Source: Paracoccaceae bacterium
GTDB lineage: Bacteria > Pseudomonadota > Alphaproteobacteria > Rhodobacterales > Rhodobacteraceae
Direction: 5' to 3'
Assembly: GCA_047610385.1 (NCBI GenBank)
Contig: JBLGAC010000008.1
Coordinates: 23,455-87,454 of the forward strand
DNA: 64,000 bases
How positions within the stretch are numbered: the first letter of the stretch is position 1; every line of letters starts with the position of its first letter. A program made the position numbers and the translations under genes. Below the pieces are notes generated by a model. The model had not been told where the DNA came from. It did not search any database and saw nothing but the letters and a program-made list of their open reading frames with translations. Of the stretch, positions 1 to 64,000 are shown in pieces.

Positions 1-1649
1 CGGCCCGAAGACAGCGATTTGCTCATCTCACCAAGAATGTGCAAGCGGCCGTCCTTGGCCTGCGCCAGGGCTTTTTCCATGATGTCGGGCGTGATGCCCG
101 CAATCTTGATGTCCATCTGCAGGGACGTGATGCCCTTGGCAGTGCCCGCAACCTTGAAGTCCATGTCGCCGAGGTGATCTTCATCCCCGAGGATGTCGGT
201 CAGAACCGCGAACTGGCCATCTTTTTGCAAGATCAGGCCCATCGCAACACCGGCAACGGCGGCCTTCAGCGGAACGCCGGCATCCATCATCGACAGCGAG
301 CCGCCGCAGACCGACGCCATCGACGACGAGCCGTTGGATTCAGTGATCTCCGACACCACACGAATGGTGTAGGGGAAATCGGTCGCCGCGGGCAGAACCG
401 CCTGCAACGCACGCCATGCCAGCTTGCCATGGCCGATTTCGCGGCGCCCGGCACCCATCATGCGGCCCGCTTCGCCCACCGAGTAGGGGGGGAAGTTGTA
501 GTGCAGCATGAAGCGCTCGCGCCAGCCACCCTCAAGCGCGTCGATGATCTGTTCATCATCGCCAGTGCCAAGCGTGGTGACCACGAGGCCCTGGGTTTCG
601 CCGCGCGTGAACAGCGCCGACCCGTGGGTGCGCGGCAGGAAGCCGGGCTCACACGCGATGGGGCGCACGGTGGTCAGGTCGCGGCCGTCGATGCGGCGGC
701 CGGTGGTGATGATGTCGCCGCGAACGACCTCCGACTCCAGCTCCTTGAAGCAGGTCTTCAGGGCTGCTTCGTCGGCCTTCTGATCGTCGCTCAGCGCACC
801 GGTGATGGTGGCACGGGCGGCGGAGATGGCGGCCGTGCGGACCTGTTTGTCGGTGTTGCCAAAGGCTGCACGCATGGCAACTTCGCCATGGGTCTTGACC
901 GCGGCGTACAGCGCCGAAGTGTCTTTGGCCACGAAGTTGAACGGCTCTTTCGCCGCGTCTTCGGCCATGTCGATGATCATGTCGATCACCGGCTGCATCG
1001 CGTTGTGGCCAAATTTGACGGCGCCGAGCATCTGCTCCTCGGTCAGCTCGTAAACTTCGGACTCAACCATCATAACGGCGTCTTTGGTGCCGGCGATGAC
1101 CAGGTTCAGCTCCTGCTCAGGGTTGTCGCAAAGCTTCTGCATGTCCTCAACCATCGGGTTGAGCACGTATTCGCCGTTGGCATAGGCAACGCGCGCGCAG
1201 CCGATGGGGCCAAGGAACGGCGCGCCTGAGATGGTCAGCGCCGCCGAGGCTGCGATCATGGCGACGACGTCGGGGTCGTTCTCCATGTCATGGCTCAGCA
1301 CGGTGCAGATGACCTGCGTCTCGTGGTTGAAGCCCTTGACGAACAGCGGCCGGATCGGACGGTCGATCAGGCGTGAGGTCAGGGTCTCTTTCTCGGTGGG
1401 GCGCGCTTCGCGCTTGAAGAACCCGCCGGGGACCTTGCCCGCTGCGTAATATTTTTCCTGATAGTGGACGGTCAGCGGAAAGAAATCGAGGCCGGGCTTC
1501 GGTTTCTTCTCATAGACCACGGTCGCCAGGACGGTGGTCTCGCCATAGGTGGCGACAACGGCGCCGCTGGCCTGACGGGCGACTTTGCCGGTCTCCAGGG
1601 TCAGCGTGCGGCCGCCCCACTCGATCGACTTTTTAACGATATTGAACAT
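1..1649 (-). CDS. pnp: Polyribonucleotide nucleotidyltransferase (PNPase), 5' part; runs off the left edge
   Basis: Not in the ORF track. Manual translation from ATG at 1649 gives [31 protein letters not shown]...[11 protein letters not shown]...[10 protein letters not shown]...[15 protein letters not shown] (two RNase PH domains). Lies downstream of rpsO. Confidence 0.97.
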
Positions 1650-1878
1650 TCGGATTTCCCTTTCGGACGGCTCGGCACCCCCTGGCGCCCGCCGCGTCAC
1701 GCACCCCTTACGGATGCGGGCCCATGTCTTTGGTTCGCCTTCGTCCGAGGGCCCGGGGACGAAAACGTGTCGCGTGGCCGACGCGCCATAGTGGGCGAGG
1801 TGGCATGGAGCGCGCAAGGCACCCGAAAATGCGCGAGGGGCGCGCCCATATACGGACACGCCCCCCAGTCGCGATCGC

Positions 1879-2148
1879 TCAGCGGCGGATGCCGAGGCGG
1901 GCGATGATGACCTGATAGCGGGCCGGTTCCTTGCTCTTGACGTAGTCCAGCAGCTTGCGGCGGCGGGCGACCATGGTCAGCAGGCCCCGGCGGCTGTGGT
2001 TGTCTTTTTTGTGGCTCTTGAAGTGCTCAGTCAGGTTGGTGATCCGGGTGGTGAGGATCGCAACCTGCACTTCGGGGGAACCGGTGTCGCCTTCTTTGGT
2101 GGCGTATTCTTTCATGACCGCTTCTTTGCGGTCGGGAGTGATCGACAT
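1879..2148 (-). CDS. rpsO: 30S ribosomal protein S15
   Basis: MSITPDRK...[13 protein letters not shown]...[12 protein letters not shown]; 89 aa; AGGAGG RBS upstream of the ATG at 2148. Confidence 0.98.
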
Positions 2149-2250
2149 CGTGGGCCTCCTTGGGCTGGTGTTTGAAGGCATGACCCCGTTGGGGACATGT
2201 GCGCCATTCGGCCGGGCCGGGATGTCGTCCAGCACGGTCATCGGACACGA
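2149..2250 (-). promoter_or_regulatory. Putative S15-binding autoregulatory leader of rpsO
   Basis: Minus strand GCTGGACGACATCCCGGC stem-loop directly upstream of the rpsO RBS. Alphaproteobacteria are known to carry an S15 leader at this position; the structure was not verified. Confidence 0.5.
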
Positions 2251-2335
2251 GCGCGTCATATGCCTTGGATTGGCAGTGATGTGAAGGTGATTCCGCGTCT
2301 TTGCGCAGCCAGAACGACAGTTTCCTGTGAAAACG

Positions 2336-2369
2336 CCGCGGGGCGGGCTGTTTCCAGCCCGCCCCGCGG
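2336..2369 (-). terminator. Intrinsic terminator-like hairpin after VPLPA-CTERM gene 1
   Basis: 15-bp perfect stem CCGCGGGGCGGGCTG / CAGCCCGCCCCGCGG with a 4-nt loop, followed by CGTTTT on the minus strand. Confidence 0.75.
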
Positions 2370-2443
2370 TTCGCATGGTCTGTTTAGCATCTTAGCTTTT
2401 GCCTGCGCGGATCGGGCCGCCATGTCGCCAGTAAGCGCGCGGA

Positions 2444-3322
2444 TCAGGCGGCGCGACGACGGCGCGACATCACGCCCAAAAGCCCAAGGCCACCCAGCAT
2501 CAACGGCAGCGCCGCCGGAACCGGAACCGCAGAGATGGCGCGCCCGTAGGTGATGTTGTCGATCAGCACCCATTCGCCGCAATTGCCGGCAGAGCCCGGA
2601 TCGCAGGGGGTCCCGTCGCCACCCGACTCGGCCGACAGCACAAACGTGTCGGTGAGCGTGAGGTAGGAGATGCCCGCGGTCTGGATGCCATAATACTGAC
2701 CATCGCTGGCGGCGTTGATCGCGGGCACGCCGATATTCAGATCCTCGAGCAGCAGGCCAGCGCTGTCATATGCGGCCAAAACCCAGTCGCCATCGTTGGC
2801 GCCAAAGTTGAATGCAAAGGATTCAACAACCGTGTCGAATTGAAACAGAAACTGGTTGGCGTGGTCTGGCTGGAAAGTGACGTTATTGTAATCCGCCTTT
2901 TCCCAGTTGGTCAGGAAGTTCGCCGTAGTGTTGTAGGACTCACCCCCAGTGTATTCGAGATAGTTGAACCGTTGAACACCCGAACTGAAGAACGTGTTGA
3001 AGTCGAATTCCGTCCGCACGATTTCCGGGGTCACGTACAGCGCCGCAGCCGCGCCGCCGTTCAAAGTGTCGACGCCACTGATGGTCACGCCGCCGGGAGC
3101 AGAGATGGAGGTCCGCGCAGTGGTGCGCGGATCAACGTCGTCAGTGGTGCTCGGAAACGAGACCGGCAGAGCGTCTGTGGCGATCGATTCAAAATCAATC
3201 ACAGTTCCGCCCAAGATCGCGTCAGTCGGCACACCAAAACCAACGATCGGGCTCGCGTTCGACGCCCCGACCAAAAGGACGCTGCCGATCACCCCCGTGA
3301 TGGCAGCCCTAACGAATGTCAT
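2444..3322 (-). CDS. Secreted VPLPA-CTERM (PEP-CTERM-like) sorting-domain protein 1
   Basis: Signal peptide MTFVRAAITGVIGSVLLVGASNA; C-terminus VPVPAALPLMLGGLGLLGVMSRRRRAA (motif + TM helix + Arg cluster). Start moved to the ATG at 3322. Confidence 0.9.
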   Translation of the reverse strand: MTFVRAAITGVIGSVLLVGASNASPIVGFGVPTDAILGGTVIDFESIATDALPVSFPSTTDDVDPRTTARTSISAPGGVTISGVDTLNGGAAAALYVTPEIVRTEFDFNTFFSSGVQRFNYLEYTGGESYNTTANFLTNWEKADYNNVTFQPDHANQFLFQFDTVVESFAFNFGANDGDWVLAAYDSAGLLLEDLNIGVPAINAASDGQYYGIQTAGISYLTLTDTFVLSAESGGDGTPCDPGSAGNCGEWVLIDNITYGRAISAVPVPAALPLMLGGLGLLGVMSRRRRAA

Positions 3323-3367
3323 TGGGCAATCCTTCCCCACACGATTTACTAAAACACACGGGACGAC

Positions 3368-3395
3368 ATTACCGTTGAAGTTCACGAAATGTCAA
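3368..3395 (-). promoter_or_regulatory. sigma70-like promoter for VPLPA-CTERM gene 1
   Basis: Minus strand TTGACA-N16-GGTAAT about 45 nt upstream of the ATG. Confidence 0.5.
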
Positions 3396-3441
3396 TCTTT
3401 CGCCCATGCAAACAGGGTTAAAACAGCACCTTTGGCGCTGT

Positions 3442-4356
3442 TCACAAGGCCTCCGGGGCTGGAAAAACGCGGCTGGGATGGATCTCACCGGCTTTCCAGG
3501 TGCCGATCGCCACCGGTGCCCCGTCATGAGAGGCCCAGACCTCGTCGCCGTACTCTCCGGCGAATCGGGTCTTGCCAGCGCGGCCCTGGCGCAGATGCGC
3601 CGCTGCGACAGCGTCGACCACATGTTCCTCAAGGTCGTTCAGCCCGGCTTCGGTCGGCAGCAGTTTGGCCAGCTGGTCGGGATCGTCGCGCAGCGCCTCC
3701 AGCTGTTCCCAGGTCACGGCGTCAGACAGCTCAAACGGACCGGCCCAGACGCGGCGCAGCGCGCTCACATGCCCAAAGCAGCCGAGGTCCAGCCCCAGAT
3801 CGCGCGCGATGGAGCGGACATAGCCACCCTTGCCGCAGACCATTTCCAGAACCGCGTGATCGAGATCGGGCATGTCGATCAGCGTCAGGCTTTCCACGAA
3901 CAGCGGGCGGGCCTTCAGCTCCACCTCCTCTCCCGCGCGGGCCAAAGCATAGGCACGCTCACCATCCACCTTCACGGCGGAGAACGCGGGCGGGGTCTGC
4001 ATGATGTCGCCGGTATAGGCGGGCAGCGCGGCCAGAATCGCATCGCGCGTCGGACGCTGATCTGATTGTGCGATCACCGGACCTTCGCGGTCATCGGTGT
4101 TGGTCTGCTGGCCCCAGCACACGGTGAAGCGATAGGCTTTCAGCGCATCGGTGACATAGGGCACGGTTTTGGTCGCCTCGCCCAACGCGATGGCCAGAAT
4201 GCCGGTCGCCAGCGGGTCGAGCGTGCCAGCATGCCCGGCCTTCTGGGCCTGAAACACCCAGCGGACCTTGGCCACCACAGAGGTGGACCCGACATTGAGC
4301 GGCTTGTCCACCACCAGCCAGCCGCTGATCGGGCGGCCCTTCTTGCGTCGCGCCAT
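3442..4356 (-). CDS. truB: tRNA pseudouridine(55) synthase
   Basis: [19 protein letters not shown]...[14 protein letters not shown]; follows rbfA. Confidence 0.96.
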
Positions 4357-4390
4357 GGGGGCGTCGTCCTTCTTGGTCTTATGGAAAAAG

Positions 4391-4828
4391 TCAGTGTTCG
4401 TCGGGCGCCGCATCGCTGGGTGCCGCATCGTCAGGCGCTTCGACATCGGCGCGCACGCGGTCCAGGTTCAGCAGGCGTCGCGCTTCGTCCATACGGTCGT
4501 AGCTGTCATCGCGCTGAAAGCTCAGGTCCGGCGAGAATTTCATGTTGACGTCTTTGCTCAGCGCACGCCGCAGCTCACCTTTGTTGCGGCGCAGGGCTTC
4601 GATCACCTCGTCGGCGTTGATGCCGCCCAAAGGCAGCACAAAAGCCGTTGCGCTGCGCAGATCGGGCGTGACGCGGACCTCCGACACCGTGATCGACGCG
4701 CGCGACAGCGCATCATCATGCAGATCGCCGCGCAACAGAATCTCAGCCAGCGACCGGCGGATGGTTTCGCCTACCTTGAGCTGCCGCTGCGAGGGGCCAG
4801 CGCCGCCCCCGGTCGGTTTCTTGGCCAT
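4391..4828 (-). CDS. rbfA: Ribosome-binding factor A
   Basis: [19 protein letters not shown]...[17 protein letters not shown]...PDLSFQRD. Confidence 0.95.
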
Positions 4829-4924
4829 TGTCCGAGCCCTTTGCAAAATGCGCCCCCTGTGGAGGCTTTCAAAGACAAAGGGCCGCCCGTCGCCGGGCGG
4901 CCCCTGTTCAGCGTTCCGACAAGA

Positions 4925-7900
4925 TCAGAGCGTGCGCTCGATCTCCTCAGTGGTGAAGATTTCGATGACGTCGCCGGGGCGCACATCTTCGTAGCGTTCA
5001 AAGGCCATGCCGCATTCCTGACCGGAACGGACCTCATTGACCTCATCCTTGAAGCGCTTGAGCGTCTTGAGCTTGCCTTCGTGGACCACCACATCGTCGC
5101 GCAGCAGGCGCACACCGGCCGATTTACGCGCCACGCCTTCGGTGACATCGCAACCAGCAACGTTGCCGACATGAGAGACCTTGAAGACCTCTTTGACCTT
5201 GGCGTAGCCGATAAAGGTCTCGCGGATTTCGGGGGACAGCAGGCCAGCGGCCGCAGCCCTCACGTCATCAACGAGGCTGTAGATCACCGAATAGTACCGG
5301 ATCTCCACACCCTTCTGGTGCGCAGCTTCGCGGGCCGACGCGTTGGCACGGACGTTGAAGCCGATGATCGGGGCGCCCGACGCTTCGGCCAAGGTGACGT
5401 CCGATTCCGTGATGGCACCAACGCCGGAATGCAGAACCCGCACCCGGACCTCGTCGTTGCCAATCTGCTCCAGCGCCTGAACGATCGCTTCGTTGGAGCC
5501 ACCGACATCCGATTTGACCACGATGGCCAGTTCGGACATCGCATTGGTGGCCTTGGCCTGCGCCAAAAGCTGATCGAGCGAGGTGCGCGACCCGGCTGTG
5601 ACCTGCTTGTCGCGCGATACGCGCTGACGATAATCAGCTATTTCGCGGGCGCGGCCTTCGTCTTCGACCACGTTCAGCACGTCGCCAGCTGAGGGCGTGC
5701 CCTGAAGGCCCAGAACTTCGACCGGAACCGAAGGACCGGCCTGTTCGACGCGCTCACCCTTGTCGTTGATCAGCGCACGCACGCGGCCCCACTGCTCGCC
5801 CACGACAAAGATGTCGCCGCGCTTCAGTGTGCCCTTCTGGACCAGGACCGTCGCGACAGGGCCGCGGCCGACGTCCAGCTTGGCCTCGATCACTGCGCCT
5901 TCGGCGTAGCGGTCGGGGTTGGCTTTCAGTTCGAGCAGCTCAGCCTGAAGCGCAATGGCCTCCAGCAGCTTGTCGAGCCCGGCGCCGGTTTTTGCCGACA
6001 CCTCAACATCAAGCACGTCGCCTGACATCGCTTCGACGACGACCGAATGCTGAAGCAGTCCGGTGCGCACCTTTTGCGGGTCTGCGCCGGGCTTATCGCA
6101 TTTGTTGATCGCGATGATCATCGGCACGTTCGCGGCCTTGGCGTGGTGGATCGCCTCGATCGTCTGGGGCATGACCGAATCATCGGCCGCGACCACCAGA
6201 ACCACGATGTCCGTCACTGAGGCACCGCGGGCGCGCATCGACGAGAACGCCGCGTGGCCCGGGGTGTCGAGGAACGTGATCAGCGCACCGTTGTCCGTCG
6301 TCACCTGATAGGCGCCGATGTGCTGGGTGATGCCGCCTGCCTCGCCAGAGACCACGTTGGCCTTGCGAAGCGCGTCCAGCACCGAGGTCTTGCCGTGATC
6401 GACATGACCCATGACCGTGACGACGGGGGGCCGGGTCTTGAGATCCTCAACCTTGTCGGCTTCGGTCTCAATCGCGGTTTCCACGTCTGAATCCGACACA
6501 CGGACCATGCGGTGGCCAAATTCTTCGACCAGCAGTTCTGCGGTGTCCGCATCGAGCGTGTCGTTGATGGTGACCATCACGCCAGAGTTGAACAGCGACT
6601 TGATGACGTCAGCAGCACGTTCCGCCATGCGGTTCGCAAGCTCCTGCACTGTGATGACGTCGGTCACCTTCACGTCGCGCACGACCTTCTCGCGCTCAAC
6701 CTGATGGCCACCCTTGCGCTTGTCGCGCTCCGCCCGGCGACGCATGGCCGCCATGGAGCGGTGACGCCCGCCCTCATCACCCGACGTGGCGCGGGAAATG
6801 GTGAGCTTGCCTGCACGGCGGCCACGATCATCGCGGCCAACGGCGGTGCGCGGTTTGCGCTGGTCGTCGCTGACGGGCGCAGGTGCGCCGCCGGGCGTGC
6901 GGCGACGCGGGGCCGTACGCTCTTCACCCGGCTCGGGCGGCAGGCCCGGCTCAACATTGACGGGGGCCTTGGCACCGGCGGGACGTGCCCGGGCAGCCTT
7001 GGCCGCCTCAGCGGTCTTTTTCTTGGCCTCAACCTCCGCAGCGCTGGCGGCTTCCGCCTCCTCACGCTCACGGCGGATCAGCGCCTCTTTCTCCTTGCGC
7101 TCACGGTCATCTTTTTCGGCGCGCAGGCGGTCCAGCTCATCACCGCGTGCGCGGGATTCGGCCTCGGCGCGGGCACGACGAGCGCCTTCGTTGCGCTTGG
7201 CCATTTCCAGCGCGCGACGACGGCGATCAACTTCCTCGGTCGACAGATTCTGACCACCGGCGCTGCGGGCAGGGCCAGCTGCGGCGGGCGCACGGCCCTT
7301 GTTGGCATCGCCGGGGCGGCTGCCGGGACGTGCGGGACGCGCACCAGCGCCGGGCACGGTGGCACGGCGTGCGCCGCCATCGGCCTGGGGTGCGGTGCGC
7401 GGTGCCGCGGCCTTGACCACGGTTTTGGGCTTGAGGACCGGTTTCGGCGCATCTGCTGCGCGCGAAATGATCTTGGGTCCGGGCGCAGCCGGGATCAGCG
7501 GTGCCGCGACTTTTGCGGGCGCCGTTTTGGCCATAGGCTCTGCCTTGGCAACGGTCTCTGCCTTGGCAACAGGTTCCACCTTGGCAGCAGACTCTGCCGT
7601 GGCAGCAGCCTCCACCTTGGGCGCGGGCGCCTTGGCGTCTGCCGCAGGCACCGCGCTTTTGGCGGGGGCCTCGGCCTTGGCGACGGCATCAACCGGCGCT
7701 TCGGGCGCAGGCTCTGCAGCCTTTTCGGCCGCGGCGCGGTCGGCAGCCTTCTGGGCCGCGATGGCGCGTGCCATGCGGATGCGGCGCTCTGCCTCTTCGG
7801 CTGAGACCGGCGTCACCACTTTGCCTTTGGGCGCACGGGCGCGCGCAGCGGCCTCGGGCGCTTCGGCCTCGGGGCGCTTTTCAGCCGGGTCGACCGGGCG

Positions 7901-8077
7901 TGCGCCACCAGCGGGCGCAGTGCCCGGCGTGATCACGCGTTTGCGCTTGGTCTCAACCACGACGGATTTCGACCGGCCATGGCTGAAGCTCTGGCGCACC
8001 CGGGTAGGTGTCCCGCCAGCGCCGCCTCGCGCACGCAGGTTACCGCCCGATTTGTTGTCGTCGTCCGTATCGCTCAT
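4925..8077 (-). CDS. infB: Translation initiation factor IF-2
   Basis: G-domain motifs [17 protein letters not shown]; long Ala/Pro/Lys-rich N-terminus. Confidence 0.98.
7538..7620 (-). repeat. Degenerate 18-nt coding tandem repeat in infB
   Basis: Plus strand CTCTGCCTTGGCAACGGT-like units encoding [18 protein letters not shown] hexapeptides. Confidence 0.6.
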
Positions 8078-8721
8078 GCACCGTTCCTCACCTCGATTAC
8101 GTCGAGGTCCGTTTCATCATGCGTCGCGGCGCAAGGTCTGAACCCGGAAAGCCGTTTCGCCTCGCGCAACACGCGCAGCGTCACGCCGCCTCTATCAAGA
8201 GCGGCGTGTATCACAAATTCGCGGCCGAAAGCCAAACCCAATTCGGTGCTGTCGAGACAACGGATGATCCCCGCCTCTCCAGCCATGGGCCGCAGCTTGG
8301 CCTGTCCCTGGTCAGATCCGTCCCGCGCGCCGATCAGCGCGCCGACTGGACCCTTCTTCAACCGGGCCTTTACCTTCTCGAAGCCGGTGACCGCAAGCCC
8401 TGCCTTTCTGGTGAGGGACACGGCCTCAGCCGCACGGGCGGCCAAAAGGGTCTCGAGCAGCTCCGCCAGACCGTCCGGCACGATGGCCTGGGCCTTGGCA
8501 GCACGAGAGAAAAGCCGCTTCTTCACAGCCGTTTCAATCGCATCCCGGGTCGAGGTGACCCAGATCCCACGACCTGGCAATTTCTCTGCCAGATCAGGCG
8601 TCACTACGCCGTCGGGCGACAGCACGAAGCGGATCATCATGTCGGTCAGACCACTTTCACCGCTGACAATGCAGCGGCGTTCAGGGTCGTCCTTATCGGT
8701 CCGTCGTCCGCCGCGCGGCAT
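8074..8721 (-). CDS. RNA-binding protein, DUF448/YlxR (RnpM-like) plus L7Ae-like domain
   Basis: [12 protein letters not shown]...IRFVLSPDG...KLPGRGIWV; lies between nusA and infB; GGAG RBS. Confidence 0.88.
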
Positions 8722-8849
8722 CTTTTCTCCTGGCACTGACGCATGGCCCGCATGGGCGGATGCGCCGCGGACCAGTTGGCCCACGTTAAGCAATATAGGG
8801 TGGGGCCGCCATGGGGCGAATCCCCGTCGGCGGCCCGGATTTCATGGGA

Positions 8850-10724
8850 TCAGACGCGCGGGGCGTCTTCACCCGACTCATCTGAGGCTGGCTCATCTGA
8901 GGTCGGCTCATCCTGATCAGCCTCGGCTTTGGGCGACTCGGCTTCGGCCTCGGGCGTGTCCGTCACGCTCTCGTCCGCCTCAGAGGGCTCCGCGTCAAGG
9001 GCATCGTAGTCCAGCGTGACTTCCTCAAGCCCGTCCTCGGCCATCTCCTCGGCGTCGAGCGAGTGGTCCTCGGGCGGGGTGTCTTCGTCCACTTCCTCGC
9101 CCTCAGCGCCGTCTTCCTCGCCCTCGGCATCTTCCTCGGCGTCGTAGTCACCCTCTTCCTCGCCCTCAAACACCACGTCAGAGGCGTCCACAAGGCCGAC
9201 GATCACGCGTGCGGTCATCACCAGGCTTTGGGCTTCCTCAAGCGACATGTCGAAGGCTTCGAGCAGGCCATCATCCTTGATTCGCTTGCCATCGACCAAG
9301 GACCAGCCGCCGGCCAGTTCCCAATCCGCACAGGTCGCAAAGTCGTGGAGCGTGAGCACGCCGTCCTTGGCCAGCGCCAGAATCATCTGGGGGGTCAGGC
9401 CGTCGAACTCAATCAGGTCTTCCTCAACGCCCAGATCGCGGGATTCGTCGAGCGCCTTGGCGTTCATTTCCTCAAGGCTTTCGCGGGCGCGGGCCTGAAG
9501 GTCTTCGGCGATCTCAGCACTGACACCATCAAGGCCGGTCAGCTCGCTCGCATCGACATAGGCGACTTCCTCAAGCGTGGTGAAGCCTTCGGAGACCAGC
9601 AGCTGCGCGACGATTTCATCGACGTTCATGGTGTCCATGAACATCTGCGACCGCTCGGCGAACTCGGCCTGGCGACGGGTGGATTCGTCTTCCTCCGTCA
9701 GGATGTCGATGTCCCAGCCGGTCAGCTGGCTGGCCAGACGCACGTTCTGGCCGCGGCGTCCGATGGCCAGCGACAGCTGCTCATCCGGCACCACCACCTC
9801 AATGCGGCGGGCGTCTTCGTCCATGACGACCTTGGACACCTCAGCAGGCTGAAGCGCGTTGACGATGAAGGTCGCCGCGTCATCATTCCACGGGATGATG
9901 TCGATTTTCTCGCCGCCCAGCTCAGATACCACGGCCTGAACACGGCTGCCGCGCATACCAACGCAAGCACCGACCGGATCGATGGAGCTGTCATAGGAAA
10001 TCACGGCGATCTTGGCGCGCGAACCGGGATCGCGGGCCACGGCCTTGATCTCGATGACGTTGTCATAGATCTCCGGCACTTCCATTTTGAACAGCTCGGC
10101 CATGAATTCAGGCGCCGTGCGCGACAGGAAGATCTGCGGGCCACGCTGTTCGCGCCGCACGTCTTTGACGAAGGCACGGATACGGTCGCCGGTGCGGAAC
10201 ATTTCGCGCGGGATAAGTTGGTCGCGGCGCAACATGCCTTCGCCCCGGCCGATGTCCACGATGACATTGCCGTATTCCACGCGTTTGACCGACCCATTGA
10301 TGATCTGGCCGATGCGGTCCTTGTATTCCTCGTACTGACGCTCACGCTCAGCTTCGCGGACCTTCTGCACGATGACCTGTTTGGCGGTCTGCGCAGCGAT
10401 GCGGCCAAATTCCAGCGTCGGCAGTGGCTCGCTCATCACGTCGCCGATTTCGGCGTCGGGGTTGAGGGCCTGCGCATCGATCAGCGCCATTTCGGTGAAG
10501 TGATTCTCCACCTCCTCGACCACTTCGCGGGCGCGCGACATGTTCAGCACGCCGGTTTTGCGGTCGATGTCGCAGCGGATGTCGTACTCCGCGCCAAAGC
10601 GCGACCGCGCGGCCTTGGCGAGGCTGTCTTCCATCGCTTCAATCACCAGTTCGGGATCGATCAGCTTTTCACGCGCGACGGCGTCGGCGATCTGGAGCAG
10701 CTCAAGTCTGTTGGCGCTGACCAT
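8850..10724 (-). CDS. nusA: Transcription termination/antitermination factor NusA with a long acidic C-terminal tail
   Basis: [20 protein letters not shown]; S1 and KH domains ([24 protein letters not shown]). Confidence 0.97.
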
Positions 10725-10741
10725 TGTCGGTCTCCCGCAAT

Positions 10742-11380
10742 TCAGTGGCGACGGACGGGGGCGGCGTCGCCCTCGTCATCGGGGGAATCGGTGTCTTCGT
10801 CGTCTTCATCCTCGGCAGCCTCGTCGAAGGCTTCCGGATCGTATTCTGAGCCTTCGGCACCCGGGCCAACCTTGCGGCCCTTCAGCGACTGTTCGATCAG
10901 CGCGTCGGTCAGCACCAGCTTGGCGTCGGAAATCCATTCGAAATTCAGGCCGATGATGCCCTCAGCGATGCGGATCAGCACTTCGCCATCCTCAACGCCT
11001 TCAAGCTCGCCGCGAAAGCGGCGGCGGCCATCGATCAGTTCCGCGGTTTCGATCTTGGCTTCCCAGCCGACATAGCGCTCAAACTGCTCAAGCGTGGTCA
11101 GCGGGCGGTCGATGCCGGGGGATGACACCTCAAGGGCATACATCCCGTCGATCGGATCCTCAACGTCGAGGACGGCCGACATGGCGCGCGACAGCTCGGC
11201 GCAGTCGTCGATCTCCATCGTGCCGTCGGGACGCTCGGCCATGACCTGAAGCGTCTTGCGTTCCTTTGAGCCGATCATAAGCCGGACGCGGACGAGGCCG
11301 AATCCCATCCCCTCCACCGTTGGGCGGATGATGTCGGCGACGGTGCGGTCCAGTGCGGCTTTGGCGACGAGATCGTTCAA
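10742..11380 (-). CDS. rimP: Ribosome maturation factor RimP
   Basis: [10 protein letters not shown]...DCAELSR...[14 protein letters not shown]; TTG start; first gene of the nusA operon. Confidence 0.95.
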
Positions 11381-11408
11381 GAGGGGCGAATCCTTGGGCT
11401 AAAATGAC

Positions 11409-11438
11409 GAAAGGCGGGCCATAGCGGCCCGCCCTTTC
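11409..11438 (-). terminator. Terminator-like hairpin in the rimP leader
   Basis: Minus strand GAAAGGGCGGGCC-gctat-GGCCCGCCTTTC then GTCATTTT, about 30 nt before the rimP start. Confidence 0.55.
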
Positions 11439-11608
11439 GGTCCGGTCGTCGCCGCCCTGATGGGCAGCGTCGCCGCTATGTGACAAGTGACATACGCTGG
11501 TCGGGCTGCGGCTGCAAGGGGCGGCAGGTTGATCGCGCCGCGCGCCGCCCCCGCCGCCGCACAGCACGACGTTCAGGCGTGCCTGCCGCAAGGGCGGATT
11601 GGGGCAAT

Positions 11609-12862
11609 TCACGCCGGGGCGCGTAGGCCCATCACCCGTTCCTTCACCGGCAGATGCACAATGGCTGAGAACGCCCCGACCCCCACGCCTATCCACCACA
11701 CAATGTCATAGGACCCGTAGCGGTCATAAAGCGCGCCGCCGAGCCAGACGCCCGTGAAGCTGCCGACCTGATGGCTGAAAAAGACGATGCCAAACAGCGT
11801 GCCCATATAACGAACGCCGTAAATGTGCCCCACCAGCCCCGCGGTCAGCGGCACGGTCGCCAGCCACAGCGACCCCATGGCGGCCGAAAACAGCAGCACC
11901 GTCGTCGGTGTCATCGGCAGCATGATGAAGGCCGCCGCGATGATCGTGCGCCCGACATAAATGCCGGACAGCAGGTATTTGCGTCTGTGCCTCGCCCCCA
12001 GCGCCCCGGCCAGCAGCGTGCCCCCGATGTTGGTCACCCCGATCGCCGCGATTGCCCATGCGCCCAGCTGCGCTGTGCTGCCGATGCCCGCCTGGGCCAA
12101 AAGCCCCGCCGGGTCGATGGGGCCACAGATCTCAGCAATGAAGGCGGGAAAATGCGCGGTGATGAAGCCCAGCTGATAGCCGCAGGAAAAGAACCCCAGG
12201 AAAATCAGCGTGAACGAAGGGTCGCGCAGCGCCCGGCTGATCACGGTCAGGAACGGGTCCTCAACCACCGGGCCTGCGGGGCGTGCGGGCGCGCGCATCA
12301 GTGGCAGAATCAACAAGATGGCCAGCGCGACGCCCGCCAGCACCAGAAACACCTGCGACAGCGGCATCACGGCCAGCAGACGTTCGATCATCGGGGGGCC
12401 GACCACCTGGCCCGCAGACCCCGCCGCCGTGGCGATGCCCAGCGCGACTGAGCGGTGCGCCTCAGACGTTGCGCGCCCCACCATCGACAGAATCACCCCG
12501 AACCCAGTGCCTGCGATGCCGAACCCCACAAGGACGTTCAGCAGCTGGTGCCCCTCAGGCGTTATGGCGGACGCCGACAGCGCAAGGCCGAGCGCATAGG
12601 TCAGCGCCCCCAGCGCCAGCGCTTTGCGGTCGCCCCACCGCTCCGCAATCATGCCAAAGATCGGCTGGCCAAAGCCCCAGGCCAGGTTCTGAATCGCGAT
12701 CGCCAACGAGAATTCTGAACGCAGCCACCCGAACTCTGCCGCGATGGGGATCTGGAACAGGCCAAACCCGGCGCGGATGGCGAAGGACACCATCACGATC
12801 GCGCAGCCCGCGATCAGCACCGGGGTCATGATGCTGGCGCGGCGGGGACGTGCCGTGGTCAT
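11609..12862 (-). CDS. MFS transporter
   Basis: About 12 hydrophobic segments; GQPIFGMIAERWGDRK resembles MFS motif A. Confidence 0.88.
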   Translation of the reverse strand: MTTARPRRASIMTPVLIAGCAIVMVSFAIRAGFGLFQIPIAAEFGWLRSEFSLAIAIQNLAWGFGQPIFGMIAERWGDRKALALGALTYALGLALSASAITPEGHQLLNVLVGFGIAGTGFGVILSMVGRATSEAHRSVALGIATAAGSAGQVVGPPMIERLLAVMPLSQVFLVLAGVALAILLILPLMRAPARPAGPVVEDPFLTVISRALRDPSFTLIFLGFFSCGYQLGFITAHFPAFIAEICGPIDPAGLLAQAGIGSTAQLGAWAIAAIGVTNIGGTLLAGALGARHRRKYLLSGIYVGRTIIAAAFIMLPMTPTTVLLFSAAMGSLWLATVPLTAGLVGHIYGVRYMGTLFGIVFFSHQVGSFTGVWLGGALYDRYGSYDIVWWIGVGVGAFSAIVHLPVKERVMGLRAPA

Positions 12863-13428
12863 GCCGTGCTGTCTTGTGGCGGGGTCCAGACGGTCAGCGT
12901 GACGCCGTCTTCGGGGTCAATCGCCTGCACCGGTCCGGGGATCAGCCCGGCGGCGGTCAGGATGTCTTCGGGCGCGCCGTCTGCGCTGAACACCGGCACG
13001 CCGCCCGCCAGCGCCACCCCCGCCTTGCGGCTGAGGTGAAAGCCCGCATAGCCATGGCTGAGGAACAGATCAAACGGCCCGCGACCGCCCGGAACCGCCA
13101 CGCGCCCGCCGGTTGGCAGCAATGCGGCCAGCATGTCGGGGGCGGGCAGGTCGACGGGGTTCCACAGCCAGGCATCAGCGCCGCGGGTCAGCCCGTTGCC
13201 AGCGCGGGTCATCACCACACGCATGCGGTTTTTGGGATTGGGCGCGGCCTCGTGGCTTGTGCGGCCCAGCACGGTGATGTCGGCGCGGTCAAGCTCAGCT
13301 TGGAAATACTGCCAATCGGCATCGTTCATCAGCGATTTGGGCAAAATTCCGTTGGCGTCGGCGATGCAGCCGCGCGCGCACACGATGGCGTATCCGTGGA
13401 CGGACCAGATGGGGGCGGCAAGGGGCAT
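12859..13428 (-). CDS. Divergent dihydrofolate reductase / RibD-C-like protein
   Basis: DADWQYFQ...VLGRTSHEA...RMRVVMTR...VAVPGGRGPF pattern of the DHFR fold; ATGA overlap with the MFS gene. Confidence 0.65.
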   Translation of the reverse strand: MPLAAPIWSVHGYAIVCARGCIADANGILPKSLMNDADWQYFQAELDRADITVLGRTSHEAAPNPKNRMRVVMTRAGNGLTRGADAWLWNPVDLPAPDMLAALLPTGGRVAVPGGRGPFDLFLSHGYAGFHLSRKAGVALAGGVPVFSADGAPEDILTAAGLIPGPVQAIDPEDGVTLTVWTPPQDSTA

Positions 13429-13561
13429 GACAGCTTCCTGATCTGGCGCGGGTTGCAGATCAATCGCCCGTCAGGCAATCGGTGTCAAAATAAAATCAGT
13501 CACCATGATCATCGCCAACGCTTGTATACCGGGGCGAACCGTTCCCCTGCCGGAGACCTCG

Positions 13562-14671
13562 ATGCCTGATACGCCCATCGCCCGCTACCGCGCCATGGTG
13601 CGCGACGGCAGGCTGAACCCCGACCCAGCGCAGAATCTGGGTATGGAAAAGCTTCAGATGCTGTTCGACCGGTTGAAGGATTATCAGCCGAAATCGCCCA
13701 AGAAAGTATCGCGCGGCTGGTTCGGCTGGGGACGAGAGCCGTCCCACACTGAGGCAGAGATCGGCGGCCTGTATCTGTATGGCGGGGTCGGGCGCGGCAA
13801 ATCCATGCTGATGGACATGTTCGCCGAAACCGCGCCGGTGACGCCGACCCGGCGGGTGCATTTCCATGGCTTCATGCAAGAAATCCATGGGTTGATCAAC
13901 GACGCCCGGTCGCGCGGCGTCACCGACCCGATTGCGGATGCCAGCGAAAAGACCGCCGCCACCGCGACGCTGCTGTGCTTTGACGAAATGCAGATCACCG
14001 ACATCGCCGACGCCATGATCGTGGGCCGGTTGTTTGAGGCGCTGTTTGCCCGCGGCGTGGTGATCGTGACCACGTCGAACCGGCATCCGGACGATCTGTA
14101 CAAGGACGGGCTGAACCGCGCGACGTTCCTGCCGTTCATTCAATTGCTGAAGCAAAAGCTGGATCTGCACCACCTCGCGGGTGCCTCGGACCACCGGCAG
14201 GACCGGCTGCGGGGGGCGCCGCGGTATCTGACCCCGCTGGGCCCCGACACAACCGCCGACATGGACCGGATCTGGGCTGATGTTGCCGATCGCCCCGACG
14301 CGCCGCTGGCGCTGAAGGTCAAAGGCCGCGACGTGATCTTTCCGCACGCCCGTGGCCGCGCGGTGCGCACGACGTTCGAAGCGCTGTGCGCCCGCCCCCT
14401 TGGGGCCGCGGATTTTCTGGCATTGGCTGAGGCCGTGGACACGATCATGATCGAAGACGTCCCACGCCTGAGCCGCGCCAGCAACAGTGAGGCGACCCGC
14501 TTTGTCCACCTGATCGACGCTTTGTATGAGGCCCGGCGGCTGGTCTACATCTCAGCCGCCGCCGCGCCGGATGCGCTGTATCAGGCAGGCCCCGGCGCGT
14601 TTGAATTTGAACGCACCGCGAGCCGGCTTGAGGAAATGCAGAGCAAGGACTGGCCCCCGCCAAGCGCCTGA
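13562..14671 (+). CDS. zapE: AFG1-family ATPase ZapE
   Basis: GLYLYGGVGRGKSMLMD (Walker A), LLCFDEMQITDIADAMI, TTSNRHPDDLY; GGAG RBS before 13562. Confidence 0.93.
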   Translation: MPDTPIARYRAMVRDGRLNPDPAQNLGMEKLQMLFDRLKDYQPKSPKKVSRGWFGWGREPSHTEAEIGGLYLYGGVGRGKSMLMDMFAETAPVTPTRRVHFHGFMQEIHGLINDARSRGVTDPIADASEKTAATATLLCFDEMQITDIADAMIVGRLFEALFARGVVIVTTSNRHPDDLYKDGLNRATFLPFIQLLKQKLDLHHLAGASDHRQDRLRGAPRYLTPLGPDTTADMDRIWADVADRPDAPLALKVKGRDVIFPHARGRAVRTTFEALCARPLGAADFLALAEAVDTIMIEDVPRLSRASNSEATRFVHLIDALYEARRLVYISAAAAPDALYQAGPGAFEFERTASRLEEMQSKDWPPPSA

Positions 14672-14859
14672 CCCTGGCCAAACTGGCCCGCGGCGCCGGT
14701 TGGCCGTGGGCCTTTGGGGGTGATCTGGCTGTGTTGGCCGAGGCCCGGGACCAAATCATGCCGCCGCGCCACGATGAATATCATCGCCCGCGCCGCGCGG
14801 GTGGCCGAGAGACTTTCGCGCCGATGGCGCGCGACAAGGATGAAAAAGGGATGGGACAT

Positions 14860-15624
14860 ATGGAGCGGTTTGCAGGCAAAACGGTGATCGTGACGGGCGC
14901 GTCCTCAGGCATCGGGGCGGCGACGGCGCGGCGGTTCTCAGCCGAAGGCGCGAATGTGGTGCTGGCGGCGCGCTCTGACCGGCTGGCCGGGGTGGCAGCC
15001 TCGCTGCCCGCCGACCGCACGCTGGCGGTGACCGCCGATGTGGGCGTGCGCGCCGATGTCGACGCGCTGATCGCGGCGGCGGTGGACCGGTTCGGCGCCA
15101 TCGACGTGCTGGTGAACAATGCCGGGGTGGCGGTTGGCGGCCCGCTGGCCGATGTGACCGACGAGGATTGGGCGAGGGTCATGCAGGTGAACGTCGCGGG
15201 CGTGTTCTATGCCGCGAGGGCCGCCATGCCGCATCTGTCGGCGGCGGGGGGCAGCATGATCAACGTGTCCTCAGTGTCCGGCATCGGTGGGGATTGGGGG
15301 ATGAGCCCTTACAACGCGTCGAAAGGCGCGGTGTCGAACTTCACCCGCGCGCTGGCGCTGGACGCAAGCCGGACCGGGGTGCGGGTGAACGCGGTGGCGC
15401 CATCCCTGACCCGATCTGAGATGACATCGCGGATCATGGGCAACGACGCGCTGATCGCCAAGTTCAAGGAGCGCATCCCCCTGGGCCGCATCTGCGAGGC
15501 AGAGGAGGTCGCGGCGGTCATTGTGTTTCTGGCCAGCCCCGACGCCAGCTTCGTCAACGGCGTGGTGATGCCGGTGGATGGCGGTGTCGGCGCCAGCAAC
15601 GGCCAGCCGCCCCTGCGTCCCTGA
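14860..15624 (+). CDS. SDR family oxidoreductase
   Basis: TGASSGIG, NNAG and YNASK motifs. Confidence 0.92.
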   Translation: MERFAGKTVIVTGASSGIGAATARRFSAEGANVVLAARSDRLAGVAASLPADRTLAVTADVGVRADVDALIAAAVDRFGAIDVLVNNAGVAVGGPLADVTDEDWARVMQVNVAGVFYAARAAMPHLSAAGGSMINVSSVSGIGGDWGMSPYNASKGAVSNFTRALALDASRTGVRVNAVAPSLTRSEMTSRIMGNDALIAKFKERIPLGRICEAEEVAAVIVFLASPDASFVNGVVMPVDGGVGASNGQPPLRP

Positions 15625-15778
15625 AGGGGTGCGGGCGGGCTCGGGGGGGAAGGTCCCCCGCTCGCCCACCCGGGCGCGGATGCCCGCGCCGCGCGCCATC
15701 CCGGCGGATGCGCAAAGGGGCGGCCCGTGCATGGACCGCCCCTTGATCGTCGCGCCCGCATTGCTGCCCGGCGAGGGC

Positions 15779-16954
15779 CTAGTCGGGCAGGACCTGGGCC
15801 AGCACGCGCATCATGTTGCCGCCCATCAACTTGGCGATCCGGTCCTCAGACCACCCCAGCGCCAGCATTTCATGGGTGAGGGCGGCGAGCTCAGACGTGT
15901 CGAAATGCGTCGCGACTGAGCCGTCATAGTCTGAGCCGAGAGAGACGTGATCCTCGCCCAACAAATCCACCGCCGCGGCGATGGCGGCGACGATCTGGGC
16001 GGGGGTGGTGCCGCAGACCGCATCCTGCCAATAGCCGATGCCAACGACGCCGCCCTTGGCCGCGATTGCCTGCATCAGATCGTCAGGAAAGTTGCGTTTG
16101 ACCGCGCAATGGTTGTGGGTGCCGCCATGGGATACCACCAGCGGGCGGTCGTCGAGCTCCAGCACCTCCCACGCGGTGCGCTGGCTGGAATGGGCCAGAT
16201 CGATCAGGACGTCGCGTTTGATTGCCGCTGCAACCACGGCGCGGCCCAGATCGGTGAGGCCCGAATTGCTTTGCCCGTGCAGGGATCCCGCGATGGCATT
16301 GTCAAAGAAATGCGTCAGGCCGAACAGCCGATAGCCCGCATCAAACAGCGGGCCGATGTTGGACAGGTCTCCGTCGAGCGCGTGCATTCCTTCGATGCCC
16401 AGCACGCCGCCAACGATCTTTTCGCCGCCTGCGCGCCGCGCAAGCAATTCGGCCAGATCGGTCTTGGTGCGGATGATTTTCAGCATTCCGGGCGCGTCAG
16501 CTTCGAAACCACGCAGCTTTTGGGCCTGATAAAGCGCGCGTTCGAACCGGCTGTCCCATGTGCGCACGGGCCACAGCTGCCCCATGACCAGCAGGGTGAT
16601 GTTGTCCGCGGCGTCGGCGGAGTTTTCGTCATAATTCTGGCCGGCCGGGGATTTGGTGACGGCGGTGAACACCTGCACCGCGACGTTGCCTTCGACCAGC
16701 CGGGGCAGATCAACCTGCCCGCGGCTGGCGCGTTCGGTCAGATCGCGGTTCCACATCAGCGGATCGGCATGCCAATCGCCGATGATCAGCCGGGTGTGAA
16801 GGGCGCGTGCCTCAGGGGAAACCGGCCATGGGTCGTGGAGGATGACCACGTTGCGCCCGCCCTCAACAATGCCGGGACCGAAGGTAAGAAAAGCTGCCAG
16901 CCCGGCGGCCGAGACCCCGACAACGCCGAGCGCGAGTTTCTTCCAGATACCCAT
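15779..16954 (-). CDS. Membrane dipeptidase (peptidase M19) with N-terminal anchor
   Basis: IGDWHADPL, LGIEGMH, GLTHFFDN, IDLAHSS, VVSHG, LGSDYDG. Confidence 0.9.
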   Translation of the reverse strand: MGIWKKLALGVVGVSAAGLAAFLTFGPGIVEGGRNVVILHDPWPVSPEARALHTRLIIGDWHADPLMWNRDLTERASRGQVDLPRLVEGNVAVQVFTAVTKSPAGQNYDENSADAADNITLLVMGQLWPVRTWDSRFERALYQAQKLRGFEADAPGMLKIIRTKTDLAELLARRAGGEKIVGGVLGIEGMHALDGDLSNIGPLFDAGYRLFGLTHFFDNAIAGSLHGQSNSGLTDLGRAVVAAAIKRDVLIDLAHSSQRTAWEVLELDDRPLVVSHGGTHNHCAVKRNFPDDLMQAIAAKGGVVGIGYWQDAVCGTTPAQIVAAIAAAVDLLGEDHVSLGSDYDGSVATHFDTSELAALTHEMLALGWSEDRIAKLMGGNMMRVLAQVLPD

Positions 16955-17141
16955 TGGGGGCTTCCTTTCACGGACATTCCGGCGCGCGGTCTGCTGCGAC
17001 CGCTTTTGCATGAGGCTAGCCGAAAACCGCACGCGCGCAACAGCCGCAGCGCACGACGTCGCGTCACTGCACCTTTGGCGCGCGGCGTTGGGCCTGCGCG
17101 CTTGGTGGATCGTGGTGCGCAGTGGGCTAAGTGGCCAGCGC

Positions 17142-17729
17142 ATGATCAGGATGTTTTGCGCCATGCTGCGCCCCGCCCTCGTTCTAGCCGTCGCTGTGGT
17201 GGCTGTGGTTCCGGCGCAGGCTGATGAAGCGGCCGCGCGGGCGGCGCTGTCTGCCCCCGGCACGCTGGTGGTGATGATGCGCCACGCGCGCGCGCCTGGT
17301 GGGGGCGACCCGGCGGGGTTCGCGTTGGGCGATTGCGCCACGCAGCGCAATCTGGATGCGGCGGGGCGCGCGCAGGCCGCCGCCATCGGCGCGGCTTTGG
17401 TGGCCGAAGGGTTCGCGCCTGACCGGGTGCTGACCAGCCGCTGGTGCCGGTGCCGGGACACTGCGGATCTGCTGGCGCTGAGGGCGCCCGAAGCGTTTGC
17501 GCCGCTGGACAGCTTTTTTGGCAATCGCGCGCGCGGGCCGGTGCAGACCGACGCGCTGCGCGCCATGCTGGCAAAGATGGCGGAGGGCGAGAAGATCATC
17601 CTCGTGACCCATCAGGTGAACATCACCGCGCTGACCGGGGTGTTTCCCGCGTCGGGAGAGGCGGCGGTGTTCCGGCCTGGGCCAGACGGGACGCCGCAGA
17701 TGATCGGCACGATCCTGATCCAGCATTGA
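17142..17729 (+). CDS. Histidine phosphatase family protein (exported)
   Basis: Signal-like N-terminus; MMRHARAPGGGDP, QRNLDAAGRAQA, LVTHQVNI. Start codon uncertain (17142, 17151 or 17163). Confidence 0.82.
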   Translation: MIRMFCAMLRPALVLAVAVVAVVPAQADEAAARAALSAPGTLVVMMRHARAPGGGDPAGFALGDCATQRNLDAAGRAQAAAIGAALVAEGFAPDRVLTSRWCRCRDTADLLALRAPEAFAPLDSFFGNRARGPVQTDALRAMLAKMAEGEKIILVTHQVNITALTGVFPASGEAAVFRPGPDGTPQMIGTILIQH

Positions 17730-17736
17730 AACGCAA

Positions 17737-17764
17737 AATGCCGCGCGATCGCTCGCGCGGCATT
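17737..17764. terminator. Bidirectional hairpin between convergent genes
   Basis: AATGCCGCGCGA-tcgc-TCGCGCGGCATT. Confidence 0.7.
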
Positions 17765-17786
17765 CATTGGCAGAGCAGCGTTTGCG

Positions 17787-18566
17787 TCAGACGCGGCGTT
17801 CAACCATCATTTTCTTGATCTCAGCGATGGATTTCGCCGGGTTCAGGCCCTTCGGGCAGGTCTTGGCGCAGTTCATGATCGTGTGGCAGCGGTACAGCCG
17901 GAACGGGTCTTCGAGGAAATCGAGCCGTTCCTGCGACGCCTCATCCCGGCTGTCGACCAGCCAGCGATAGGCGTGCAGCAGCGCGGCTGGGCCAAGATAC
18001 CGATCGCTGTTCCACCAGTAGCTGGGGCACGAGGTCGAGCAGCAGGCGCACATCACACATTCATACACGCCATCGAGCTTTTTGCGGTCCTCGATCGACT
18101 GCAGCCATTCCTTTTCAGGGCGGGCGGTCTTGGTTTCAAGCCAAGGCATGGTCGCGGCGTGCTGCGCGTAAAAATGCGTCAGGTCTGGGACCAAGTCCTT
18201 GATCACTTCCATATGCGGCAGCGGATAGATTTTGACGTCGCCTTTGACCTCATCCAACCCATAAATGCAGGCCAGCGTGTTGATCCCGTCAATGTTCATG
18301 GCACAGGACCCGCAGATGCCTTCACGGCACGAGCGGCGGAAGGTCAGGGTCGGGTCGATCTCATTCTTGATCTTGACCAGCGCGTCCAGAACCATCGGGC
18401 CACACTTGTCCATATCAACATGATACGTGTCGATCCGCGGGTTTTTACCGCTGTCGGGATCATAACGATAGACCTTGAAGGCGCGCACATTGGTGGCGCC
18501 CTGCGGCTTCGGCCAAGTCTTGCCGACTGTCATACGGGAATTCTTCGGCAGCTGGAATTCGGCCAT
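17787..18566 (-). CDS. sdhB: Succinate dehydrogenase iron-sulfur subunit
   Basis: [45 protein letters not shown]. Confidence 0.98.
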
Positions 18567-18605
18567 AATCTCGCTCCTTACGGGGTCCGGCTTTCGCCGG
18601 TCAGG

Positions 18606-19367
18606 TCAGTTGGTCGGCGCTGCGGGTTTGCGCGCCAGGAAAATCTTTTCGCCGCGGTGAAGGGCGTGGTCGCCCACCATCGGCTCAGTCGCGGCAAAGA
18701 CGGTCAGGTCGAACCCGGCGGCGCGGATGCGGTCGGCGAAATCACGGCCATACATGCGCAGATGGTCGGGGTCGGTGGCGCGCAAGGCGCGGTCTTCGGC
18801 GCTGGCATCGGGCAGCTCCAGCGTCTTGTCCCAGCCTTCGACCAGCGGCACGGTCAGCACTGCCAGCCCGCCAGGGGCCAGGATGCGGGCCATTTCCGCC
18901 AGCGCCGCCGCGTCGTCCACATGTTCAAGCACATGGTTCGCGATCACCGCATCAAACGTCCCGTCAGCCACCCCATTCATCGCCGTGATGTCGATGGTTA
19001 GGTCATAGTCGTCATGGATGTCGGCGGTCAGATACGCCGCAACGCGGGGTCGGATCAGCGCGGACAGCGCAGATTCGGCGGCGAAATGCAGCACGCGGGC
19101 GCCTTTCAGCGCGCTTGGATCGCTGGCCAGCCACAGCGCAAACAGGCGGTGCCGCGGGCGGCTGTCGCAGTTCGGGCACCAGATGGCGGGCTTGTGGCGC
19201 ACCGGGCTGAAGCGCCCCACATAACCGCAGATCGGGCAGGTTTTCACTGGCCCACCATGCGTCAGCGCGGTGAAATGGTCCACAGCCCGCCGGGCGCGCA
19301 GGTCAAGAACCTGCGCGATGTCCGCATGTGTGCGGGCAAGAGGGGTTCCGGGGGCGGTGGGTTTCAT
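18606..19367 (-). CDS. Class I SAM-dependent methyltransferase with an N-terminal CxxC...CxxC ribbon
   Basis: CPICG...CPNCDSRPRHR, VLHFAAE, FDAVIANHVLEHV, EMARILAPGG. Confidence 0.85.
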   Translation of the reverse strand: MKPTAPGTPLARTHADIAQVLDLRARRAVDHFTALTHGGPVKTCPICGYVGRFSPVRHKPAIWCPNCDSRPRHRLFALWLASDPSALKGARVLHFAAESALSALIRPRVAAYLTADIHDDYDLTIDITAMNGVADGTFDAVIANHVLEHVDDAAALAEMARILAPGGLAVLTVPLVEGWDKTLELPDASAEDRALRATDPDHLRMYGRDFADRIRAAGFDLTVFAATEPMVGDHALHRGEKIFLARKPAAPTN

Positions 19368-21169
19368 CAGAAGGTGCGGACCTTGGGTGCGATGCGCTTC
19401 AGGGCGATGCCGCCTTCGGCCTCGGTGGTCAGCGGATCGACGATGACGGGGCGGTGGCTCAGGGTCACTGATGCGCCATCGACGCGGCTGATGGTGTGCA
19501 CGCGCCAGTTTTCATCATCGCGGGTTGGGTGGTCTTCGTGGGCATGGGCACCGCGGCTTTCGGTGCGGGCCTCAGCGCCGACGATGGTCGCCAGCGCGTT
19601 GGGCATCAGGTTCGCCAGCTCCAGCGTCTCCATAAGGTCGGAGTTCCAGATCAGGCTGCGGTCGGTCACCTTGATGTCGGCCATCTTGCCGGCGATGGCG
19701 GTCATCTTTTCCACGCCTTCGGACAGGGTCTTGGAGGCGCGGAACACCGCGGCATCCGACTGCATGGTTTTCTGCATCTCAAGGCGCAATTCAGCGGTCG
19801 GGATCGCGCCGTCTGCATAGCGCAGGGCGTCGAGACGGTCGAACGCCTTGTCGATCGCGGCCTTGGGCGCTTTGGGAACAGCGGTGTCGGGGTCCAGCAC
19901 CTTGCCCGCGCGGATCGCCGCGGCGCGGCCGAACACCACCAGATCGATCAGCGAGTTCGATCCGAGACGGTTCGCGCCATGCACCGATGCGCAGCCCGCC
20001 TCGCCGACAGCCATCAGGCCGGGGACCACGGCATTGCCGTTATCTGCGGTCGGGTTCAGCACTTCGCCCCAATAATTGGTGGGGATGCCGCCCATGTTAT
20101 AGTGCACGGTGGGCAGAACTGGGATCGCCTCTTTGGTCAGATCAACGCCTGCGAAGATGCGCGCGGATTCTGAAATCCCCGGCAAACGCAGCGCCAGAAC
20201 CTCAGGCGGCAGGTGGTTGAGGTTCAGGTGGATGTGATCGCCATGTTCCCCGACGCCGCGGCCTTCGCGGATCTCCATCGTCATGCAGCGCGAGACGTAA
20301 TCGCGCGGCGCGAGGTCTTTGTAGTTGGGCGCATAGCGCTCCATGAACCGCTCACCCTCAGAGTTCGTCAGGTATCCACCCTCGCCGCGCGCACCTTCGG
20401 TGATCAGGCAGCCTGACCCGTAGATGCCGGTGGGGTGGAACTGCACGAACTCCATGTCCTGCAGCGCCAGACCCGCGCGGGCAACCATGCCGCCGCCATC
20501 GCCAGTGCAGGTGTGCGCCGAGGTGGCCGAGAAATACGCGCGTCCGTAGCCGCCGGTGGCCAGCACGACCGTTTTGGCGTTGAACACATGCATGGTGCCG
20601 TCATCAAGCTTCCAGCACAGGACGCCCTTGCACACGCCATCTTCCATCAGCAGGTCGATGGCGAAATATTCGATGTAGAATTCCGCATTGTGCTTCAGCG
20701 ACTGGCCATAAAGCGTGTGCAGAATTGCATGGCCGGTGCGGTCCGCCGCGGCGCAGGTGCGCTGCACGGGCGGGCCTTCGCCAAATTCAGTGGTGTGGCC
20801 GCCGAAGGGACGCTGGTAGATCTTGCCTTCTTCGGTGCGAGAGAAGGGCACGCCGTAATGCTCCAGCTCATACACCGCCTTGGGGGCTTCACGCGCCAGA
20901 TATTCCATGGCGTCGGTGTCGCCCAGCCAGTCTGATCCCTTGACGGTGTCGAACATGTGCCACTGCCAGTTGTCCGGGCCCATGTTGGACAGCGACGCTG
21001 CGATGCCGCCCTGGGCGGCGACCGTGTGGCTGCGGGTCGGGAACACTTTGGTGACGCAGGCGGTTTTCAGCCCCTGCTCAGCCATGCCGAGGGTGGCGCG
21101 CAGGCCCGCGCCACCGGCGCCGACCACGACCACGTCATAGTTGTGCTCGGTATATTCGTATGCGGCCAT
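19367..21169 (-). CDS. sdhA: Succinate dehydrogenase flavoprotein subunit
   Basis: [19 protein letters not shown] (FAD-His), [17 protein letters not shown]. Confidence 0.98.
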
Positions 21170-21261
21170 GTGCTTGGCTCCGATCAAATGTCCTGCGGGG
21201 GCGCGCGGCAGCAAGGTGGCGCGTGCCGCGCCCGCGAAAGGCTGGGGAAGGCGGGCGGCGG

Positions 21262-21642
21262 TCAGCCGCCGAACGCAATCTTCATGACAGCGAAGATGCC
21301 CGTCAGGCCGAACAGGCCGCAGAACATGATGTTCCCCAGCAGCGCCGCGGTGCGGATGCCCTTATGGTGAACATAGTCCTCAATCACCACTTGCAAGCCG
21401 AGCTGCATGTGGCGGAACACGATTGCGATGAACAGGACCGCGACGATGGCATGGAACGGGTTTTCATAGGTCGACCGCGCCGCTTCATAGTCCTGGCCCA
21501 GTGACTGCCCGAAGGGCGCCACGAACAGCACCGTCAGGGGGATCAGCGCCACCGCGGTGACCCGCTGGAGCCACCAGTGATGCGTGCCGTCTTTCGCAGA
21601 ACCGAGGCCGGTGACCTTGGCGCGGGGGGTTTTATAGCTCAT
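21262..21642 (-). CDS. sdhD: Succinate dehydrogenase membrane anchor subunit
   Basis: [22 protein letters not shown]...[15 protein letters not shown]. Confidence 0.96.
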
Positions 21643-21667
21643 GTGATCTGTTCCCTCTCGCGCGGCC

Positions 21668-22054
21668 TCAGGCCGCGATGACCCAGGTCATCAGCGTCAG
21701 TGCGCCCGAAGCGACCAACACGATCTGACCGGAGAACGTGACCTGCTCCATCTCAAAGCCGTAGCCGAGATCCCACCACAGGTGCCGGATGCCGTTGCAA
21801 AAATGAAAGGCCAGCGCCCAGGTGGAACCCATCATGATCAGCGTGCCGACCCAGCTGGTGACGATCCCGTCGGCGAAGGCGAAATATTCAGGCCCTGAGG
21901 CCGCGGCCAGCAGCCACCACACCGTCAGAGCTGCGCCAAGCGCGAGTCCCACGCCGGTCGCCCGGTGCAGGATCGACAGCACTGAGGTGATCTGCGGGCG
22001 ATACACCTGCAGGTGCGGTGAAAGGGGGCGGCTGCCCCGGTTGACGTCTGCCAT
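21668..22054 (-). CDS. sdhC: Succinate dehydrogenase cytochrome b556 subunit
   Basis: RPLSPHLQVYRPQITSVLSILHRATG...HFCNGIRHLWWD. Confidence 0.96.
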   Translation of the reverse strand: MADVNRGSRPLSPHLQVYRPQITSVLSILHRATGVGLALGAALTVWWLLAAASGPEYFAFADGIVTSWVGTLIMMGSTWALAFHFCNGIRHLWWDLGYGFEMEQVTFSGQIVLVASGALTLMTWVIAA

Positions 22055-22171
22055 GCTTTTCCCCTGACGATCGAGTGCGGGCGCAAACTGCGCCGCGCGA
22101 GGATATTCGTCGCAGCGGGGGCGGGGGCCTAGGGCCGTCGGGCCTGCGCTCCACCACATCCGCGCGGTGTC

Positions 22172-22200
22172 TCTATAACAGGGGGCACTTGCGTTTCCAA
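22172..22200 (-). promoter_or_regulatory. sigma70-like promoter of sdhCDAB
   Basis: Minus strand TTGGAA-N17-TATAGA. Confidence 0.5.
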
Positions 22201-22281
22201 AGGGGCGCAGGTGCTTTAGCGGCGTTTTCACGCGGGTCATGGTGCGGCGTCTGTGGAAAATTTCAAGCTTTCGACGCAGTT

Positions 22282-22331
22282 TGTGATCACACGCGCAGGG
22301 CTGTGATCACAGCCATATGGTTGTGATCACA
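22282..22331. promoter_or_regulatory. Triple palindromic operator-like array TGTGATCACA, 20-bp period
   Basis: Exact copies at 22282, 22302 and 22322 in the mch-sdhC intergenic region. Confidence 0.8.
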
Positions 22332-22391
22332 AATCGTGCGACGGACAGGCATTCCACACAGAATCAATCAAGAATACCGCGCCGCGCCAGA

Positions 22392-23450
22392 TCACATCGG
22401 GATCAACGCCCAGATGTCGAGGTCCAGCAGCACGCCCGGCGCATATTTGCCGTCCTCGGTGCGCAAGGGGCCGGGGGCCGGATCGTCCTTGACCGCCACC
22501 AGCCGCAGACGCAGCGCGCCGACACCGGGGGCGGCTGTCTCAGCCTTGTCCAGCACCTCGGACCACGCATAGATCGTGTCGCCTGCAAAACACGGTGCCA
22601 CATGGGCCCCGGCATTGATCGCCGCCACGGTCTGCGCGTTGGCCAGCCCGTTGAAGCTGAGCGCGCGGGCCAGGCTGATGACATGCCCGCCATAGATCAG
22701 GCGCTGGCCGCCGTCGCGCGCCTGTTTGTTGAAATGCACTTTGGCGGTGTTTTGCCAAAGGCGGGTGGCCATCATGTGCTCAGCCTCTTCGATGGTGACG
22801 CCATCCACATGGTCGATCCGTTCCCCCACCGCATAGTCGCCCCAGCGATGTGGCTCCCCAGCGGCGGTGAAATCATAGGTGGTGAAATCGAGGCCTGACC
22901 GGATCGCCAGCTCGCCGGGGTCCACCACGTGGGCAAGATCAGGCACCACAGTTTCGGGCGTGGGCGCGGCGGCGTCGCGTTTCCGGACCATCACCCAGCG
23001 CGCCCAGGTCAGCACCGGCGTGCCGGTCTGGTTTACGGCGGTGGAGCGGACATAAACCACCCCGGTCTTGCCGTTGGAGTTCTGCTTGAGGCCGATGACC
23101 TCCGAGCTGGTCGAGATCGTGTCGCCGGAATAGACGGGCGCAAGGAACCGGCATTCGGCATAGCCAAGGTTCGCCACTGCGTTCAGTGAAATGTCAGGCA
23201 CGGTTTTGCCGAACGCGATGTGGAACGCGGCCAGATCCTCAAGTGGGCTTTTCGGAAGGCCTGACGCCCGCGCGAATTCATCTGACGACCACAGCGCAAA
23301 GCGCGACGGATACAGCGCGCCATACAGCGCCCGGTCCCCGTCAGTCACTGTTCGAGGGGTGGCGTGGGGCAGGATCTGCCCGATCGCAAAATCCTCAAAG
23401 AAATTGCCTGGGTTGGTCTTGGCACCAGAGGCGGTGGAATGATCTGTCAT
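22392..23450 (-). CDS. mch: Double MaoC-like hot-dog dehydratase, probable mesaconyl-CoA hydratase (ethylmalonyl-CoA pathway)
   Basis: KTNPGNFFEDF, GKTVPDISLNAVANLGYA, RLWQNTAKVHF; position upstream of sdhC as in Rhodobacter. Confidence 0.85.
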   Translation of the reverse strand: MTDHSTASGAKTNPGNFFEDFAIGQILPHATPRTVTDGDRALYGALYPSRFALWSSDEFARASGLPKSPLEDLAAFHIAFGKTVPDISLNAVANLGYAECRFLAPVYSGDTISTSSEVIGLKQNSNGKTGVVYVRSTAVNQTGTPVLTWARWVMVRKRDAAAPTPETVVPDLAHVVDPGELAIRSGLDFTTYDFTAAGEPHRWGDYAVGERIDHVDGVTIEEAEHMMATRLWQNTAKVHFNKQARDGGQRLIYGGHVISLARALSFNGLANAQTVAAINAGAHVAPCFAGDTIYAWSEVLDKAETAAPGVGALRLRLVAVKDDPAPGPLRTEDGKYAPGVLLDLDIWALIPM

Positions 23451-23741
23451 GATTGCACCTTGTCGCGAAACTATATTGCGGTGCACCATAGCGGCGTCCG
23501 GCGTGGGCGCAAGCGCTGCGCGGTCACGGGCCACGGGGACAGGTGCGCAACGCCAACCCGCGCCGCTGGACCGGGCGGTGCCAAGCGCGTGGCGGTGATG
23601 GCGGCGCGTCCCTTCGGCGGGGTGCTCTCCCGCCCGTCGACGACCTGGCGGCCGCCTCCCGTTGGGCGGGGCGCCGCGCGCCGGGGGCTGGTAGGGGCGG
23701 CGGGTGAGGCACCCGCGCGGCGAGACATCGGGCGGCGCGCG

Positions 23742-23945
23742 TCAGAGCTGCCCGAGCTTCACCTCAGGCGCATACTCGGCCTCGACCTCCTTGGTCACGG
23801 CTTGGCCGCAGCGCACCACGCCGCGGGCCGCATCGAAGGCCATGGTGGGGGTGCCATACAGCACCCAGCCCTTGCTCAGCGCTTCGGTCACCTTGTGGCA
23901 GAAGGTGGATGTGTCGTCCTCGGTCAGCAGTCGATATGCGATCAT
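23742..23945 (-). CDS. DUF1737 family small protein
   Basis: YRLLTEDDTSTFCHKVTEALSKGWVLYGTP...CGQAVTKE. Confidence 0.85.
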   Translation of the reverse strand: MIAYRLLTEDDTSTFCHKVTEALSKGWVLYGTPTMAFDAARGVVRCGQAVTKEVEAEYAPEVKLGQL

Positions 23946-23950
23946 GGCGG

Positions 23951-24514
23951 TCAGCCCGGAAACGGCGACACGCCGGCCAGCATGTGCAGCCCGACGACGG
24001 CCCCGAACACCACCAGCGTGATGGCCAGAAGAATGAAGTCCTTTTTGCGATGCGCCGGCGCGGGTTTGACCCAAGCCTCCTTGCGGCTGTTGATCAGGAT
24101 GATCGACGCCACAGCCCAAATCAGCATTCCCCCGAACAGAATCGCCGAGGCGAGGTCGCCGTTCACGATAAGGTGCGCAGCCGCCCAGACGATGACCGAC
24201 AGCAGCATCGGATGACGCACATACCGCTTGGCGTTGCCCTTTGAATGCGCCGCGCCAAACAGCGCGATGGCGATCAGCATCAGCAGATTGTTGATATGGA
24301 CCATGAAGCTGGGCGGATACCAGACACCCGTCGCCTCCGCTTGTTGGTAGCCGATCACCATCATCACGACTGAGGCGAGGATCAACACCGCGATCAGCCC
24401 TTTTGACCGCCCTTCGCCAAGCTTGGCGGTCAGCGCAGCGCGCTGTGCAGGCATCGCGGGTTTGAAGAAATGCGCGGCGAACCAGAGCGCGAGCCCGAGG
24501 ATCAGAAGGGTCAT
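23951..24514 (-). CDS. NnrU family membrane protein
   Basis: Hydrophobic; VRHPMLLSVIVWAAAHLIVNGDLASAILFGG. Confidence 0.85.
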   Translation of the reverse strand: MTLLILGLALWFAAHFFKPAMPAQRAALTAKLGEGRSKGLIAVLILASVVMMVIGYQQAEATGVWYPPSFMVHINNLLMLIAIALFGAAHSKGNAKRYVRHPMLLSVIVWAAAHLIVNGDLASAILFGGMLIWAVASIILINSRKEAWVKPAPAHRKKDFILLAITLVVFGAVVGLHMLAGVSPFPG

Positions 24515-24677
24515 GGAGCGGTTCCTTGGCAAAATGGTTTTGGCGACGATAACACCGCCGCCGCTGGGGTCCAGTGACGATACCGCGCCACAAGCGCCGG
24601 GGTCGCACGCGCGACATTTGCAGCGCGCCGCGGGTGCCTCGGTCCCGCGGGTGCAGGGGGTGGGGCGGCGCTTCCCA

Positions 24678-25358
24678 TCAGACGCCCAGCAGGCGGTCGC
24701 GGATCTCAGGCGTCAGGGCGGCGGGCGGCCCGTGCCACGCGGTAGCACCCTTTTCCAATATCGTGCAGCGGTCGGCGATGGCGGTCAGTTCGCGCAGGGT
24801 TTTGTCGACCAGCAGGATCGCCAGGCCTTCAGCCTTCAGCGCCCTTACCGCAGCCCAGATTTCTGCGCGGATCACGGGGGCGAGGCCCTCTGTCGCCTCG
24901 TCCAATATCAACAGCTTGGGGTTGGTCATCAGCGCCCGGCCGATGGCGAGCATCTGCTGCTCTCCGCCCGACAAGGTTGCGGCGGTCTGTTTGCGCCGCT
25001 CAGCAAGGCGCGGGAACAGCGCGTTCACCCGCGCCGCGTCCCACAGGCCGGGGCGGGCGGTGGCGGTCAGGTTTTCCTCAACGCTCAGCGGCCCAAAACA
25101 GCGCCGCCCCTCGGGAACCAGCCCAAGGCCGAGGCGCGCGGCTTTGTAGGCCGGCATCCCGGCCAGATCATGCCCAAGAAACCGGATTGTTCCGGCCCGG
25201 TGCGGCGTCAGGCGGCAGATCGACCGGATGGTGGTGGTTTTGCCCATGCCGTTGCGGCCCATCAGGGCGTGAACTTCGCCTGCCGCGACAGACAACGACA
25301 CGCCGAACAGCGCCTGCGAGGGGCCATAGAAGGTCTCAACGCCCGCAAGCTCCAACAT
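24678..25358 (-). CDS. ABC transporter ATP-binding protein (LivF-like)
   Basis: GRNGMGKT, LSGGEQQ, LILDEATEGLAP. Confidence 0.93.
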   Translation of the reverse strand: MLELAGVETFYGPSQALFGVSLSVAAGEVHALMGRNGMGKTTTIRSICRLTPHRAGTIRFLGHDLAGMPAYKAARLGLGLVPEGRRCFGPLSVEENLTATARPGLWDAARVNALFPRLAERRKQTAATLSGGEQQMLAIGRALMTNPKLLILDEATEGLAPVIRAEIWAAVRALKAEGLAILLVDKTLRELTAIADRCTILEKGATAWHGPPAALTPEIRDRLLGV

Positions 25359-26101
25359 CAGTCATCCCCCAGATAGGCGGCACGCACGCCTGCATCTGCG
25401 CGGATCGCGGCACCGCCCCCGTGCGCGATCACCCGGCCCGCGACCAGCACGGAGATGCGGTCCGCCAGCCGGAACACCGCGTCCATGTCATGCTCCACCA
25501 GCAGAATCGGGACCTCATGCTTCAGGGCCTCCAGCAATTGGGTCAGTTCGGCTGATCCTTCGGGGCCAAGACCGGCCATCGGTTCGTCCAGCAGCAGCGC
25601 CTTGGGGGCGCCGGCCAGCGCGCACGCGACCTCAAGCCGGCGGCGTTCGCCGTGGGACAGTTCGGCCACCGGCAGGTCGGCGCGCGCCGACAGGCCAACA
25701 CGGGCCAGGGCTGCGTCGGCGGCGCCTCGTACCGCCGCATCCATGCGGATCGGGCGCAGAAACCCCCACGCCCCCCCGCGCGGCGCCATTGCGGCCAGCA
25801 TTGCGTTGCGCCTTGCGGACAAGGGCATCGCCAAGGACGACACCTGAAAGCTGCGCCCCAGCCCCAGCCTTGCGCGGGCGGCGACCGGCAGCGCGGTCAC
25901 GTCGTGGCCCATCAGGTGGATGGTGCCAGCATCAGGTGCGATCCACCCGGCGATCTGGCCGATCAGCGTGGATTTCCCGGCGCCATTGGGGCCGATCAGG
26001 GCGTGGATTTCGCCCGGTCTCAGGTCAAGCGACACGTCGTCAGTGGCCACCAGGCCGCCAAAGGATTTGCACAAACCTGCGACCGACAGCACCTCAGTCA
26101 T
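25358..26101 (-). CDS. ABC transporter ATP-binding protein (LivG-like)
   Basis: GPNGAGKS, LSHGERRRLE, LLLDEP, VEHDMD. Confidence 0.93.
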   Translation of the reverse strand: MTEVLSVAGLCKSFGGLVATDDVSLDLRPGEIHALIGPNGAGKSTLIGQIAGWIAPDAGTIHLMGHDVTALPVAARARLGLGRSFQVSSLAMPLSARRNAMLAAMAPRGGAWGFLRPIRMDAAVRGAADAALARVGLSARADLPVAELSHGERRRLEVACALAGAPKALLLDEPMAGLGPEGSAELTQLLEALKHEVPILLVEHDMDAVFRLADRISVLVAGRVIAHGGGAAIRADAGVRAAYLGDD

Positions 26102-27071
26102 GGCGGGGCTTTCCGGCCAGCGCGCCCATGATCCCGCCGCGCGCGAACAGCACCACCAGCAGCAGCACGACCCCCAACGCCAATTGCCAGCGCGCGGTGT
26201 AGCCGCCGACGATCACCTCCATGCCGATGAACACTGCGGCGCCTGCGATCGGCCCGCACAGGCGCCCGATGCCGCCCAGGATCACCAGCACGATCAATTC
26301 GCCGGACATATGCCACGACATGGCGTTCGGCCCGATGAACCCGTTCAGATCTGCCAGCAGCGCCCCCGCCAGCCCGGTGATCGCCGCGGACAGCGCAAAA
26401 CCGGTCAGCTTCACGGGATACGGCGCGATGCCTGATGTGGCCAGGCGGACCTCGTTCAACCGCGCCATGGTCAGGGCTGCGCCAAAGCGGGCGCGCATCA
26501 TCACATGGGTCAGCGCCAGCGTTGCCAGCAGGGCGCCGAAGGCCAGCGCAAAAAAGCTCAGGGGATCATAGGTATCAAGGCCCGGGAATTCATTGCGCAC
26601 ATAGATCGGCAAGCCGTCCTCGCCGCCATAAGCAGGCCAGGATATGGCGAAATAATAGATCATCTGCGCAAAGGCCAAGGTGATCATGATGAAATAGACG
26701 CCTGAGGTCCGCAGGCTGAGCGCCCCGATCCCCAGCGCGACACCCGCCGACACCGCCATCGCCGCCAGCCAGATCATGGGCATGGAGGTCGTGCCCTCAA
26801 TCACCAGCGGCCAGGTCATGATCGGGTCGTCATTCATCGCGTGGGTGGCGGCGATGCCCGCGCAATAGCCGCCGATGCCGAAGAACGCGGCGTGGCCGAA
26901 ACTGACCATCCCGCCATGGCCGATGGCGATGTTCAGCCCCGCGCCCGCCAGCGCAAGGATCGCCACGCGCGATGCCATGTTGACCCAATAGGGCTGATCC
27001 ACCCCGTCGGCCCAAAGCGCCGCGCCCAGCAGCGCGCCCAGCAGCGCGATATTCACGATCCATTCGCGCAT
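26094..27071 (-). CDS. ABC transporter permease (LivM-like)
   Basis: GMVSFGHAAFFGIGGY, GVYFIMITLAFAQM, GGEDG, VILGGIG. Confidence 0.92.
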   Translation of the reverse strand: MREWIVNIALLGALLGAALWADGVDQPYWVNMASRVAILALAGAGLNIAIGHGGMVSFGHAAFFGIGGYCAGIAATHAMNDDPIMTWPLVIEGTTSMPMIWLAAMAVSAGVALGIGALSLRTSGVYFIMITLAFAQMIYYFAISWPAYGGEDGLPIYVRNEFPGLDTYDPLSFFALAFGALLATLALTHVMMRARFGAALTMARLNEVRLATSGIAPYPVKLTGFALSAAITGLAGALLADLNGFIGPNAMSWHMSGELIVLVILGGIGRLCGPIAGAAVFIGMEVIVGGYTARWQLALGVVLLLVVLFARGGIMGALAGKPRHD

Positions 27072-27991
27072 CAGCCGCCCGCCGGAAACAGGCCGGAGGG
27101 GCGGAACACCAGCACCCCGGCCATGATTACATAGATCAGCATCGACGCCAGCGCGCCGCCCACCGATGCCGCATCCGCCGCGGGCATGAACGCTGCGAAC
27201 CCCATCGGCAGCAGCACTCGGCCCATCGTATCCGCAACCCCGACGATCAGCGCGCCGACCATGGCCCCGCGGATCGACCCGATGCCGCCGATCACGATGA
27301 CCACGAAGGCAAGGATCAGCACCGGTTCCCCCATCCCGACCTGCACCGATTGCAGCGCGCCGACCATCGCGCCCGCGAACCCCGCCAGCCCGGCGCCAAG
27401 CGCGAAGACCGCCGTATAAAGCACCGCAATGTTAACGCCGAGCGCGCCGATCATTTCGCGGTCCGCCTCTCCCGCCCGGATGCGCATGCCAAGCCGGGTG
27501 CGCGAAATCAGCAGCCACAGCAGAACCGCCGCCCCCAGACCCGCGATGATGATCGCCAGTCGATAAATCGGGTACGCTGCGCCGCCGGGCAGATGCACCG
27601 CGCCGGACAGGATTTCAGGCGGGTCCAGCCACAGGGGCCGCCCGCCAAATATCGCCAATGCACCTTCGGAGAAAATCAGGATCAGCGCGAATGTCGCCAG
27701 CACCTGATCCAGATGATCGCGGTCATAAAGCCGCCGGATCACCAGAATTTCGACCAAGGCGCCGACGGCCGCCGCGGCCAGTGTGCCAGCCGCCAGCCCG
27801 ACCCAGAAATTGCCGGTTTGCGCCGCCACCCACGCGCACACAAAAGCGCCGGACATGAACAGCGCGCCATGGGCAAGGTTGATCAGCCCCATCACGCCAA
27901 AGACCAGCGTCAGGCCCGCGGCGGTCAGGAACAGCATCACGCCCAGCTGCACGCCGTTCAAAAGTTGTTCGAGGATCAGCGCCGCGCTCAT
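27071..27991 (-). CDS. ABC transporter permease (LivH-like)
   Basis: GLTLVFGVMGLINLAHG, RTRLGMRIRA, AFVVIVIGGIGSIRGA. Confidence 0.92.
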   Translation of the reverse strand: MSAALILEQLLNGVQLGVMLFLTAAGLTLVFGVMGLINLAHGALFMSGAFVCAWVAAQTGNFWVGLAAGTLAAAAVGALVEILVIRRLYDRDHLDQVLATFALILIFSEGALAIFGGRPLWLDPPEILSGAVHLPGGAAYPIYRLAIIIAGLGAAVLLWLLISRTRLGMRIRAGEADREMIGALGVNIAVLYTAVFALGAGLAGFAGAMVGALQSVQVGMGEPVLILAFVVIVIGGIGSIRGAMVGALIVGVADTMGRVLLPMGFAAFMPAADAASVGGALASMLIYVIMAGVLVFRPSGLFPAGG

Positions 27992-28326
27992 GTCTTGGGT
28001 GGGTCCCCGCGTGTGGTCTTTGCGCCTCGGCGTCACGGGCCGGGCGCGCAAGCTGTCCCCGCAGATACGCACCCGCGGGCGGCGCGTCCACCGGGCAGCG
28101 CGGATTTACGCGTTCGCCCGGTCAGGCGGACCTGTTCGCCGCTTCAGCGCCGCAGACATCTCATGCCTTGGTGCCGATCAGGGCGATGACCGTCAGGGAG
28201 GCGCGGACACCATGGCGCTGGTCGTGTTTCCTGATCCCGTCCCAAGTCTGGGGCGACATGTTTGATGCAGCCCGCGGCCATGGGGTGCTTGGTATTTCAT
28301 CTGGCCCAATCGAAAATCTGCAAATG

Positions 28327-28350
28327 GCCGCCCCTTGGCATTGGGGCGGC
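28327..28350 (-). terminator. Hairpin downstream of the solute-binding protein gene
   Basis: GCCGCCCC-8nt-GGGGCGGC; may stabilise or terminate the SBP transcript. Confidence 0.5.
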
Positions 28351-28387
28351 AATCTTCATTATCTGCCGCGTCTCAGGTTCGCAGCGA

Positions 28388-29524
28388 TTACATCACGCAG
28401 TCGGCGGCATACACGTCTGAGTGGTTTTCAATGGCAATGCCGACCAGTTTGTTGGTGGGTTTTCCGTCAGGCCCTGCAACAACTTCGCGCACATAGATGT
28501 TTTGGATCGGGTGGTGGTTCGACCCGAACTTGAACGACCCGCGGACAGACGCGAAATCGGCCGCTTTGAGGGCGGCGCGGAAAGCGTCCTGGTCAGACGG
28601 TTTTGCTTTGGCCAGAGCCGAAAGGATCAGGCGCGCCGTCTCATATCCCTGGGCTGCATAAAGGGTCGGTGTGCGGCCATAGGCAGCGCGGAAACCCGCA
28701 ACGAATTCGATATTCGCGGGGAAATCAAGGTCATAGGCCCATTCTGAGGTGTTCTGGGTGCCGATCGCCGCGTCGCCGACGGCACCCAGAATGATCTCAT
28801 CGAATGAAAAGGCCGGGCCAAAGACGGGAATGTCGACCTCTGCGGCCGCGTATTGCTTCATGAATGAAATTCCCATGCCGCCCGGCAGGAAGAAAAACAC
28901 TGAATCGGCGCCTGATGCGCGGATCTGCGCGATTTCGGCGGCATAGTCGGTCTGGCCGAGCTTGGTATAAATCTCTCCGGCTACGGTGTCGCCGAACAGG
29001 CGCTTGAACCCGGTCAGCGCGTCTTTGCCCGCAGGATAGTTCGGCGCGAGCACGAAGGGCGCCTTGAACCCGGCGTCTTTCATGTAGCCGCCCATCGCCT
29101 CATGCAGATTGTCGTTCTGCCATGCGGCGTTGAAGTAATTCTTGTGGCATCCCTTGCCCGCCAGCGCCGACGGACCGGCGTTCGGCGAGATATAGAACAC
29201 CCCCTGCCGCACCGCGCCAGGCACCACGGCCATGGCGAGGTTGGACCAGATGATGCCGGTCAGGATGTCGACCTTCTCGCGCTGGATCATCTCATCAGCC
29301 AGCGATTTGGCGACGTCGGGTTTGCGCACGTCATCGCGGATGATGAGCGTGACATCCGAAGCGTTCGCCTGCTTCAGCGCCAGTTCAAACCCATCGCGCA
29401 CGTCGATGCCGAGATGCGCACCCCCGCCCGAAAGCGTGGTGATCATGCCGATTTTCACTTCGGCGGTGGCGGCCTGAGCTGCGCAAAGCGCGGCGATGGC
29501 GGCGGCGAGAATGGTCTTTTTCAT
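28388..29524 (-). CDS. ABC solute-binding protein (LivK-fold type I PBP), resembling aromatic-acid-binding members
   Basis: Signal peptide ending AATA; TGIIWSNLAMAV, SPNAGPSALAG, AWQNDNLHEAMG. Confidence 0.88.
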   Translation of the reverse strand: MKKTILAAAIAALCAAQAATAEVKIGMITTLSGGGAHLGIDVRDGFELALKQANASDVTLIIRDDVRKPDVAKSLADEMIQREKVDILTGIIWSNLAMAVVPGAVRQGVFYISPNAGPSALAGKGCHKNYFNAAWQNDNLHEAMGGYMKDAGFKAPFVLAPNYPAGKDALTGFKRLFGDTVAGEIYTKLGQTDYAAEIAQIRASGADSVFFFLPGGMGISFMKQYAAAEVDIPVFGPAFSFDEIILGAVGDAAIGTQNTSEWAYDLDFPANIEFVAGFRAAYGRTPTLYAAQGYETARLILSALAKAKPSDQDAFRAALKAADFASVRGSFKFGSNHHPIQNIYVREVVAGPDGKPTNKLVGIAIENHSDVYAADCVM

Positions 29525-29739
29525 GTGGTCCGGCCCCTGTTCCCTGTCGTTCCGCGCAAAGGATGCAACGGATGAGCCGTCGGGGGAAGGGGGCAGGTTC
29601 AGGTTGGTTGGCGTGTGCTTGCGTGGTTTGGTTTGCAAGGCGTGGTCAGGTCGAAGGTGAAGGTGCTTGAGGATCATTGAAGCTGTATCAAATTGTGTAG
29701 CTAAAGAATTTTCAGATGAGGTATCTTCCCCTAATTATC

Positions 29740-29753
29740 TCATAAATTTATGA
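29740..29753. promoter_or_regulatory. Perfect 14-bp palindrome TCATAAATTTATGA in the AT-rich ABC operon promoter region
   Basis: Seen directly, within an AT-rich patch at about 29680-29815. Confidence 0.6.
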
Positions 29754-29853
29754 AAAGATCATCGCAGAAAAAGCAGTTTTTATTTATTACCTAAAATCAA
29801 TGCGTGATCTGATGCGCTGAACAGCCCCAAAGCGCCGCCCAGCGCATCCAAGC

Positions 29854-30738
29854 TCAGCCCAGATCGGCCTCCAACGCGCTGATCGCTGCGGCAAGCGCCA
29901 GCTGACGGTTCGCGGTCTCCACATGCAGGTTTTCGACGATCTTGCCGTCGACCACGGCGACCGCCTCACCTTTGGCGCGTGTGTCTTCGAACGCCGCCAC
30001 CTGACGCGCGGCCAGATCCAGATCGGCGGCGGATGGCGCAAAGACCTCGTTGGTCACGGCAAGCTGCAGGGGGTGGATCAGCGTCTTGCCGTCGAAGCCC
30101 ATCGCCAGACCTTGCTCACATGATGTGCGCAGCCCCGCGTCGTCCTTGTAGGCGTTGTAGACCCCGTCAATGCACGCCAGCCCATAGGCTTTGGCCGCAA
30201 GCAGGCAGATGCCCAGCGACGTGATCACTGGCTGGCGGTCGTCGGTGTGGCGGGCGTTCAGGTCTTTGACCAGATCATTGGTGCCCAGGATGAAGCAGGT
30301 CAGCCGCGGCGACTGCGCGATCGCCTGCGCGTTCAGGATGCCGAGCGGCGTTTCCATCATCGCCCAGATTGCGGTGCGTGCGGGGGCACCGGCCTCGTCC
30401 ATGATTGCGGCGACGGCGGCGATGTCTGCGGGTGAATTGACCTTGGGGATCAAGATTGCGTCAGGGCCCGCGGCGGCGGCGGCACGCACGTCCGCATCGC
30501 CCCAAAGGGTGTCGAGGCCGTTGACGCGGATGATCACCTCACGCTTGCCGAACGCCTTGGCGCGCACTTTCGCGGCGACCAGATCGCGGGCGAGGTCCTT
30601 TTCAGTCGGGCCAACCGCATCCTCAAGATCAAGGATCAGCGCGTCGGCGGGCAGGCCAGCGGCCTTTTCCAGCGCGCGCGTCTTGGCGCCCGGCATGTAA
30701 AGAACGGAACGGCGCGGACGGACGGGGGCGTCGGACAT
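29854..30738 (-). CDS. mcl2: HpcH/CitE-family CoA ester lyase, probable (3S)-malyl-CoA thioesterase Mcl2
   Basis: RRSVLYMPG...ALEKA...LILDLEDAV, AMMETP, LGTNDL, GFDGKTLIHP; synteny with nnrU-DUF1737-mch-sdh. Confidence 0.75.
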   Translation of the reverse strand: MSDAPVRPRRSVLYMPGAKTRALEKAAGLPADALILDLEDAVGPTEKDLARDLVAAKVRAKAFGKREVIIRVNGLDTLWGDADVRAAAAAGPDAILIPKVNSPADIAAVAAIMDEAGAPARTAIWAMMETPLGILNAQAIAQSPRLTCFILGTNDLVKDLNARHTDDRQPVITSLGICLLAAKAYGLACIDGVYNAYKDDAGLRTSCEQGLAMGFDGKTLIHPLQLAVTNEVFAPSAADLDLAARQVAAFEDTRAKGEAVAVVDGKIVENLHVETANRQLALAAAISALEADLG

Positions 30739-31099
30739 GAAGGACCTTTCGGGCAAGCGTTGACCGGGCAGGGCGTAGCGGAGTTTTCGCACCTGCGCAA
30801 GAAAATGTCGTGGCACATCATCGCAGCGATGCATCCTGTCGACGCCGCGTTGCGCGAGGTAACCAAATGCTAACCGAAATGCGCGATGGTCCCGTTATGG
30901 CCGCACGGCGTCTGAGGATCGGGGACCCCCCGAGTTTCGGCGCATCACGTCGGCGGCGCGGGGCAATGCAGGGCCCCCGCCCAAATGACGGCGCGCGGAT
31001 GAAGCAGTCCTTGAAACTCGCACCGGCGCTGATCGCGCTGTGGGCGCACGGGATCTTCCGTCGCCCCGGCCCGGCCGCCCGGAATCGGGAGCGTACGAA

Positions 31100-31714
31100 A
31101 TGCCGTCAATCTTCTCCTCCGCCTTCCAGGGCTTCGCCTCGTTGTTCTCGGGCCAACCTGCCGTCACGCCCATTCCCCGTCCCGCATCGGCAGCGCCGTT
31201 GGGGCAGGTTGCTGGCCCTGATACCTTTTCCGAAGGCATGGCGGGCATCGCGACAGGCCCGGTGACGCAGGTTCCCACCGCGCTGGCGCAGGCCGGGCCG
31301 AAGCCTTCATGGATCAAGATCGCGCTCGCGGTTCTGGATGTGGCACTGACCCGGCCGGGGCAGGACCGCCGCCGCGATGCGGTGAAGCGTGCCGTCCGCG
31401 GTCTTGGCGCCGGCGCGGTTGTGCTGGGCGTTCTGGCCGCCGGGACCGCGCCCCAACCGGTCGCCGCCGCATCGACTGGCGTTTGTGGGGAACGTGCGAA
31501 AATCGTCGATCGCCTGCAGTCAAAATATGGCGAAAGCCGCCAGGGCATTGGCATTGCTCAGGGCCAGCGCGTGGTCGAAATTTGGGCGTCTGAGGACAGC
31601 GGCAGCTGGACGATTGTGATCACGTTGCCGGATGGGTCGAGCTGCCTGATGGCTGCTGGCGAAGATTGGGAACCGCTGAAAAAGCCGACCCCCGTGGCCG
31701 GCCGCGGCGCCTGA
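31100..31714 (+). CDS. Conserved hypothetical exported protein with an N-terminal extension
   Basis: C-terminal CGERAKIVDRLQSKYGE...VEIWASEDSGSWTIVITLPDGSSCLMAAGEDWE is a recurring alphaproteobacterial domain (from memory); GGGAG RBS. Confidence 0.7.
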   Translation: MPSIFSSAFQGFASLFSGQPAVTPIPRPASAAPLGQVAGPDTFSEGMAGIATGPVTQVPTALAQAGPKPSWIKIALAVLDVALTRPGQDRRRDAVKRAVRGLGAGAVVLGVLAAGTAPQPVAAASTGVCGERAKIVDRLQSKYGESRQGIGIAQGQRVVEIWASEDSGSWTIVITLPDGSSCLMAAGEDWEPLKKPTPVAGRGA

Positions 31715-31990
31715 TCCAGCGCCCCTTCGGAGATGCCGCGCACCCACCGCCACCTGCGCCCGCCTGCCGCCCGCGCCGACGGGTGCAGGCCGCCGCGGGT
31801 GCGCGGTCGGGCCCCTTGGGGCGGCAGGTGCGGCGGCCCCCTCGCCGTGTCTTGTATCTATTCGAATACGCCGCTTTGCCTTCGCATGCTTTGCCGCTAG
31901 GCTCCACGATCGCAGAACGCATCGATGCGCGCGCATCCAGGCGGGACCAAAGCTGGCGGCACAAGCCGGCTCGCGGCTTGGGGGGAAAGC

Positions 31991-32362
31991 ATGGCGGCGA
32001 AGAAAGTGCTGATTGCGGAGGACGAACCGCACATCGTTGAATCGCTTACATTTTTGCTCAACAGAGAGGGCTTTGATGTTTCTTCTGCCGGGGATGGAGA
32101 GACGGCATTTCTGTGCCTCGAAGAAAATCCGCCGGACTTGATGATCCTCGACGTTATGCTGCCGCGGATGAACGGGTTCGAAGTGCTGCGCCGTGTGCGC
32201 GCCGATCCACGCCTGCGCGCCCTGCCGGTGATCATGCTGACCGCCAAGGGCCAGCACCAGGATCGCCAGCGCGCTGATGAAATCGGTGCTGATGCCTTCA
32301 TCACCAAGCCTTTCTCCAACCGCGAGGTGGTGGACCGGGTCCGCGCCCTCGTCGCTGAATGA
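31991..32362 (+). CDS. Single-domain response regulator (receiver only)
   Basis: VLIAEDE, LMILDVMLP, MLTAK, FITKPF; 123 aa with no output domain. Confidence 0.93.
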   Translation: MAAKKVLIAEDEPHIVESLTFLLNREGFDVSSAGDGETAFLCLEENPPDLMILDVMLPRMNGFEVLRRVRADPRLRALPVIMLTAKGQHQDRQRADEIGADAFITKPFSNREVVDRVRALVAE

Positions 32363-32380
32363 TGGTTGGATGAGCGTCGG

Positions 32381-32749
32381 ATGACGGTCCCGCCGCCCCT
32401 TTTGACGGACCGTGCGCCTGACCCGGTCGCGCCCAGCTTTACGCCCCGCCTCAAACCCCGGCGCGCGCAGGCGCTGGCCGCCGTCGTGCCGGTGCTGGGC
32501 GCCTTTCTGCTGATGCCGCCTTACATCACCGTCTTCGCCGCGCCTGAAACGGTGTTTGGCGTGCCTTTGATCCTCGCCTATCTGATGGTGGTCTGGGTCG
32601 GGCTGATCTTCAGCGCCTGGCGTCTGTCGGGCCGCCTGCGCCGCAGGTTGGAGCTGAACGCGCCCCGCCCGCGCCTGGCCCCCGGGCCGCCCCGCGCCGC
32701 CGATTCCGCGGTCGATCCCGCCGTCGATTTTGGGGCGCCGGATCCATGA
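32381..32749 (+). CDS. Small two-TM membrane protein coupled to the sensor kinase
   Basis: VPVLGAFLLMPPYI...FGVPLILAYLMVVWVGLI; its stop overlaps the kinase ATG (ATGA). Start may be the TTG at 32366. Confidence 0.75.
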   Translation: MTVPPPLLTDRAPDPVAPSFTPRLKPRRAQALAAVVPVLGAFLLMPPYITVFAAPETVFGVPLILAYLMVVWVGLIFSAWRLSGRLRRRLELNAPRPRLAPGPPRAADSAVDPAVDFGAPDP

Positions 32750-35433
32750 CGCTGACGCCGAACCTCGTGATCTTTGTCTGCGTTGTATATGTGGCGTTCC
32801 TGTTCGGGGTCGCGGCATGGGCGGATCGGCTGACGCGGCTGGGGCGCGGCAAGATCCTGCAATCACCGCTGGTCTACACGCTGTCGATTTCGGTCTATTG
32901 CACCAGCTGGACGTTTTATGGCGCGGTCGGGTCTGCGGCGCGCACGGGGCTGGAATTCGTCACCATTTATCTGGGCCCCACGCTGGTTTTTGTTGGTTGG
33001 TGGTGGCTGCTGCGCAAACTGGTGCGGATCGGGCGCAGCCAGCGGATCACCTCGGTGGCGGATCTTTTGTCGTCGCGCTACGGCAAATCGCCAACGCTGG
33101 CGGTGCTGGTGACGGTGATCGCGGTGCTCGCCAGCACGCCCTACATCGCGCTGCAATTGAAGGCGGTGACCGAAAGCTTTGCCATCGTCGGCGGCGAGGA
33201 ACTGGCCGGCGGCGTCGCCACCGCGTTCTGGGTTGCGGCGGGCATGGCGTCTTTCACCATCCTGTTCGGCACCCGCAACGTTGATGCGAATGAACGCCAT
33301 CACGGCGTCGTCGCCGCCATCGCGGTGGAGGCGGTGGTCAAGCTTTGCGCCCTCGTGGCGGTGGGCATCTTTGTGGTCTGGGGCGTTGGCGGCGGGGTGA
33401 GCGGCGCGCTGGAACGGATCCCCCCCGCGATGCTGAACCCCGACGAGGTGTTCGGCCCCCGCTGGGTGACGATCATGTTCCTCGCCGCCGCGGCGGTGAT
33501 CTGCCTGCCGCGCCAGTTTCAGGTGACGGTGGTGGAAAACGCGGATGAACGCCATCTGGCCACCGCATCATGGATGTTCCCGGCCTATCTGCTGCTGATT
33601 TCAATTTTCGTGCTGCCGATCGCCGGGGCGGGGCTGGCCGAATTGCCCGTGGGTTCGGACCCCGACATGTTCGTGCTGACCCTGCCATTGGCCTACGGGC
33701 AGGAGGAATTGGCCATCCTCGCCTTCATCGGCGGGTTTTCGTCGGCGACATCCATGGTCATCGTGGCGTCGATCGCGCTGTCGACCATGGTGTCGAACCA
33801 CATCGTGACGCCGCTGGCGCTGCGCGCGACCGGGGGGGCGGTGTTGCGCTCAGGCGACGTGCGGCGGTTGTTGCTGGTGTCGCGGCGCGGATCAATCATT
33901 GGCATCCTGCTGCTGGGCTTTTTCTACTACCGGATGACTGAGGGGTCGGGCTCCCTGTTCTCCTTTGGCCTGGTGGCATTTGTCGGGGTGGCACAGTTCG
34001 TGCCGGCGCTGATCTGCGGGCTTTATTGGCGCCAGGCCACCGGGCGCGGTGCGGTGGCAGGGCTGTCGGCGGGGGCGGCGGTCTGGCTTTATGCGCTGGT
34101 GCTGCCCAGTTTCGGCGGCTCTGCGCTGATGCCGGTTGAGGTGATCATGCATGGCCCCTGGGGCTTCACGCCGCTGCGCCCGCAGGCGCTGTTTGGCCTG
34201 CGCGACATGGATCCGCTGGTGCATGCGGTGTTCTGGTCGCTGTCGGTCAACGCCTTCTTGATGGTCGGGATCAGCCTGCTGCGCGAACCCAAGCCGATCG
34301 AATGGCTGCAATCGGCGCTGTTTGTTGACGTGTTCCGCACTGCGTCGGGGGATACGGACCGTTTCGTGCAACGCTCTGCTGCGACTGAGGATCTGTTCAT
34401 CCTCGCGCAGCGCATCCTTGGGGTTGAACCTGCGCAGCGCCTGTTCGCTGAGGCGGCGCGCGAACAAGGGCTGGCGGGCGGCCTGCCCGCGGCCACTGAC
34501 GTGTTCATCGCGCGGTTGGAGCGGCAATTGGCCGGGTCGGTGGGGGCGGCGTCGGCCCACGCGATGGTCAGTCAGGCGGCGGGCGGTGAGACGATTTCCC
34601 TGACCGAACTGATGCACATTGCCGATGAAACCGCCCAACTGGTGGAATACGCCGCGGAGGTGGAGCGCAAGTCTGACGAACTGCAAGCCGCCGCCAGCCA
34701 ACTGCGCGAGGCCAATGCGCAGCTTCGCGAACTGGACGCGCGCAAGGATGATTTCCTGAGCCAGGTGAGCCATGAGCTGCGCACCCCGATGACCGCCGTT
34801 CGATCGTTCTCAGAGATCCTGCTGGATGCGGATGACCTGAGCGCAGACCAGTCGCGGCGGTTTCTGTCGATCATCCATGACGAAAGCCTGCGCCTGACGC
34901 GGCTGTTGAACCAGATCCTGGAACTGAACGTGCTGGAGCGCGGCGAAGGCGCGATCCCGACCGCGCCTATGGATGCCTCAGAGGCGGTGCGCCGGGCGGT
35001 GGAAACAACCCGCGGCGTCGCACATGAGGCGAACGGGCGTCTGGAGCTTGGCCCCCTGCCGGTCCCTGCATGGGTGAAGGCGGAACCGGACCGCTTGGCG
35101 CAGGTCTTCATCAACCTCGTGTCCAATGCGCTGAAATACAACGATAAGGATCAGCCGATCGTCCAGGTCTCAGGCCGGATCGACGGCGATATGGTCCGCT
35201 ATGAAGTGCGCGACAACGGCCCCGGCGTGGCCGCGCAGGATCGTGATCGTATCTTCCTCAAATTCTCACGCGGGTGGGACCGCACTGACACTGGCGGCGC
35301 CGGGCTGGGGCTGGCGATTTCGCGGCAGATCACGCGGCGGTTCGGGGGGGATCTGACGCTGAAATGTGCAGGTGGCGGCGGCGAGGGCACTTGTTTCGAA
35401 GTGACGATCCCCCTGCTGGCGACACGGCCCTAG
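32746..35433 (+). CDS. Sodium:solute symporter (SLC5)-STAC-histidine kinase hybrid (CrbS/CbrA-like)
   Basis: YTLSISVYCTSWTFYGAVG, LPRQFQVTVVEN, STAC-like LAGSVGAASAHAM, HisKA VSHELRTP, HATPase NLVSNALKY / DNGPG / GAGLGL. Confidence 0.93.
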   Translation: MTLTPNLVIFVCVVYVAFLFGVAAWADRLTRLGRGKILQSPLVYTLSISVYCTSWTFYGAVGSAARTGLEFVTIYLGPTLVFVGWWWLLRKLVRIGRSQRITSVADLLSSRYGKSPTLAVLVTVIAVLASTPYIALQLKAVTESFAIVGGEELAGGVATAFWVAAGMASFTILFGTRNVDANERHHGVVAAIAVEAVVKLCALVAVGIFVVWGVGGGVSGALERIPPAMLNPDEVFGPRWVTIMFLAAAAVICLPRQFQVTVVENADERHLATASWMFPAYLLLISIFVLPIAGAGLAELPVGSDPDMFVLTLPLAYGQEELAILAFIGGFSSATSMVIVASIALSTMVSNHIVTPLALRATGGAVLRSGDVRRLLLVSRRGSIIGILLLGFFYYRMTEGSGSLFSFGLVAFVGVAQFVPALICGLYWRQATGRGAVAGLSAGAAVWLYALVLPSFGGSALMPVEVIMHGPWGFTPLRPQALFGLRDMDPLVHAVFWSLSVNAFLMVGISLLREPKPIEWLQSALFVDVFRTASGDTDRFVQRSAATEDLFILAQRILGVEPAQRLFAEAAREQGLAGGLPAATDVFIARLERQLAGSVGAASAHAMVSQAAGGETISLTELMHIADETAQLVEYAAEVERKSDELQAAASQLREANAQLRELDARKDDFLSQVSHELRTPMTAVRSFSEILLDADDLSADQSRRFLSIIHDESLRLTRLLNQILELNVLERGEGAIPTAPMDASEAVRRAVETTRGVAHEANGRLELGPLPVPAWVKAEPDRLAQVFINLVSNALKYNDKDQPIVQVSGRIDGDMVRYEVRDNGPGVAAQDRDRIFLKFSRGWDRTDTGGAGLGLAISRQITRRFGGDLTLKCAGGGGEGTCFEVTIPLLATRP

Positions 35434-35552
35434 ACGGGCCCGGTTGAGCGATGCCGCGGGCATTCTTCCAAGCATGGACGCCATTTGAAAGTGGCCATAA
35501 CCTAGCGTCAACTTAACGTGGATTTGAGTGTCTATTTCAGGCAATAAGATAA

Positions 35553-36128
35553 ATGCGTTATGTGTCCAGGGCTATGCTGTCCGCCGCCGCGATGTGTTTC
35601 ATCGCAGGCGCCGCAGAAGCCGCCGTCCATAAATACACCATCACTGGCGAAGCCTCCGGCATCTTCGCTGGCACGACCTTCAACGCCGCCACCTTTACCA
35701 TCAGCATCATGGCTGATGATGCGAATTTTTTCAACGTCAGCGCGACCACCTCCAGGTGCAGCCCTGTATTTGAGATCGCCGGATTTTACGACGCAACTGT
35801 CCTCGATGGTGCCGATTTAGGCTACAATTCCGACAATAACGCTGTTTTCATCTCGCATGATGCAAAAGCAGATATCTTCGATTTCTTCGTTCCATTCAGC
35901 TTTGTGTTGAACGTGACTTTCACCAATGTGCCCGGTACGGGGGGCTTTGCCCTCGGCCAGTTCAACAACGTCGCCACGACTGGTGGGGACCTGTCCTTTG
36001 ATACGTCCAGCGACGTGCTGTTCTCCACAAACTTCGTGGGCGCCAGCGTGCCGCTGCCCGGTGCAGGCCTTCTGCTGCTGGGCGGAATGGCGGCCTTCGC
36101 CGTGGTGGGGCGTCGCCGCGCCGCCTGA
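35553..36128 (+). CDS. Secreted VPLPA-CTERM sorting-domain protein 2
   Basis: Signal MRYVSRAMLSAAAMCFIAGAAEA; C-terminus VPLPGAGLLLLGGMAAFAVVGRRRAA; visibly lower GC. Confidence 0.9.
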   Translation: MRYVSRAMLSAAAMCFIAGAAEAAVHKYTITGEASGIFAGTTFNAATFTISIMADDANFFNVSATTSRCSPVFEIAGFYDATVLDGADLGYNSDNNAVFISHDAKADIFDFFVPFSFVLNVTFTNVPGTGGFALGQFNNVATTGGDLSFDTSSDVLFSTNFVGASVPLPGAGLLLLGGMAAFAVVGRRRAA

Positions 36129-36150
36129 TCGCAGGCCCTGCGTTTGATGC

Positions 36151-36185
36151 AAAAAAAAGGGCGGCCCGGCGGGCCGCCCTTTTTT
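36151..36185. terminator. Bidirectional intrinsic terminator
   Basis: A8-GGGCGGCCC-ggc-GGGCCGCCC-T6. Confidence 0.9.
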
Positions 36186-36206
36186 CTGTCGACCAAGCGC
36201 GCTGCG

Positions 36207-37532
36207 TCAGTCTGCCAGTCGCCCCGACAGCGAATTGGCCGCCGTGGCGATGATGTCCACTGGCACGATCTTGCCTGCCATGTCCGGCGAGATGTCCAGA
36301 TGCACCGCCTGCAGCCACGCAGACCGCCCGACCATCTGCCCCGGCATCCGCCCCGGTTTTTCGATCAGCACCGGCAGGCGTCGCCCGATCATCGACGTCT
36401 GGAAATCGCGCTGGTGCTCGGCAATCAGCGCCTGAAGACGCGACAAGCGTTCTGACATCACCGCCTCGGGCACTTGATCGGCGGCACCTGCCGCGGGCGT
36501 TCCGGGGCGCTGGGAATATTTGAATGAATAGGCCGCGGCATAGCGCACCTCGCGGCACAGGGCCAAAGTGGCCTCAACGTCCGCCTCCGTCTCGCCGGGG
36601 AACCCGACGATGAAATCACCGGACATGGCGATGTCGGGGCGAACCGCGCGGATCCGCTCAATCAGCCTCAGGTATTGATCGGCGGTGTGCCGCCGGTTCA
36701 TCGCCTTCAGGATCTTGTCTGATCCTGACTGAACCGGCAGGTGCAGATAGGGCATCAGCTTGGCTTCTTCGCCATGGGCGGCGATCAGGTCGTCGGACAT
36801 GTCGTTGGGGTGCGAGGTGGTGTAGCGGATCCGCTCCAGCCCCTCGATCTGCGCCAGGGCGCGCACCAGCCGCGCCAGCGACCAGTCCCCGTCTGCCGCG
36901 GCGCCGTGATAGGCGTTGACGTTCTGGCCCAGCAACGAGATTTCCACCACGCCGCGGTCCACCAGACGCTTGGCCTCGTCCAAAATGCGCAGCGCGGGCC
37001 GCGACACTTCGGACCCGCGCGTGTAAGGCACCACACAAAAGGCGCAGAACTTGTCGCAGCCTTCCTGCACCGTCAGAAAAGCTGCCGGGGCGCGGCGCAT
37101 GCGGGTGTCTTCGGGCAGGTGGTCGAATTTGTCCTCAGCCGGGAATTCGGTGTCCACGCCGCCGTTGCGCACCAGCGCGGGCAGGCGATGATAGGCCTGC
37201 GGGCCCACCACGAAATCAACCATGGGCTGGCGGCGGCGAATTTCCTCGCCCTCAGCCTGCGCGACGCAACCGGCGACGCCGATTTTCAGGTCCGGGCGCG
37301 CGATCTTCAGGGGGCGCAGGCGCCCAAGCGCTGAATAAACCTTCTCAGCCGCCTTTTCGCGGATGTGGCAGGTGTTGAGCAGGATGAGATCGGCGTCCTC
37401 CTGCACCTCCGTCAGTTCATACCCTTCGGGCGCCAGCGCGGCGGCCATCCGCTCGCTGTCATAGACGTTCATCTGGCACCCGTAGGTGCGCACGAACAGC
37501 TTGCGGGCATCCGGTTTGGGGGCGTCGGTCAT
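36207..37532 (-). CDS. miaB: tRNA (N6-isopentenyl adenosine(37)-C2)-methylthiotransferase
   Basis: [34 protein letters not shown] (radical SAM), [10 protein letters not shown]-terminal TRAM domain. Confidence 0.97.
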
Positions 37533-37574
37533 GACGGCGGCTCCTCGGGGTGGCGGTCGTGTTCAAAGGCGCGC

Positions 37575-37621
37575 AAAAAACAAAGGAGGCGATGCGCGGG
37601 CCACATCCGCGCATCGCCTCC
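37575..37621 (-). terminator. Intrinsic terminator after mucR
   Basis: Minus strand GGAGGCGATGCGCGG-7nt-CCGCGCATCGCCTCC then TTTGTTTTTT. Confidence 0.85.
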
Positions 37622-37681
37622 CCTTACCTGCCGCGCGGCCCGCCCGCAACATCAGGCGGTGCCGCGACGGGTCAGGCCGCC

Positions 37682-38104
37682 TCAGACCGCGGGTTTGCGC
37701 GGCTTGCGGCCGAGGCCGATCTGCTTGGCCAGTTCCTGACGCTTGCGCGCATAGGCCGGGGCGACCATCGGATAATCAGCCGACAGGCCCCATTTCGCGC
37801 GGTAATCTTCCGGCGTCAGATCATAGGCGGTCTTGAGGTGACGCTTGAGCATTTTCAGCTTCTTGCCGTCCTCGAGGCACACGATGAAGTCGTCGGTGAT
37901 CGACTTCTTGATCGGCACGGCGGGGATCAGCTCCAGCTTCTTCTCGGGCTGCTCATTGGCGAGCTCGGTCAGCTTTTCGAAAACCGAGTGGATGACGGCG
38001 GGAAGATCTGCCGCCGGAACCGGGTTATTCGCCACATGCGAAGAGACGATCTCCGATGTCAGCGCCAGGATCTCAGATTTGTCGATGATGGGGGTATCGG
38101 TCAT
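37682..38104 (-). CDS. mucR: MucR/Ros family transcriptional regulator
   Basis: IVSSHVANN, PAVPIKKSI, CLEDGKKLKMLKRHL, YPMVAPAYA...LAKQIGLG. Confidence 0.93.
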   Translation of the reverse strand: MTDTPIIDKSEILALTSEIVSSHVANNPVPAADLPAVIHSVFEKLTELANEQPEKKLELIPAVPIKKSITDDFIVCLEDGKKLKMLKRHLKTAYDLTPEDYRAKWGLSADYPMVAPAYARKRQELAKQIGLGRKPRKPAV

Positions 38105-38376
38105 GTTTGCCTCGTTTACTGAATTGTCGCGTCAATCGCATATGGCCACGGCTTGGTCGGATTAAATCCCTGAAATCTGACGGCTGATCACATGGCCAGA
38201 GTTATGATCTATTTAAAAAAAGAATTGGCGTCAATTGCTGATACCAACTTCTCTGCTCAATCCCCCCCAAACACCATGTGATGAAATAGTAAGGCAGGGT
38301 TCGCGTTTGGTTGGGGGTCTTTCATTTTGGTGATCATGCGCTAAAAAACCCGTTAGCACTTTTGGGGCGTGGGCAC

Positions 38377-38853
38377 TCAATCCAGCATCAGGCGCATGAC
38401 GACAGCATCAACGCGCGCGCCGGAAAGTCTTTTGAAATAGGCCTTTCGCTGGCCGACCTCCTGCCAACCTGCCATAGAATAGAGCTGCCTTGCAGGTGTA
38501 TTGTCTTGGGAAACCTCAAGAAAAGCCATAGCGGCCCCTTGTGCTGCCGCCTGCTTGGCGAAGCAAGCAAGCAGTGCGCGCGCCAGACCGCCACGCCGCG
38601 CTTCGGCCGCGGTCGCGAGGGTCAGCAGCTCCGCTTCGCCGCCATGGGCGCGGCCCAGCAGCATGGCCGCCTCGGCCGCGCCCGGCGCAGGGGCTGCGAT
38701 AAACAGGAAGCTTCCGGGTATCTCAAGAAGCGCGTCGAATTCGCCGGCCGACCAGCTTCTTTCGCGCCCGGCAAACCCGGCGGCGTGCAGCGATGCGGCG
38801 ATGGGTGCGTCGGTGGGGCCGCCCTGGCGCAAGACGGCACCGCCCTCAGCCAT
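38377..38853 (-). CDS. rimI: RimI-like GNAT acetyltransferase
   Basis: EAELLTLAT...RRGGLARALL...FLEVSQDNTPARQLY...RKAYF; follows tsaB. Confidence 0.8.
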   Translation of the reverse strand: MAEGGAVLRQGGPTDAPIAASLHAAGFAGRERSWSAGEFDALLEIPGSFLFIAAPAPGAAEAAMLLGRAHGGEAELLTLATAAEARRGGLARALLACFAKQAAAQGAAMAFLEVSQDNTPARQLYSMAGWQEVGQRKAYFKRLSGARVDAVVMRLMLD

Positions 38854-39571
38854 TCGGCAGCATTGCGGGCGGCCGATCCGACGAAGGTGCCGCATCCGCA
38901 GGGCGCAGATAGATCGGCGCAGGCCGCGCCATTGCGGCACCTGAGGCCAGCATCAGCACCGCCAACCGTGCGATTGTGCCGGGCGAGGGTGATTGCGCCA
39001 GCCGCCCGACCTTTGCACCGAACGGTGCGGCCAGAATTTCGGCTGCGGCACCCGCAGCGATGCCCGGCGACATATCGGCCAAGGCCGTCGCCATCAAGGC
39101 GGCCACCGTTTCAGGGGTGCCGGATGTCGGTTCGGTCAGCGGGATGGGACCATGAGGACCGAGGGCGAATGCCTGGGCGCAGATCTCATCCCGGCGGGTG
39201 GTGACGGCGACCAGCGCGGGCGCGCCGTCTGCACCCATCGCCTCAGCCGCCAGCGCGGCCAGCCGTCCGACCCCGATTGCCGGACGCCCGATCGCCAATG
39301 CCAGCCCCCGCGCACCACTGACGCCGATTCGCACGCCAGTGAAATTGCCCGGCCCGATGCAGACCGCGATGGCCGACAGATCGTCGGGGGCGATGCCGGC
39401 TTCGTCCATCACCTCACGCGCCAGGGGCATCAGGCGCTCTGCCTGCCCGCGGGTCATGTCCTCAGCCTGTGCTGCGGTCACGCGTCCGCCCGACATGACT
39501 GCGGCCGCGCAGAGCGCGGCCGAACTGTCGAGGGCCAGAATGACCTGCGGGCGGCCTGTGGCGTCAGGCAT
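38846..39571 (-). CDS. tsaB: tRNA threonylcarbamoyladenosine biosynthesis protein TsaB
   Basis: ILALDSS, GQAERLMP, GPGNFTGVRIG, PIYLRPADA. Confidence 0.92.
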   Translation of the reverse strand: MPDATGRPQVILALDSSAALCAAAVMSGGRVTAAQAEDMTRGQAERLMPLAREVMDEAGIAPDDLSAIAVCIGPGNFTGVRIGVSGARGLALAIGRPAIGVGRLAALAAEAMGADGAPALVAVTTRRDEICAQAFALGPHGPIPLTEPTSGTPETVAALMATALADMSPGIAAGAAAEILAAPFGAKVGRLAQSPSPGTIARLAVLMLASGAAMARPAPIYLRPADAAPSSDRPPAMLPNG

Positions 39572-40130
39572 GCGCGGCGACGGGGCGCACTTCGGTCACT
39601 TCGGGGATGTAGTGCTTCAGCAGGTTCTCGATGCCCATTTTCAGGGTCATGGTCGAAGACGGGCACCCTGCGCAGGCGCCCTGCATGGTCAAATAGACCA
39701 CGCCCTTTTCAAAACCGTGAAAGGTGATGTCGCCACCATCTTGGGCCACGGCGGGACGCACGCGGGTGTCGAGCAATTCCTTGATCTGGCTGACGATATC
39801 GCCATCCGGGCCGTCATGCTCGGCGTGGCCAACCGAGGTGTCGGCACCTTCGACCGCCTGATCGCCAGACTGGTAATGCTCCAGAATCGCGCCCAGCACG
39901 CCGGGCTTCAGATGTGCCCAGTCGCGGTCCTCAGCCTTGGTCACGGTGATGAAATCGGGGCCAAGAAACACGCCCTCAACCCCGTCCACGGCAAAGATGC
40001 GCCGCGCGAGCGGCGAGGCGGCGGCCTTTTCGCGTTCAGGAAAATCTGCGGCACCGGCGGGCATAACGGTCTGGCCGGGCAGGAATTTCAAGGTCGCGGG
40101 GTTCGGCGTGGATTCGGTCTGGATGAACAT
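39564..40130 (-). CDS. nfuA: NifU/NfuA family Fe-S carrier protein
   Basis: MFIQTESTPNPATLKFLPG, VRPAVAQDGGDI, GACAGCPSSTMTLK. Confidence 0.9.
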   Translation of the reverse strand: MFIQTESTPNPATLKFLPGQTVMPAGAADFPEREKAAASPLARRIFAVDGVEGVFLGPDFITVTKAEDRDWAHLKPGVLGAILEHYQSGDQAVEGADTSVGHAEHDGPDGDIVSQIKELLDTRVRPAVAQDGGDITFHGFEKGVVYLTMQGACAGCPSSTMTLKMGIENLLKHYIPEVTEVRPVAAHA

Positions 40131-40153
40131 GGCGGGGTCTCCTTCGCGCTGAG

Positions 40154-40194
40154 AAATGCGCTCTGTCGGATTGGAAATCAAGAATGATTCCGAA
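40154..40194 (-). promoter_or_regulatory. sigma32-like promoter overlapped by an Irr (ICE)-like box upstream of nfuA
   Basis: Minus strand CTTGAT-N15-GCGCATTT; TTCGGAA-TCA-TTCTTGA overlaps the -35 element. Confidence 0.4.
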
Positions 40195-40461
40195 CGCCCC
40201 CGGAGGCGGGCCCCAAGAACTAGCGCCGAGGTGGCGACGCCGGAGCGCCCCGGACCGCGTAGATCTGCAAGTCATCAGCCCATCGGAGGGCGTTGTCAAT
40301 GATTTCGTCGAAGCCTGCGCCAAGGTGGGCGACGCCGGAATTGAGGCACTCGCTATATGACTTCGGCGGCGGCGGTTCCGCGCCCGAACCGCAGTTTTCG
40401 GTCAGTCGCTGGTCTGCGCGAACCCGTGTCGGATGTGCATGCCGCGCGTCCGGCTGTCCGG

Positions 40462-41148
40462 TCAGGCGTCGCGGCGGCGACGGTGCAGGAAGGCGAAAGC
40501 ACCGAGGCTGCCGAGCAGCAGCATCGCGGCGGGGGGTGCGGGGACGTCGGCGGTGAGCGAGCCGTACTGCACATAGTCGAAGACGAGCCACTCGGTGCTG
40601 GTTAGCGTGAACTGCAAACTGCTAAAGGACGTGTCGCTGAACACGCCGAAAAAGCCGCCCGCCGTGAGGCCGCCGCCGCCTGCAGGCACCGGCCGGAAAA
40701 TGTTGATCAGTTCATTGCCTGCGGCGTCGGCGTAGTCGATCGTCGTCGCCAGTTTGTCGAAATTGGCCCACTCGATGGCGAAAGCGTTGATCGGCTGGAA
40801 AAAATCAAAATAGATCACGTCTGCGAGCGTTATGATGAATTCGTTGCCTCCGTCCTGCATTGCAAGCGTTTCAGGGCGCACATAAAACGAATTGGCTTGG
40901 TCACGGGTGAGGGCGAAGTCGTCAAAGACCAACGGCGGGGCGTAGCTCCCACGGGAGAGGGAGTTAAATCCCTCAGTCGACACCGTACCGCCGAAGGATT
41001 TGGCCCAGGCGGCCCGCTCAGCGCTGATCAGGGCCACGTCGGTCGGCCACTTGCCGTCAGCCACGAAATACGACGTTGCCGCCTACACGGCACCGGGCAG
41101 GCCAAGCAGCAGCGCCGCGGCGGAGAAAATTCCTGAATAGGAGGGCAT
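40462..41148 (-). pseudogene. VPLPA-CTERM sorting-domain protein 3 with an in-frame TAG in the signal peptide
   Basis: From the ATG at 41148 (GAGGG RBS): MPSYSGIFSAAALLLGLPGAV*AATSYFVADG...; stop at 41083-41085. The rest is intact and ends VPAPPAAMLLLGSLGAFAFLHRRRRDA. Confidence 0.85.
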
Positions 41149-41322
41149 GATGGACCCTCAATCATGTTCTGCTGAAATGATGAGTCGAATTGATTGGCAC
41201 GTTCTTGATAAAGGGTAACCCTTGCCGCACCGTCCGGCAAGCTTGCCGCGGGCGCGAAGGCGTTGCCCCGCCCACGCCCGGCGGACGGGCACCCGAAATC
41301 CGCGTCCGCACGCCTCATGCGA

Positions 41323-41784
41323 TCAGGCGATGGCGATCACTTCGTCGCGGGTCATGTGGCCCGGAACGATGGTCAGCGGCACGGGCAGGCGCCCGGCCAT
41401 GCGCCCGGTTGCCAGCGCAGTGACCAGCGGCCCCGGCCCCTCGCCCTCAGACCCGGCGCCAAGCACCAGAACCCCGATTTCAGGGTCTTCGCGGATCTGG
41501 GCAAGCACCTCGTCCTTGGGGTCGCCTTCGCGGATCACAAATTCGGGGATGATGCCGACGTTTTCCGTCAGCTTGCTCGCCAGCTCTATGAAACGGGCCT
41601 CGGCGGCCTCACGGGCTTCTTGGCGCATGACTTCACCGACGCCGATCCAGTGTTGGAATTCTTCGGGCCGGATCACAAACAGCATCTGCAATCCGCCACC
41701 GGTCTTTTGCGCGCGGCGCGCGGCAAAGCGCACCGCATTCATACACTCCGGCGTTTCATCGATGATGACGAGGAACTTGCGCAT
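41323..41784 (-). CDS. Universal stress protein
   Basis: MRKFLVIIDETPEC...VIREGDP...LVLGA...PLTIVPG; trpS-usp-nifU synteny. Confidence 0.9.
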   Translation of the reverse strand: MRKFLVIIDETPECMNAVRFAARRAQKTGGGLQMLFVIRPEEFQHWIGVGEVMRQEAREAAEARFIELASKLTENVGIIPEFVIREGDPKDEVLAQIREDPEIGVLVLGAGSEGEGPGPLVTALATGRMAGRLPVPLTIVPGHMTRDEVIAIA

Positions 41785-41839
41785 GGCTTTCGCCCCTTCG
41801 TGCCCGGTGATGGTCTGGACACGAAGCATGTCGCAACCC

Positions 41840-41927
41840 GGCCCGCCGCGCAACAATCGCGGCGGCCCGGCGGGGTCAGATCTGGCCCGCCGCGCAACAA
41901 TCGCGGCGGTCCGGCATGCTCAGATCT
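41840..41927. repeat. 44-bp tandem duplication of a hairpin plus the trpS 3' end
   Basis: Two units GGCCCGCCGCGCAACAATCGCGGCGG-N-CCGGC-N4-TCAGATCT starting at 41840 and 41884. Confidence 0.85.
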
Positions 41928-42981
41928 GCCGCGAGCGCAGCAGGCCGACTTTTTCGTAAGTGGCGTTCAGGATCGGGTTGGCGATCGCCGCGGCGCGGTC
42001 CGCACCATCGCCCAGCACCTTGTCGATATAGGCGACGTCAGCGGAAATCTCAGCCATTCGCGCGGCGATCGGGGCCATCTTTGCCACTGCCAGATCGGCC
42101 AGTTTGGGCTTGAATGTGCCAAAATTTGACCCGGCAAATTCCGCGATCACTGCGTCGATTGTGGTGTCCGACAGCGCGGCATAGATGCCAATCAGATTGC
42201 GGGCCTCAGGGCGTTCTGCCAGGCCGTCGATGTGGTCGGGCAGGGGTTCGGCGTCGGTCTTTGCCTTGCGGAACTTCTGCGCGATCATGTCTGCGTTGTC
42301 GGTCAGGTTGATGCGGCTCATGTCCGAAGGCTCAGATTTCGACATCTTCTTGGACCCGTCGCGCAGGGACATGACGCGGGTGGCGACGCCTTCGATCATT
42401 GGTTCGGGCATCGGGAAGAAATCGGGGCATTTGTAGTCGTTGTTGAATTTGGCGGCGATGTCGCGCGCCAGTTCAAGGTGCTGCTTTTGGTCGTCGCCAA
42501 CGGGCACATGGGTCGCGTGATAGATCAGGATGTCCGCGGCCATCAGCACTGGATAATTGAACAGCCCGACTGATGCGTTTTCGCGATTCTTGCCAGCCTT
42601 TTCCTTGAACTGGGTCATCCGGTTCAGCCAACCCATGCGGGCCACGCAGTTGAACACCCACGCCAGTTCGGCATGCGCCGAGACCTGCGACTGGTTGAAC
42701 AGGATCGATTTCGCCGGATCCAGCCCACAGGCCATGAAGGCAGCGGCCAGTTCGCGGATTGATCGGGTCAATTCGACAGGGTTGGGATTAACCGTCAGTG
42801 CATGAAGATCAACCATGCAATAGAGGGTTTCGCCTAAACCTTCGTCCTGCATCTCAACGAAGCGCTTGACCGCGCCGAGATAGTTGCCCAGATGCAGGTT
42901 CCCCGTGGGCTGAACGCCCGAGAACACCCGGCGCGGATGCGCGCCGCCTGAAGCGTCTGCCTGCGTCGGCATATCCGTCAT
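41920..42981 (-). CDS. trpS: Tryptophan--tRNA ligase
   Basis: [45 protein letters not shown]. Confidence 0.97.
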
Positions 42982-43090
42982 GTCGGTTTCCCCCTGAGCG
43001 TCCGTTGGTTGACCGGCCTTATGGGGCGGCCCTGCGGATCGGTCAAGACGCGGGCGATGCACCCAACGCGCCTGTGAGCCCGGAGAGAGA

Positions 43091-43759
43091 ATGTTCCAGT
43101 TTCCCGCCCTGCCGCCCGTGCAGCCCCGCCACAAGCAGGTGGCCTTTGGGCTGACCGCCATCTTCGTGGTGATCGAGGTGGTGTTCCAGCTCTCTGATGT
43201 CGGGATCCTGCCGCAGGGCCTCAGGTGGAACGCCTACACGAAATTTTCGTTCTACGCGCCGTGGTTCGAAGACATGATCGCGGGGCGCCGCGCGCCGTCG
43301 CAGGCCATGTGGAACATGCTGACATATGCGTTCCTACACGGGTCCATGACGCATCTTTTGATGAATTGCGGGGCGTTTCTGGGGCTGGGGCTGGTGACGC
43401 TCAGGATCTTTGGCACGCGGCTGTTCATGCTGTTTTTTGTGGTGACGGCGGTTGGTGGGGCGCTGGCCTTCGGGCTGATGTCGAATTCGGAAATGCCGAT
43501 GGTCGGCGTGTCGGGCGTGGTGTTCGGCCTGATCGGCGTGCTGAAATATGCCGAGCTGGCGTTCATTCGTCATCAGGGCGGGCGGTATCAGCCGGTGGCG
43601 ATCCGCAAATATGTCACCTCTTTGGCCATTCTGGCAGCGGTGAACGTCGCCATCGCATGGCTGCTGAAGGACATTATGGCGTGGCAGACCCATCTGGGCG
43701 GCTTCGTCGCTGGGTGGATCGCTGCGTGGTTGGTGGTCCCCAAGCCTGCCAAAACGTGA
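43091..43759 (+). CDS. Rhomboid family intramembrane serine protease
   Basis: [25 protein letters not shown] (GxS), AWQTHLGGF. Confidence 0.88.
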
Positions 43760-43852
43760 TCGCGGGGGGCGCAGCGGCCTCGGGGCGCCTTGCGCCCCCC
43801 GATGCCGCCGCCGCAGTCGCGGCCGGTCGCGCGGTTTGGGGGGCGCAGCGCA

Positions 43853-45394
43853 TCAGCGGCGGCGCATCAGCGCTTTCATCTCACCGAAGCTGAGACCGCC
43901 GAGCGCGGCTGCCGCGATGAAGTAGATCAGCATCGACGCCGCCACCAGCATCGCCAGCGCAAGATAGCGCAGGCCCGGCGCTGCCAACGCTCCGCCCGCC
44001 AGCCCCGCCAGCGCCCAGGCCCCAAGGCCCATGATCAGGCTCGCCGCCAGAATGCGTGGCGCGCGGGCAGTAAGGCGCGCGTCGATCTTGACCGCGTCGC
44101 CAAAGCGTTGGGCGCGCCGCCACAGCATCAGCACGTTGATCCAGCCCGCCAGCGTCGTGCCCACGGCCGCGGCCAGAAAGCCGATCACCGGCGACAGGCC
44201 GATCGCCACGATCACGTTGATCGCCATGCCCCACAGTGCGATCTTGAACGGGGTGCGGGTGTCTTCGCGTGCGAAAAACGCTGGCTGCAGGACCTTTTGC
44301 AGCACGAAGGCGGGCAGGCCCAGCCCGTAGATCGCGGTGGCGAGCGCCGTGGCCGCGGCGTCCTCGGGCCCGAAGGCGCCGCGGCCAAACAGGACCGACA
44401 CCAGCGGCAGCGGAATCGCCACCAGCGCGATGGATGCTGGCAGGGTCAGCGCCAGCGCAAATTCCGCGGCGCGGTTGGTTGCATCGCGCCCACCCTGGGC
44501 GTCGTCGGCCCGAAGCCGGCGCGCCAGATCGGGCAGCAACACGACCCCAATCGCCACGCCCACAACCCCGAGCGGCAGCTGATACAGCCGGTCTGCATAG
44601 TAAAGCCACGCCACTGCGCCGTCGAAATACGATGCCACTTGGCGCCCGACCACGAGGTTGATCTGCACCACACCACCTGCCAGCGCAGCCGGGGCGGCGA
44701 TGATGGCGAGGCGCTTCAGCTCTGGCGTCATGCGCGGGCGGCGCAGGCGCAGGCGCATTCCTGCACGCGCGGCGGCGCGCCACAGCAGCGCCATCTGCGC
44801 GACGCCCGCGATCGACACGCCCCAGACCAGCGCCGGACCCGGGTCGATATCTGTCATCCCCGCCAGCGTCAGCGCGCCCAGCAGGATGATGTTCAGCAGC
44901 ACTGGTGCAGCGGCGGCGGCGGCAAATTTGTCCATGGCATTCAGCACGCCGGACAGCAGTGCCGCGATTGAGATGAAGAAGATGTAGGGAAACGCGATCC
45001 GCCCGTAATCGGTCGCAAGGGTCAGGCGTTCATCCGCCGCAAAGCCCGATGCCAGCCCCAGCACAAGGAACGGCATCAGCGCCAGCGCGATCAGCGTCAG
45101 CGCGATCAGCACCGCAGCAAGCCCGGCCATCGCATCTTCGGCAAAAGCGCGGGCGGGGGCGTCACCCTCGCCTTCCAGCTTTTTGGCGAACATCGGGATG
45201 AACGCCATGTTAAAGGCGCCCTCGGCAAAAAAGCGGCGGAAAAGGTTGGGCAGCGAAAAGGCGATCACGAACGCTTCGGCCGTGGGGCCGGCGCCCAATG
45301 CAGCGGCGATGGCCATGTCGCGGGCAAAGCCGAGCACTCGGCTGGCCATGGTCCAGCCCCCGACAGTGGCGAAAGAGCGGAACATGCGCGACAT
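43853..45394 (-). CDS. murJ: Lipid II flippase MurJ (MviN)
   Basis: ASRVLGFARD, PNLFRRFFAEGAF, LYYADRLYQLPLG, FFAREDTRTP. Confidence 0.96.
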   Translation of the reverse strand: MSRMFRSFATVGGWTMASRVLGFARDMAIAAALGAGPTAEAFVIAFSLPNLFRRFFAEGAFNMAFIPMFAKKLEGEGDAPARAFAEDAMAGLAAVLIALTLIALALMPFLVLGLASGFAADERLTLATDYGRIAFPYIFFISIAALLSGVLNAMDKFAAAAAAPVLLNIILLGALTLAGMTDIDPGPALVWGVSIAGVAQMALLWRAAARAGMRLRLRRPRMTPELKRLAIIAAPAALAGGVVQINLVVGRQVASYFDGAVAWLYYADRLYQLPLGVVGVAIGVVLLPDLARRLRADDAQGGRDATNRAAEFALALTLPASIALVAIPLPLVSVLFGRGAFGPEDAAATALATAIYGLGLPAFVLQKVLQPAFFAREDTRTPFKIALWGMAINVIVAIGLSPVIGFLAAAVGTTLAGWINVLMLWRRAQRFGDAVKIDARLTARAPRILAASLIMGLGAWALAGLAGGALAAPGLRYLALAMLVAASMLIYFIAAAALGGLSFGEMKALMRRR

Positions 45395-45625
45395 CGGGAT
45401 GGCTCCGGGGCTGGAGGGACGGCGTTGGGGGATGGTTTACGCGCGGATGGCGCCCAAGTCGTGAAGACCGAAGGCCGCGGGGATCGCGGATCGGCGCGCG
45501 CCATCCGGCACCCGCCGCCTGCCACCCCTAAAAACGCTTGGGATGGGCGCGCGCCGCCCTTTGCGGCGCCGGGCGAGCGGGGGCGCAAGGCCCCCCGAGC
45601 CCGCATTTGGCCCAATGGCGCGGCC

Positions 45626-48538
45626 TCAGGTCTTTTCACTGTCCGGCGAGGCGTTGTCGATGGCACCGCGCAGGGCGTCCTCGATCGCCTTCATCTTGGT
45701 GGCTGAGCGGACTTTCAGCCCGAACAGGTCCTTGATGTAAAAGACGTCCACCGCCTGTTCGCCATAGGTCGCGATCAGCGCCGAGGCGATGGCGATGTTG
45801 CACGATGACAGCGCGCGGGTCAGGTCATACAGCAGCCCGATCCGGTCGCGGGTGTCGACCTCCACCACCGTGTAGATTTCCGAACTGGCATTGTCGAAGG
45901 TCACCCGGGTCGGCACGCGGAACTTGCTTTCGCGTTTCTTCACCTTGCGCTTGGGCTTCAGCGCGTCGCGGGCCACAAGATCGCCGCTTAGCGTGCGTTT
46001 GACCGTGCGCCGCAGGCGGTCAAGCTGGCTGCGGTCATAGGGCGTGCCCTCTGCGCTCTGGATCCAGAAGGCCGACACGGCGAACCCGTCGGAGGTCGTG
46101 AAGGTCCGCGCGTCCACCACATTGGCGCCCGCCAGCGCCAGCGCCCCGGCCATGCGCGAAAAGATCCCCGGATGATCGGCCATCACGAAACAGGCGCGCG
46201 ACACGCCGCGGGCATGGTCTTGGGTGATGTCGCTTTCCACCCGGTCCTCGGCGCGCGGCCGCCCGAGGATCGCGAACTGTTCGTGCGCGTCGGTGTCCAG
46301 CCCCAGCCAGTAGGGCGGGTAATGGCGGGCGATCTCGGCCTCCAGTTCCTCCGCCGGCCAACCCTGCATACGCTCACGCAGGGCCTGCATGGCCTCGGTG
46401 GCGCGTTCCTTGCGCGATCTGGTCTCCGACCCGCCGGTCAGTTCATCCTTGGTGTCGTTGTAAAGCTGGCGCAGCAGCTGCGCCTTCCAGTTGTTCCAGA
46501 CCCCCGGCCCCACCGCCATGATATCGCATGCGGTCAGCACCAGCAGCAGACGCAGGCGCGACGGCGTGCGCACCACATCGGCAAACGCCCGCACTGTGGA
46601 TGGGTCTGAGATGTCGCGCTTCTGCGCCACGTCGGACATCAGCAGATGATGGCGCACCAGCCAGGCCACGGTTGCGGTGGACCCGGCGTCCAGCCCCAGC
46701 CGGGGGCACAGCGCCTCGGCCACTTGGGCGCCGACCTCTGAATGGTCCTCGGGCAGGCCCTTGCCGATGTCGTGCAGCAGCAGCGCCACATACAGCACCG
46801 TGCGGTCGACGCCCTCGGTCATGATCAGCGAGCTGAGCGGCAGATCCGCCTTCAGCGCCCCCGTTTCAATCCGGTGCAGGGTGCGGATCGCCATGATGGT
46901 ATGCTCATCCACCGTGTAGTGGTGATACATATTGAACTGCATCATCGCGACGATGCGGCCAAAATCGGGGATGAAACGCCCCAGCACCCCGGTTTCCAGC
47001 ATCCGGCGCAGCGCGCGCTCAGGGTCCTTGGAATTCACCAGCAGGTCGACGAACAGCTTATTGGCCGCCGGGTCTTCGCGCATCTTGTCATCAATCAGAT
47101 GCAGGTTGGCGGCGATCATCCGAAGCGCGTTGGGGTGGATCAGCGCGCCGGTCTTCAACCCCTGTTCCAGCACCCGCAGGACGTTGATCGGATCGCCGGT
47201 CAGGACCGCCTCGTCGGGGATATCAAGCCGCCCGTCGCGCATCACAAAAGGCCCAGCGGCCCCGCGCGCGCCCGCCGCCGTGAACGCGCGCAGCAGGCCC
47301 GACAGTTTGGGGCGTTTCTTGACGTGCTGCGCTTCCAGCGCGGCAAGGAAGATGCGCGTCAGGTCTCCGACATTGCGGGCATGGCTGAAATAGGTCTGCA
47401 TGAACCTCTCAACCCCGCGCTGGCCGCCTTCGTCCTCAAAGCCGAGCCGCCGGGCGACGTCGACCTGCTGGTCAAAGGTCAGCTGGTCGTTGGCGCGGCC
47501 CGAGTTCAGATGCAGATGGCAGCGCACGGTCCACAGAAAGCTTTCGGCCTCCGAAAAAATCTGCACCTCATGTTCGGAGAACACGCCCTTGGCCACCAGA
47601 TCCTTGGGCGAGGCCGCGTGATAGAGGTATTTCGCAATCCAATACAGCGTCTGCAAATCGCGCAGCCCGCCTTTGCTTTCCTTGACGTTCGGTTCCAGCA
47701 AATAGCGCGATCCGCCGTGGCGTTTGTGGCGCTGGGCGCGCTCTTCCAGCTTGGCCTCGACAAATTCGGGGCCGGTGCGGGAAAATAGCTCCCCCCACAG
47801 CCGGGCGTCCAGTTCTTCGGCCAAAGGCCGGGCGCCGGAGATGAAGCGGTGCTCCAGCAACGCGGTGCGGATGGTGATGTCGTCGCGCCCCAGCCGCAGG
47901 CAATCATCCACCGTGCGCACCGAATGGCCGACCTTCAGGCGCAGGTCCCACAGCATGTAAAGAATGTTCTCGACCAGCGTTTCCACCCAGCCGGTGGCCT
48001 TCCACGGCGTCAGGAACAGCAGGTCCACGTCTGAGAACGGGGCCATTTCAAAGCGCCCGTAGCCGCCAACGGCGATGACGGCGATCTTCTGGCCCTCAGT
48101 CGGGGCGTGGTTGGGGCACAGCCAGCGCAGCGATATCTCAATGGAGGCGCGCACCACCTCGTCGGTCAGCCACGCGATCGACCGGGCCGCGGCGGGGCCT
48201 GCCATCGGCTCAGCCTCCAGCGCCAGTGCGATGGCGGTCTTTCCGGCGTCCAGCGCGTCGCGCAGGATCTGGGCGATGGCGGCCTTGAAGGTGTCGCGGT
48301 CGCCATCTGCCTGGGTGTGGGCGGCCTCAATCCTGGCCATGACCGTGTCAGCCGTAAAGATGCTGTGCGCCGGAAGGATCAGCGGCGGTGCCCCTTTGGG
48401 GGCATCCAGCGGCTCCGGCGTCGGGCCGGAGGGGGGTGGCGCCGGGGCATGACCCTCTGGCGGCAGGGCGGGGGTGAACCCGTCCTCGGCAAGAATGTCG
48501 GCGAGGATGTCGGGGCTGGGCACGCGCGGGGTCATCAA
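45626..48538 (-). CDS. glnD: Bifunctional uridylyltransferase/uridylyl-removing enzyme
   Basis: AVGGYGR...FSDVDL, LEPNVKESKGGLRD, HD domain HHYTVDEH / LLHDIGKG, two ACT domains. Confidence 0.96.
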   Translation of the reverse strand: MMTPRVPSPDILADILAEDGFTPALPPEGHAPAPPPSGPTPEPLDAPKGAPPLILPAHSIFTADTVMARIEAAHTQADGDRDTFKAAIAQILRDALDAGKTAIALALEAEPMAGPAAARSIAWLTDEVVRASIEISLRWLCPNHAPTEGQKIAVIAVGGYGRFEMAPFSDVDLLFLTPWKATGWVETLVENILYMLWDLRLKVGHSVRTVDDCLRLGRDDITIRTALLEHRFISGARPLAEELDARLWGELFSRTGPEFVEAKLEERAQRHKRHGGSRYLLEPNVKESKGGLRDLQTLYWIAKYLYHAASPKDLVAKGVFSEHEVQIFSEAESFLWTVRCHLHLNSGRANDQLTFDQQVDVARRLGFEDEGGQRGVERFMQTYFSHARNVGDLTRIFLAALEAQHVKKRPKLSGLLRAFTAAGARGAAGPFVMRDGRLDIPDEAVLTGDPINVLRVLEQGLKTGALIHPNALRMIAANLHLIDDKMREDPAANKLFVDLLVNSKDPERALRRMLETGVLGRFIPDFGRIVAMMQFNMYHHYTVDEHTIMAIRTLHRIETGALKADLPLSSLIMTEGVDRTVLYVALLLHDIGKGLPEDHSEVGAQVAEALCPRLGLDAGSTATVAWLVRHHLLMSDVAQKRDISDPSTVRAFADVVRTPSRLRLLLVLTACDIMAVGPGVWNNWKAQLLRQLYNDTKDELTGGSETRSRKERATEAMQALRERMQGWPAEELEAEIARHYPPYWLGLDTDAHEQFAILGRPRAEDRVESDITQDHARGVSRACFVMADHPGIFSRMAGALALAGANVVDARTFTTSDGFAVSAFWIQSAEGTPYDRSQLDRLRRTVKRTLSGDLVARDALKPKRKVKKRESKFRVPTRVTFDNASSEIYTVVEVDTRDRIGLLYDLTRALSSCNIAIASALIATYGEQAVDVFYIKDLFGLKVRSATKMKAIEDALRGAIDNASPDSEKT

Positions 48539-49764
48539 AGCCCGGCACGCCCACCGGCTGCGACAGGCGCCGGATCAACCACGATAAAGCCTTCGGGCGC
48601 GACCTCCAGCACCGCAAGCGCGCGCTGGTTCAGGCCTTCGGGGGTGAAACGGAATGCGCCCGCCGCGCCGGAAAAGCCTGCCGGATCGGTGATCGCGGTC
48701 CAGTCGAACGGGGTGATCAGGCGCGCGGCACGGGCGCTTTCCACCATCGCCACGGCGGCGGCGGCGGCATCATAGCCCAGATGCGCAAGGCGGCTGGGCG
48801 CTGCGCCATACCGCGCGGCATAGCGCCTTTCAAACGCGCTCAGGCGGAACGGGTCGGGTGCTGCGAACCAGCCGCCCTGCAGGGCGCGTTCCTTGACGAT
48901 GCCGGGATCCTTGGACCAGATGCTCAGCCCCAGATATTTGCCGTTGCGGGGGGACACGCCGTTGAAATCAAGGAACGCCACTGCGGACCGCAATCCGTCG
49001 CCTTCCTCAGGCAGCACCACGGCCTGCGCGCCGCTGGCGAGGTGGTCTTTGGCATAGGGCGCAGCTGCGGCCTGAATGCCTTCAAAGCTGCGATTATACG
49101 AGCCCTGCGCCGCGACCATGGCACCTGCGCGCCGCGCGCCGTCCTGCACCGCGCGGGTGGCGGCGACGCCATAGGGCGTGTCGGGGGCGAAGACGCCGAT
49201 GCGGCTGTATCCGGCACCCGCGGCAAAGCTGACGATGCGCGCCGCCTCGGTAGAGGGCAACTGGCCGACCAGCCAGACATTCGCGCCCGCGACATTCGCA
49301 TCGGTTGAGAATGAGATGACGTTCACCCCCCGCGCGGCAGCCACAGACGCGGCAGCCCCAACATTGGACCCGAACAGCGGCCCAAGCAGCAGCGCCGCGC
49401 CGTCATCCAGTGCCCGGCGCGCGGCGGCGGCGGCCCCGCCCGGTCCCCCGCCCAGTCCCCCGGCGGTGTCATAGATCCGAAGCGCAACGGCGTTCCCGCC
49501 CAGTTCCTCAGCCGCAAGCATGGCTGCGTTGGCGATGCCCTGCGCCTCAGCGGCGACGCCACCTTCTGCGCCCACCGGCAGCAGCAGCGCGACCGGCGCG
49601 GGGGCCGACAGATTCACCTGCGGTTCTGCGGGCGCGGCGGGCTGGGGCACGGGCCTCAGTGCGGTTCCACGGGTTGGCGGCGTGCAAGCGGCCAGCATGG
49701 CGGCGGCAGCGAAGGCGAGGGCGAAGCGCCCCGCGCGATTGTAACGGGCGGTTCTGATGGTCAT
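48535..49764 (-). CDS. Penicillin-binding protein activator (LpoA-like) lipoprotein
   Basis: Lipobox LAAC, VALLLP, LLGPLFG, LGYDA, FSGAAGAFRF; divergent from rsmI. Confidence 0.85.
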   Translation of the reverse strand: MTIRTARYNRAGRFALAFAAAAMLAACTPPTRGTALRPVPQPAAPAEPQVNLSAPAPVALLLPVGAEGGVAAEAQGIANAAMLAAEELGGNAVALRIYDTAGGLGGGPGGAAAAARRALDDGAALLLGPLFGSNVGAAASVAAARGVNVISFSTDANVAGANVWLVGQLPSTEAARIVSFAAGAGYSRIGVFAPDTPYGVAATRAVQDGARRAGAMVAAQGSYNRSFEGIQAAAAPYAKDHLASGAQAVVLPEEGDGLRSAVAFLDFNGVSPRNGKYLGLSIWSKDPGIVKERALQGGWFAAPDPFRLSAFERRYAARYGAAPSRLAHLGYDAAAAAVAMVESARAARLITPFDWTAITDPAGFSGAAGAFRFTPEGLNQRALAVLEVAPEGFIVVDPAPVAAGGRAGL

Positions 49765-49891
49765 GATGCGTCCTCGCGTTCCGCCGGGATACATCCCGGT
49801 CCGAGCTTGATCACCAGCGCGTCGCAGCGGGACGCAGGCGTCCTGCGCGATCTTGCGCTCTTATCAAGGGTCGTGCCATGACGAAGCCCAT

Positions 49892-50854
49892 ATGAAAAGC
49901 GATGATGATGCAATGGTGGGCCCGGACGGGGCACCCGGCGCGCCGATGGCGCAGCGCGGCCACAGCGGTGCGGCCTGGGCCGGGGCTGGGCGCGCGCCAA
50001 TCCCGCCGGGCTTGCATCTGGTGGCAACGCCGATCGGCAATGCTGGGGACATCACGCTGCGGGCGCTTGACACCCTTGCGCGCGCCGACGTGCTGGCGGC
50101 CGAGGACACCCGCACCCTGCGCCGCCTGATGGAGATCCACGGCGTTGCGCTGAACGGTCGCCCGCTGATCGCCTATAATGACCATAACGGCCCGCGCCGC
50201 CGCCCACAGCTGCTTGAACACCTCGCGGTGGGCCGGTCGGTCGCCTATTGCTCAGACGCGGGCACGCCGCTGGTGTCTGATCCGGGCTGGAAACTGGCCT
50301 CTGAGGCTGTCGCGGCGGGCGCGGACATCACCGCGGCACCGGGTGCCAGCGCGGTGCTGGCGGCGCTGTGCGTGTCGGGGCTGCCGTCAGACCGGTTCCT
50401 GTTCGCGGGGTTTCTGCCGCAAAAGGCCGGCGCGCGGCGAACGGTGCTGGCTGAACTGGCGCAGGTTCCCGCGACGCTGGTGTTCTACGAAGCGCCGCGC
50501 CGGGCCGCTGAGACGTTGCGCGCGATGGCCGAAATCCTCGGCCCCGACCGCCCCGCTGCATTCTGCCGTGAATTGACCAAGCGCTTTGAACAGGTGCGCC
50601 GCGGCTCTGTCGCGGAGCTGGCTGAGGCGCTGGGCGCTGAGCCTGCCGCCAAGGGCGAGGCGGTGTTGGTGATCGGCCCACCGGATGCTGATGCCGGGCT
50701 TGGCGATGCTGAAACCGTGGATGAACAGTTGCGCGCGGCGCTGGCACGAGGGTCGGTGAAGGACGCCGCCCGCGACGTTGCAGCGCTGACGGGGCGCAAG
50801 CGGGCGGATCTGTACGCGCGGGCGCTGGAATTGCGGGGAGAAGATCGTTCATGA
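49892..50854 (+). CDS. rsmI: 16S rRNA (cytidine1402-2'-O)-methyltransferase
   Basis: LHLVATPIGNAGDITLRA, AAEDTR, SDAGTPLVSDPG, FYEAPRR, RELTKRFE. Confidence 0.95.
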   Translation: MKSDDDAMVGPDGAPGAPMAQRGHSGAAWAGAGRAPIPPGLHLVATPIGNAGDITLRALDTLARADVLAAEDTRTLRRLMEIHGVALNGRPLIAYNDHNGPRRRPQLLEHLAVGRSVAYCSDAGTPLVSDPGWKLASEAVAAGADITAAPGASAVLAALCVSGLPSDRFLFAGFLPQKAGARRTVLAELAQVPATLVFYEAPRRAAETLRAMAEILGPDRPAAFCRELTKRFEQVRRGSVAELAEALGAEPAAKGEAVLVIGPPDADAGLGDAETVDEQLRAALARGSVKDAARDVAALTGRKRADLYARALELRGEDRS

Positions 50855-50906
50855 AATGTTTGCTTTGTTGGGGGATCTTGAGGTGAACTGATTAAGGACG
50901 CCGCCC

Positions 50907-51353
50907 ATGCCCTTTGACGCGATCATGCCCGACATCGTCCTGACGCCGCCGCCCCCTGCGCCGACGCTGTTCGCGCGGACCAAACCGCGCGGCGGCGGCG
51001 CGATGGCCAAGGCCGCGGGTGCCGCGGCTGAAAACGCCGCCCTCAGGCGCTATCGAAAAGGTGGCGCGATGTTTCTTGCGCAGAACTGGCGCGCGCGGAA
51101 AATTCATGGTGGCGGCGAAATCGATCTGGTGCTGGAACGCGGCGGCGTCGTGATTTTTGTGGAGGTCAAAGCCCGGCGCACTTTGCCTGAGGCTTATAAT
51201 TGCATCCGCCCGTCGCAGCTGCGCCGCATCATGGCCGCGGCCGAAGGCTATATGACCGATTCCGGACGCTGGGGCGGGGACATGCGCTTTGACATCGTGC
51301 TTTGTGATCGCTACGGCGCTATGGAGAAGATTGAGAATATCTGGATCGACTGA
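50907..51353 (+). CDS. YraN (UPF0102) family protein
   Basis: GEIDLV...VIFVEVKAR...MRFDIV. Confidence 0.9.
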   Translation: MPFDAIMPDIVLTPPPPAPTLFARTKPRGGGAMAKAAGAAAENAALRRYRKGGAMFLAQNWRARKIHGGGEIDLVLERGGVVIFVEVKARRTLPEAYNCIRPSQLRRIMAAAEGYMTDSGRWGGDMRFDIVLCDRYGAMEKIENIWID

Positions 51354-51370
51354 CGGGAGAAACCGCGCGG

Positions 51371-51994
51371 ATGACGCAGGAAAAACAGCTTTCATCTGTG
51401 CGCGTGTTGGCTGTTCTGGTGGGTCTGTCCGTGCTTTCTGCATGCTCTGCGCAGGGGACTGTGATTGGCTTAGGCGCGGTGGTGGGACGCATTTTGCTGC
51501 AGGAACGCGATGCCGGTGATGCGCTGAGCGACACGGACATTGAAATCGGCATTCTGACGCGCATCCTGGAATTCTCGCCAGAGGCCGCGGCCACCGTTTC
51601 GGTGACCTCGATTGAGGGACGGGTGCTGCTCACGGGCGATGTGGACGGTGCTGAGGACGGCGCGCGCATTGTTGAAATTGCGTGGATCTCGCCTCAGGTC
51701 GGGTCAGTCGCGAATGAGCTGACCGTGGGCTTGGGTGGCGGGATCGGGCAGGCGTCCGATGATTTGCAGCTTGCCGCCGCGATTCGCCTGCGTTTGGTGC
51801 GCGATCTGGGCATTGCGGACATCAATTTCATCATCGCGGTGGATGGCGGGGTGGTGCATCTTGCCGGTCTGGCCCGGGATCGGGAGGAACTGCGCTCCGT
51901 GATCTGGCATGTTCGCCGCACTGCCGGAGTGGTCCATGTCGTCAGCCATGTGCTGACGCTCGACGACCCGCGCCGCGTGGCGCGCGGCGTCTGA
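51371..51994 (+). CDS. BON-domain lipoprotein (DolP/YraP-like)
   Basis: Lipobox LSAC; two BON-like repeats ([15 protein letters not shown]); rsmI/lpoA/yraN context. Confidence 0.8.
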
Positions 51995-52103
51995 CACGGC
52001 CAGCGCTGCGCCCTGCCACTGGCGCCGCGCGCTTCGGGGGGTTACATCCCTTGCATCGGCCCGTCGCGGTCGCCCCGGAACACGCCCGAGGAGGGAGCCC
52101 CGC

Positions 52104-53048
52104 ATGAGCCTATCCGTCGCCATCCAGATGGACCCCATCGCGGGGATCAACATCGATGCTGATTCCACCTTTCGCATGGCCGAGGAAGCGCAGGCCCGCG
52201 GCCATCGCCTGTTCTACTATCACCCTGACGATCTGGTGTTCGACCGCGGCCGCGTGCTGGCCAGCGGCTGGCCGCTGTCGGTGCGGCGGGTGAAGGGCGA
52301 TCATTTCAGCCTAGGTGACAAGCAGACCGTCGATCTGGCCGATTGGGATGTGGTGCTGCTGCGCCAAGATCCGCCTTTCGACATGTCCTATATCACCAAC
52401 ACCCATCTTCTGGAACGGATTCACCCCAAGACGCTGGTGGTGAACGACCCGTTCTGGGTGCGCAATTGCCCCGAAAAGCTGATGGTGCTGGATTTCCCGG
52501 ATCTGACCGCGCCCACCCTGATCTCCCGCAGTCTTACGGCCCTGCGCGGGTTCAAGGCGGAGCACGGCGACATCATTCTCAAGCCGCTTTACGGCAATGG
52601 CGGCGCGGGGGTGTTCCGGCTGACCTCGGACGACCGCAACCTGAATTCGCTGCATGAATTGTTCACCGGCATCAACCGGGAGCCGTTGATCGCGCAGAAA
52701 TTCCTGCCCGCCGTGTCCGAAGGCGACAAGCGCGTGATCCTGATCGACGGGGAACCGGTCGGCGCCATCAACCGTGTGCCCGCCGCTGGGGAAACCCGGT
52801 CCAACATGCATGTGGGCGGGCGGCCTGAGGCGAGCAAGCTGACCGCGCGTGAGCGTGAGATCTGCGCCGCCATCGGCCCGGTTTTGAAGGAACGCGGGTT
52901 GATCTTTGTTGGCATCGACGTGATCGGCGGTGTGATGACGGAAATCAACGTCACCTCACCCACCGGGATTCAGGAGCTGGAGCGGTTCGACAGCGTCAAC
53001 ATCACCGAGACGTTGTGGCTGGCGATTGAGGCGCGCCGCGCAGGCTGA
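52104..53048 (+). CDS. gshB: Glutathione synthetase
   Basis: [50 protein letters not shown]. Confidence 0.97.
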
Positions 53049-53065
53049 CCACGCCGCTGCGCATC

Positions 53066-53107
53066 AAAAAAAGACCCGCCGCGATCCGATCGCGGCGGGT
53101 CTTTTTT
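53066..53107. terminator. Bidirectional intrinsic terminator
   Basis: AAAAAAAGACCCGCCGCGAT-cc-GATCGCGGCGGGTCTTTTTT. Confidence 0.9.
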
Positions 53108-53166
53108 GGTGTGGGCCTTTTCACGGAATGCCTGCGGAGTGCCGCAGTTGCATCAGCCCGTCGGCG

Positions 53167-54612
53167 TCACTGCACGAGGCTTGCGCCCAGCACCGCTCCT
53201 GCGGTTTGACCGTCCGTCGGGGCCGTCTGGAACAAGTCATCATAGATTGAGGTGAGCGGCATGTTGCAGCCCGACAGATTCGACCCTCCGCCGAGCGTGA
53301 GCTTGCCCGAGGTTTCGATGTACATGCCACGCGCGTCCTTCAAACCGCCGCCTGGATCGAATCCCGGCGCGGCACCCATCAGGCCGGAGACGCTGGTGGC
53401 AGCATTGCCGCCACCGATGGACAAGTTATCTTCGGAAAAAAGGTAGACGCGGTAAAAACCGTCACCGCAAAGCTTCTCACTGTCGCCCAACGTCGCATTG
53501 CCAGTGAAGTTGAGGCTGCCTCTGCTGAAAAAGAAAATGTTGTCGAATTTTATGCCATTTCCGCCAGAAATGCCCATCTTCCCGTTTACGATGAAGGCTG
53601 AGTTCGAGATCTCGGTGCCACCAGTGAATTGCACGCCATGGTCGACAAGATAGATGTAATTTTCCCTCAGGTGGGAATTCTCTACGTTCCACGAGCCCAT
53701 GTTGACACGCTGGATACGGGCGCCAATGAGGTGGGGGGGCAGAAGGGCGAGCTGCTCTTGGGTTTCATTGTCGCCCCATATCTTGCCCGCATTGTTCACC
53801 GTCGTAAAAATCAAGTCGAACAGGCCACCGGTAATTTCGGGCAGCAGCTTTGGTTCGATGATCGCTTCGACCACGACGTCCTCTTCCACGCCGCAAGCCA
53901 GCGGGCTGATGCGGTTGAGGTCAGCATCGGGGGAGATGATGTGAGAGCCGACTTCGAAGCAGTTGTTGCCGGTGACATTCACGCCCAAATCCGCATAGAG
54001 GCAGACGCCGGGGCCAAAATTGCTGTTGCCGCCGGTTTTGAGCTCTCTGCTGAGCTCTCCCGAGGTCATGATCATGACGCTGGGGCACGCGGTGAGATGA
54101 TTGACCGGGGGCGGCGCGGCGCGGCCTGAGGTCTGGGCGGTCGCGGCGGCGCCCACTTCCCAAACGCTGGGACCTATCAGGCGCAGCAGATAGGTCGGCA
54201 CCGCATTGCCGCGGTCGGAGGAACGTCCAGCGACGATCCGCACCATTTCGGCGGGCTCGCTATCTGCGGCTTCGATAAAGGCACCGGTGTCGGCGTCGAG
54301 CATGCCGAACCGTATGTCGGACACGTTGATCACGGCGCCGTGCTCTGATGGGGGCATGTTGCGCTCAGCCAGCGACACGGCGGCGGTGCGTGCTGCGGCG
54401 CGGTCGTCGATCTGCATCACTGCGGCCAGTGCCGAAGCATCGGCCACCGATTGCAGGCGTGATTTCATGTTGAAGGCATTCGCGGCATCGACGGCGACGC
54501 CGCCAAGCGCAAGGCAACCGATGAACCACATGGCCGACCATGCAGCGGCCGCGCCGCTTTCGTCACGCGCAACTGCGCCGATTGCAGAGATTGACCTGAA
54601 TACGCGGGTCAT
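53167..54612 (-). CDS. TadG-like Flp pilus minor pilin/adhesin with a large C-terminal domain
   Basis: RDESG prepilin-like site, GGVAVD...RLQSVADASALAA, then NAVPTYLLRLIG; Gly/Asn/Ser-rich C-terminal half. Confidence 0.82.
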   Translation of the reverse strand: MTRVFRSISAIGAVARDESGAAAAWSAMWFIGCLALGGVAVDAANAFNMKSRLQSVADASALAAVMQIDDRAAARTAAVSLAERNMPPSEHGAVINVSDIRFGMLDADTGAFIEAADSEPAEMVRIVAGRSSDRGNAVPTYLLRLIGPSVWEVGAAATAQTSGRAAPPPVNHLTACPSVMIMTSGELSRELKTGGNSNFGPGVCLYADLGVNVTGNNCFEVGSHIISPDADLNRISPLACGVEEDVVVEAIIEPKLLPEITGGLFDLIFTTVNNAGKIWGDNETQEQLALLPPHLIGARIQRVNMGSWNVENSHLRENYIYLVDHGVQFTGGTEISNSAFIVNGKMGISGGNGIKFDNIFFFSRGSLNFTGNATLGDSEKLCGDGFYRVYLFSEDNLSIGGGNAATSVSGLMGAAPGFDPGGGLKDARGMYIETSGKLTLGGGSNLSGCNMPLTSIYDDLFQTAPTDGQTAGAVLGASLVQ

Positions 54613-54625
54613 TTCAAACGCCTTC

Positions 54626-55033
54626 CTATGATGCAGCAGGTGGCTGGACCTCCATGACCATGGTCATGTCTGCCTTAATCTCTCGGTCCCCCAGAAACCC
54701 TCTTCCGAACACGATGGCCTCGGAGAAGGGTGCCTTGACCCGGGTCGTCACAAATCCGTCCAGCACGACCACCTCGACGTTGAGCGTCGTGCCGTTTGTC
54801 AGTGCAGTCTGCGCCCAAGTTTGCGCTTCGACATTGGTCATGCGGCCCAAAGACACCAGCCGTGACGCGTCGCGCGCGACGTCAAACATCCGCGCTTGCA
54901 TGTTCAGTAGCAGCGATACGTCCGCAATGACACCGAGGAGGATAATGAAAACCGGCAGCCAAATCACAAAATCTATCGTTGCGTTGCCGTTTTCGCGGCG
55001 CAGCGTAGATCTGACATTCCTCCAGAGTGTCAT
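54626..55033 (-). CDS. TadE/TadG family pseudopilin
   Basis: RRENGNATIDFVIWLPVF...DVARDASRLVSLG. Confidence 0.85.
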   Translation of the reverse strand: MTLWRNVRSTLRRENGNATIDFVIWLPVFIILLGVIADVSLLLNMQARMFDVARDASRLVSLGRMTNVEAQTWAQTALTNGTTLNVEVVVLDGFVTTRVKAPFSEAIVFGRGFLGDREIKADMTMVMEVQPPAAS

Positions 55034-55198
55034 AGCGAAAACAAGCCTGTCACATGCGCCGGACGCCCGGCGGCGGGTACGAAGCGGTGGGACGACGTTC
55101 AGACCCGCCCGCGTTACGTATCCTTATTGCCCATGCCCTCACGTCGGGCAACGGTTTGCTTATAATTTTCCCTCAATTGGGCCATTAAGTGACCTCCA

Positions 55199-55217
55199 TG
55201 AACCGAAATTTAACCAT
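55199..55217. promoter_or_regulatory. CtrA-like box 1
   Basis: TGAA-N7-TTAACCAT (one mismatch to TTAA-N7-TTAAC). Confidence 0.6.
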
Positions 55218-55316
55218 TTTTCCAAAAAAACAACCAGCGATTGACGACGCATTGGATTAAATGCAGCGCCTTGGGCATCGGCGGCATGGGATGGCGCGAA
55301 TCGCACCGTTTCTGTT

Positions 55317-55332
55317 GTTAACGATTCATAAA
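55317..55332. promoter_or_regulatory. CtrA-like box 2 with an internal GANTC site
   Basis: Reverse strand TTTA-N7-TTAAC; GATTC at 55323-55327 lies in the spacer. Confidence 0.6.
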
Positions 55333-55379
55333 CCTTAATTCAGCGAAGATCTTCCAATGTCTCAGCGAAAGGGTTTCCC

Positions 55380-56891
55380 ATGACGTCGCGCTGCTGGTCG
55401 GTTGCGTTCCATGGTTTGGACCCGCGCCCTGTGGACGTTCAATGCCAACTTACCGAAGGGTCGCCCGGTTTCGCAATTGTCGGGCTGCCGGACAAGGCGG
55501 TGGCGGAATCGCGCGAACGGGTGCGCGCCGCGCTGTCGGCGCTGGGCCTGTCGTTGCCTAGCAAGCGGGTCGTCATCAACCTCGCCCCTGCGGATCTTCC
55601 CAAAGAAGGCGCGCATTTCGACCTGCCGATCGCGCTGGCGCTGATGGCTGAATTGGGTGCGATCCCCGGCGATGAAACCGCCAATTGCGTCGCCATGGGG
55701 GAATTGTCGCTTGATGGTCAGATCGTGGCGGTCAGCGGTGCGCTGCTGGGCGCGCTGTCGGCCGCAAGCGAAGGGCGCGTGTTCGTCTGCCCCGCCGCCT
55801 GCGGGCCTGAGGCCGCGTTGGTCGACGGCGTTGAGGTGTTGGCCCCGCCGTCGCTGGTCGCGCTGGTCAACCATTTCAGTGGCCGCCATCCCTTGCTGCC
55901 CCCCGCCCCGGCTGAGGCATGGGATGAGCCGCCCGAAGAAGACCTGGCCGATGTCAAAGGTCAGGAAAAGGCGCGCAGGGCCCTGGAGATCGCCGCCGCG
56001 GGGGGCCACAATCTGCTGTTCGTCGGCCCGCCGGGTGTCGGGAAATCCATGCTGGCCCGCGCTTTGCCCGGCATCCTGCCGCCGCTTTCCGCGCGTGAGG
56101 CGCTGGAGGTGTCGATGATGCGCTCCCTCAGCGGCAAGTTCGTCGAAGGGCGGTTGGCCCGGCGGCGTCCGTTTGAAAAGCCGCACCACACGGCGTCCGT
56201 CGCTGCGGTCATCGGGGGGGGGCGCTGGGCCAAGCCCGGGGATCTGTGCATGGCCCATCGCGGGGTGTTGTTCCTGGATGAGATGGCCGAATTCGCGCGC
56301 CCGGTGCTGGAAAGCCTGCGCCAGCCGCTGGAATCGGGCGAATGCGTGATTTCACGCGCCAACGCTCATGTGCGCTATCCCAGCCGCGTGCAGCTGATCG
56401 GTGCCATGAACCCGTGCCGCTGCGGGCATCTGGCGGACGCGGCCAGGGCATGTTCGCGCGCACCAAAATGCGGCGAGGAATATCTGTCGCGCCTGTCGGG
56501 CCCGCTGCTGGACCGGATCGATCTGCAGGTTGAAACCCCGCGGATCAGCGCGTCGCAACTGGCCCGCCTGCCGCAGGGGGAGCCAAGCGCCGCTGTCGCC
56601 GAACGCGTCGCTGCTGCGCGCGATGTGCAGGCCGCGCGCTGGGCGGATCGTGAGGATGGGTTCCTCAACGCCCATGCTGACGGCCGGATGCTGGACGCCG
56701 CCGCGGCGATGGACACGGACACCCGCGATCTTTTGGGGCGCGCGGCGGACAAGCTGGACCTGTCGGCGCGGGGCCTGACGCGGGTGATCCGTCTGGCGCG
56801 CACCATCGCTGATCTGAGCGGAGAGCCCTGCGTGACCCGCCCCCACATCGCCGAAGCGGCGGGGTATCGCGGCGCGCTGAGCAAGTGGTGA
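55380..56891 (+). CDS. comM: YifB/ComM family Mg-chelatase-like AAA+ ATPase
   Basis: IVGLPDKAVAESRERV, INLAPADLPKEG, GPPGVGKS, LFLDEMAEF, AMNPCRCG, LSGPLLDRID. Confidence 0.9.
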   Translation: MTSRCWSVAFHGLDPRPVDVQCQLTEGSPGFAIVGLPDKAVAESRERVRAALSALGLSLPSKRVVINLAPADLPKEGAHFDLPIALALMAELGAIPGDETANCVAMGELSLDGQIVAVSGALLGALSAASEGRVFVCPAACGPEAALVDGVEVLAPPSLVALVNHFSGRHPLLPPAPAEAWDEPPEEDLADVKGQEKARRALEIAAAGGHNLLFVGPPGVGKSMLARALPGILPPLSAREALEVSMMRSLSGKFVEGRLARRRPFEKPHHTASVAAVIGGGRWAKPGDLCMAHRGVLFLDEMAEFARPVLESLRQPLESGECVISRANAHVRYPSRVQLIGAMNPCRCGHLADAARACSRAPKCGEEYLSRLSGPLLDRIDLQVETPRISASQLARLPQGEPSAAVAERVAAARDVQAARWADREDGFLNAHADGRMLDAAAAMDTDTRDLLGRAADKLDLSARGLTRVIRLARTIADLSGEPCVTRPHIAEAAGYRGALSKW

Positions 56892-57002
56892 CGACACGAT
56901 TGTTTTCAATTCGTAAACGTTCATGTATCAGTCACCCATGCGTTTGTCAGGGGCTGCATTTTGGTTGCAGACGCCGCGAACGTGGCCTTGAGGGGAGATC
57001 GC

Positions 57003-57695
57003 ATGCAACGTTCACTATTGCTCGCAGGCGCCGCGGCGCTTGCCATCGGTGCCATGGGCGCCGACCGCGCGTCGGCTGCGATCATGCTGGCCGAACTCGG
57101 CTCCAGCACGGCGCTGGGAAATCTTGACGCAGGGTCGCTCGCCGACAGCGTCGCGACGAGCGCCACAATCAAGAAATTCGACATTCTGTATACGAACGCG
57201 CTTGGCGACACCTCAGGCGGGTACGATATCAGCGGCGAATGGACCTTCGATTTCCAGGTAAGCGATGTGTTGGAAGTCGGCGGCGGCGAGGGGATCTCGT
57301 TTTCGTTCTCGGCAGCCGTGACAGGGAGCTCCAGCCCCGGCGCGTCGGTCTACTATCGGGTCGGCTCGTATCAGGTCGACGCGGAGCTGTCGGACGGCGA
57401 CCGTATCGCGACCGTGACCTTCACCACCCGGGCAGTCGGTGGCGCGCCCGATGATGACGCCGCCGATGTCGCGCTGACGGGCGCCGAGACCTCTCCGTTC
57501 GTTGTCGCTGATCCCGGACTCGGGAATTTTGCAGGCGTTGGCGGGTTTGACTCCTTGAATGTCTATGACGCCATCAACAACAACTTGGCGACGTCCGTCG
57601 GCTATGACCTTCAGACCGACGTGCCGTTGCCTGCATCCGCGCTTTTGCTGTTCGGCGGACTTGCCGGGCTGGCGGGTCTGCGCCGCCGGGGCTGA
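57003..57695 (+). CDS. Secreted VPLPA-CTERM sorting-domain protein 4
   Basis: GGGGAG RBS; signal [25 protein letters not shown]; C-terminus [24 protein letters not shown]. Confidence 0.9.
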
Positions 57696-57784
57696 CACCC
57701 CCCCATGACCGCCGCGCCCCCTTTGACCGCTCCGCGCCCCGTGCTACCGCTTCGGCGGTTGCAAACGGGCGCGGGGCGAATGCG

Positions 57785-60472
57785 GTGAGCGATACTGAAC
57801 AGCAGGGCGTCACGCCCATGATGGCGCAATACCTGGCATTGAAGGCCGGGCATCCGGACGCGCTGCTGTTCTACCGCATGGGCGATTTTTATGAGCTGTT
57901 TTTTGATGATGCGCGCCAAGCGTCCGCCGCCCTCGACATCGCGCTGACCAAGCGCGGCAAGCATCTGGGCGAGGACATCGCCATGTGCGGCGTCCCCCAG
58001 CATTCCGCTGAGGGGTATCTGTCCACCCTCATCCGCAAGGGCTTTCGCGTCGCGGTGTGTGAGCAGATGGAAGACCCCGCTGAGGCCAAGAAACGCGGCT
58101 ACAAATCAGTGGTAAAGCGCGACGTGGTGCGGCTGGTGACCCCCGGCACGTTGACTGAGGATGCGCATCTCGACGCCCGCTCCCACAACTATCTGGCGGC
58201 ATGGGCTGAATTGCGCGGGATCGGGGCGGTGGCCTGGATCGACGTGTCCACCGGGGATCTGTCGGTGGCGGCGTGCCCACGCCCCGCCCTCGGCCCCCTG
58301 TTGGCGCGGCTGGCCCCGGCTGAGGTGCTGGCGGCTGAAACCCTCGAAGACGACCAGTCCCTGCGCGACCGCGTTGAGGAATCGGGCGCTGTGCTGACCC
58401 ACATCGCCCGCGCATCGTTTGACAGTGACGGCGCGAGCGCACGCCTGCGCGATCTGTTCGGGGTGCGAGAGCTGGACGCGTTCGGCGCCTTCACCCGCGC
58501 GCAGCTTGCTGCATTGGGTGCCATCGCCGCGTATCTTGAAATCACGCAGCGCGGCCGCCTGCCCATGGTCAAACCCCCACGTATTGAGGCCCCCGGCGGT
58601 GCCATGCGCATCGACGCCGCCACCCGGCGCAATCTGGAACTGACGCGGGCGATGAATGGCGGGCGCGCTGGTGCGCTGCTGGCCGCCGTTGACCGCACCG
58701 TCACCGCGGCGGGCGCACGGTTGCTGGAGGTGCGTCTGTCGGCCCCATCCACCGACCGCCATGAAATCGCCGGGCGGCTGGATGCGGTACAAGCGCTGGT
58801 CGATGATCGCAGGCTGGCCGAAGATTTGCGGACCACCCTGCGCGCCGCGCCTGAGATGGAGCGCGCGTTGTCGCGCCTTGCGCTGGACCGGGGCGGGCCG
58901 CGGGACATGACCGCTTTGCGCGATGCGCTGGGCCGGGCTGGCGATCTGGCGGGGCTGTTGGACGGACGCGATCTGCCGCCCCGGCTGGCCGATGCCGCTG
59001 CGGCGCTGACTGGCCATGACGCGCTGTCGGGCCTGCTGGAAACCTCGCTGGTGGCTGAGCCGCCCCTGATGCTGCGCGATGGCGGCGTGATCGCGCCCGG
59101 CGTGGATGACGCGCTGGATGACACGCGCAAGCTGCGCAACGAAGGCCGCGGGGTGATCGCCGGCCTACAGACGAAATACGCCGCTGAGACCGGGATTACC
59201 GCCCTGCGCATCAAGCACAACAACGTGCTGGGCTATTTCATCGAGACCTCTGCCGTGCATGCGCAGAAAATGATGGCCCCGCCCTTGTCCGAAGGGTTCA
59301 TCCACCGCCAGACGCTGGCCAGTGCCGTGCGCTTCACCACCGTCGAATTGTCGGGGCTTGAGACGCGGATCCTTAATTCCGGGGCCCATGCGGCTGAGAT
59401 CGAGGCGCGGATCTTTGGCGAACTGCGCGCCGCGATTCTGGCCCAAGCCGTGCCACTGGGCCGCTGTGCCAAGGCGATGGCCGAACTGGACCTGACCGCG
59501 GCGTTCGCGGACCTGGCCGCGCTGGAAAGCTGGACCCGGCCTGAGATTTCCGATGACCGCGCCTTTTGCATCGAAGGTGGGCGCCACCCGGTGGTCGAAC
59601 AGGCGCTGCGGCGCATGGGCAACGGGCCGTTCGTGGCCAATGATTGCGACCTGAGCGCCGATGGCGATGCTGCGCGCCCCTGCTGGCTGCTGACTGGCCC
59701 GAACATGGCCGGTAAATCGACATTCCTGCGCCAGAACGCCCTGATCGCAGTGTTGGCGCAGGCTGGTGGCTTTGTGCCTGCCGCGCGTGCGCGGATCGGC
59801 ATCGTGGACCAATTGTTCAGCCGCGTCGGCGCCGCTGATGATCTGGCACGCGGGCGATCCACCTTTATGGTTGAGATGGTGGAGACCGCGGCCATTCTTA
59901 ATCAGGCGGGGCCGGGCGCGCTGGTGATCCTCGATGAAATTGGGCGCGGCACGGCGACGTATGACGGGCTGTCGATTGCTTGGGCGACGCTTGAGCACCT
60001 GCACGACATGAACCGCTGCCGCACGCTGTTTGCCACGCATTACCATGAACTGACGGCGCTGAGCGACCGGCTGACCGGCCTCAAGAACGCGACCATGGCC
60101 GTGCGCGAATGGGAAGGTGACGTGATCTTCCTGCACGAAGTGCGCGCCGGCGCTGCGGATCGGTCCTATGGCGTGCAGGTCGCCAAGCTGGCGGGCCTGC
60201 CTGAGGCGGTGGTGGCGCGCGCGCGTGATGTGCTCGACGCGCTGGAAAAGGGTGAGCGCGAGGGCGGCGGCAAACCCAAGGCGCTGATTGATGATCTGCC
60301 ACTTTTCGCCGCCGCGCCGCCGCGTCCGGCAGCGCGCCCCGCAGCGCCACCATCGGCGGCGATTGAGCGGCTGACCAGCCTCATCCCCGATGATCTGTCG
60401 CCGCGTGAGGCCTTGGAGATCCTTTACGAACTGCGCGCCGCCGCACTGGCTGAGAGGGCACCGGATCGGTGA
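57785..60472 (+). CDS. mutS: DNA mismatch repair protein MutS
   Basis: [50 protein letters not shown]. Confidence 0.98.
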
Positions 60473-60592
60473 AAATACGTTTCTGAACTGCGGAAAACCC
60501 CGTGAAAGGCTTACGCCGCCTTGACATGAGCGTGCCGTGATGCGTTTTGATTATGTGCGAACGAACATGTCCGACAGTGGAGGATTTAGGCT

Positions 60593-60868
60593 GTGAAGAA
60601 GGATGAACTCGTGACGGCGCTGGCGGAAGCCAGCGGTCAGACCAAGGCAAGCGTGGCTGCGGTGCTGGGCGCCCTTCCGGGCGTCGCTGAGGCTGCGCTG
60701 AAAGAAGGTAAGTCAGTGACCGTCGGCGGGCTTGGTAAGCTGGACGCTGCTGAGCGTGCGGCCCGCGAAGTGCGCAACCCGCGCACCGGCGAAAAAAGCA
60801 TGGCCGAGGCCCACATGGCACCGCGGTTCAAGTTTGCCGCGCCGTTCAAGGCCGCCATTCGCGCCTGA
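60593..60868 (+). CDS. HU/IHF family DNA-binding protein (divergent)
   Basis: MKKDELV...RAAREVRNPRTGE...PRFK; GGAGG RBS, GTG start. Confidence 0.88.
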   Translation: MKKDELVTALAEASGQTKASVAAVLGALPGVAEAALKEGKSVTVGGLGKLDAAERAAREVRNPRTGEKSMAEAHMAPRFKFAAPFKAAIRA

Positions 60869-61135
60869 CGACGCCGCGGCTTCGGCGTCTGCCCCATCTC
60901 GGGGCGGCGTCGGGGCCGCAGCTCCGCCCCAACGGGGGGGTGCGCGTCGGGGGGAGGGGAGGCCTGCCGACGCGATGCTGATCTGGCACCAGCCTGATCC
61001 GCCTCAGAACAAGCCCGGCGCGGCCCATCGGCCCCGGCATTCCATATTTTTACATTACATAATCCTCGCACCGCGCGCCTGGCGGCAGCCCGGCGTTTTC
61101 GCGTGCGTGCGGCGACGCGAAACCCCCGAAACGCA

Positions 61136-61161
61136 AAACGGCCCCGCGAAGGGGGCCGTTT
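61136..61161. terminator. Hairpin downstream of tRNA-Val
   Basis: AAACGGCCCC-6nt-GGGGCCGTTT. Confidence 0.7.
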
Positions 61162-61200
61162 ATGCGCCGGGACCATTCGTCAGGTCCGGCGAGGGGTAAG

Positions 61201-61275
61201 TGGTGGGCACGACTGGGATTGAACCAGTGACCCCCTCGATGTCAACGAGGTGCTCTCCCGCTGAGCTACGCGCCC
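61201..61275 (-). tRNA. tRNA-Val (GAC)
   Basis: GGGCGCGTAGCTCAGCGGGAGAGCACCTCGTT-GAC-ATCGAGGGGGTCACTGGTTCAATCCCAGTCGTGCCCACCA; full cloverleaf with encoded CCA. Confidence 0.97.
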
Positions 61276-61368
61276 CTTGTGAGCGGTTGGATATAAGCGG
61301 GCCGAGGCGGCGTCAAGGGCTGATCGTCGGGTTTGCGCGATCAGCCGCCAAGGCGGCCTGTGGCTGGC

Positions 61369-61605
61369 TCAGAACGCTTTGAAGGTCAGGGTGGTGAACG
61401 TGCGCTCAAGGCCCTTGATGGCGTGCAGATGCTCATTCACGAAATGGCCAATGTCCACGTCGTCCTCGACATAAAACTTGGCCAGAAGGTCCCATTCGCC
61501 AGAGGTTGAATAGATCTCGGACGCCACCTCGCGCTGCGCGAGATCGCCCGCCACGTCATAGGCGCGGCCAAGCGCGGTCTGGATCTGCACGAAAAAGCAC
61601 TGCAT
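61369..61605 (-). CDS. Stand-alone Lrp/AsnC ligand-binding domain protein
   Basis: EIYSTSGEWDLLAKF...IKGLERTFT; no HTH. Confidence 0.82.
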   Translation of the reverse strand: MQCFFVQIQTALGRAYDVAGDLAQREVASEIYSTSGEWDLLAKFYVEDDVDIGHFVNEHLHAIKGLERTFTTLTFKAF

Positions 61606-61629
61606 GGGATGGGTCCTTTCAGCGGCGGG

Positions 61630-62505
61630 TCACAGCCCGCCCAAAAGCGCCTCGATCAACGCGCTTTCGGGGCGCGACAGCCCCTCAATCACGTCGAAAT
61701 GATGCCGCCCGGGGGCCACCGCGGACGTGGTGACGGCGCCCAGGCCAGTCCACACATTGGCGATCAGCGCGGATTGGCGGATGAATTCAGGACGCTCGTC
61801 GCCGCCCACCCACGCGATCAACCGCGCACCCGGCACCGGGCGCAGTTGCGTGGGGCTTTCGGCATGGGCGCTGGCATCGGTCAGGCGCAAGGTCTGGTTC
61901 ATGGCGGTGCGCAGCAGCGGGCGCAGGTCGTGCACGCCCGAAATCGACACAGTGCGGGCGATGCGGGCGCGCAAAGGCGGCGGCAGGGCCACGTCCTCGC
62001 ACAGCATGCGGCACACCAGATGCCCGCCCGCGGAATGGCCGGACAGCGCGATGGGGCCGGGCACCGCGTCGGCGGCAATGGCCAGAAACCGCGCGATGGC
62101 GTCGGTGATCTCAGCGATGGAGGCGTCGGGCGCCAGCCGATAGCTCGGCATCGCCACAGCCCAGCCCCGCGCCACGGCACCAGCGGCCAGATGCGACCAG
62201 TTGGATTTGTCGAAGGCCATCCAGTAGCCACCATGAACAAAAACCATCAGCCCGCGCGGCGCGCCGTCAGGCAGAAACAGATCGAACGCTTCGCGCGGGC
62301 CGGGCCCATAGGGCTGGTCCAGATGCGCGCGCCCTGCCGCCGACATTGCGGCGCGAAAGGCCGGGGCGTCGCGGTCCCACCCCGCGATCACCGCACCCGC
62401 ATCGGGGATATGGGCGCGGTTGGCATAGGCGTCGTCCCAATCAAGGACAGGCACCGCCGCCGCCTTGCGGGCGGCGGCGGTGCGATGGGCCGGGCGCAGG
62501 GTCAT
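61630..62505 (-). CDS. Alpha/beta hydrolase (arylformamidase-like)
   Basis: VFVHGGYW, GHSAGGHL, HHFDV; start uncertain. Confidence 0.85.
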   Translation of the reverse strand: MTLRPAHRTAAARKAAAVPVLDWDDAYANRAHIPDAGAVIAGWDRDAPAFRAAMSAAGRAHLDQPYGPGPREAFDLFLPDGAPRGLMVFVHGGYWMAFDKSNWSHLAAGAVARGWAVAMPSYRLAPDASIAEITDAIARFLAIAADAVPGPIALSGHSAGGHLVCRMLCEDVALPPPLRARIARTVSISGVHDLRPLLRTAMNQTLRLTDASAHAESPTQLRPVPGARLIAWVGGDERPEFIRQSALIANVWTGLGAVTTSAVAPGRHHFDVIEGLSRPESALIEALLGGL

Positions 62506-62530
62506 GCGCCGACCTTGTGGGCGCAACAGA

Positions 62531-62851
62531 TCAAAGCGCGCCTTCGATCCAGGACTTCAGCGCCGTCTTGGGGCGCGCGCCGGTCACGTTGGACACGACC
62601 TGGCCGTCCTTGAACAGCAGCAGCGTGGGGATCCCGCGCACGCCGTATTTTGCGGCGGCGTTCGGGTTGTCGTCCACGTTGACCTTCACGATGGTGACCC
62701 TGCCGGCCATTTCCTCGGACAGCTCTTCAAGGGACGGGCCGATCTGCTTGCACGGGCCGCACCATTCAGCCCAGAAATCCACCACGACGGGGGTGGCCGA
62801 TTTGATCACGTCGTCTTCGAAGCTGCTGTCGGTGGCGGGGGTGGTGGCCAT
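62531..62851 (-). CDS. trxA: Thioredoxin
   Basis: [22 protein letters not shown]; 106 aa; follows addA. Confidence 0.97.
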
Positions 62852-62955
62852 GGGAGGCTCTCCTTCGCGTGGGGTTGGTCCGCCATTGGTCCCGCGCGCT
62901 GGGGGCGCGCCGGACGCAAGGCGGGTCGGGCGGCAATGCGCCGTTCGGTGCCAAA

Positions 62956-62983
62956 CGTATGAACCGCGCCCGTGCCGGTCAAG
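62956..62983 (-). promoter_or_regulatory. sigma32-like promoter of trxA
   Basis: Minus strand CTTGAC-N14-TTCATACG. Confidence 0.45.
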
Positions 62984-63063
62984 AGCGCCCAAGCGCCCAC
63001 CCACCCCAAGGGCACCGGGGCGGGACTCAATTTCGCGATCGGGCGGTGGGCGCGAACGCTGGT

Positions 63064-64000
63064 TCAGCGCGGCTCTGCCATCAGCTGTGCCCATGCGGCA
63101 TCAAGGGCAGCGTCGGTCTGCAGGTCAATCCGCGGGATGGCGGTCCACATCAGATGCGCCTGCACCTGAACGCCCGGATGCAGCCGTCCCAGCGCCGCGC
63201 GATACGCCGCCAGCTGGCGCAAGTGCGTTTCCGGCGCCGGATCGCCGATGGCGGGCGTGCGGCCGGTTTTGAAATCCAGCAGCAAGATCCGGTTCGGCAG
63301 GATCACCAACCGGTCAATCCGCCCTGTCAGCCGTCCGCCCAAGCCGGGCAGGGTCACGGACAACCCGGCCTCTGCAATGCTGCCCGGGCCCAGAAACGGC
63401 GCCAGATCGGGCAGCGACAGGGCTGCCAGCGCCTCATCCGTGCACCCGGCGCGCAGATCGGGCGGAACCCCAGCGCCGTGGCGGGCAAGCAACGCTTGGG
63501 CGGCGTCGCTGCGCGCGTGACCTGGCAGGTCCGCCAGCGTTTCCACCAGCAGATGCACCAGATCGCCGCGCGCGCGGGCCACGTCGCGGTCATGGGACGG
63601 GCCGGTCAGCGCCGCGCCGCCGTCTTGCCCGCCAAGCGCCGACGCTGCAAAGCGCCGCGGCGCGGGTGCTGGGGGCATCAGGGGCGCCAGATCGGCCGCG
63701 CGCCCCGCGGACCGCGCAGTGCGCGCCGGGGCAGGCATTTGGGTCACATCGCGGGGGGTCCACAGTTGCGCCAAGCGCAGCACCCCGGCGCTGGGTTCGT
63801 CCGCCAGCGCGGGCGTGGCGGCGACCAAGGCGGCCCCCAGCCCTTCAAGCCCGGTGCGGATCATGCCGTACCAGCTGTCGTCTGCCTTGGTTTCATCCCC
63901 GGCCCCGGCGATCAGCAGGCGGTCCTCAGCGCGGGTCAGGGCGACATACAGCAGGCGCGCGCGCTCTTGCTCATCCTTACGCTCAAGCGCTTCGATCGCC
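63064..64000 (-). CDS. addA: Double-strand break repair helicase/nuclease AddA, 3' part; runs off the right edge
   Basis: Helicase motif [14 protein letters not shown] near 63950; RecB-type nuclease GRIDRL...LLDFKTG...QLAAY; addA-trxA synteny. Confidence 0.93.

Follow-up and report, generated by a model that had tools for sequence, protein, structure and literature searches.

Four genes, g1 to g4, lie singly among housekeeping genes in a 64,000-nucleotide stretch of DNA from a Paracoccaceae bacterium (the window), and each ends in a tail of the VPLPA-CTERM type. How did these genes come to occupy such junctions, and which enzyme would process their products? An initial annotation had read them as solo cassettes, spreading by an unknown route, of a heavily expanded surface-protein repertoire. 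In Rhodobacterales, the PEP-CTERM sorting signal takes the variant form VPLPA-CTERM. XrtD (TIGR04152) is the curated VPLPA-specific partner of tails of the TIGR03370 family, and XrtE with VPEID-CTERM (TIGR04162 and TIGR04161) forms, by curation, a system dedicated to a single target. Both XrtD and XrtE were reportedly defined by Haft et al. in J Bacteriol in 2012. The PEP-CTERM/exosortase A system has been described in its own right (Haft, 2006; PMC1569441).

Gene g1 (2444..3322, minus strand), recognized by its ORF and by matches to TIGR03370 and PF07589, encodes a 292-aa VPLPA-CTERM protein at the truB/rpsO junction. The 191-aa protein of g2 (35553..36128, plus strand) is encoded between a sensor histidine kinase gene and the convergent miaB, and the 230-aa protein of g4 (57003..57695, plus strand) between comM and mutS; both are VPLPA-CTERM proteins. 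The remaining gene, g3 (40462..41148, minus strand), lies at the usp/nfuA junction and has a VPLPA-like tail; in this strain it is either a pseudogene or an ORF of 200 aa that lacks the signal peptide. Its translation contains an in-frame TAG at codon 22 (41083..41085, minus strand), at the predicted signal-peptidase site, which separates the signal peptide from the body. All four ORFs were found where the initial annotation had placed them, with the signal peptide, passenger and VPxP–TM–Arg tail that it described; for g3 the tail and signal peptide stood, and the stop codon had gone unmentioned. Sec signal peptides were evident on inspection of the four N-termini. The C-termini share the order VP[LVA]P motif, hydrophobic helix of ∼18 residues, Arg run and stop (in g1, VPVPAALPLML...RRRRAA). 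Probably, g1–g4 are separate, single-gene transcription units, and the product of each would be small, secreted and tagged with VPLPA-CTERM. Proteins identical to those of g1, g2 and g4 are recorded in public collections.

The passengers are acidic, as annotated (net charge −7 to −19), with 9–14% G, 11–16% A, 7–9% T and 4–11% F. The genes are also lower in GC than their neighbours, by a modest gap (57.6–64.1% versus 64–69%), and their GC3 is 70–77% as compared with 78–82%; equally low GC dips occur in other, non-VPLPA parts of the window. Between the stop codons of g2 and miaB, a self-inverted BLAST match revealed a GC-rich inverted repeat resembling a terminator hairpin (36150..36188). The sister species, whose site is empty, retains this hairpin, and window positions 36155-36182 match positions 500-528 of the sequence L021.

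Tails were scored against TIGR03370 (curated cut-off 25.35 bits) by hmmscan and by six-frame search. Only g4 exceeded the cut-off by both (30.4 and 35.7 bits, respectively), while g1 (23.1 and 26.3 bits) and g2 (23.3 and 26.2 bits) fell on either side of it and g3, at 16.4 bits, was a weak match below it; g1 also scored 22.7 bits against PF07589. A genome-wide HMM scan of the 4.09 Mb genome gave ∼43 VPLPA tails, 25 of them above the cut-off, and not the hundreds of copies projected by the initial annotation. By a crude heuristic, 28 of the 43 belong to ORFs that reach 120 aa and show a clear signal peptide, and the ORFs of the other 15 are short or show no recognizable one. Nor does the set amount to heavy expansion of one family, since the passengers, with the exception of a tandem pair and a single additional relative, are singletons unrelated to each other. 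The genome carries a mid-sized set of ∼43 unrelated tagged proteins, behaving as typical accessory surface genes. At four tails per 64 kb, the window has about six times the genome average density (lambda 0.67, Poisson P(≥4) = 0.005). A fifth tail-bearing copy lies just beyond its left edge.

The mutual divergence of the four genes was borne out, as comparison of passenger with passenger gave no BLASTP match at 1e-3. At the profile level, the g1 and g3 families align with 93.9% probability. Full-length homologues of g1, with 29–33% identity in the best segment and PEP-CTERM or VPVPA tails, occur in hosts including Methylobacter, Thiobacillus and Emcibacter. For g2, 126 full-length relatives were found among cluster representatives, most with VPEP tails. 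Orthologues of g3 are intact proteins of 226–228 aa with 72–89% identity, and g4 has two metagenomic homologues only (56% and 67% identity). Judged by these alignments, g1 and g2 are different cargo families, widespread elsewhere with PEP-CTERM tags. The four genes are four unrelated cargo families with the tag alone in common, and not paralogues.

A low-confidence AF2 model of g1 (pLDDT 52.7) has a beta-sandwich core. Its best fold matches were CBM6, CBM86 and CBM32, all non-significant, and Foldseek with this model gave no match at E ≤ 0.001; the g3 model (pLDDT 43.4) was too poor for use. The acidic beta-sandwich body would probably be a lectin- or CBM-like binder. PepA (NF033554) is a floc-forming PEP-CTERM cargo protein (Aquincola study, PMC9850573). 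Assignment of g1 to it was rejected: although g1 aligned with the model from one end to the other (positions 40-259 of 261), its score was 29.5 bits against an equivalog cut-off of 80, a remote similarity only. The four genes resemble the PEP-CTERM/exosortase A system in tag architecture, in cargo with little mutual similarity, and in that bacteria of other classes have g1 and g2 relatives with true VPEP tails. They differ from it in that their motif is VP[LV]PA rather than PEP, that there is no XrtA, and that no EPS locus or PrsK/PrsR/sigma-54 context lies near them.

As the initial annotation held, each gene stands alone among housekeeping genes, and truB/rpsO and usp/nfuA are normally adjacent, a state found in outgroup families as well as in part of the genera of this family. 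The truB–rpsO gap was 38–58 bp in two genera of the family, the two genes being adjacent in other families too; in most genera of the family, 1.1–3.3 kb of unrelated genes fills it. The nfuA–usp gap was 110–240 bp in many other genera, as it was in a neighbouring family from the order, and other ORFs occupied this junction in three genera. The sister species has g1 only, as an ortholog of 50% identity at truB/rpsO, and g2–g4 are missing from the syntenic junctions and from the rest of its genome. Its kinase–miaB gap is 164 bp, as compared with 774 bp here, and its comM–mutS gap 357 bp, as compared with 913 bp. Because the gene adjacencies at the g2 and g4 junctions are confined to this genus, gain and loss cannot be polarized there. 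Comparison of the junctions in relatives, as suggested by the initial annotation, revealed presence or absence at exact junctions for three of the four genes. These junctions are generic variable spots in this family, permissive for gene gain and loss.

The reported lack of an exosortase, transposase or common flank repeat near g1–g4 was confirmed within the window. No transposase or integrase domains were found in the window, and no direct or inverted repeats were common to the flanks of different loci; the four genes thus show no hallmark of an integron cassette or of an IS-borne or MITE-borne gene. Upstream k-mer enrichment over 25 regions returned AT-rich words only and no specific motif, while at none of the four loci did consensus scans for promoters and terminators score above the shuffles. 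An Rfam scan of the window found one tRNA only and no riboswitch. In a full-text literature search on VPLPA, the only relevant item was a table that places a c-di-GMP riboswitch ahead of a Methylophaga VPLPA-CTERM gene.

Divergence from a conspecific strain was 3.4% in g1, 3.1% in g2, 4.5% in g3 and 0.8% in g4, as compared with 0.9% overall. Of the 368 mismatches, 85 fell within g1–g4, which account for 7% of the aligned length (odds ratio 4.0, p 1e-22). The N:S count was 44:28 when they were pooled, and ∼13:4 in g2, 9:13 in g3 and 6:0 in g4. Residue differences, small in number, amounted to 2/108 in the tails and 37/739 in the passengers; signal peptides and tails are better conserved than bodies. 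Divergence within g3 was patchy, and in the sequence L050 usp was 99.4% identical as against 84% for g3. The synonymous divergence of g3 was far above that of its flanks and, together with its 9:13 count, this speaks for alleles that are old or were imported and against simple decay. The conspecific strain has an intact 228-aa g3 allele, with Ser at the position of the TAG, and a g2 allele in which Tyr91 is replaced by TAA. Nonsense alleles are thus segregating, of g3 in this strain and of g2 in the other. Fast turnover, as proposed by the initial annotation, is supported by these alleles, by the three genes missing in the sister species and by a divergence between strains about fourfold that of the flanks. 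Such divergence of the bodies, along with conserved tags and nonsense alleles, makes these genes handy markers of surface-directed selection in this group.

XrtD was not found by HMM in this draft assembly (88 contigs, 99.94% complete), the best match, of 19.7 bits, falling on the XrtE gene, and tblastn with the XrtD of the sister species against the same assembly gave nothing. XrtE was the one PF09721/TIGR04178 match in the genome (464.6 bits; G000:C6:85338-86984, outside the contig of the window). It is fused to a CAAX-type protease and adjoins a VPEID-CTERM target, whose motif begins VPVPE, similar to VPVPA. The absence of an exosortase, true of the window, does not extend to the genome. 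The four genes are like the XrtD/VPLPA system in combining a tripartite C-terminal tag with an N-terminal signal peptide, in belonging to a genome with many cargo proteins of unrelated bodies, and in coming from the same bacterial family. They are unlike it in that XrtD was not found in this assembly and that they sit singly among housekeeping genes, away from a sorting enzyme or polysaccharide locus. The XrtE/VPEID system is matched in that XrtE is the only exosortase-family protein of the genome and its target adjoins, but that system is curated for one target.

In the sister species, XrtD scored 610.9 bits and 66 tails were found. The gene is part of an accessory region, 30 kb or more in length, that has almost no counterpart here and whose right boundary is beyond the 36 kb examined. 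Of 81 genera sampled in the family, 19 had an XrtD above cut-off, and all 19 had VPLPA tails. Six sampled genera had XrtE alone and none of these had VPLPA tails, so XrtE has no predictive value for such tails. At least six related genera had 12–21 strong VPLPA tails with no exosortase-family protein detected. The rhomboid encoded in the window was rejected as an alternative sortase: it scored 43 bits against a rhombosortase cut-off of 84, and its phyletic pattern did not match, as the exosortase-less, VPLPA-rich genomes G017, G043, G056, G063 and G006 lack a close homologue. When ORFs within 6 kb of all tails were clustered, large generic paralogue families (unannotated) emerged and no candidate sorting enzyme. 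Here, as in several related genera, the tag is seen without its curated enzyme, which offers a concrete way of asking whether VPLPA-CTERM sorting really depends on XrtD.

Could a dedicated mobility mechanism have scattered a heavily expanded repertoire of solo cassettes? This would imply a huge mobile surface-protein repertoire, and we regard it as very improbable. The presence/absence pattern at three exact junctions is compatible with it, as is a 78%-identical homologue of g3 in another context, on a metagenome contig, whose nucleotide similarity extends no more than 5 and 19 bp beyond the ORF; two further g3 homologues lie, again, in different contexts. However, the displaced homologues adjoin an IS4/5 transposase fragment or plasmid RPA (replication) genes, both known vehicles, indicating conventional transfer, and g3 keeps its usp/nfuA position in relatives down to 76% identity. 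The copy number of ∼43, the unrelated passengers, the unrelated non-VPLPA genes at the same junctions in other genera, and the lack of repeats common to the flanks of different loci all argue against such a mechanism. Neither a boundary repeat nor an attachment site nor a recombinase was found in the window, and the unknown route of the initial annotation is not upheld. The data show members of a known sorting-tag class.

A different possibility is that the four genes are orphaned cargo in decay, the XrtD island having been lost and the proteins, no longer sortable, drifting and becoming inactivated. The location of XrtD in an accessory region of the sister species and its absence here by both searches fit this reading, as do the smaller number of tails here (29 versus 66 at E ≤ 1e-3), the 15 of 43 tails in short or apparently signal-less ORFs, the nonsense alleles of g2 and g3, and the N:S counts of g2 and g4. 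Decay is nevertheless unlikely, in our estimate. Tails and signal peptides are more conserved than bodies, albeit on small numbers; g3 departs from simple decay in its N:S count and synonymous divergence, and its orthologues have stayed intact over 72–89% identity. Moreover, several related genera keep 12–21 high-scoring tails with no exosortase detected, and loss of XrtD is not evidently followed by loss of tails. It is conceivable, if somewhat doubtful, that selection maintains the VPLPA tags and that their processing presumably does not need XrtD; in this genome it would fall to XrtE acting beyond its VPEID target or to an unrecognized enzyme, and the six or more related genera with strong tails showed no exosortase-family protein at all. 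If true, this would represent a second, undescribed sorting route for the VPLPA-CTERM tag.

We consider it likely that g1–g4 are unrelated, tagged accessory cargo in which bodies diverge fast, the tag is conserved, and gain and loss are of the ordinary kind. By analogy with the known systems, Sec would export each protein over the inner membrane via its N-terminal signal peptide, and the C-terminal helix and Arg cluster would keep it membrane-bound. The VPxP motif might then be read by an intramembrane sorting enzyme, which would cut off the anchor, so that the freed acidic body would be delivered to the cell surface or polysaccharide matrix. The genes would be accessory, sited at junctions between conserved genes and often lost or inactivated. 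Fast and patchy divergence of the body, with signal peptide and tag conserved, would probably reflect recombination together with diversifying or relaxed selection. Gain and allele exchange would most economically occur by homologous recombination through the conserved flanks. A gene transfer agent could carry pieces of ∼4 kb, and a GTA_TIM gene is present in the genome.

The four tail-bearing genes of the window, g1 (2444-3322, minus strand; 292 aa counted from the ATG), g2 (35553-36128, plus strand; 191 aa), g3 (40462-41148, minus strand) and g4 (57003-57695, plus strand; 230 aa), were as the initial annotation had described them, with ORFs in these places, signal peptides, acidic bodies and VPxP-TM-Arg tails. 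By inspection, the N-termini were typical Sec signal peptides, and the C-termini consisted of VP[LVA]P followed by a hydrophobic helix of ∼18 residues and a run of Arg up to the stop. The g3 gene formed a single frame that is interrupted by TAG at codon 22 (41083-41085), exactly at the predicted signal-peptidase site; proteins identical to g1, g2 and g4 are present in public collections. Against TIGR03370, the NCBIfam VPLPA-CTERM tail model (cut-off 25.35 bits), g4 scored above the cut-off (30.4 to 35.7 bits), g1 and g2 reached 23 bits by hmmscan and 26 bits in a six-frame search, and g3 stayed under it (16.4 bits). Only g1 reached the Pfam PEP-CTERM threshold. The passengers were acidic (net charge -7 to -19) and high in Gly, Ala, Thr, Ser and Phe. 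GC content was 57.6-64.1% as compared with 64-69% in the neighbours, and GC3 70-77% as compared with 78-82%; this deficit is real but modest, and comparable dips occur in non-VPLPA stretches of the window.

The remainder of the window comprised housekeeping genes: rimP-nusA-infB-rbfA-truB and rpsO-pnp; the sdh genes and a branched-chain amino-acid ABC transporter; a sensor kinase, miaB, mucR, rimI, tsaB and nfuA; usp, trpS, a rhomboid gene, murJ and glnD; and tad genes, comM, mutS and HU. Within the 64 kb there was no gene for a transposase, an integrase or an exosortase. Extrapolation from the window had predicted hundreds of VPLPA copies; the whole genome (a 4.09 Mb draft of 88 contigs, 64.6% GC) yielded dozens. 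TIGR03370 matched 25 places over its cut-off and 52 at E ≤ 1. A tail-pattern scan of all stop-to-stop ORFs gave 63 matches, which a hydrophobicity filter reduced to 43 credible VPLPA-type tails and one VPEID tail. By a crude heuristic, 28 of the 43 tails belonged to ORFs that measured 120 aa or more and had a recognisable signal peptide, and 15 to ORFs that were short or lacked such a peptide; one ORF lay at a contig edge. With four genes, the window has about six times the mean density of the genome (Poisson P = 0.005). A fifth VPLPA-CTERM gene (contig C8, 21086-21892) lay just outside the window, ∼1.6 kb to the left of its start, giving five within 60 kb, and similar small groups were present on contigs C9 and C14.

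The four genes were indeed mutually divergent, with no BLASTP link between their passengers. In an all-versus-all comparison of 41 tail-less passengers, the sole links involved a tandem pair on contig C1 and one further gene, and g1, g2, g3 and g4 were all singletons. The four bodies have separate sets of relatives, so what these genes have in common is the tag, not the protein, and they do not form a paralogous family. Full-length g1 homologues (29-33% identity in the best segment, ∼40% across the MAFFT alignment) were found in Methylobacter, Thiobacillus, Emcibacter, a Pseudomonadales MAG and Desulfobacula. They share with g1 an N-terminal GGTVIDFE block and the last strand (IDNxT) and end in true PEP-CTERM (VPEP) or VPVPA tails; g1 has three lineage-specific insertions. 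A word-indexed search with g2 gave no match outside its own cluster. Exhaustive phmmer gave 126 further cluster representatives of ∼190-210 aa, matching over the full length at 27-44% identity, mostly with VPEP and in a minority with VPLP/VPVP tails; one 67-aa fragment reached 75% identity. Intact metagenomic orthologues of g3 were found at 72-89% identity, and at the profile level the g3 family matched the g1 family (93.9% probability, E 1.6e-7, the alignment including the tail). Only two homologues of g4 were found, both metagenomic.

In a structure model of g1 only a beta-sandwich core was confident (mean pLDDT 52.7), and its best fold matches, CBM6, CBM86 and CBM32, were non-significant (E about 0.01). 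The protein also gave an end-to-end, sub-threshold alignment to the PepA flocculation model. Taken together, these fold matches and the remote PepA similarity suggest, as the most likely role, a binding function in the cell surface or the polysaccharide matrix.

The junctions were compared with those of a sister species (G001), the single usable genome of the same genus, whose housekeeping DNA is ∼75-83% identical. Between truB and rpsO it carried a g1 orthologue with a VPLPA tail, 50% identical (TruB 68%, S15 80%). The kinase-miaB, nfuA-usp and comM-mutS junctions lay in the same order on one contig, and g2, g3 and g4 were missing from them: the gaps measured 164 bp as compared with 774 bp (with the terminal hairpin kept), 558 bp of unrelated sequence as compared with 1133 bp, and 357 bp as compared with 913 bp, respectively. 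No homologue of these three passengers was found anywhere in G001 or four other relatives. Polarity can be set for g3 only; its presence is derived, because many genera, as well as a neighbouring family of the same taxonomic order, have only 110-240 bp between nfuA and usp. Other ORFs occupied this gap in three genera. Only 38-58 bp separated truB from rpsO in two genera of the family, and other families, too, have the pair adjacent. In most genera of the family, unrelated genes filled 1.1-3.3 kb of this gap; they included, judged by eye, alpha/beta-hydrolase-like, DUF1643-type and repeat-rich secreted ORFs, and none had a VPLPA tail. Thus truB-rpsO (2377-3441) and nfuA-usp (40131-41322) are general variable spots in the family and are not VPLPA-specific. 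The by-eye list for both gaps also includes a 357-aa secreted ORF (loci L005-L018 and L024-L026). A GC-rich hairpin of ∼30 nt after g2 (36150-36188) had 94-97% identical matches on several G001 contigs, on both strands, and looks like a recurring terminator or REP-like element.

A conspecific, metagenome-assembled strain carried all four genes in the same places; its contigs aligned to 41 kb of the window with 98.9-99.1% identity. Divergence was 3.41% in g1, 3.14% in g2, 4.50% in g3 and 0.84% in g4 (nonsynonymous to synonymous changed codons 16:11, 13:4, 9:13 and 6:0), as compared with 0.90% overall and 0-1.1%, mostly synonymous, in housekeeping genes. The four genes made up 7% of the aligned length and 85 of the 368 mismatches (odds ratio 4.0, p 1e-22). 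Residue differences numbered 2 of 108 in the tails and 37 of 739 in the passengers. Divergence was patchy: the differences in g3 were confined to a ∼120-bp stretch; in another relative, with a 99.4% identical usp protein, g3 was 84% identical, its signal-peptide and tail segments being 92-98% identical at the DNA level. Synonymous divergence this high beside near-identical flanks suggests alleles that were imported or have long been maintained, not relaxed constraint alone. Single-base nonsense alleles segregate in g2 and g3: at codon 22 of g3 the conspecific strain is intact, with Ser, and it has Tyr91 changed to TAA in g2, which is intact here. The only other clearly fast-evolving gene encodes a Tad-type pilus-assembly protein (53170-54612, minus strand; 1.59% divergence, 14 nonsynonymous and 8 synonymous changes).

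The initial annotation is therefore upheld on the solitary position of the genes, on their divergence and on their turnover, the last by the absence of g2-g4 from G001 and the 3.14-4.50% divergence of g1-g3; on scale and on the need for a new mobility route it is not. Among the 43 loci, flank similarity between different loci was absent except in the tandem pair, many loci had a downstream hairpin of their own, and the upstream regions had nothing in common except AT-richness. Orthologues of g3 at 76% and 84% identity occupied the same usp-nfuA junction, and three more distant homologues lay elsewhere. One lay behind sulfotransferase and acyltransferase genes and adjoined an IS4/5 transposase fragment; at the DNA level the similarity extended only 5 and 19 bp beyond the ORF. 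A second adjoined an ORF resembling, by eye, an acyl-AMP-ligase-type enzyme. The third, on a Logan contig (SRR12912418), consisted of g3-like fragments (52-79% identity, both strands) among plasmid RPA replication-initiator genes. Because displaced homologues adjoin the IS4/5 fragment or RPA genes, g3-type genes do shift context over longer distances accompanied by ordinary vehicles, and no sign of a dedicated cassette mechanism was found. A GTA-type tail gene with a GTA_TIM domain (contig C11, 55124-56017; 493 bits, 1311-aa ORF) suggests a gene transfer agent encoded in this genome, which would make it plausible that small accessory genes are exchanged by way of conserved flanks.

The four genes belong to a known class, and the one feature worth attention is a mismatch with XrtD, the exosortase curated as VPLPA-CTERM-specific. 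The window lacks an exosortase, as first noted, but the genome has a single one, XrtE on contig C6 (TIGR04162, 464.6 bits), fused to a CAAX-type protease and adjoined by a VPEID-CTERM target (37.3 bits). XrtD was not found in the 88-contig draft by HMM or by tblastn with the G001 protein. G001, in contrast, has XrtD (610.9 bits, an EpsI fusion) within an accessory region that spans 30 kb or more (G001 contig C14, 49600 to beyond 80000), whose genes have almost no counterpart here, and gave 66 TIGR03370 matches at E ≤ 1e-3 as compared with 29. The left flank of that region is syntenic with the interior of contig C9 of the present genome.

A rhomboid-family protease gene (43091-43756, plus strand) lies between trpS and murJ, 2 kb from g3, and scored 43 bits on the rhombosortase model (cut-off 84). 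As an explanation of tail-bearing genomes without an exosortase it was rejected, the phyletic pattern not fitting. Its better-scoring homologues in the family include XrtD-adjoining rhomboids in G023, G058, G060, G091 and G011, and rhomboids within 3 kb of XrtD in G008 and G086.

Among 81 genera of the family, one genome each, all 19 genomes with XrtD above cut-off had VPLPA tails. Eight genomes had at least 12 tails but no XrtD, and two of these, the present one and G006, had XrtE; tails were absent from six genomes with XrtE alone, so XrtE is no predictor of them. XrtD, XrtE and above-cut-off matches to the exosortase signature TIGR04178 were absent from G017 (20 tails), G043 (19), G056 (12), G057 (15), G063 (21; a weak, sub-threshold signature match only), G085 (13), G095 (4) and G044 (3). 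Some of these assemblies are a single chromosome or replicon, or incomplete, and some absences may reflect missing replicons. The best tail scores in the exosortase-less genomes, 42-48 bits, were at the level of those in XrtD genomes.

Follow-up and report, generated by a model that had tools for sequence, protein, structure and literature searches.

The DNA analysed here is a 64-kb stretch (the window) of a draft genome of 4.09 Mb with a G+C content of 64.6%. On its minus strand it carries the succinate dehydrogenase genes, with sdhC first in the operon, and the upstream neighbour of sdhC is a gene for a mesaconyl-CoA hydratase-like protein, the stop codon of which is separated from sdhC by a gap of 337 bp (Table 1). 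The stop codon of the 253-amino-acid ORF between sdhA and sdhB has been described as overlapping the end of sdhA, and in Rhodobacter (Cereibacter) sphaeroides 2.4.1 the place of this ORF is taken by two small ORFs of 106 and 92 amino acids. The sdh operon is flanked by genes that resemble ethylmalonyl-CoA pathway genes, namely the mch-like gene and an ORF at 29854-30756 (minus strand) that, judged from its translation, resembles the malyl-CoA lyase/HpcH family. Just upstream of the mch-like gene, at 23500-23800, the G+C content rises to 0.78-0.81, compared with 0.65 genome-wide.

Table 1. Features of the sdh locus (window coordinates)
Feature	Position	Strand	Remarks
sdhB	17787..18566	-	parted from sdhA by the methyltransferase-domain ORF
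253-aa ORF	18606-19367	-	SAM-methyltransferase domains PF13489 and PF08241; between sdhA and sdhB
sdhA	19367..21169	-	83.5% identity to the R. sphaeroides-type SdhA of record L114
sdhD	21262..21642	-	
sdhC	21668..22054	-	first gene of the operon; ATG at 22054; 49% identity to R. sphaeroides SdhC
Promoter candidate TTGGAA-N17-TATAGA	22173..22201	-	sequence read; 81-131 bp from the palindrome sites
AkgR-type site 1	22282..22291	.	TGTGATCACA; closest to sdhC; AAA flank on the sdh-coding strand
AkgR-type site 2 (central, extra)	22299..22314	.	16-bp palindrome GGCTGTGATCACAGCC; core 22302-22311
AkgR-type site 3 (distal)	22321..22332	.	12-bp TTGTGATCACAA; core 22322-22331; TTT flank on the sdh-coding strand
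mch-like gene (mesaconyl-CoA hydratase-like, MaoC)	22392..23450	-	upstream neighbour; stop codon 61 bp from site 3

The gap between the two genes holds three exact copies of the 10-bp palindrome TGTGATCACA, the only ones in the window. They lie upstream of sdhC, 228 to 278 bp from its start codon, and recur at an exact 20-bp period, with an N12 spacer between the GTGATCAC cores twice over. At 236 to 276 bp from the ATG, the sites are farther out than in most relatives (120 to 200 bp). Shuffling of the window gave an expectation of 0.03 copies, and three copies were reached in none of 100 shuffles. The two spacers are unrelated to one another. The middle copy is embedded in a 16-bp palindrome and the third in a 12-bp palindrome, and the word CCATATGG lies between them at 22313-22320. 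The three palindromes and their period, the unrelated spacers and the extended middle and third copies had been described in an earlier, sequence-only reading of the locus, and an exact count together with a fresh read of the sequence bore them out. The flanks of the outer sites agree with the consensus sequences of the relatives described below, the AAA of site 1 with that of the proximal site (GTGATCACAAA) and the TTT of site 3 with that of the distal site (TTTGTGATCAC).

The same reading had placed a promoter candidate, TTGGAA-N17-TATAGA, 80 to 130 bp from the palindromes. The element is indeed present at 22201-22173, but it failed a sigma-70 consensus scan, and its assignment as a promoter therefore stays a guess; neither that scan nor a terminator scan made any call in the sdh or suc upstream regions. 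If the candidate is real, the centres of the sites would lie about 120 to 160 bp upstream of the transcription start.

We then considered how the motif is distributed in the host genome, where TGTGATCACA has 14 exact copies, compared with ~1.4 expected. The 8-bp core GTGATCAC has 191, compared with ~44 expected, an excess that arises in part because the codons GTG-ATC-AC(N) encode Val-Ile-Thr. Two single copies of TGTGATCACA, at C2:22279 and C58:22812, were rejected as sites, being codons for Ile-Val-Ile-Thr inside genes, and another, at C2:67596, is also within a gene. A search of the whole genome for two GTGATCAC cores 15 to 26 bp apart, with one mismatch at most over the pair, yielded only two intergenic clusters, the sdh array and a region upstream of sucC. 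The latter has two copies 21 bp apart (N13; C5:74707/74728), ~200 bp upstream of sucC, and no co-directional gene lies upstream of it. The expectation that a genome-wide search would find clusters at other TCA-cycle promoters was thus borne out by this single further case, and the two clusters, as sequence features, point to a small TCA-cycle regulon.

Such a regulon has been described. AkgR (RSP_0981), a GntR-family regulator of R. sphaeroides, was mapped by chromatin immunoprecipitation sequencing (ChIP-seq) to sites with the common motif GTGATCAC (Imam, Noguera and Donohue 2015, mBio 6:e02461-14; PMC4323418). In that organism two copies with a 13-nucleotide spacer, GTGATCAC-N13-GTGATCAC, occur only at the sucCDAB and sdh promoters, which showed the highest AkgR enrichment (58- and 84-fold, versus 3- to 8-fold at single sites); AkgR activates these two operons and no others (PMC4323418). 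The paired arrangement was predicted to be typical of the regions upstream of sucCDAB and/or sdh in the Rhodobacterales, and in some species further candidate sites were predicted for akgR itself, a class-III aminotransferase gene and puuC (PMC4323418). A literature search on the literal 10-mer TGTGATCACA had returned nothing relevant.

To relate the host to R. sphaeroides at the level of the regulator, we worked from the published sites. The exact published 29-mer matched one record of a metagenome collection (L114), the SdhB of which is identical to the SdhB of R. sphaeroides 2.4.1 chromosome 1 (CP000143.2; L115). A scan for the same 29-mer over 400 family genera, with up to two mismatches allowed, gave no match. 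On CP000143.2 the order is mch, a CceR site abutting two AkgR sites, sdhC, sdhD, sdhA, two small ORFs and sdhB, followed by a gene for 120 amino acids and then by a GntR/FCD gene for 216 amino acids (L115:7524-8174). We identified the last of these as RSP_0981 by gene order and counting (RSP_0974-9 being the six genes of the sdh operon), not by locus tag.

The host genome has 18 GntR-family matches, one of which, P0001 (G000:C12:70131-70829), has the domain architecture of the FadR subfamily, an N-terminal GntR winged helix (PF00392, E 1.9e-13) followed by a C-terminal ligand-binding FCD domain (PF07729, E 4.6e-17). P0001 is 65% identical to the R. sphaeroides GntR/FCD protein over 204 residues (E 7e-93), and the two are reciprocal best hits (4e-81, versus 1e-13 for the next GntR paralog); no close paralog of P0001 was found in its own genome. 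A related-locus search with P0001 returned close relatives only, R. sphaeroides not among them, and the best 120 homologues had generic names only. The closest match in the PDB is 4p9f, Escherichia coli McbR/YncC (E 2e-17), which has the same GntR plus FCD architecture as P0001 but low sequence similarity to it and a different effector and regulon. FadR-subfamily GntR regulators are dimeric and bind short palindromes with a GT...AC signature; to our knowledge, no structure of AkgR or of an AkgR-DNA complex exists.

The sdh array thus has the palindromic core of the AkgR sites in three exact copies. Adjacent cores are about 13 nucleotides apart, the N12 at sdh being a 1-nucleotide deviation from the published N13; paired sites precede only sdh and sucCDAB, and the genome encodes an RSP_0981 ortholog. 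Since motif, arrangement, target operons and taxon all match, we regard the array as part of the regulon already described, and we predict that the three palindromes are, very probably, the operators of the AkgR ortholog of the host, P0001. The proposal that no known regulator fits and that an uncharacterised TCA-cycle regulator may act here is not supported, given that the published AkgR site matches and that the ortholog is encoded; the sequence-only reading had itself named a match to an already curated regulon as grounds for giving the proposal up, and the AkgR regulon is such a match (PMC4323418). Its broader claim, that the sites are putative operators of a TCA-cycle regulator, survives in the agreement of the motif with the AkgR site before sdh and sucCDAB.

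If the sites belong to AkgR, sites and regulator might be expected to go together. We searched 25 relatives for the regions upstream of sdh and suc and for the best homolog of P0001. Paired sites were present before sucC in 12 of the 13 same-family relatives examined for this region (there were 14 matches, that of G007 being counted as shifted, and none from G401, a same-genus draft that is 57% complete) and between mch and sdhC in 9 of the 11 from which the sdh region was recovered. The ortholog, at 61 to 86% identity, was found in all site-bearing relatives except G013, the genome of which is 63% complete, so that it is present in 12 of 13 site-bearing genomes and absent from 10 of 10 without sites. 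Two members of the family, G003 and G008, have neither the ortholog nor either array, and the same is true of all eight genomes outside the family that yielded sdh or suc regions; in a ninth, G409, no search produced a match. Synteny of mch and sdh is kept in relatives, including several genomes outside the family that are without AkgR sites.

The 26 paired arrays share an invariant 8-mer, GTGATCAC, at a spacing of 20 or 21 bp, while the spacers are unrelated. At sdh the spacing is 20 bp in seven genomes (nine adjacent pairs) and 21 bp in six; at suc it is 21 bp in 12 genomes and 20 bp in one. The composite consensus of the 26 arrays consists of TTTGTGATCACAC, an A/T-rich spacer and GTGATCACAAA, and the outer T/A of the pentamers varies, being T at 21 of the 26 distal sites and at 16 of the 26 proximal ones. 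Conservation of the sdh array at the orthologous position extends to 12 other genomes. Phylogenetic footprinting of sdhC, which had been suggested as a check, shows position and spacing kept in relatives while the spacer sequence changes.

What sets the array in the window apart is its third, central site. A three-site sdh array was found only in the window genome and in the same-genus G119 ("Rhodovulum sp. DZ06"), which is the one same-genus relative from which the sdh region was recovered; G119 preserves the three cores and the 20-bp period, and its spacers differ from those of the window genome. The central site is missing from three Albimonas species, which have two sdh sites at 20 bp, and from eight other family members. 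The outer sites have the TTT and AAA flanks typical of arrays with two sites, so the 16-bp palindrome in the middle looks like an added element. By sequence comparison, then, the array looks functional, but it is an ordinary case of a known regulon, slightly elaborated in this genus, and calls for no new regulator.

Compared with R. sphaeroides 2.4.1, the likenesses are close. The core is identical (the sdh sites there are caTGTGATCACAgg and ctTGTGATCACAtg), one array lies between mch and sdhC and a second before sucC, the regulators are orthologous, and the sites are spaced about two helical turns apart in both. There are also differences. The window has three in-phase sites at sdh, whereas R. 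sphaeroides has two, and the sdh spacer is 12 nucleotides rather than 13; the spacers here are G+C rich, in contrast to the A/T-rich spacer common in relatives; and the array is 236 to 276 bp from the sdhC ATG, as against 149 to 170 bp. In R. sphaeroides (L115:2600-2660) a CceR site, CATGATTGCGCAAACATGT, directly adjoins the distal AkgR site, whereas a loose scan of window positions 22056-22391 for the CceR motif, (Y)GTT-N6-AAC(W), found no credible site beside the array. The akgR gene of R. sphaeroides is two genes past sdhB, whereas here it is on another contig, beside genes of the agmatinase family and for a class-III aminotransferase.

In vivo binding and activation by AkgR were established in R. 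sphaeroides (PMC4323418). By analogy, we suggest that one dimer of the AkgR ortholog would bind each GTGATCAC palindrome. With sites 20 to 21 bp apart, close to two turns of the helix, the dimers would share one face of the DNA and may bind cooperatively; a prediction of dimers on one face had already been made from the two-turn phasing, and the 20-bp period supports it. Dimers bound upstream of the promoter would be expected to activate transcription of sdhCDAB, as in R. sphaeroides, and the two-site array before sucC would likewise serve the activation of sucCDAB. A high flux through the TCA cycle from 2-oxoglutarate to fumarate is the expected trigger.

Could the similarity to AkgR sites be misleading? 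The three sites at N12, where the published arrangement is two at N13, and the fact that the direct binding evidence comes from R. sphaeroides and not from the host, leave some room for a different, still uncharacterised regulator that binds TGTGATCACA here, the AkgR match being coincidental. We think this very unlikely, in that the core, the two operons and the taxonomic order are all those of the AkgR regulon, a reciprocal-best-hit AkgR ortholog is present, and ortholog and sites co-occur across the 25 relatives. In addition, both 20- and 21-bp spacings occur in relatives, and the suc array of the host itself is N13. The palindromes could instead act as RNA, forming hairpins in the 3' end of mch or in a long sdh leader, with a role in processing, stability or termination. 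They do lie on the strand of mch, 61 to 110 nucleotides past its stop codon, and a 130-nucleotide stretch folds better than its shuffles (-49.3 kcal/mol, z = -2.9), a favourable fold that follows from the presence of three identical self-complementary words. Against such a role, there is no U-tract and no terminator call, only the 8-bp core and the spacing are conserved, with no compensatory changes in stems, and similar arrays occur before sucC, where an upstream co-directional gene is absent; moreover, ChIP-seq in R. sphaeroides detected protein binding at the DNA level (PMC4323418). An Rfam scan gave no credible match (only mir-274, 19.9 bits versus a gathering score of 56, E 0.31), and we judge a function at the RNA level to be very unlikely.

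Both pentamers of the CRP half-site are present in the 10-mer, and the half-sites had been equated with TGTGA/TCACA at zero spacer, which is what the sequence reads. CRP sites have a 6-bp spacer (TGTGA-N6-TCACA), and FNR sites have a 4-bp spacer (TTGAT-N4-ATCAA). With a spacer of zero and outer pentamer positions that are not conserved, the array was rejected as a member of this class, and the resemblance appears incidental: the unit conserved in relatives is the invariant GTGATCAC and not the pentamer, the outer T/A of which varies, and the phyletic pattern tracks the GntR/FCD gene, so that the regulator associated with the sites is GntR-type. An invariant GTGATCAC with a variable outer T/A fits an operator of a GntR/FadR-type regulator, and we give almost no credence to binding by a CRP/FNR-family protein. 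Nor do we see more than the slightest chance that the array is a product of coincidence or a repeat-element artefact; GTGATCAC is over-represented genome-wide, but the three copies are intergenic and have an exact 20-bp period (0 of 100 shuffles reached three), and this explanation is refuted by the 12 other genomes in which the array is conserved at the orthologous position.

Assignment of the array to the AkgR ortholog extends the published regulon to an Albimonas-related lineage, which has little import beyond annotation. The phyletic co-occurrence confirms that AkgR goes together with its paired sites, and the operator appears to tolerate 20- or 21-bp phasing and to be able to gain a third in-phase site. 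The three-site array might offer a natural case in which to test how GntR/FadR-type activators cooperate, and the central, genus-specific site may have a functional effect.

A single TGTGATCACA also lies outside the window at G000:C12:70057-70066 (L001:4058-4067), ~65 bp before the start of P0001, in a gap common to the P0001 gene and a divergent agmatinase-family gene; the P0001 gene is in turn followed by a gene for a class-III aminotransferase. The single core before the gene of the ortholog is kept in 13 of 14 close relatives, which suggests that P0001 may be autoregulated and may be linked to guanidino-compound/polyamine catabolism. Such catabolism feeds succinate and consumes 2-oxoglutarate. 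P0001 sits between the agmatinase-family and class-III aminotransferase genes with a shared single site. It is possible, although we consider it doubtful, that three AkgR dimers on one face of the DNA would give a steeper or stronger response at sdh than at the two-site suc promoter and that, in addition, the AkgR ortholog, given these neighbours, would couple this catabolism to the TCA-cycle steps from 2-oxoglutarate to fumarate.

The surroundings of the ortholog differ among relatives. In a Rhodobacter sp. metagenome-assembled genome it directly adjoins sucCDAB-lpd. In Albimonas donghaensis (L004; NZ_FNMZ01000003.1, 2500-12200), 14 GTGATCAC cores lie within 20 kb around the AkgR ortholog, those at 4517, 8911/8937 (26 bp apart) and 9966 being intergenic, and the predicted local AkgR regulon appears to be much larger there than in the window genome.

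Finally, the znuA-zur intergenic gap of the host, outside the window at G000:C2:20986 (L102:1087), carries cTTGTGATCACAAt. The znu locus of G119 (L108:3045) has TGTTATAACA, which is Zur-box-like and differs from the 10-mer of the host by two symmetric changes. The word in the host gap is either a Zur box that has drifted onto the AkgR word or a true cross-regulatory site.
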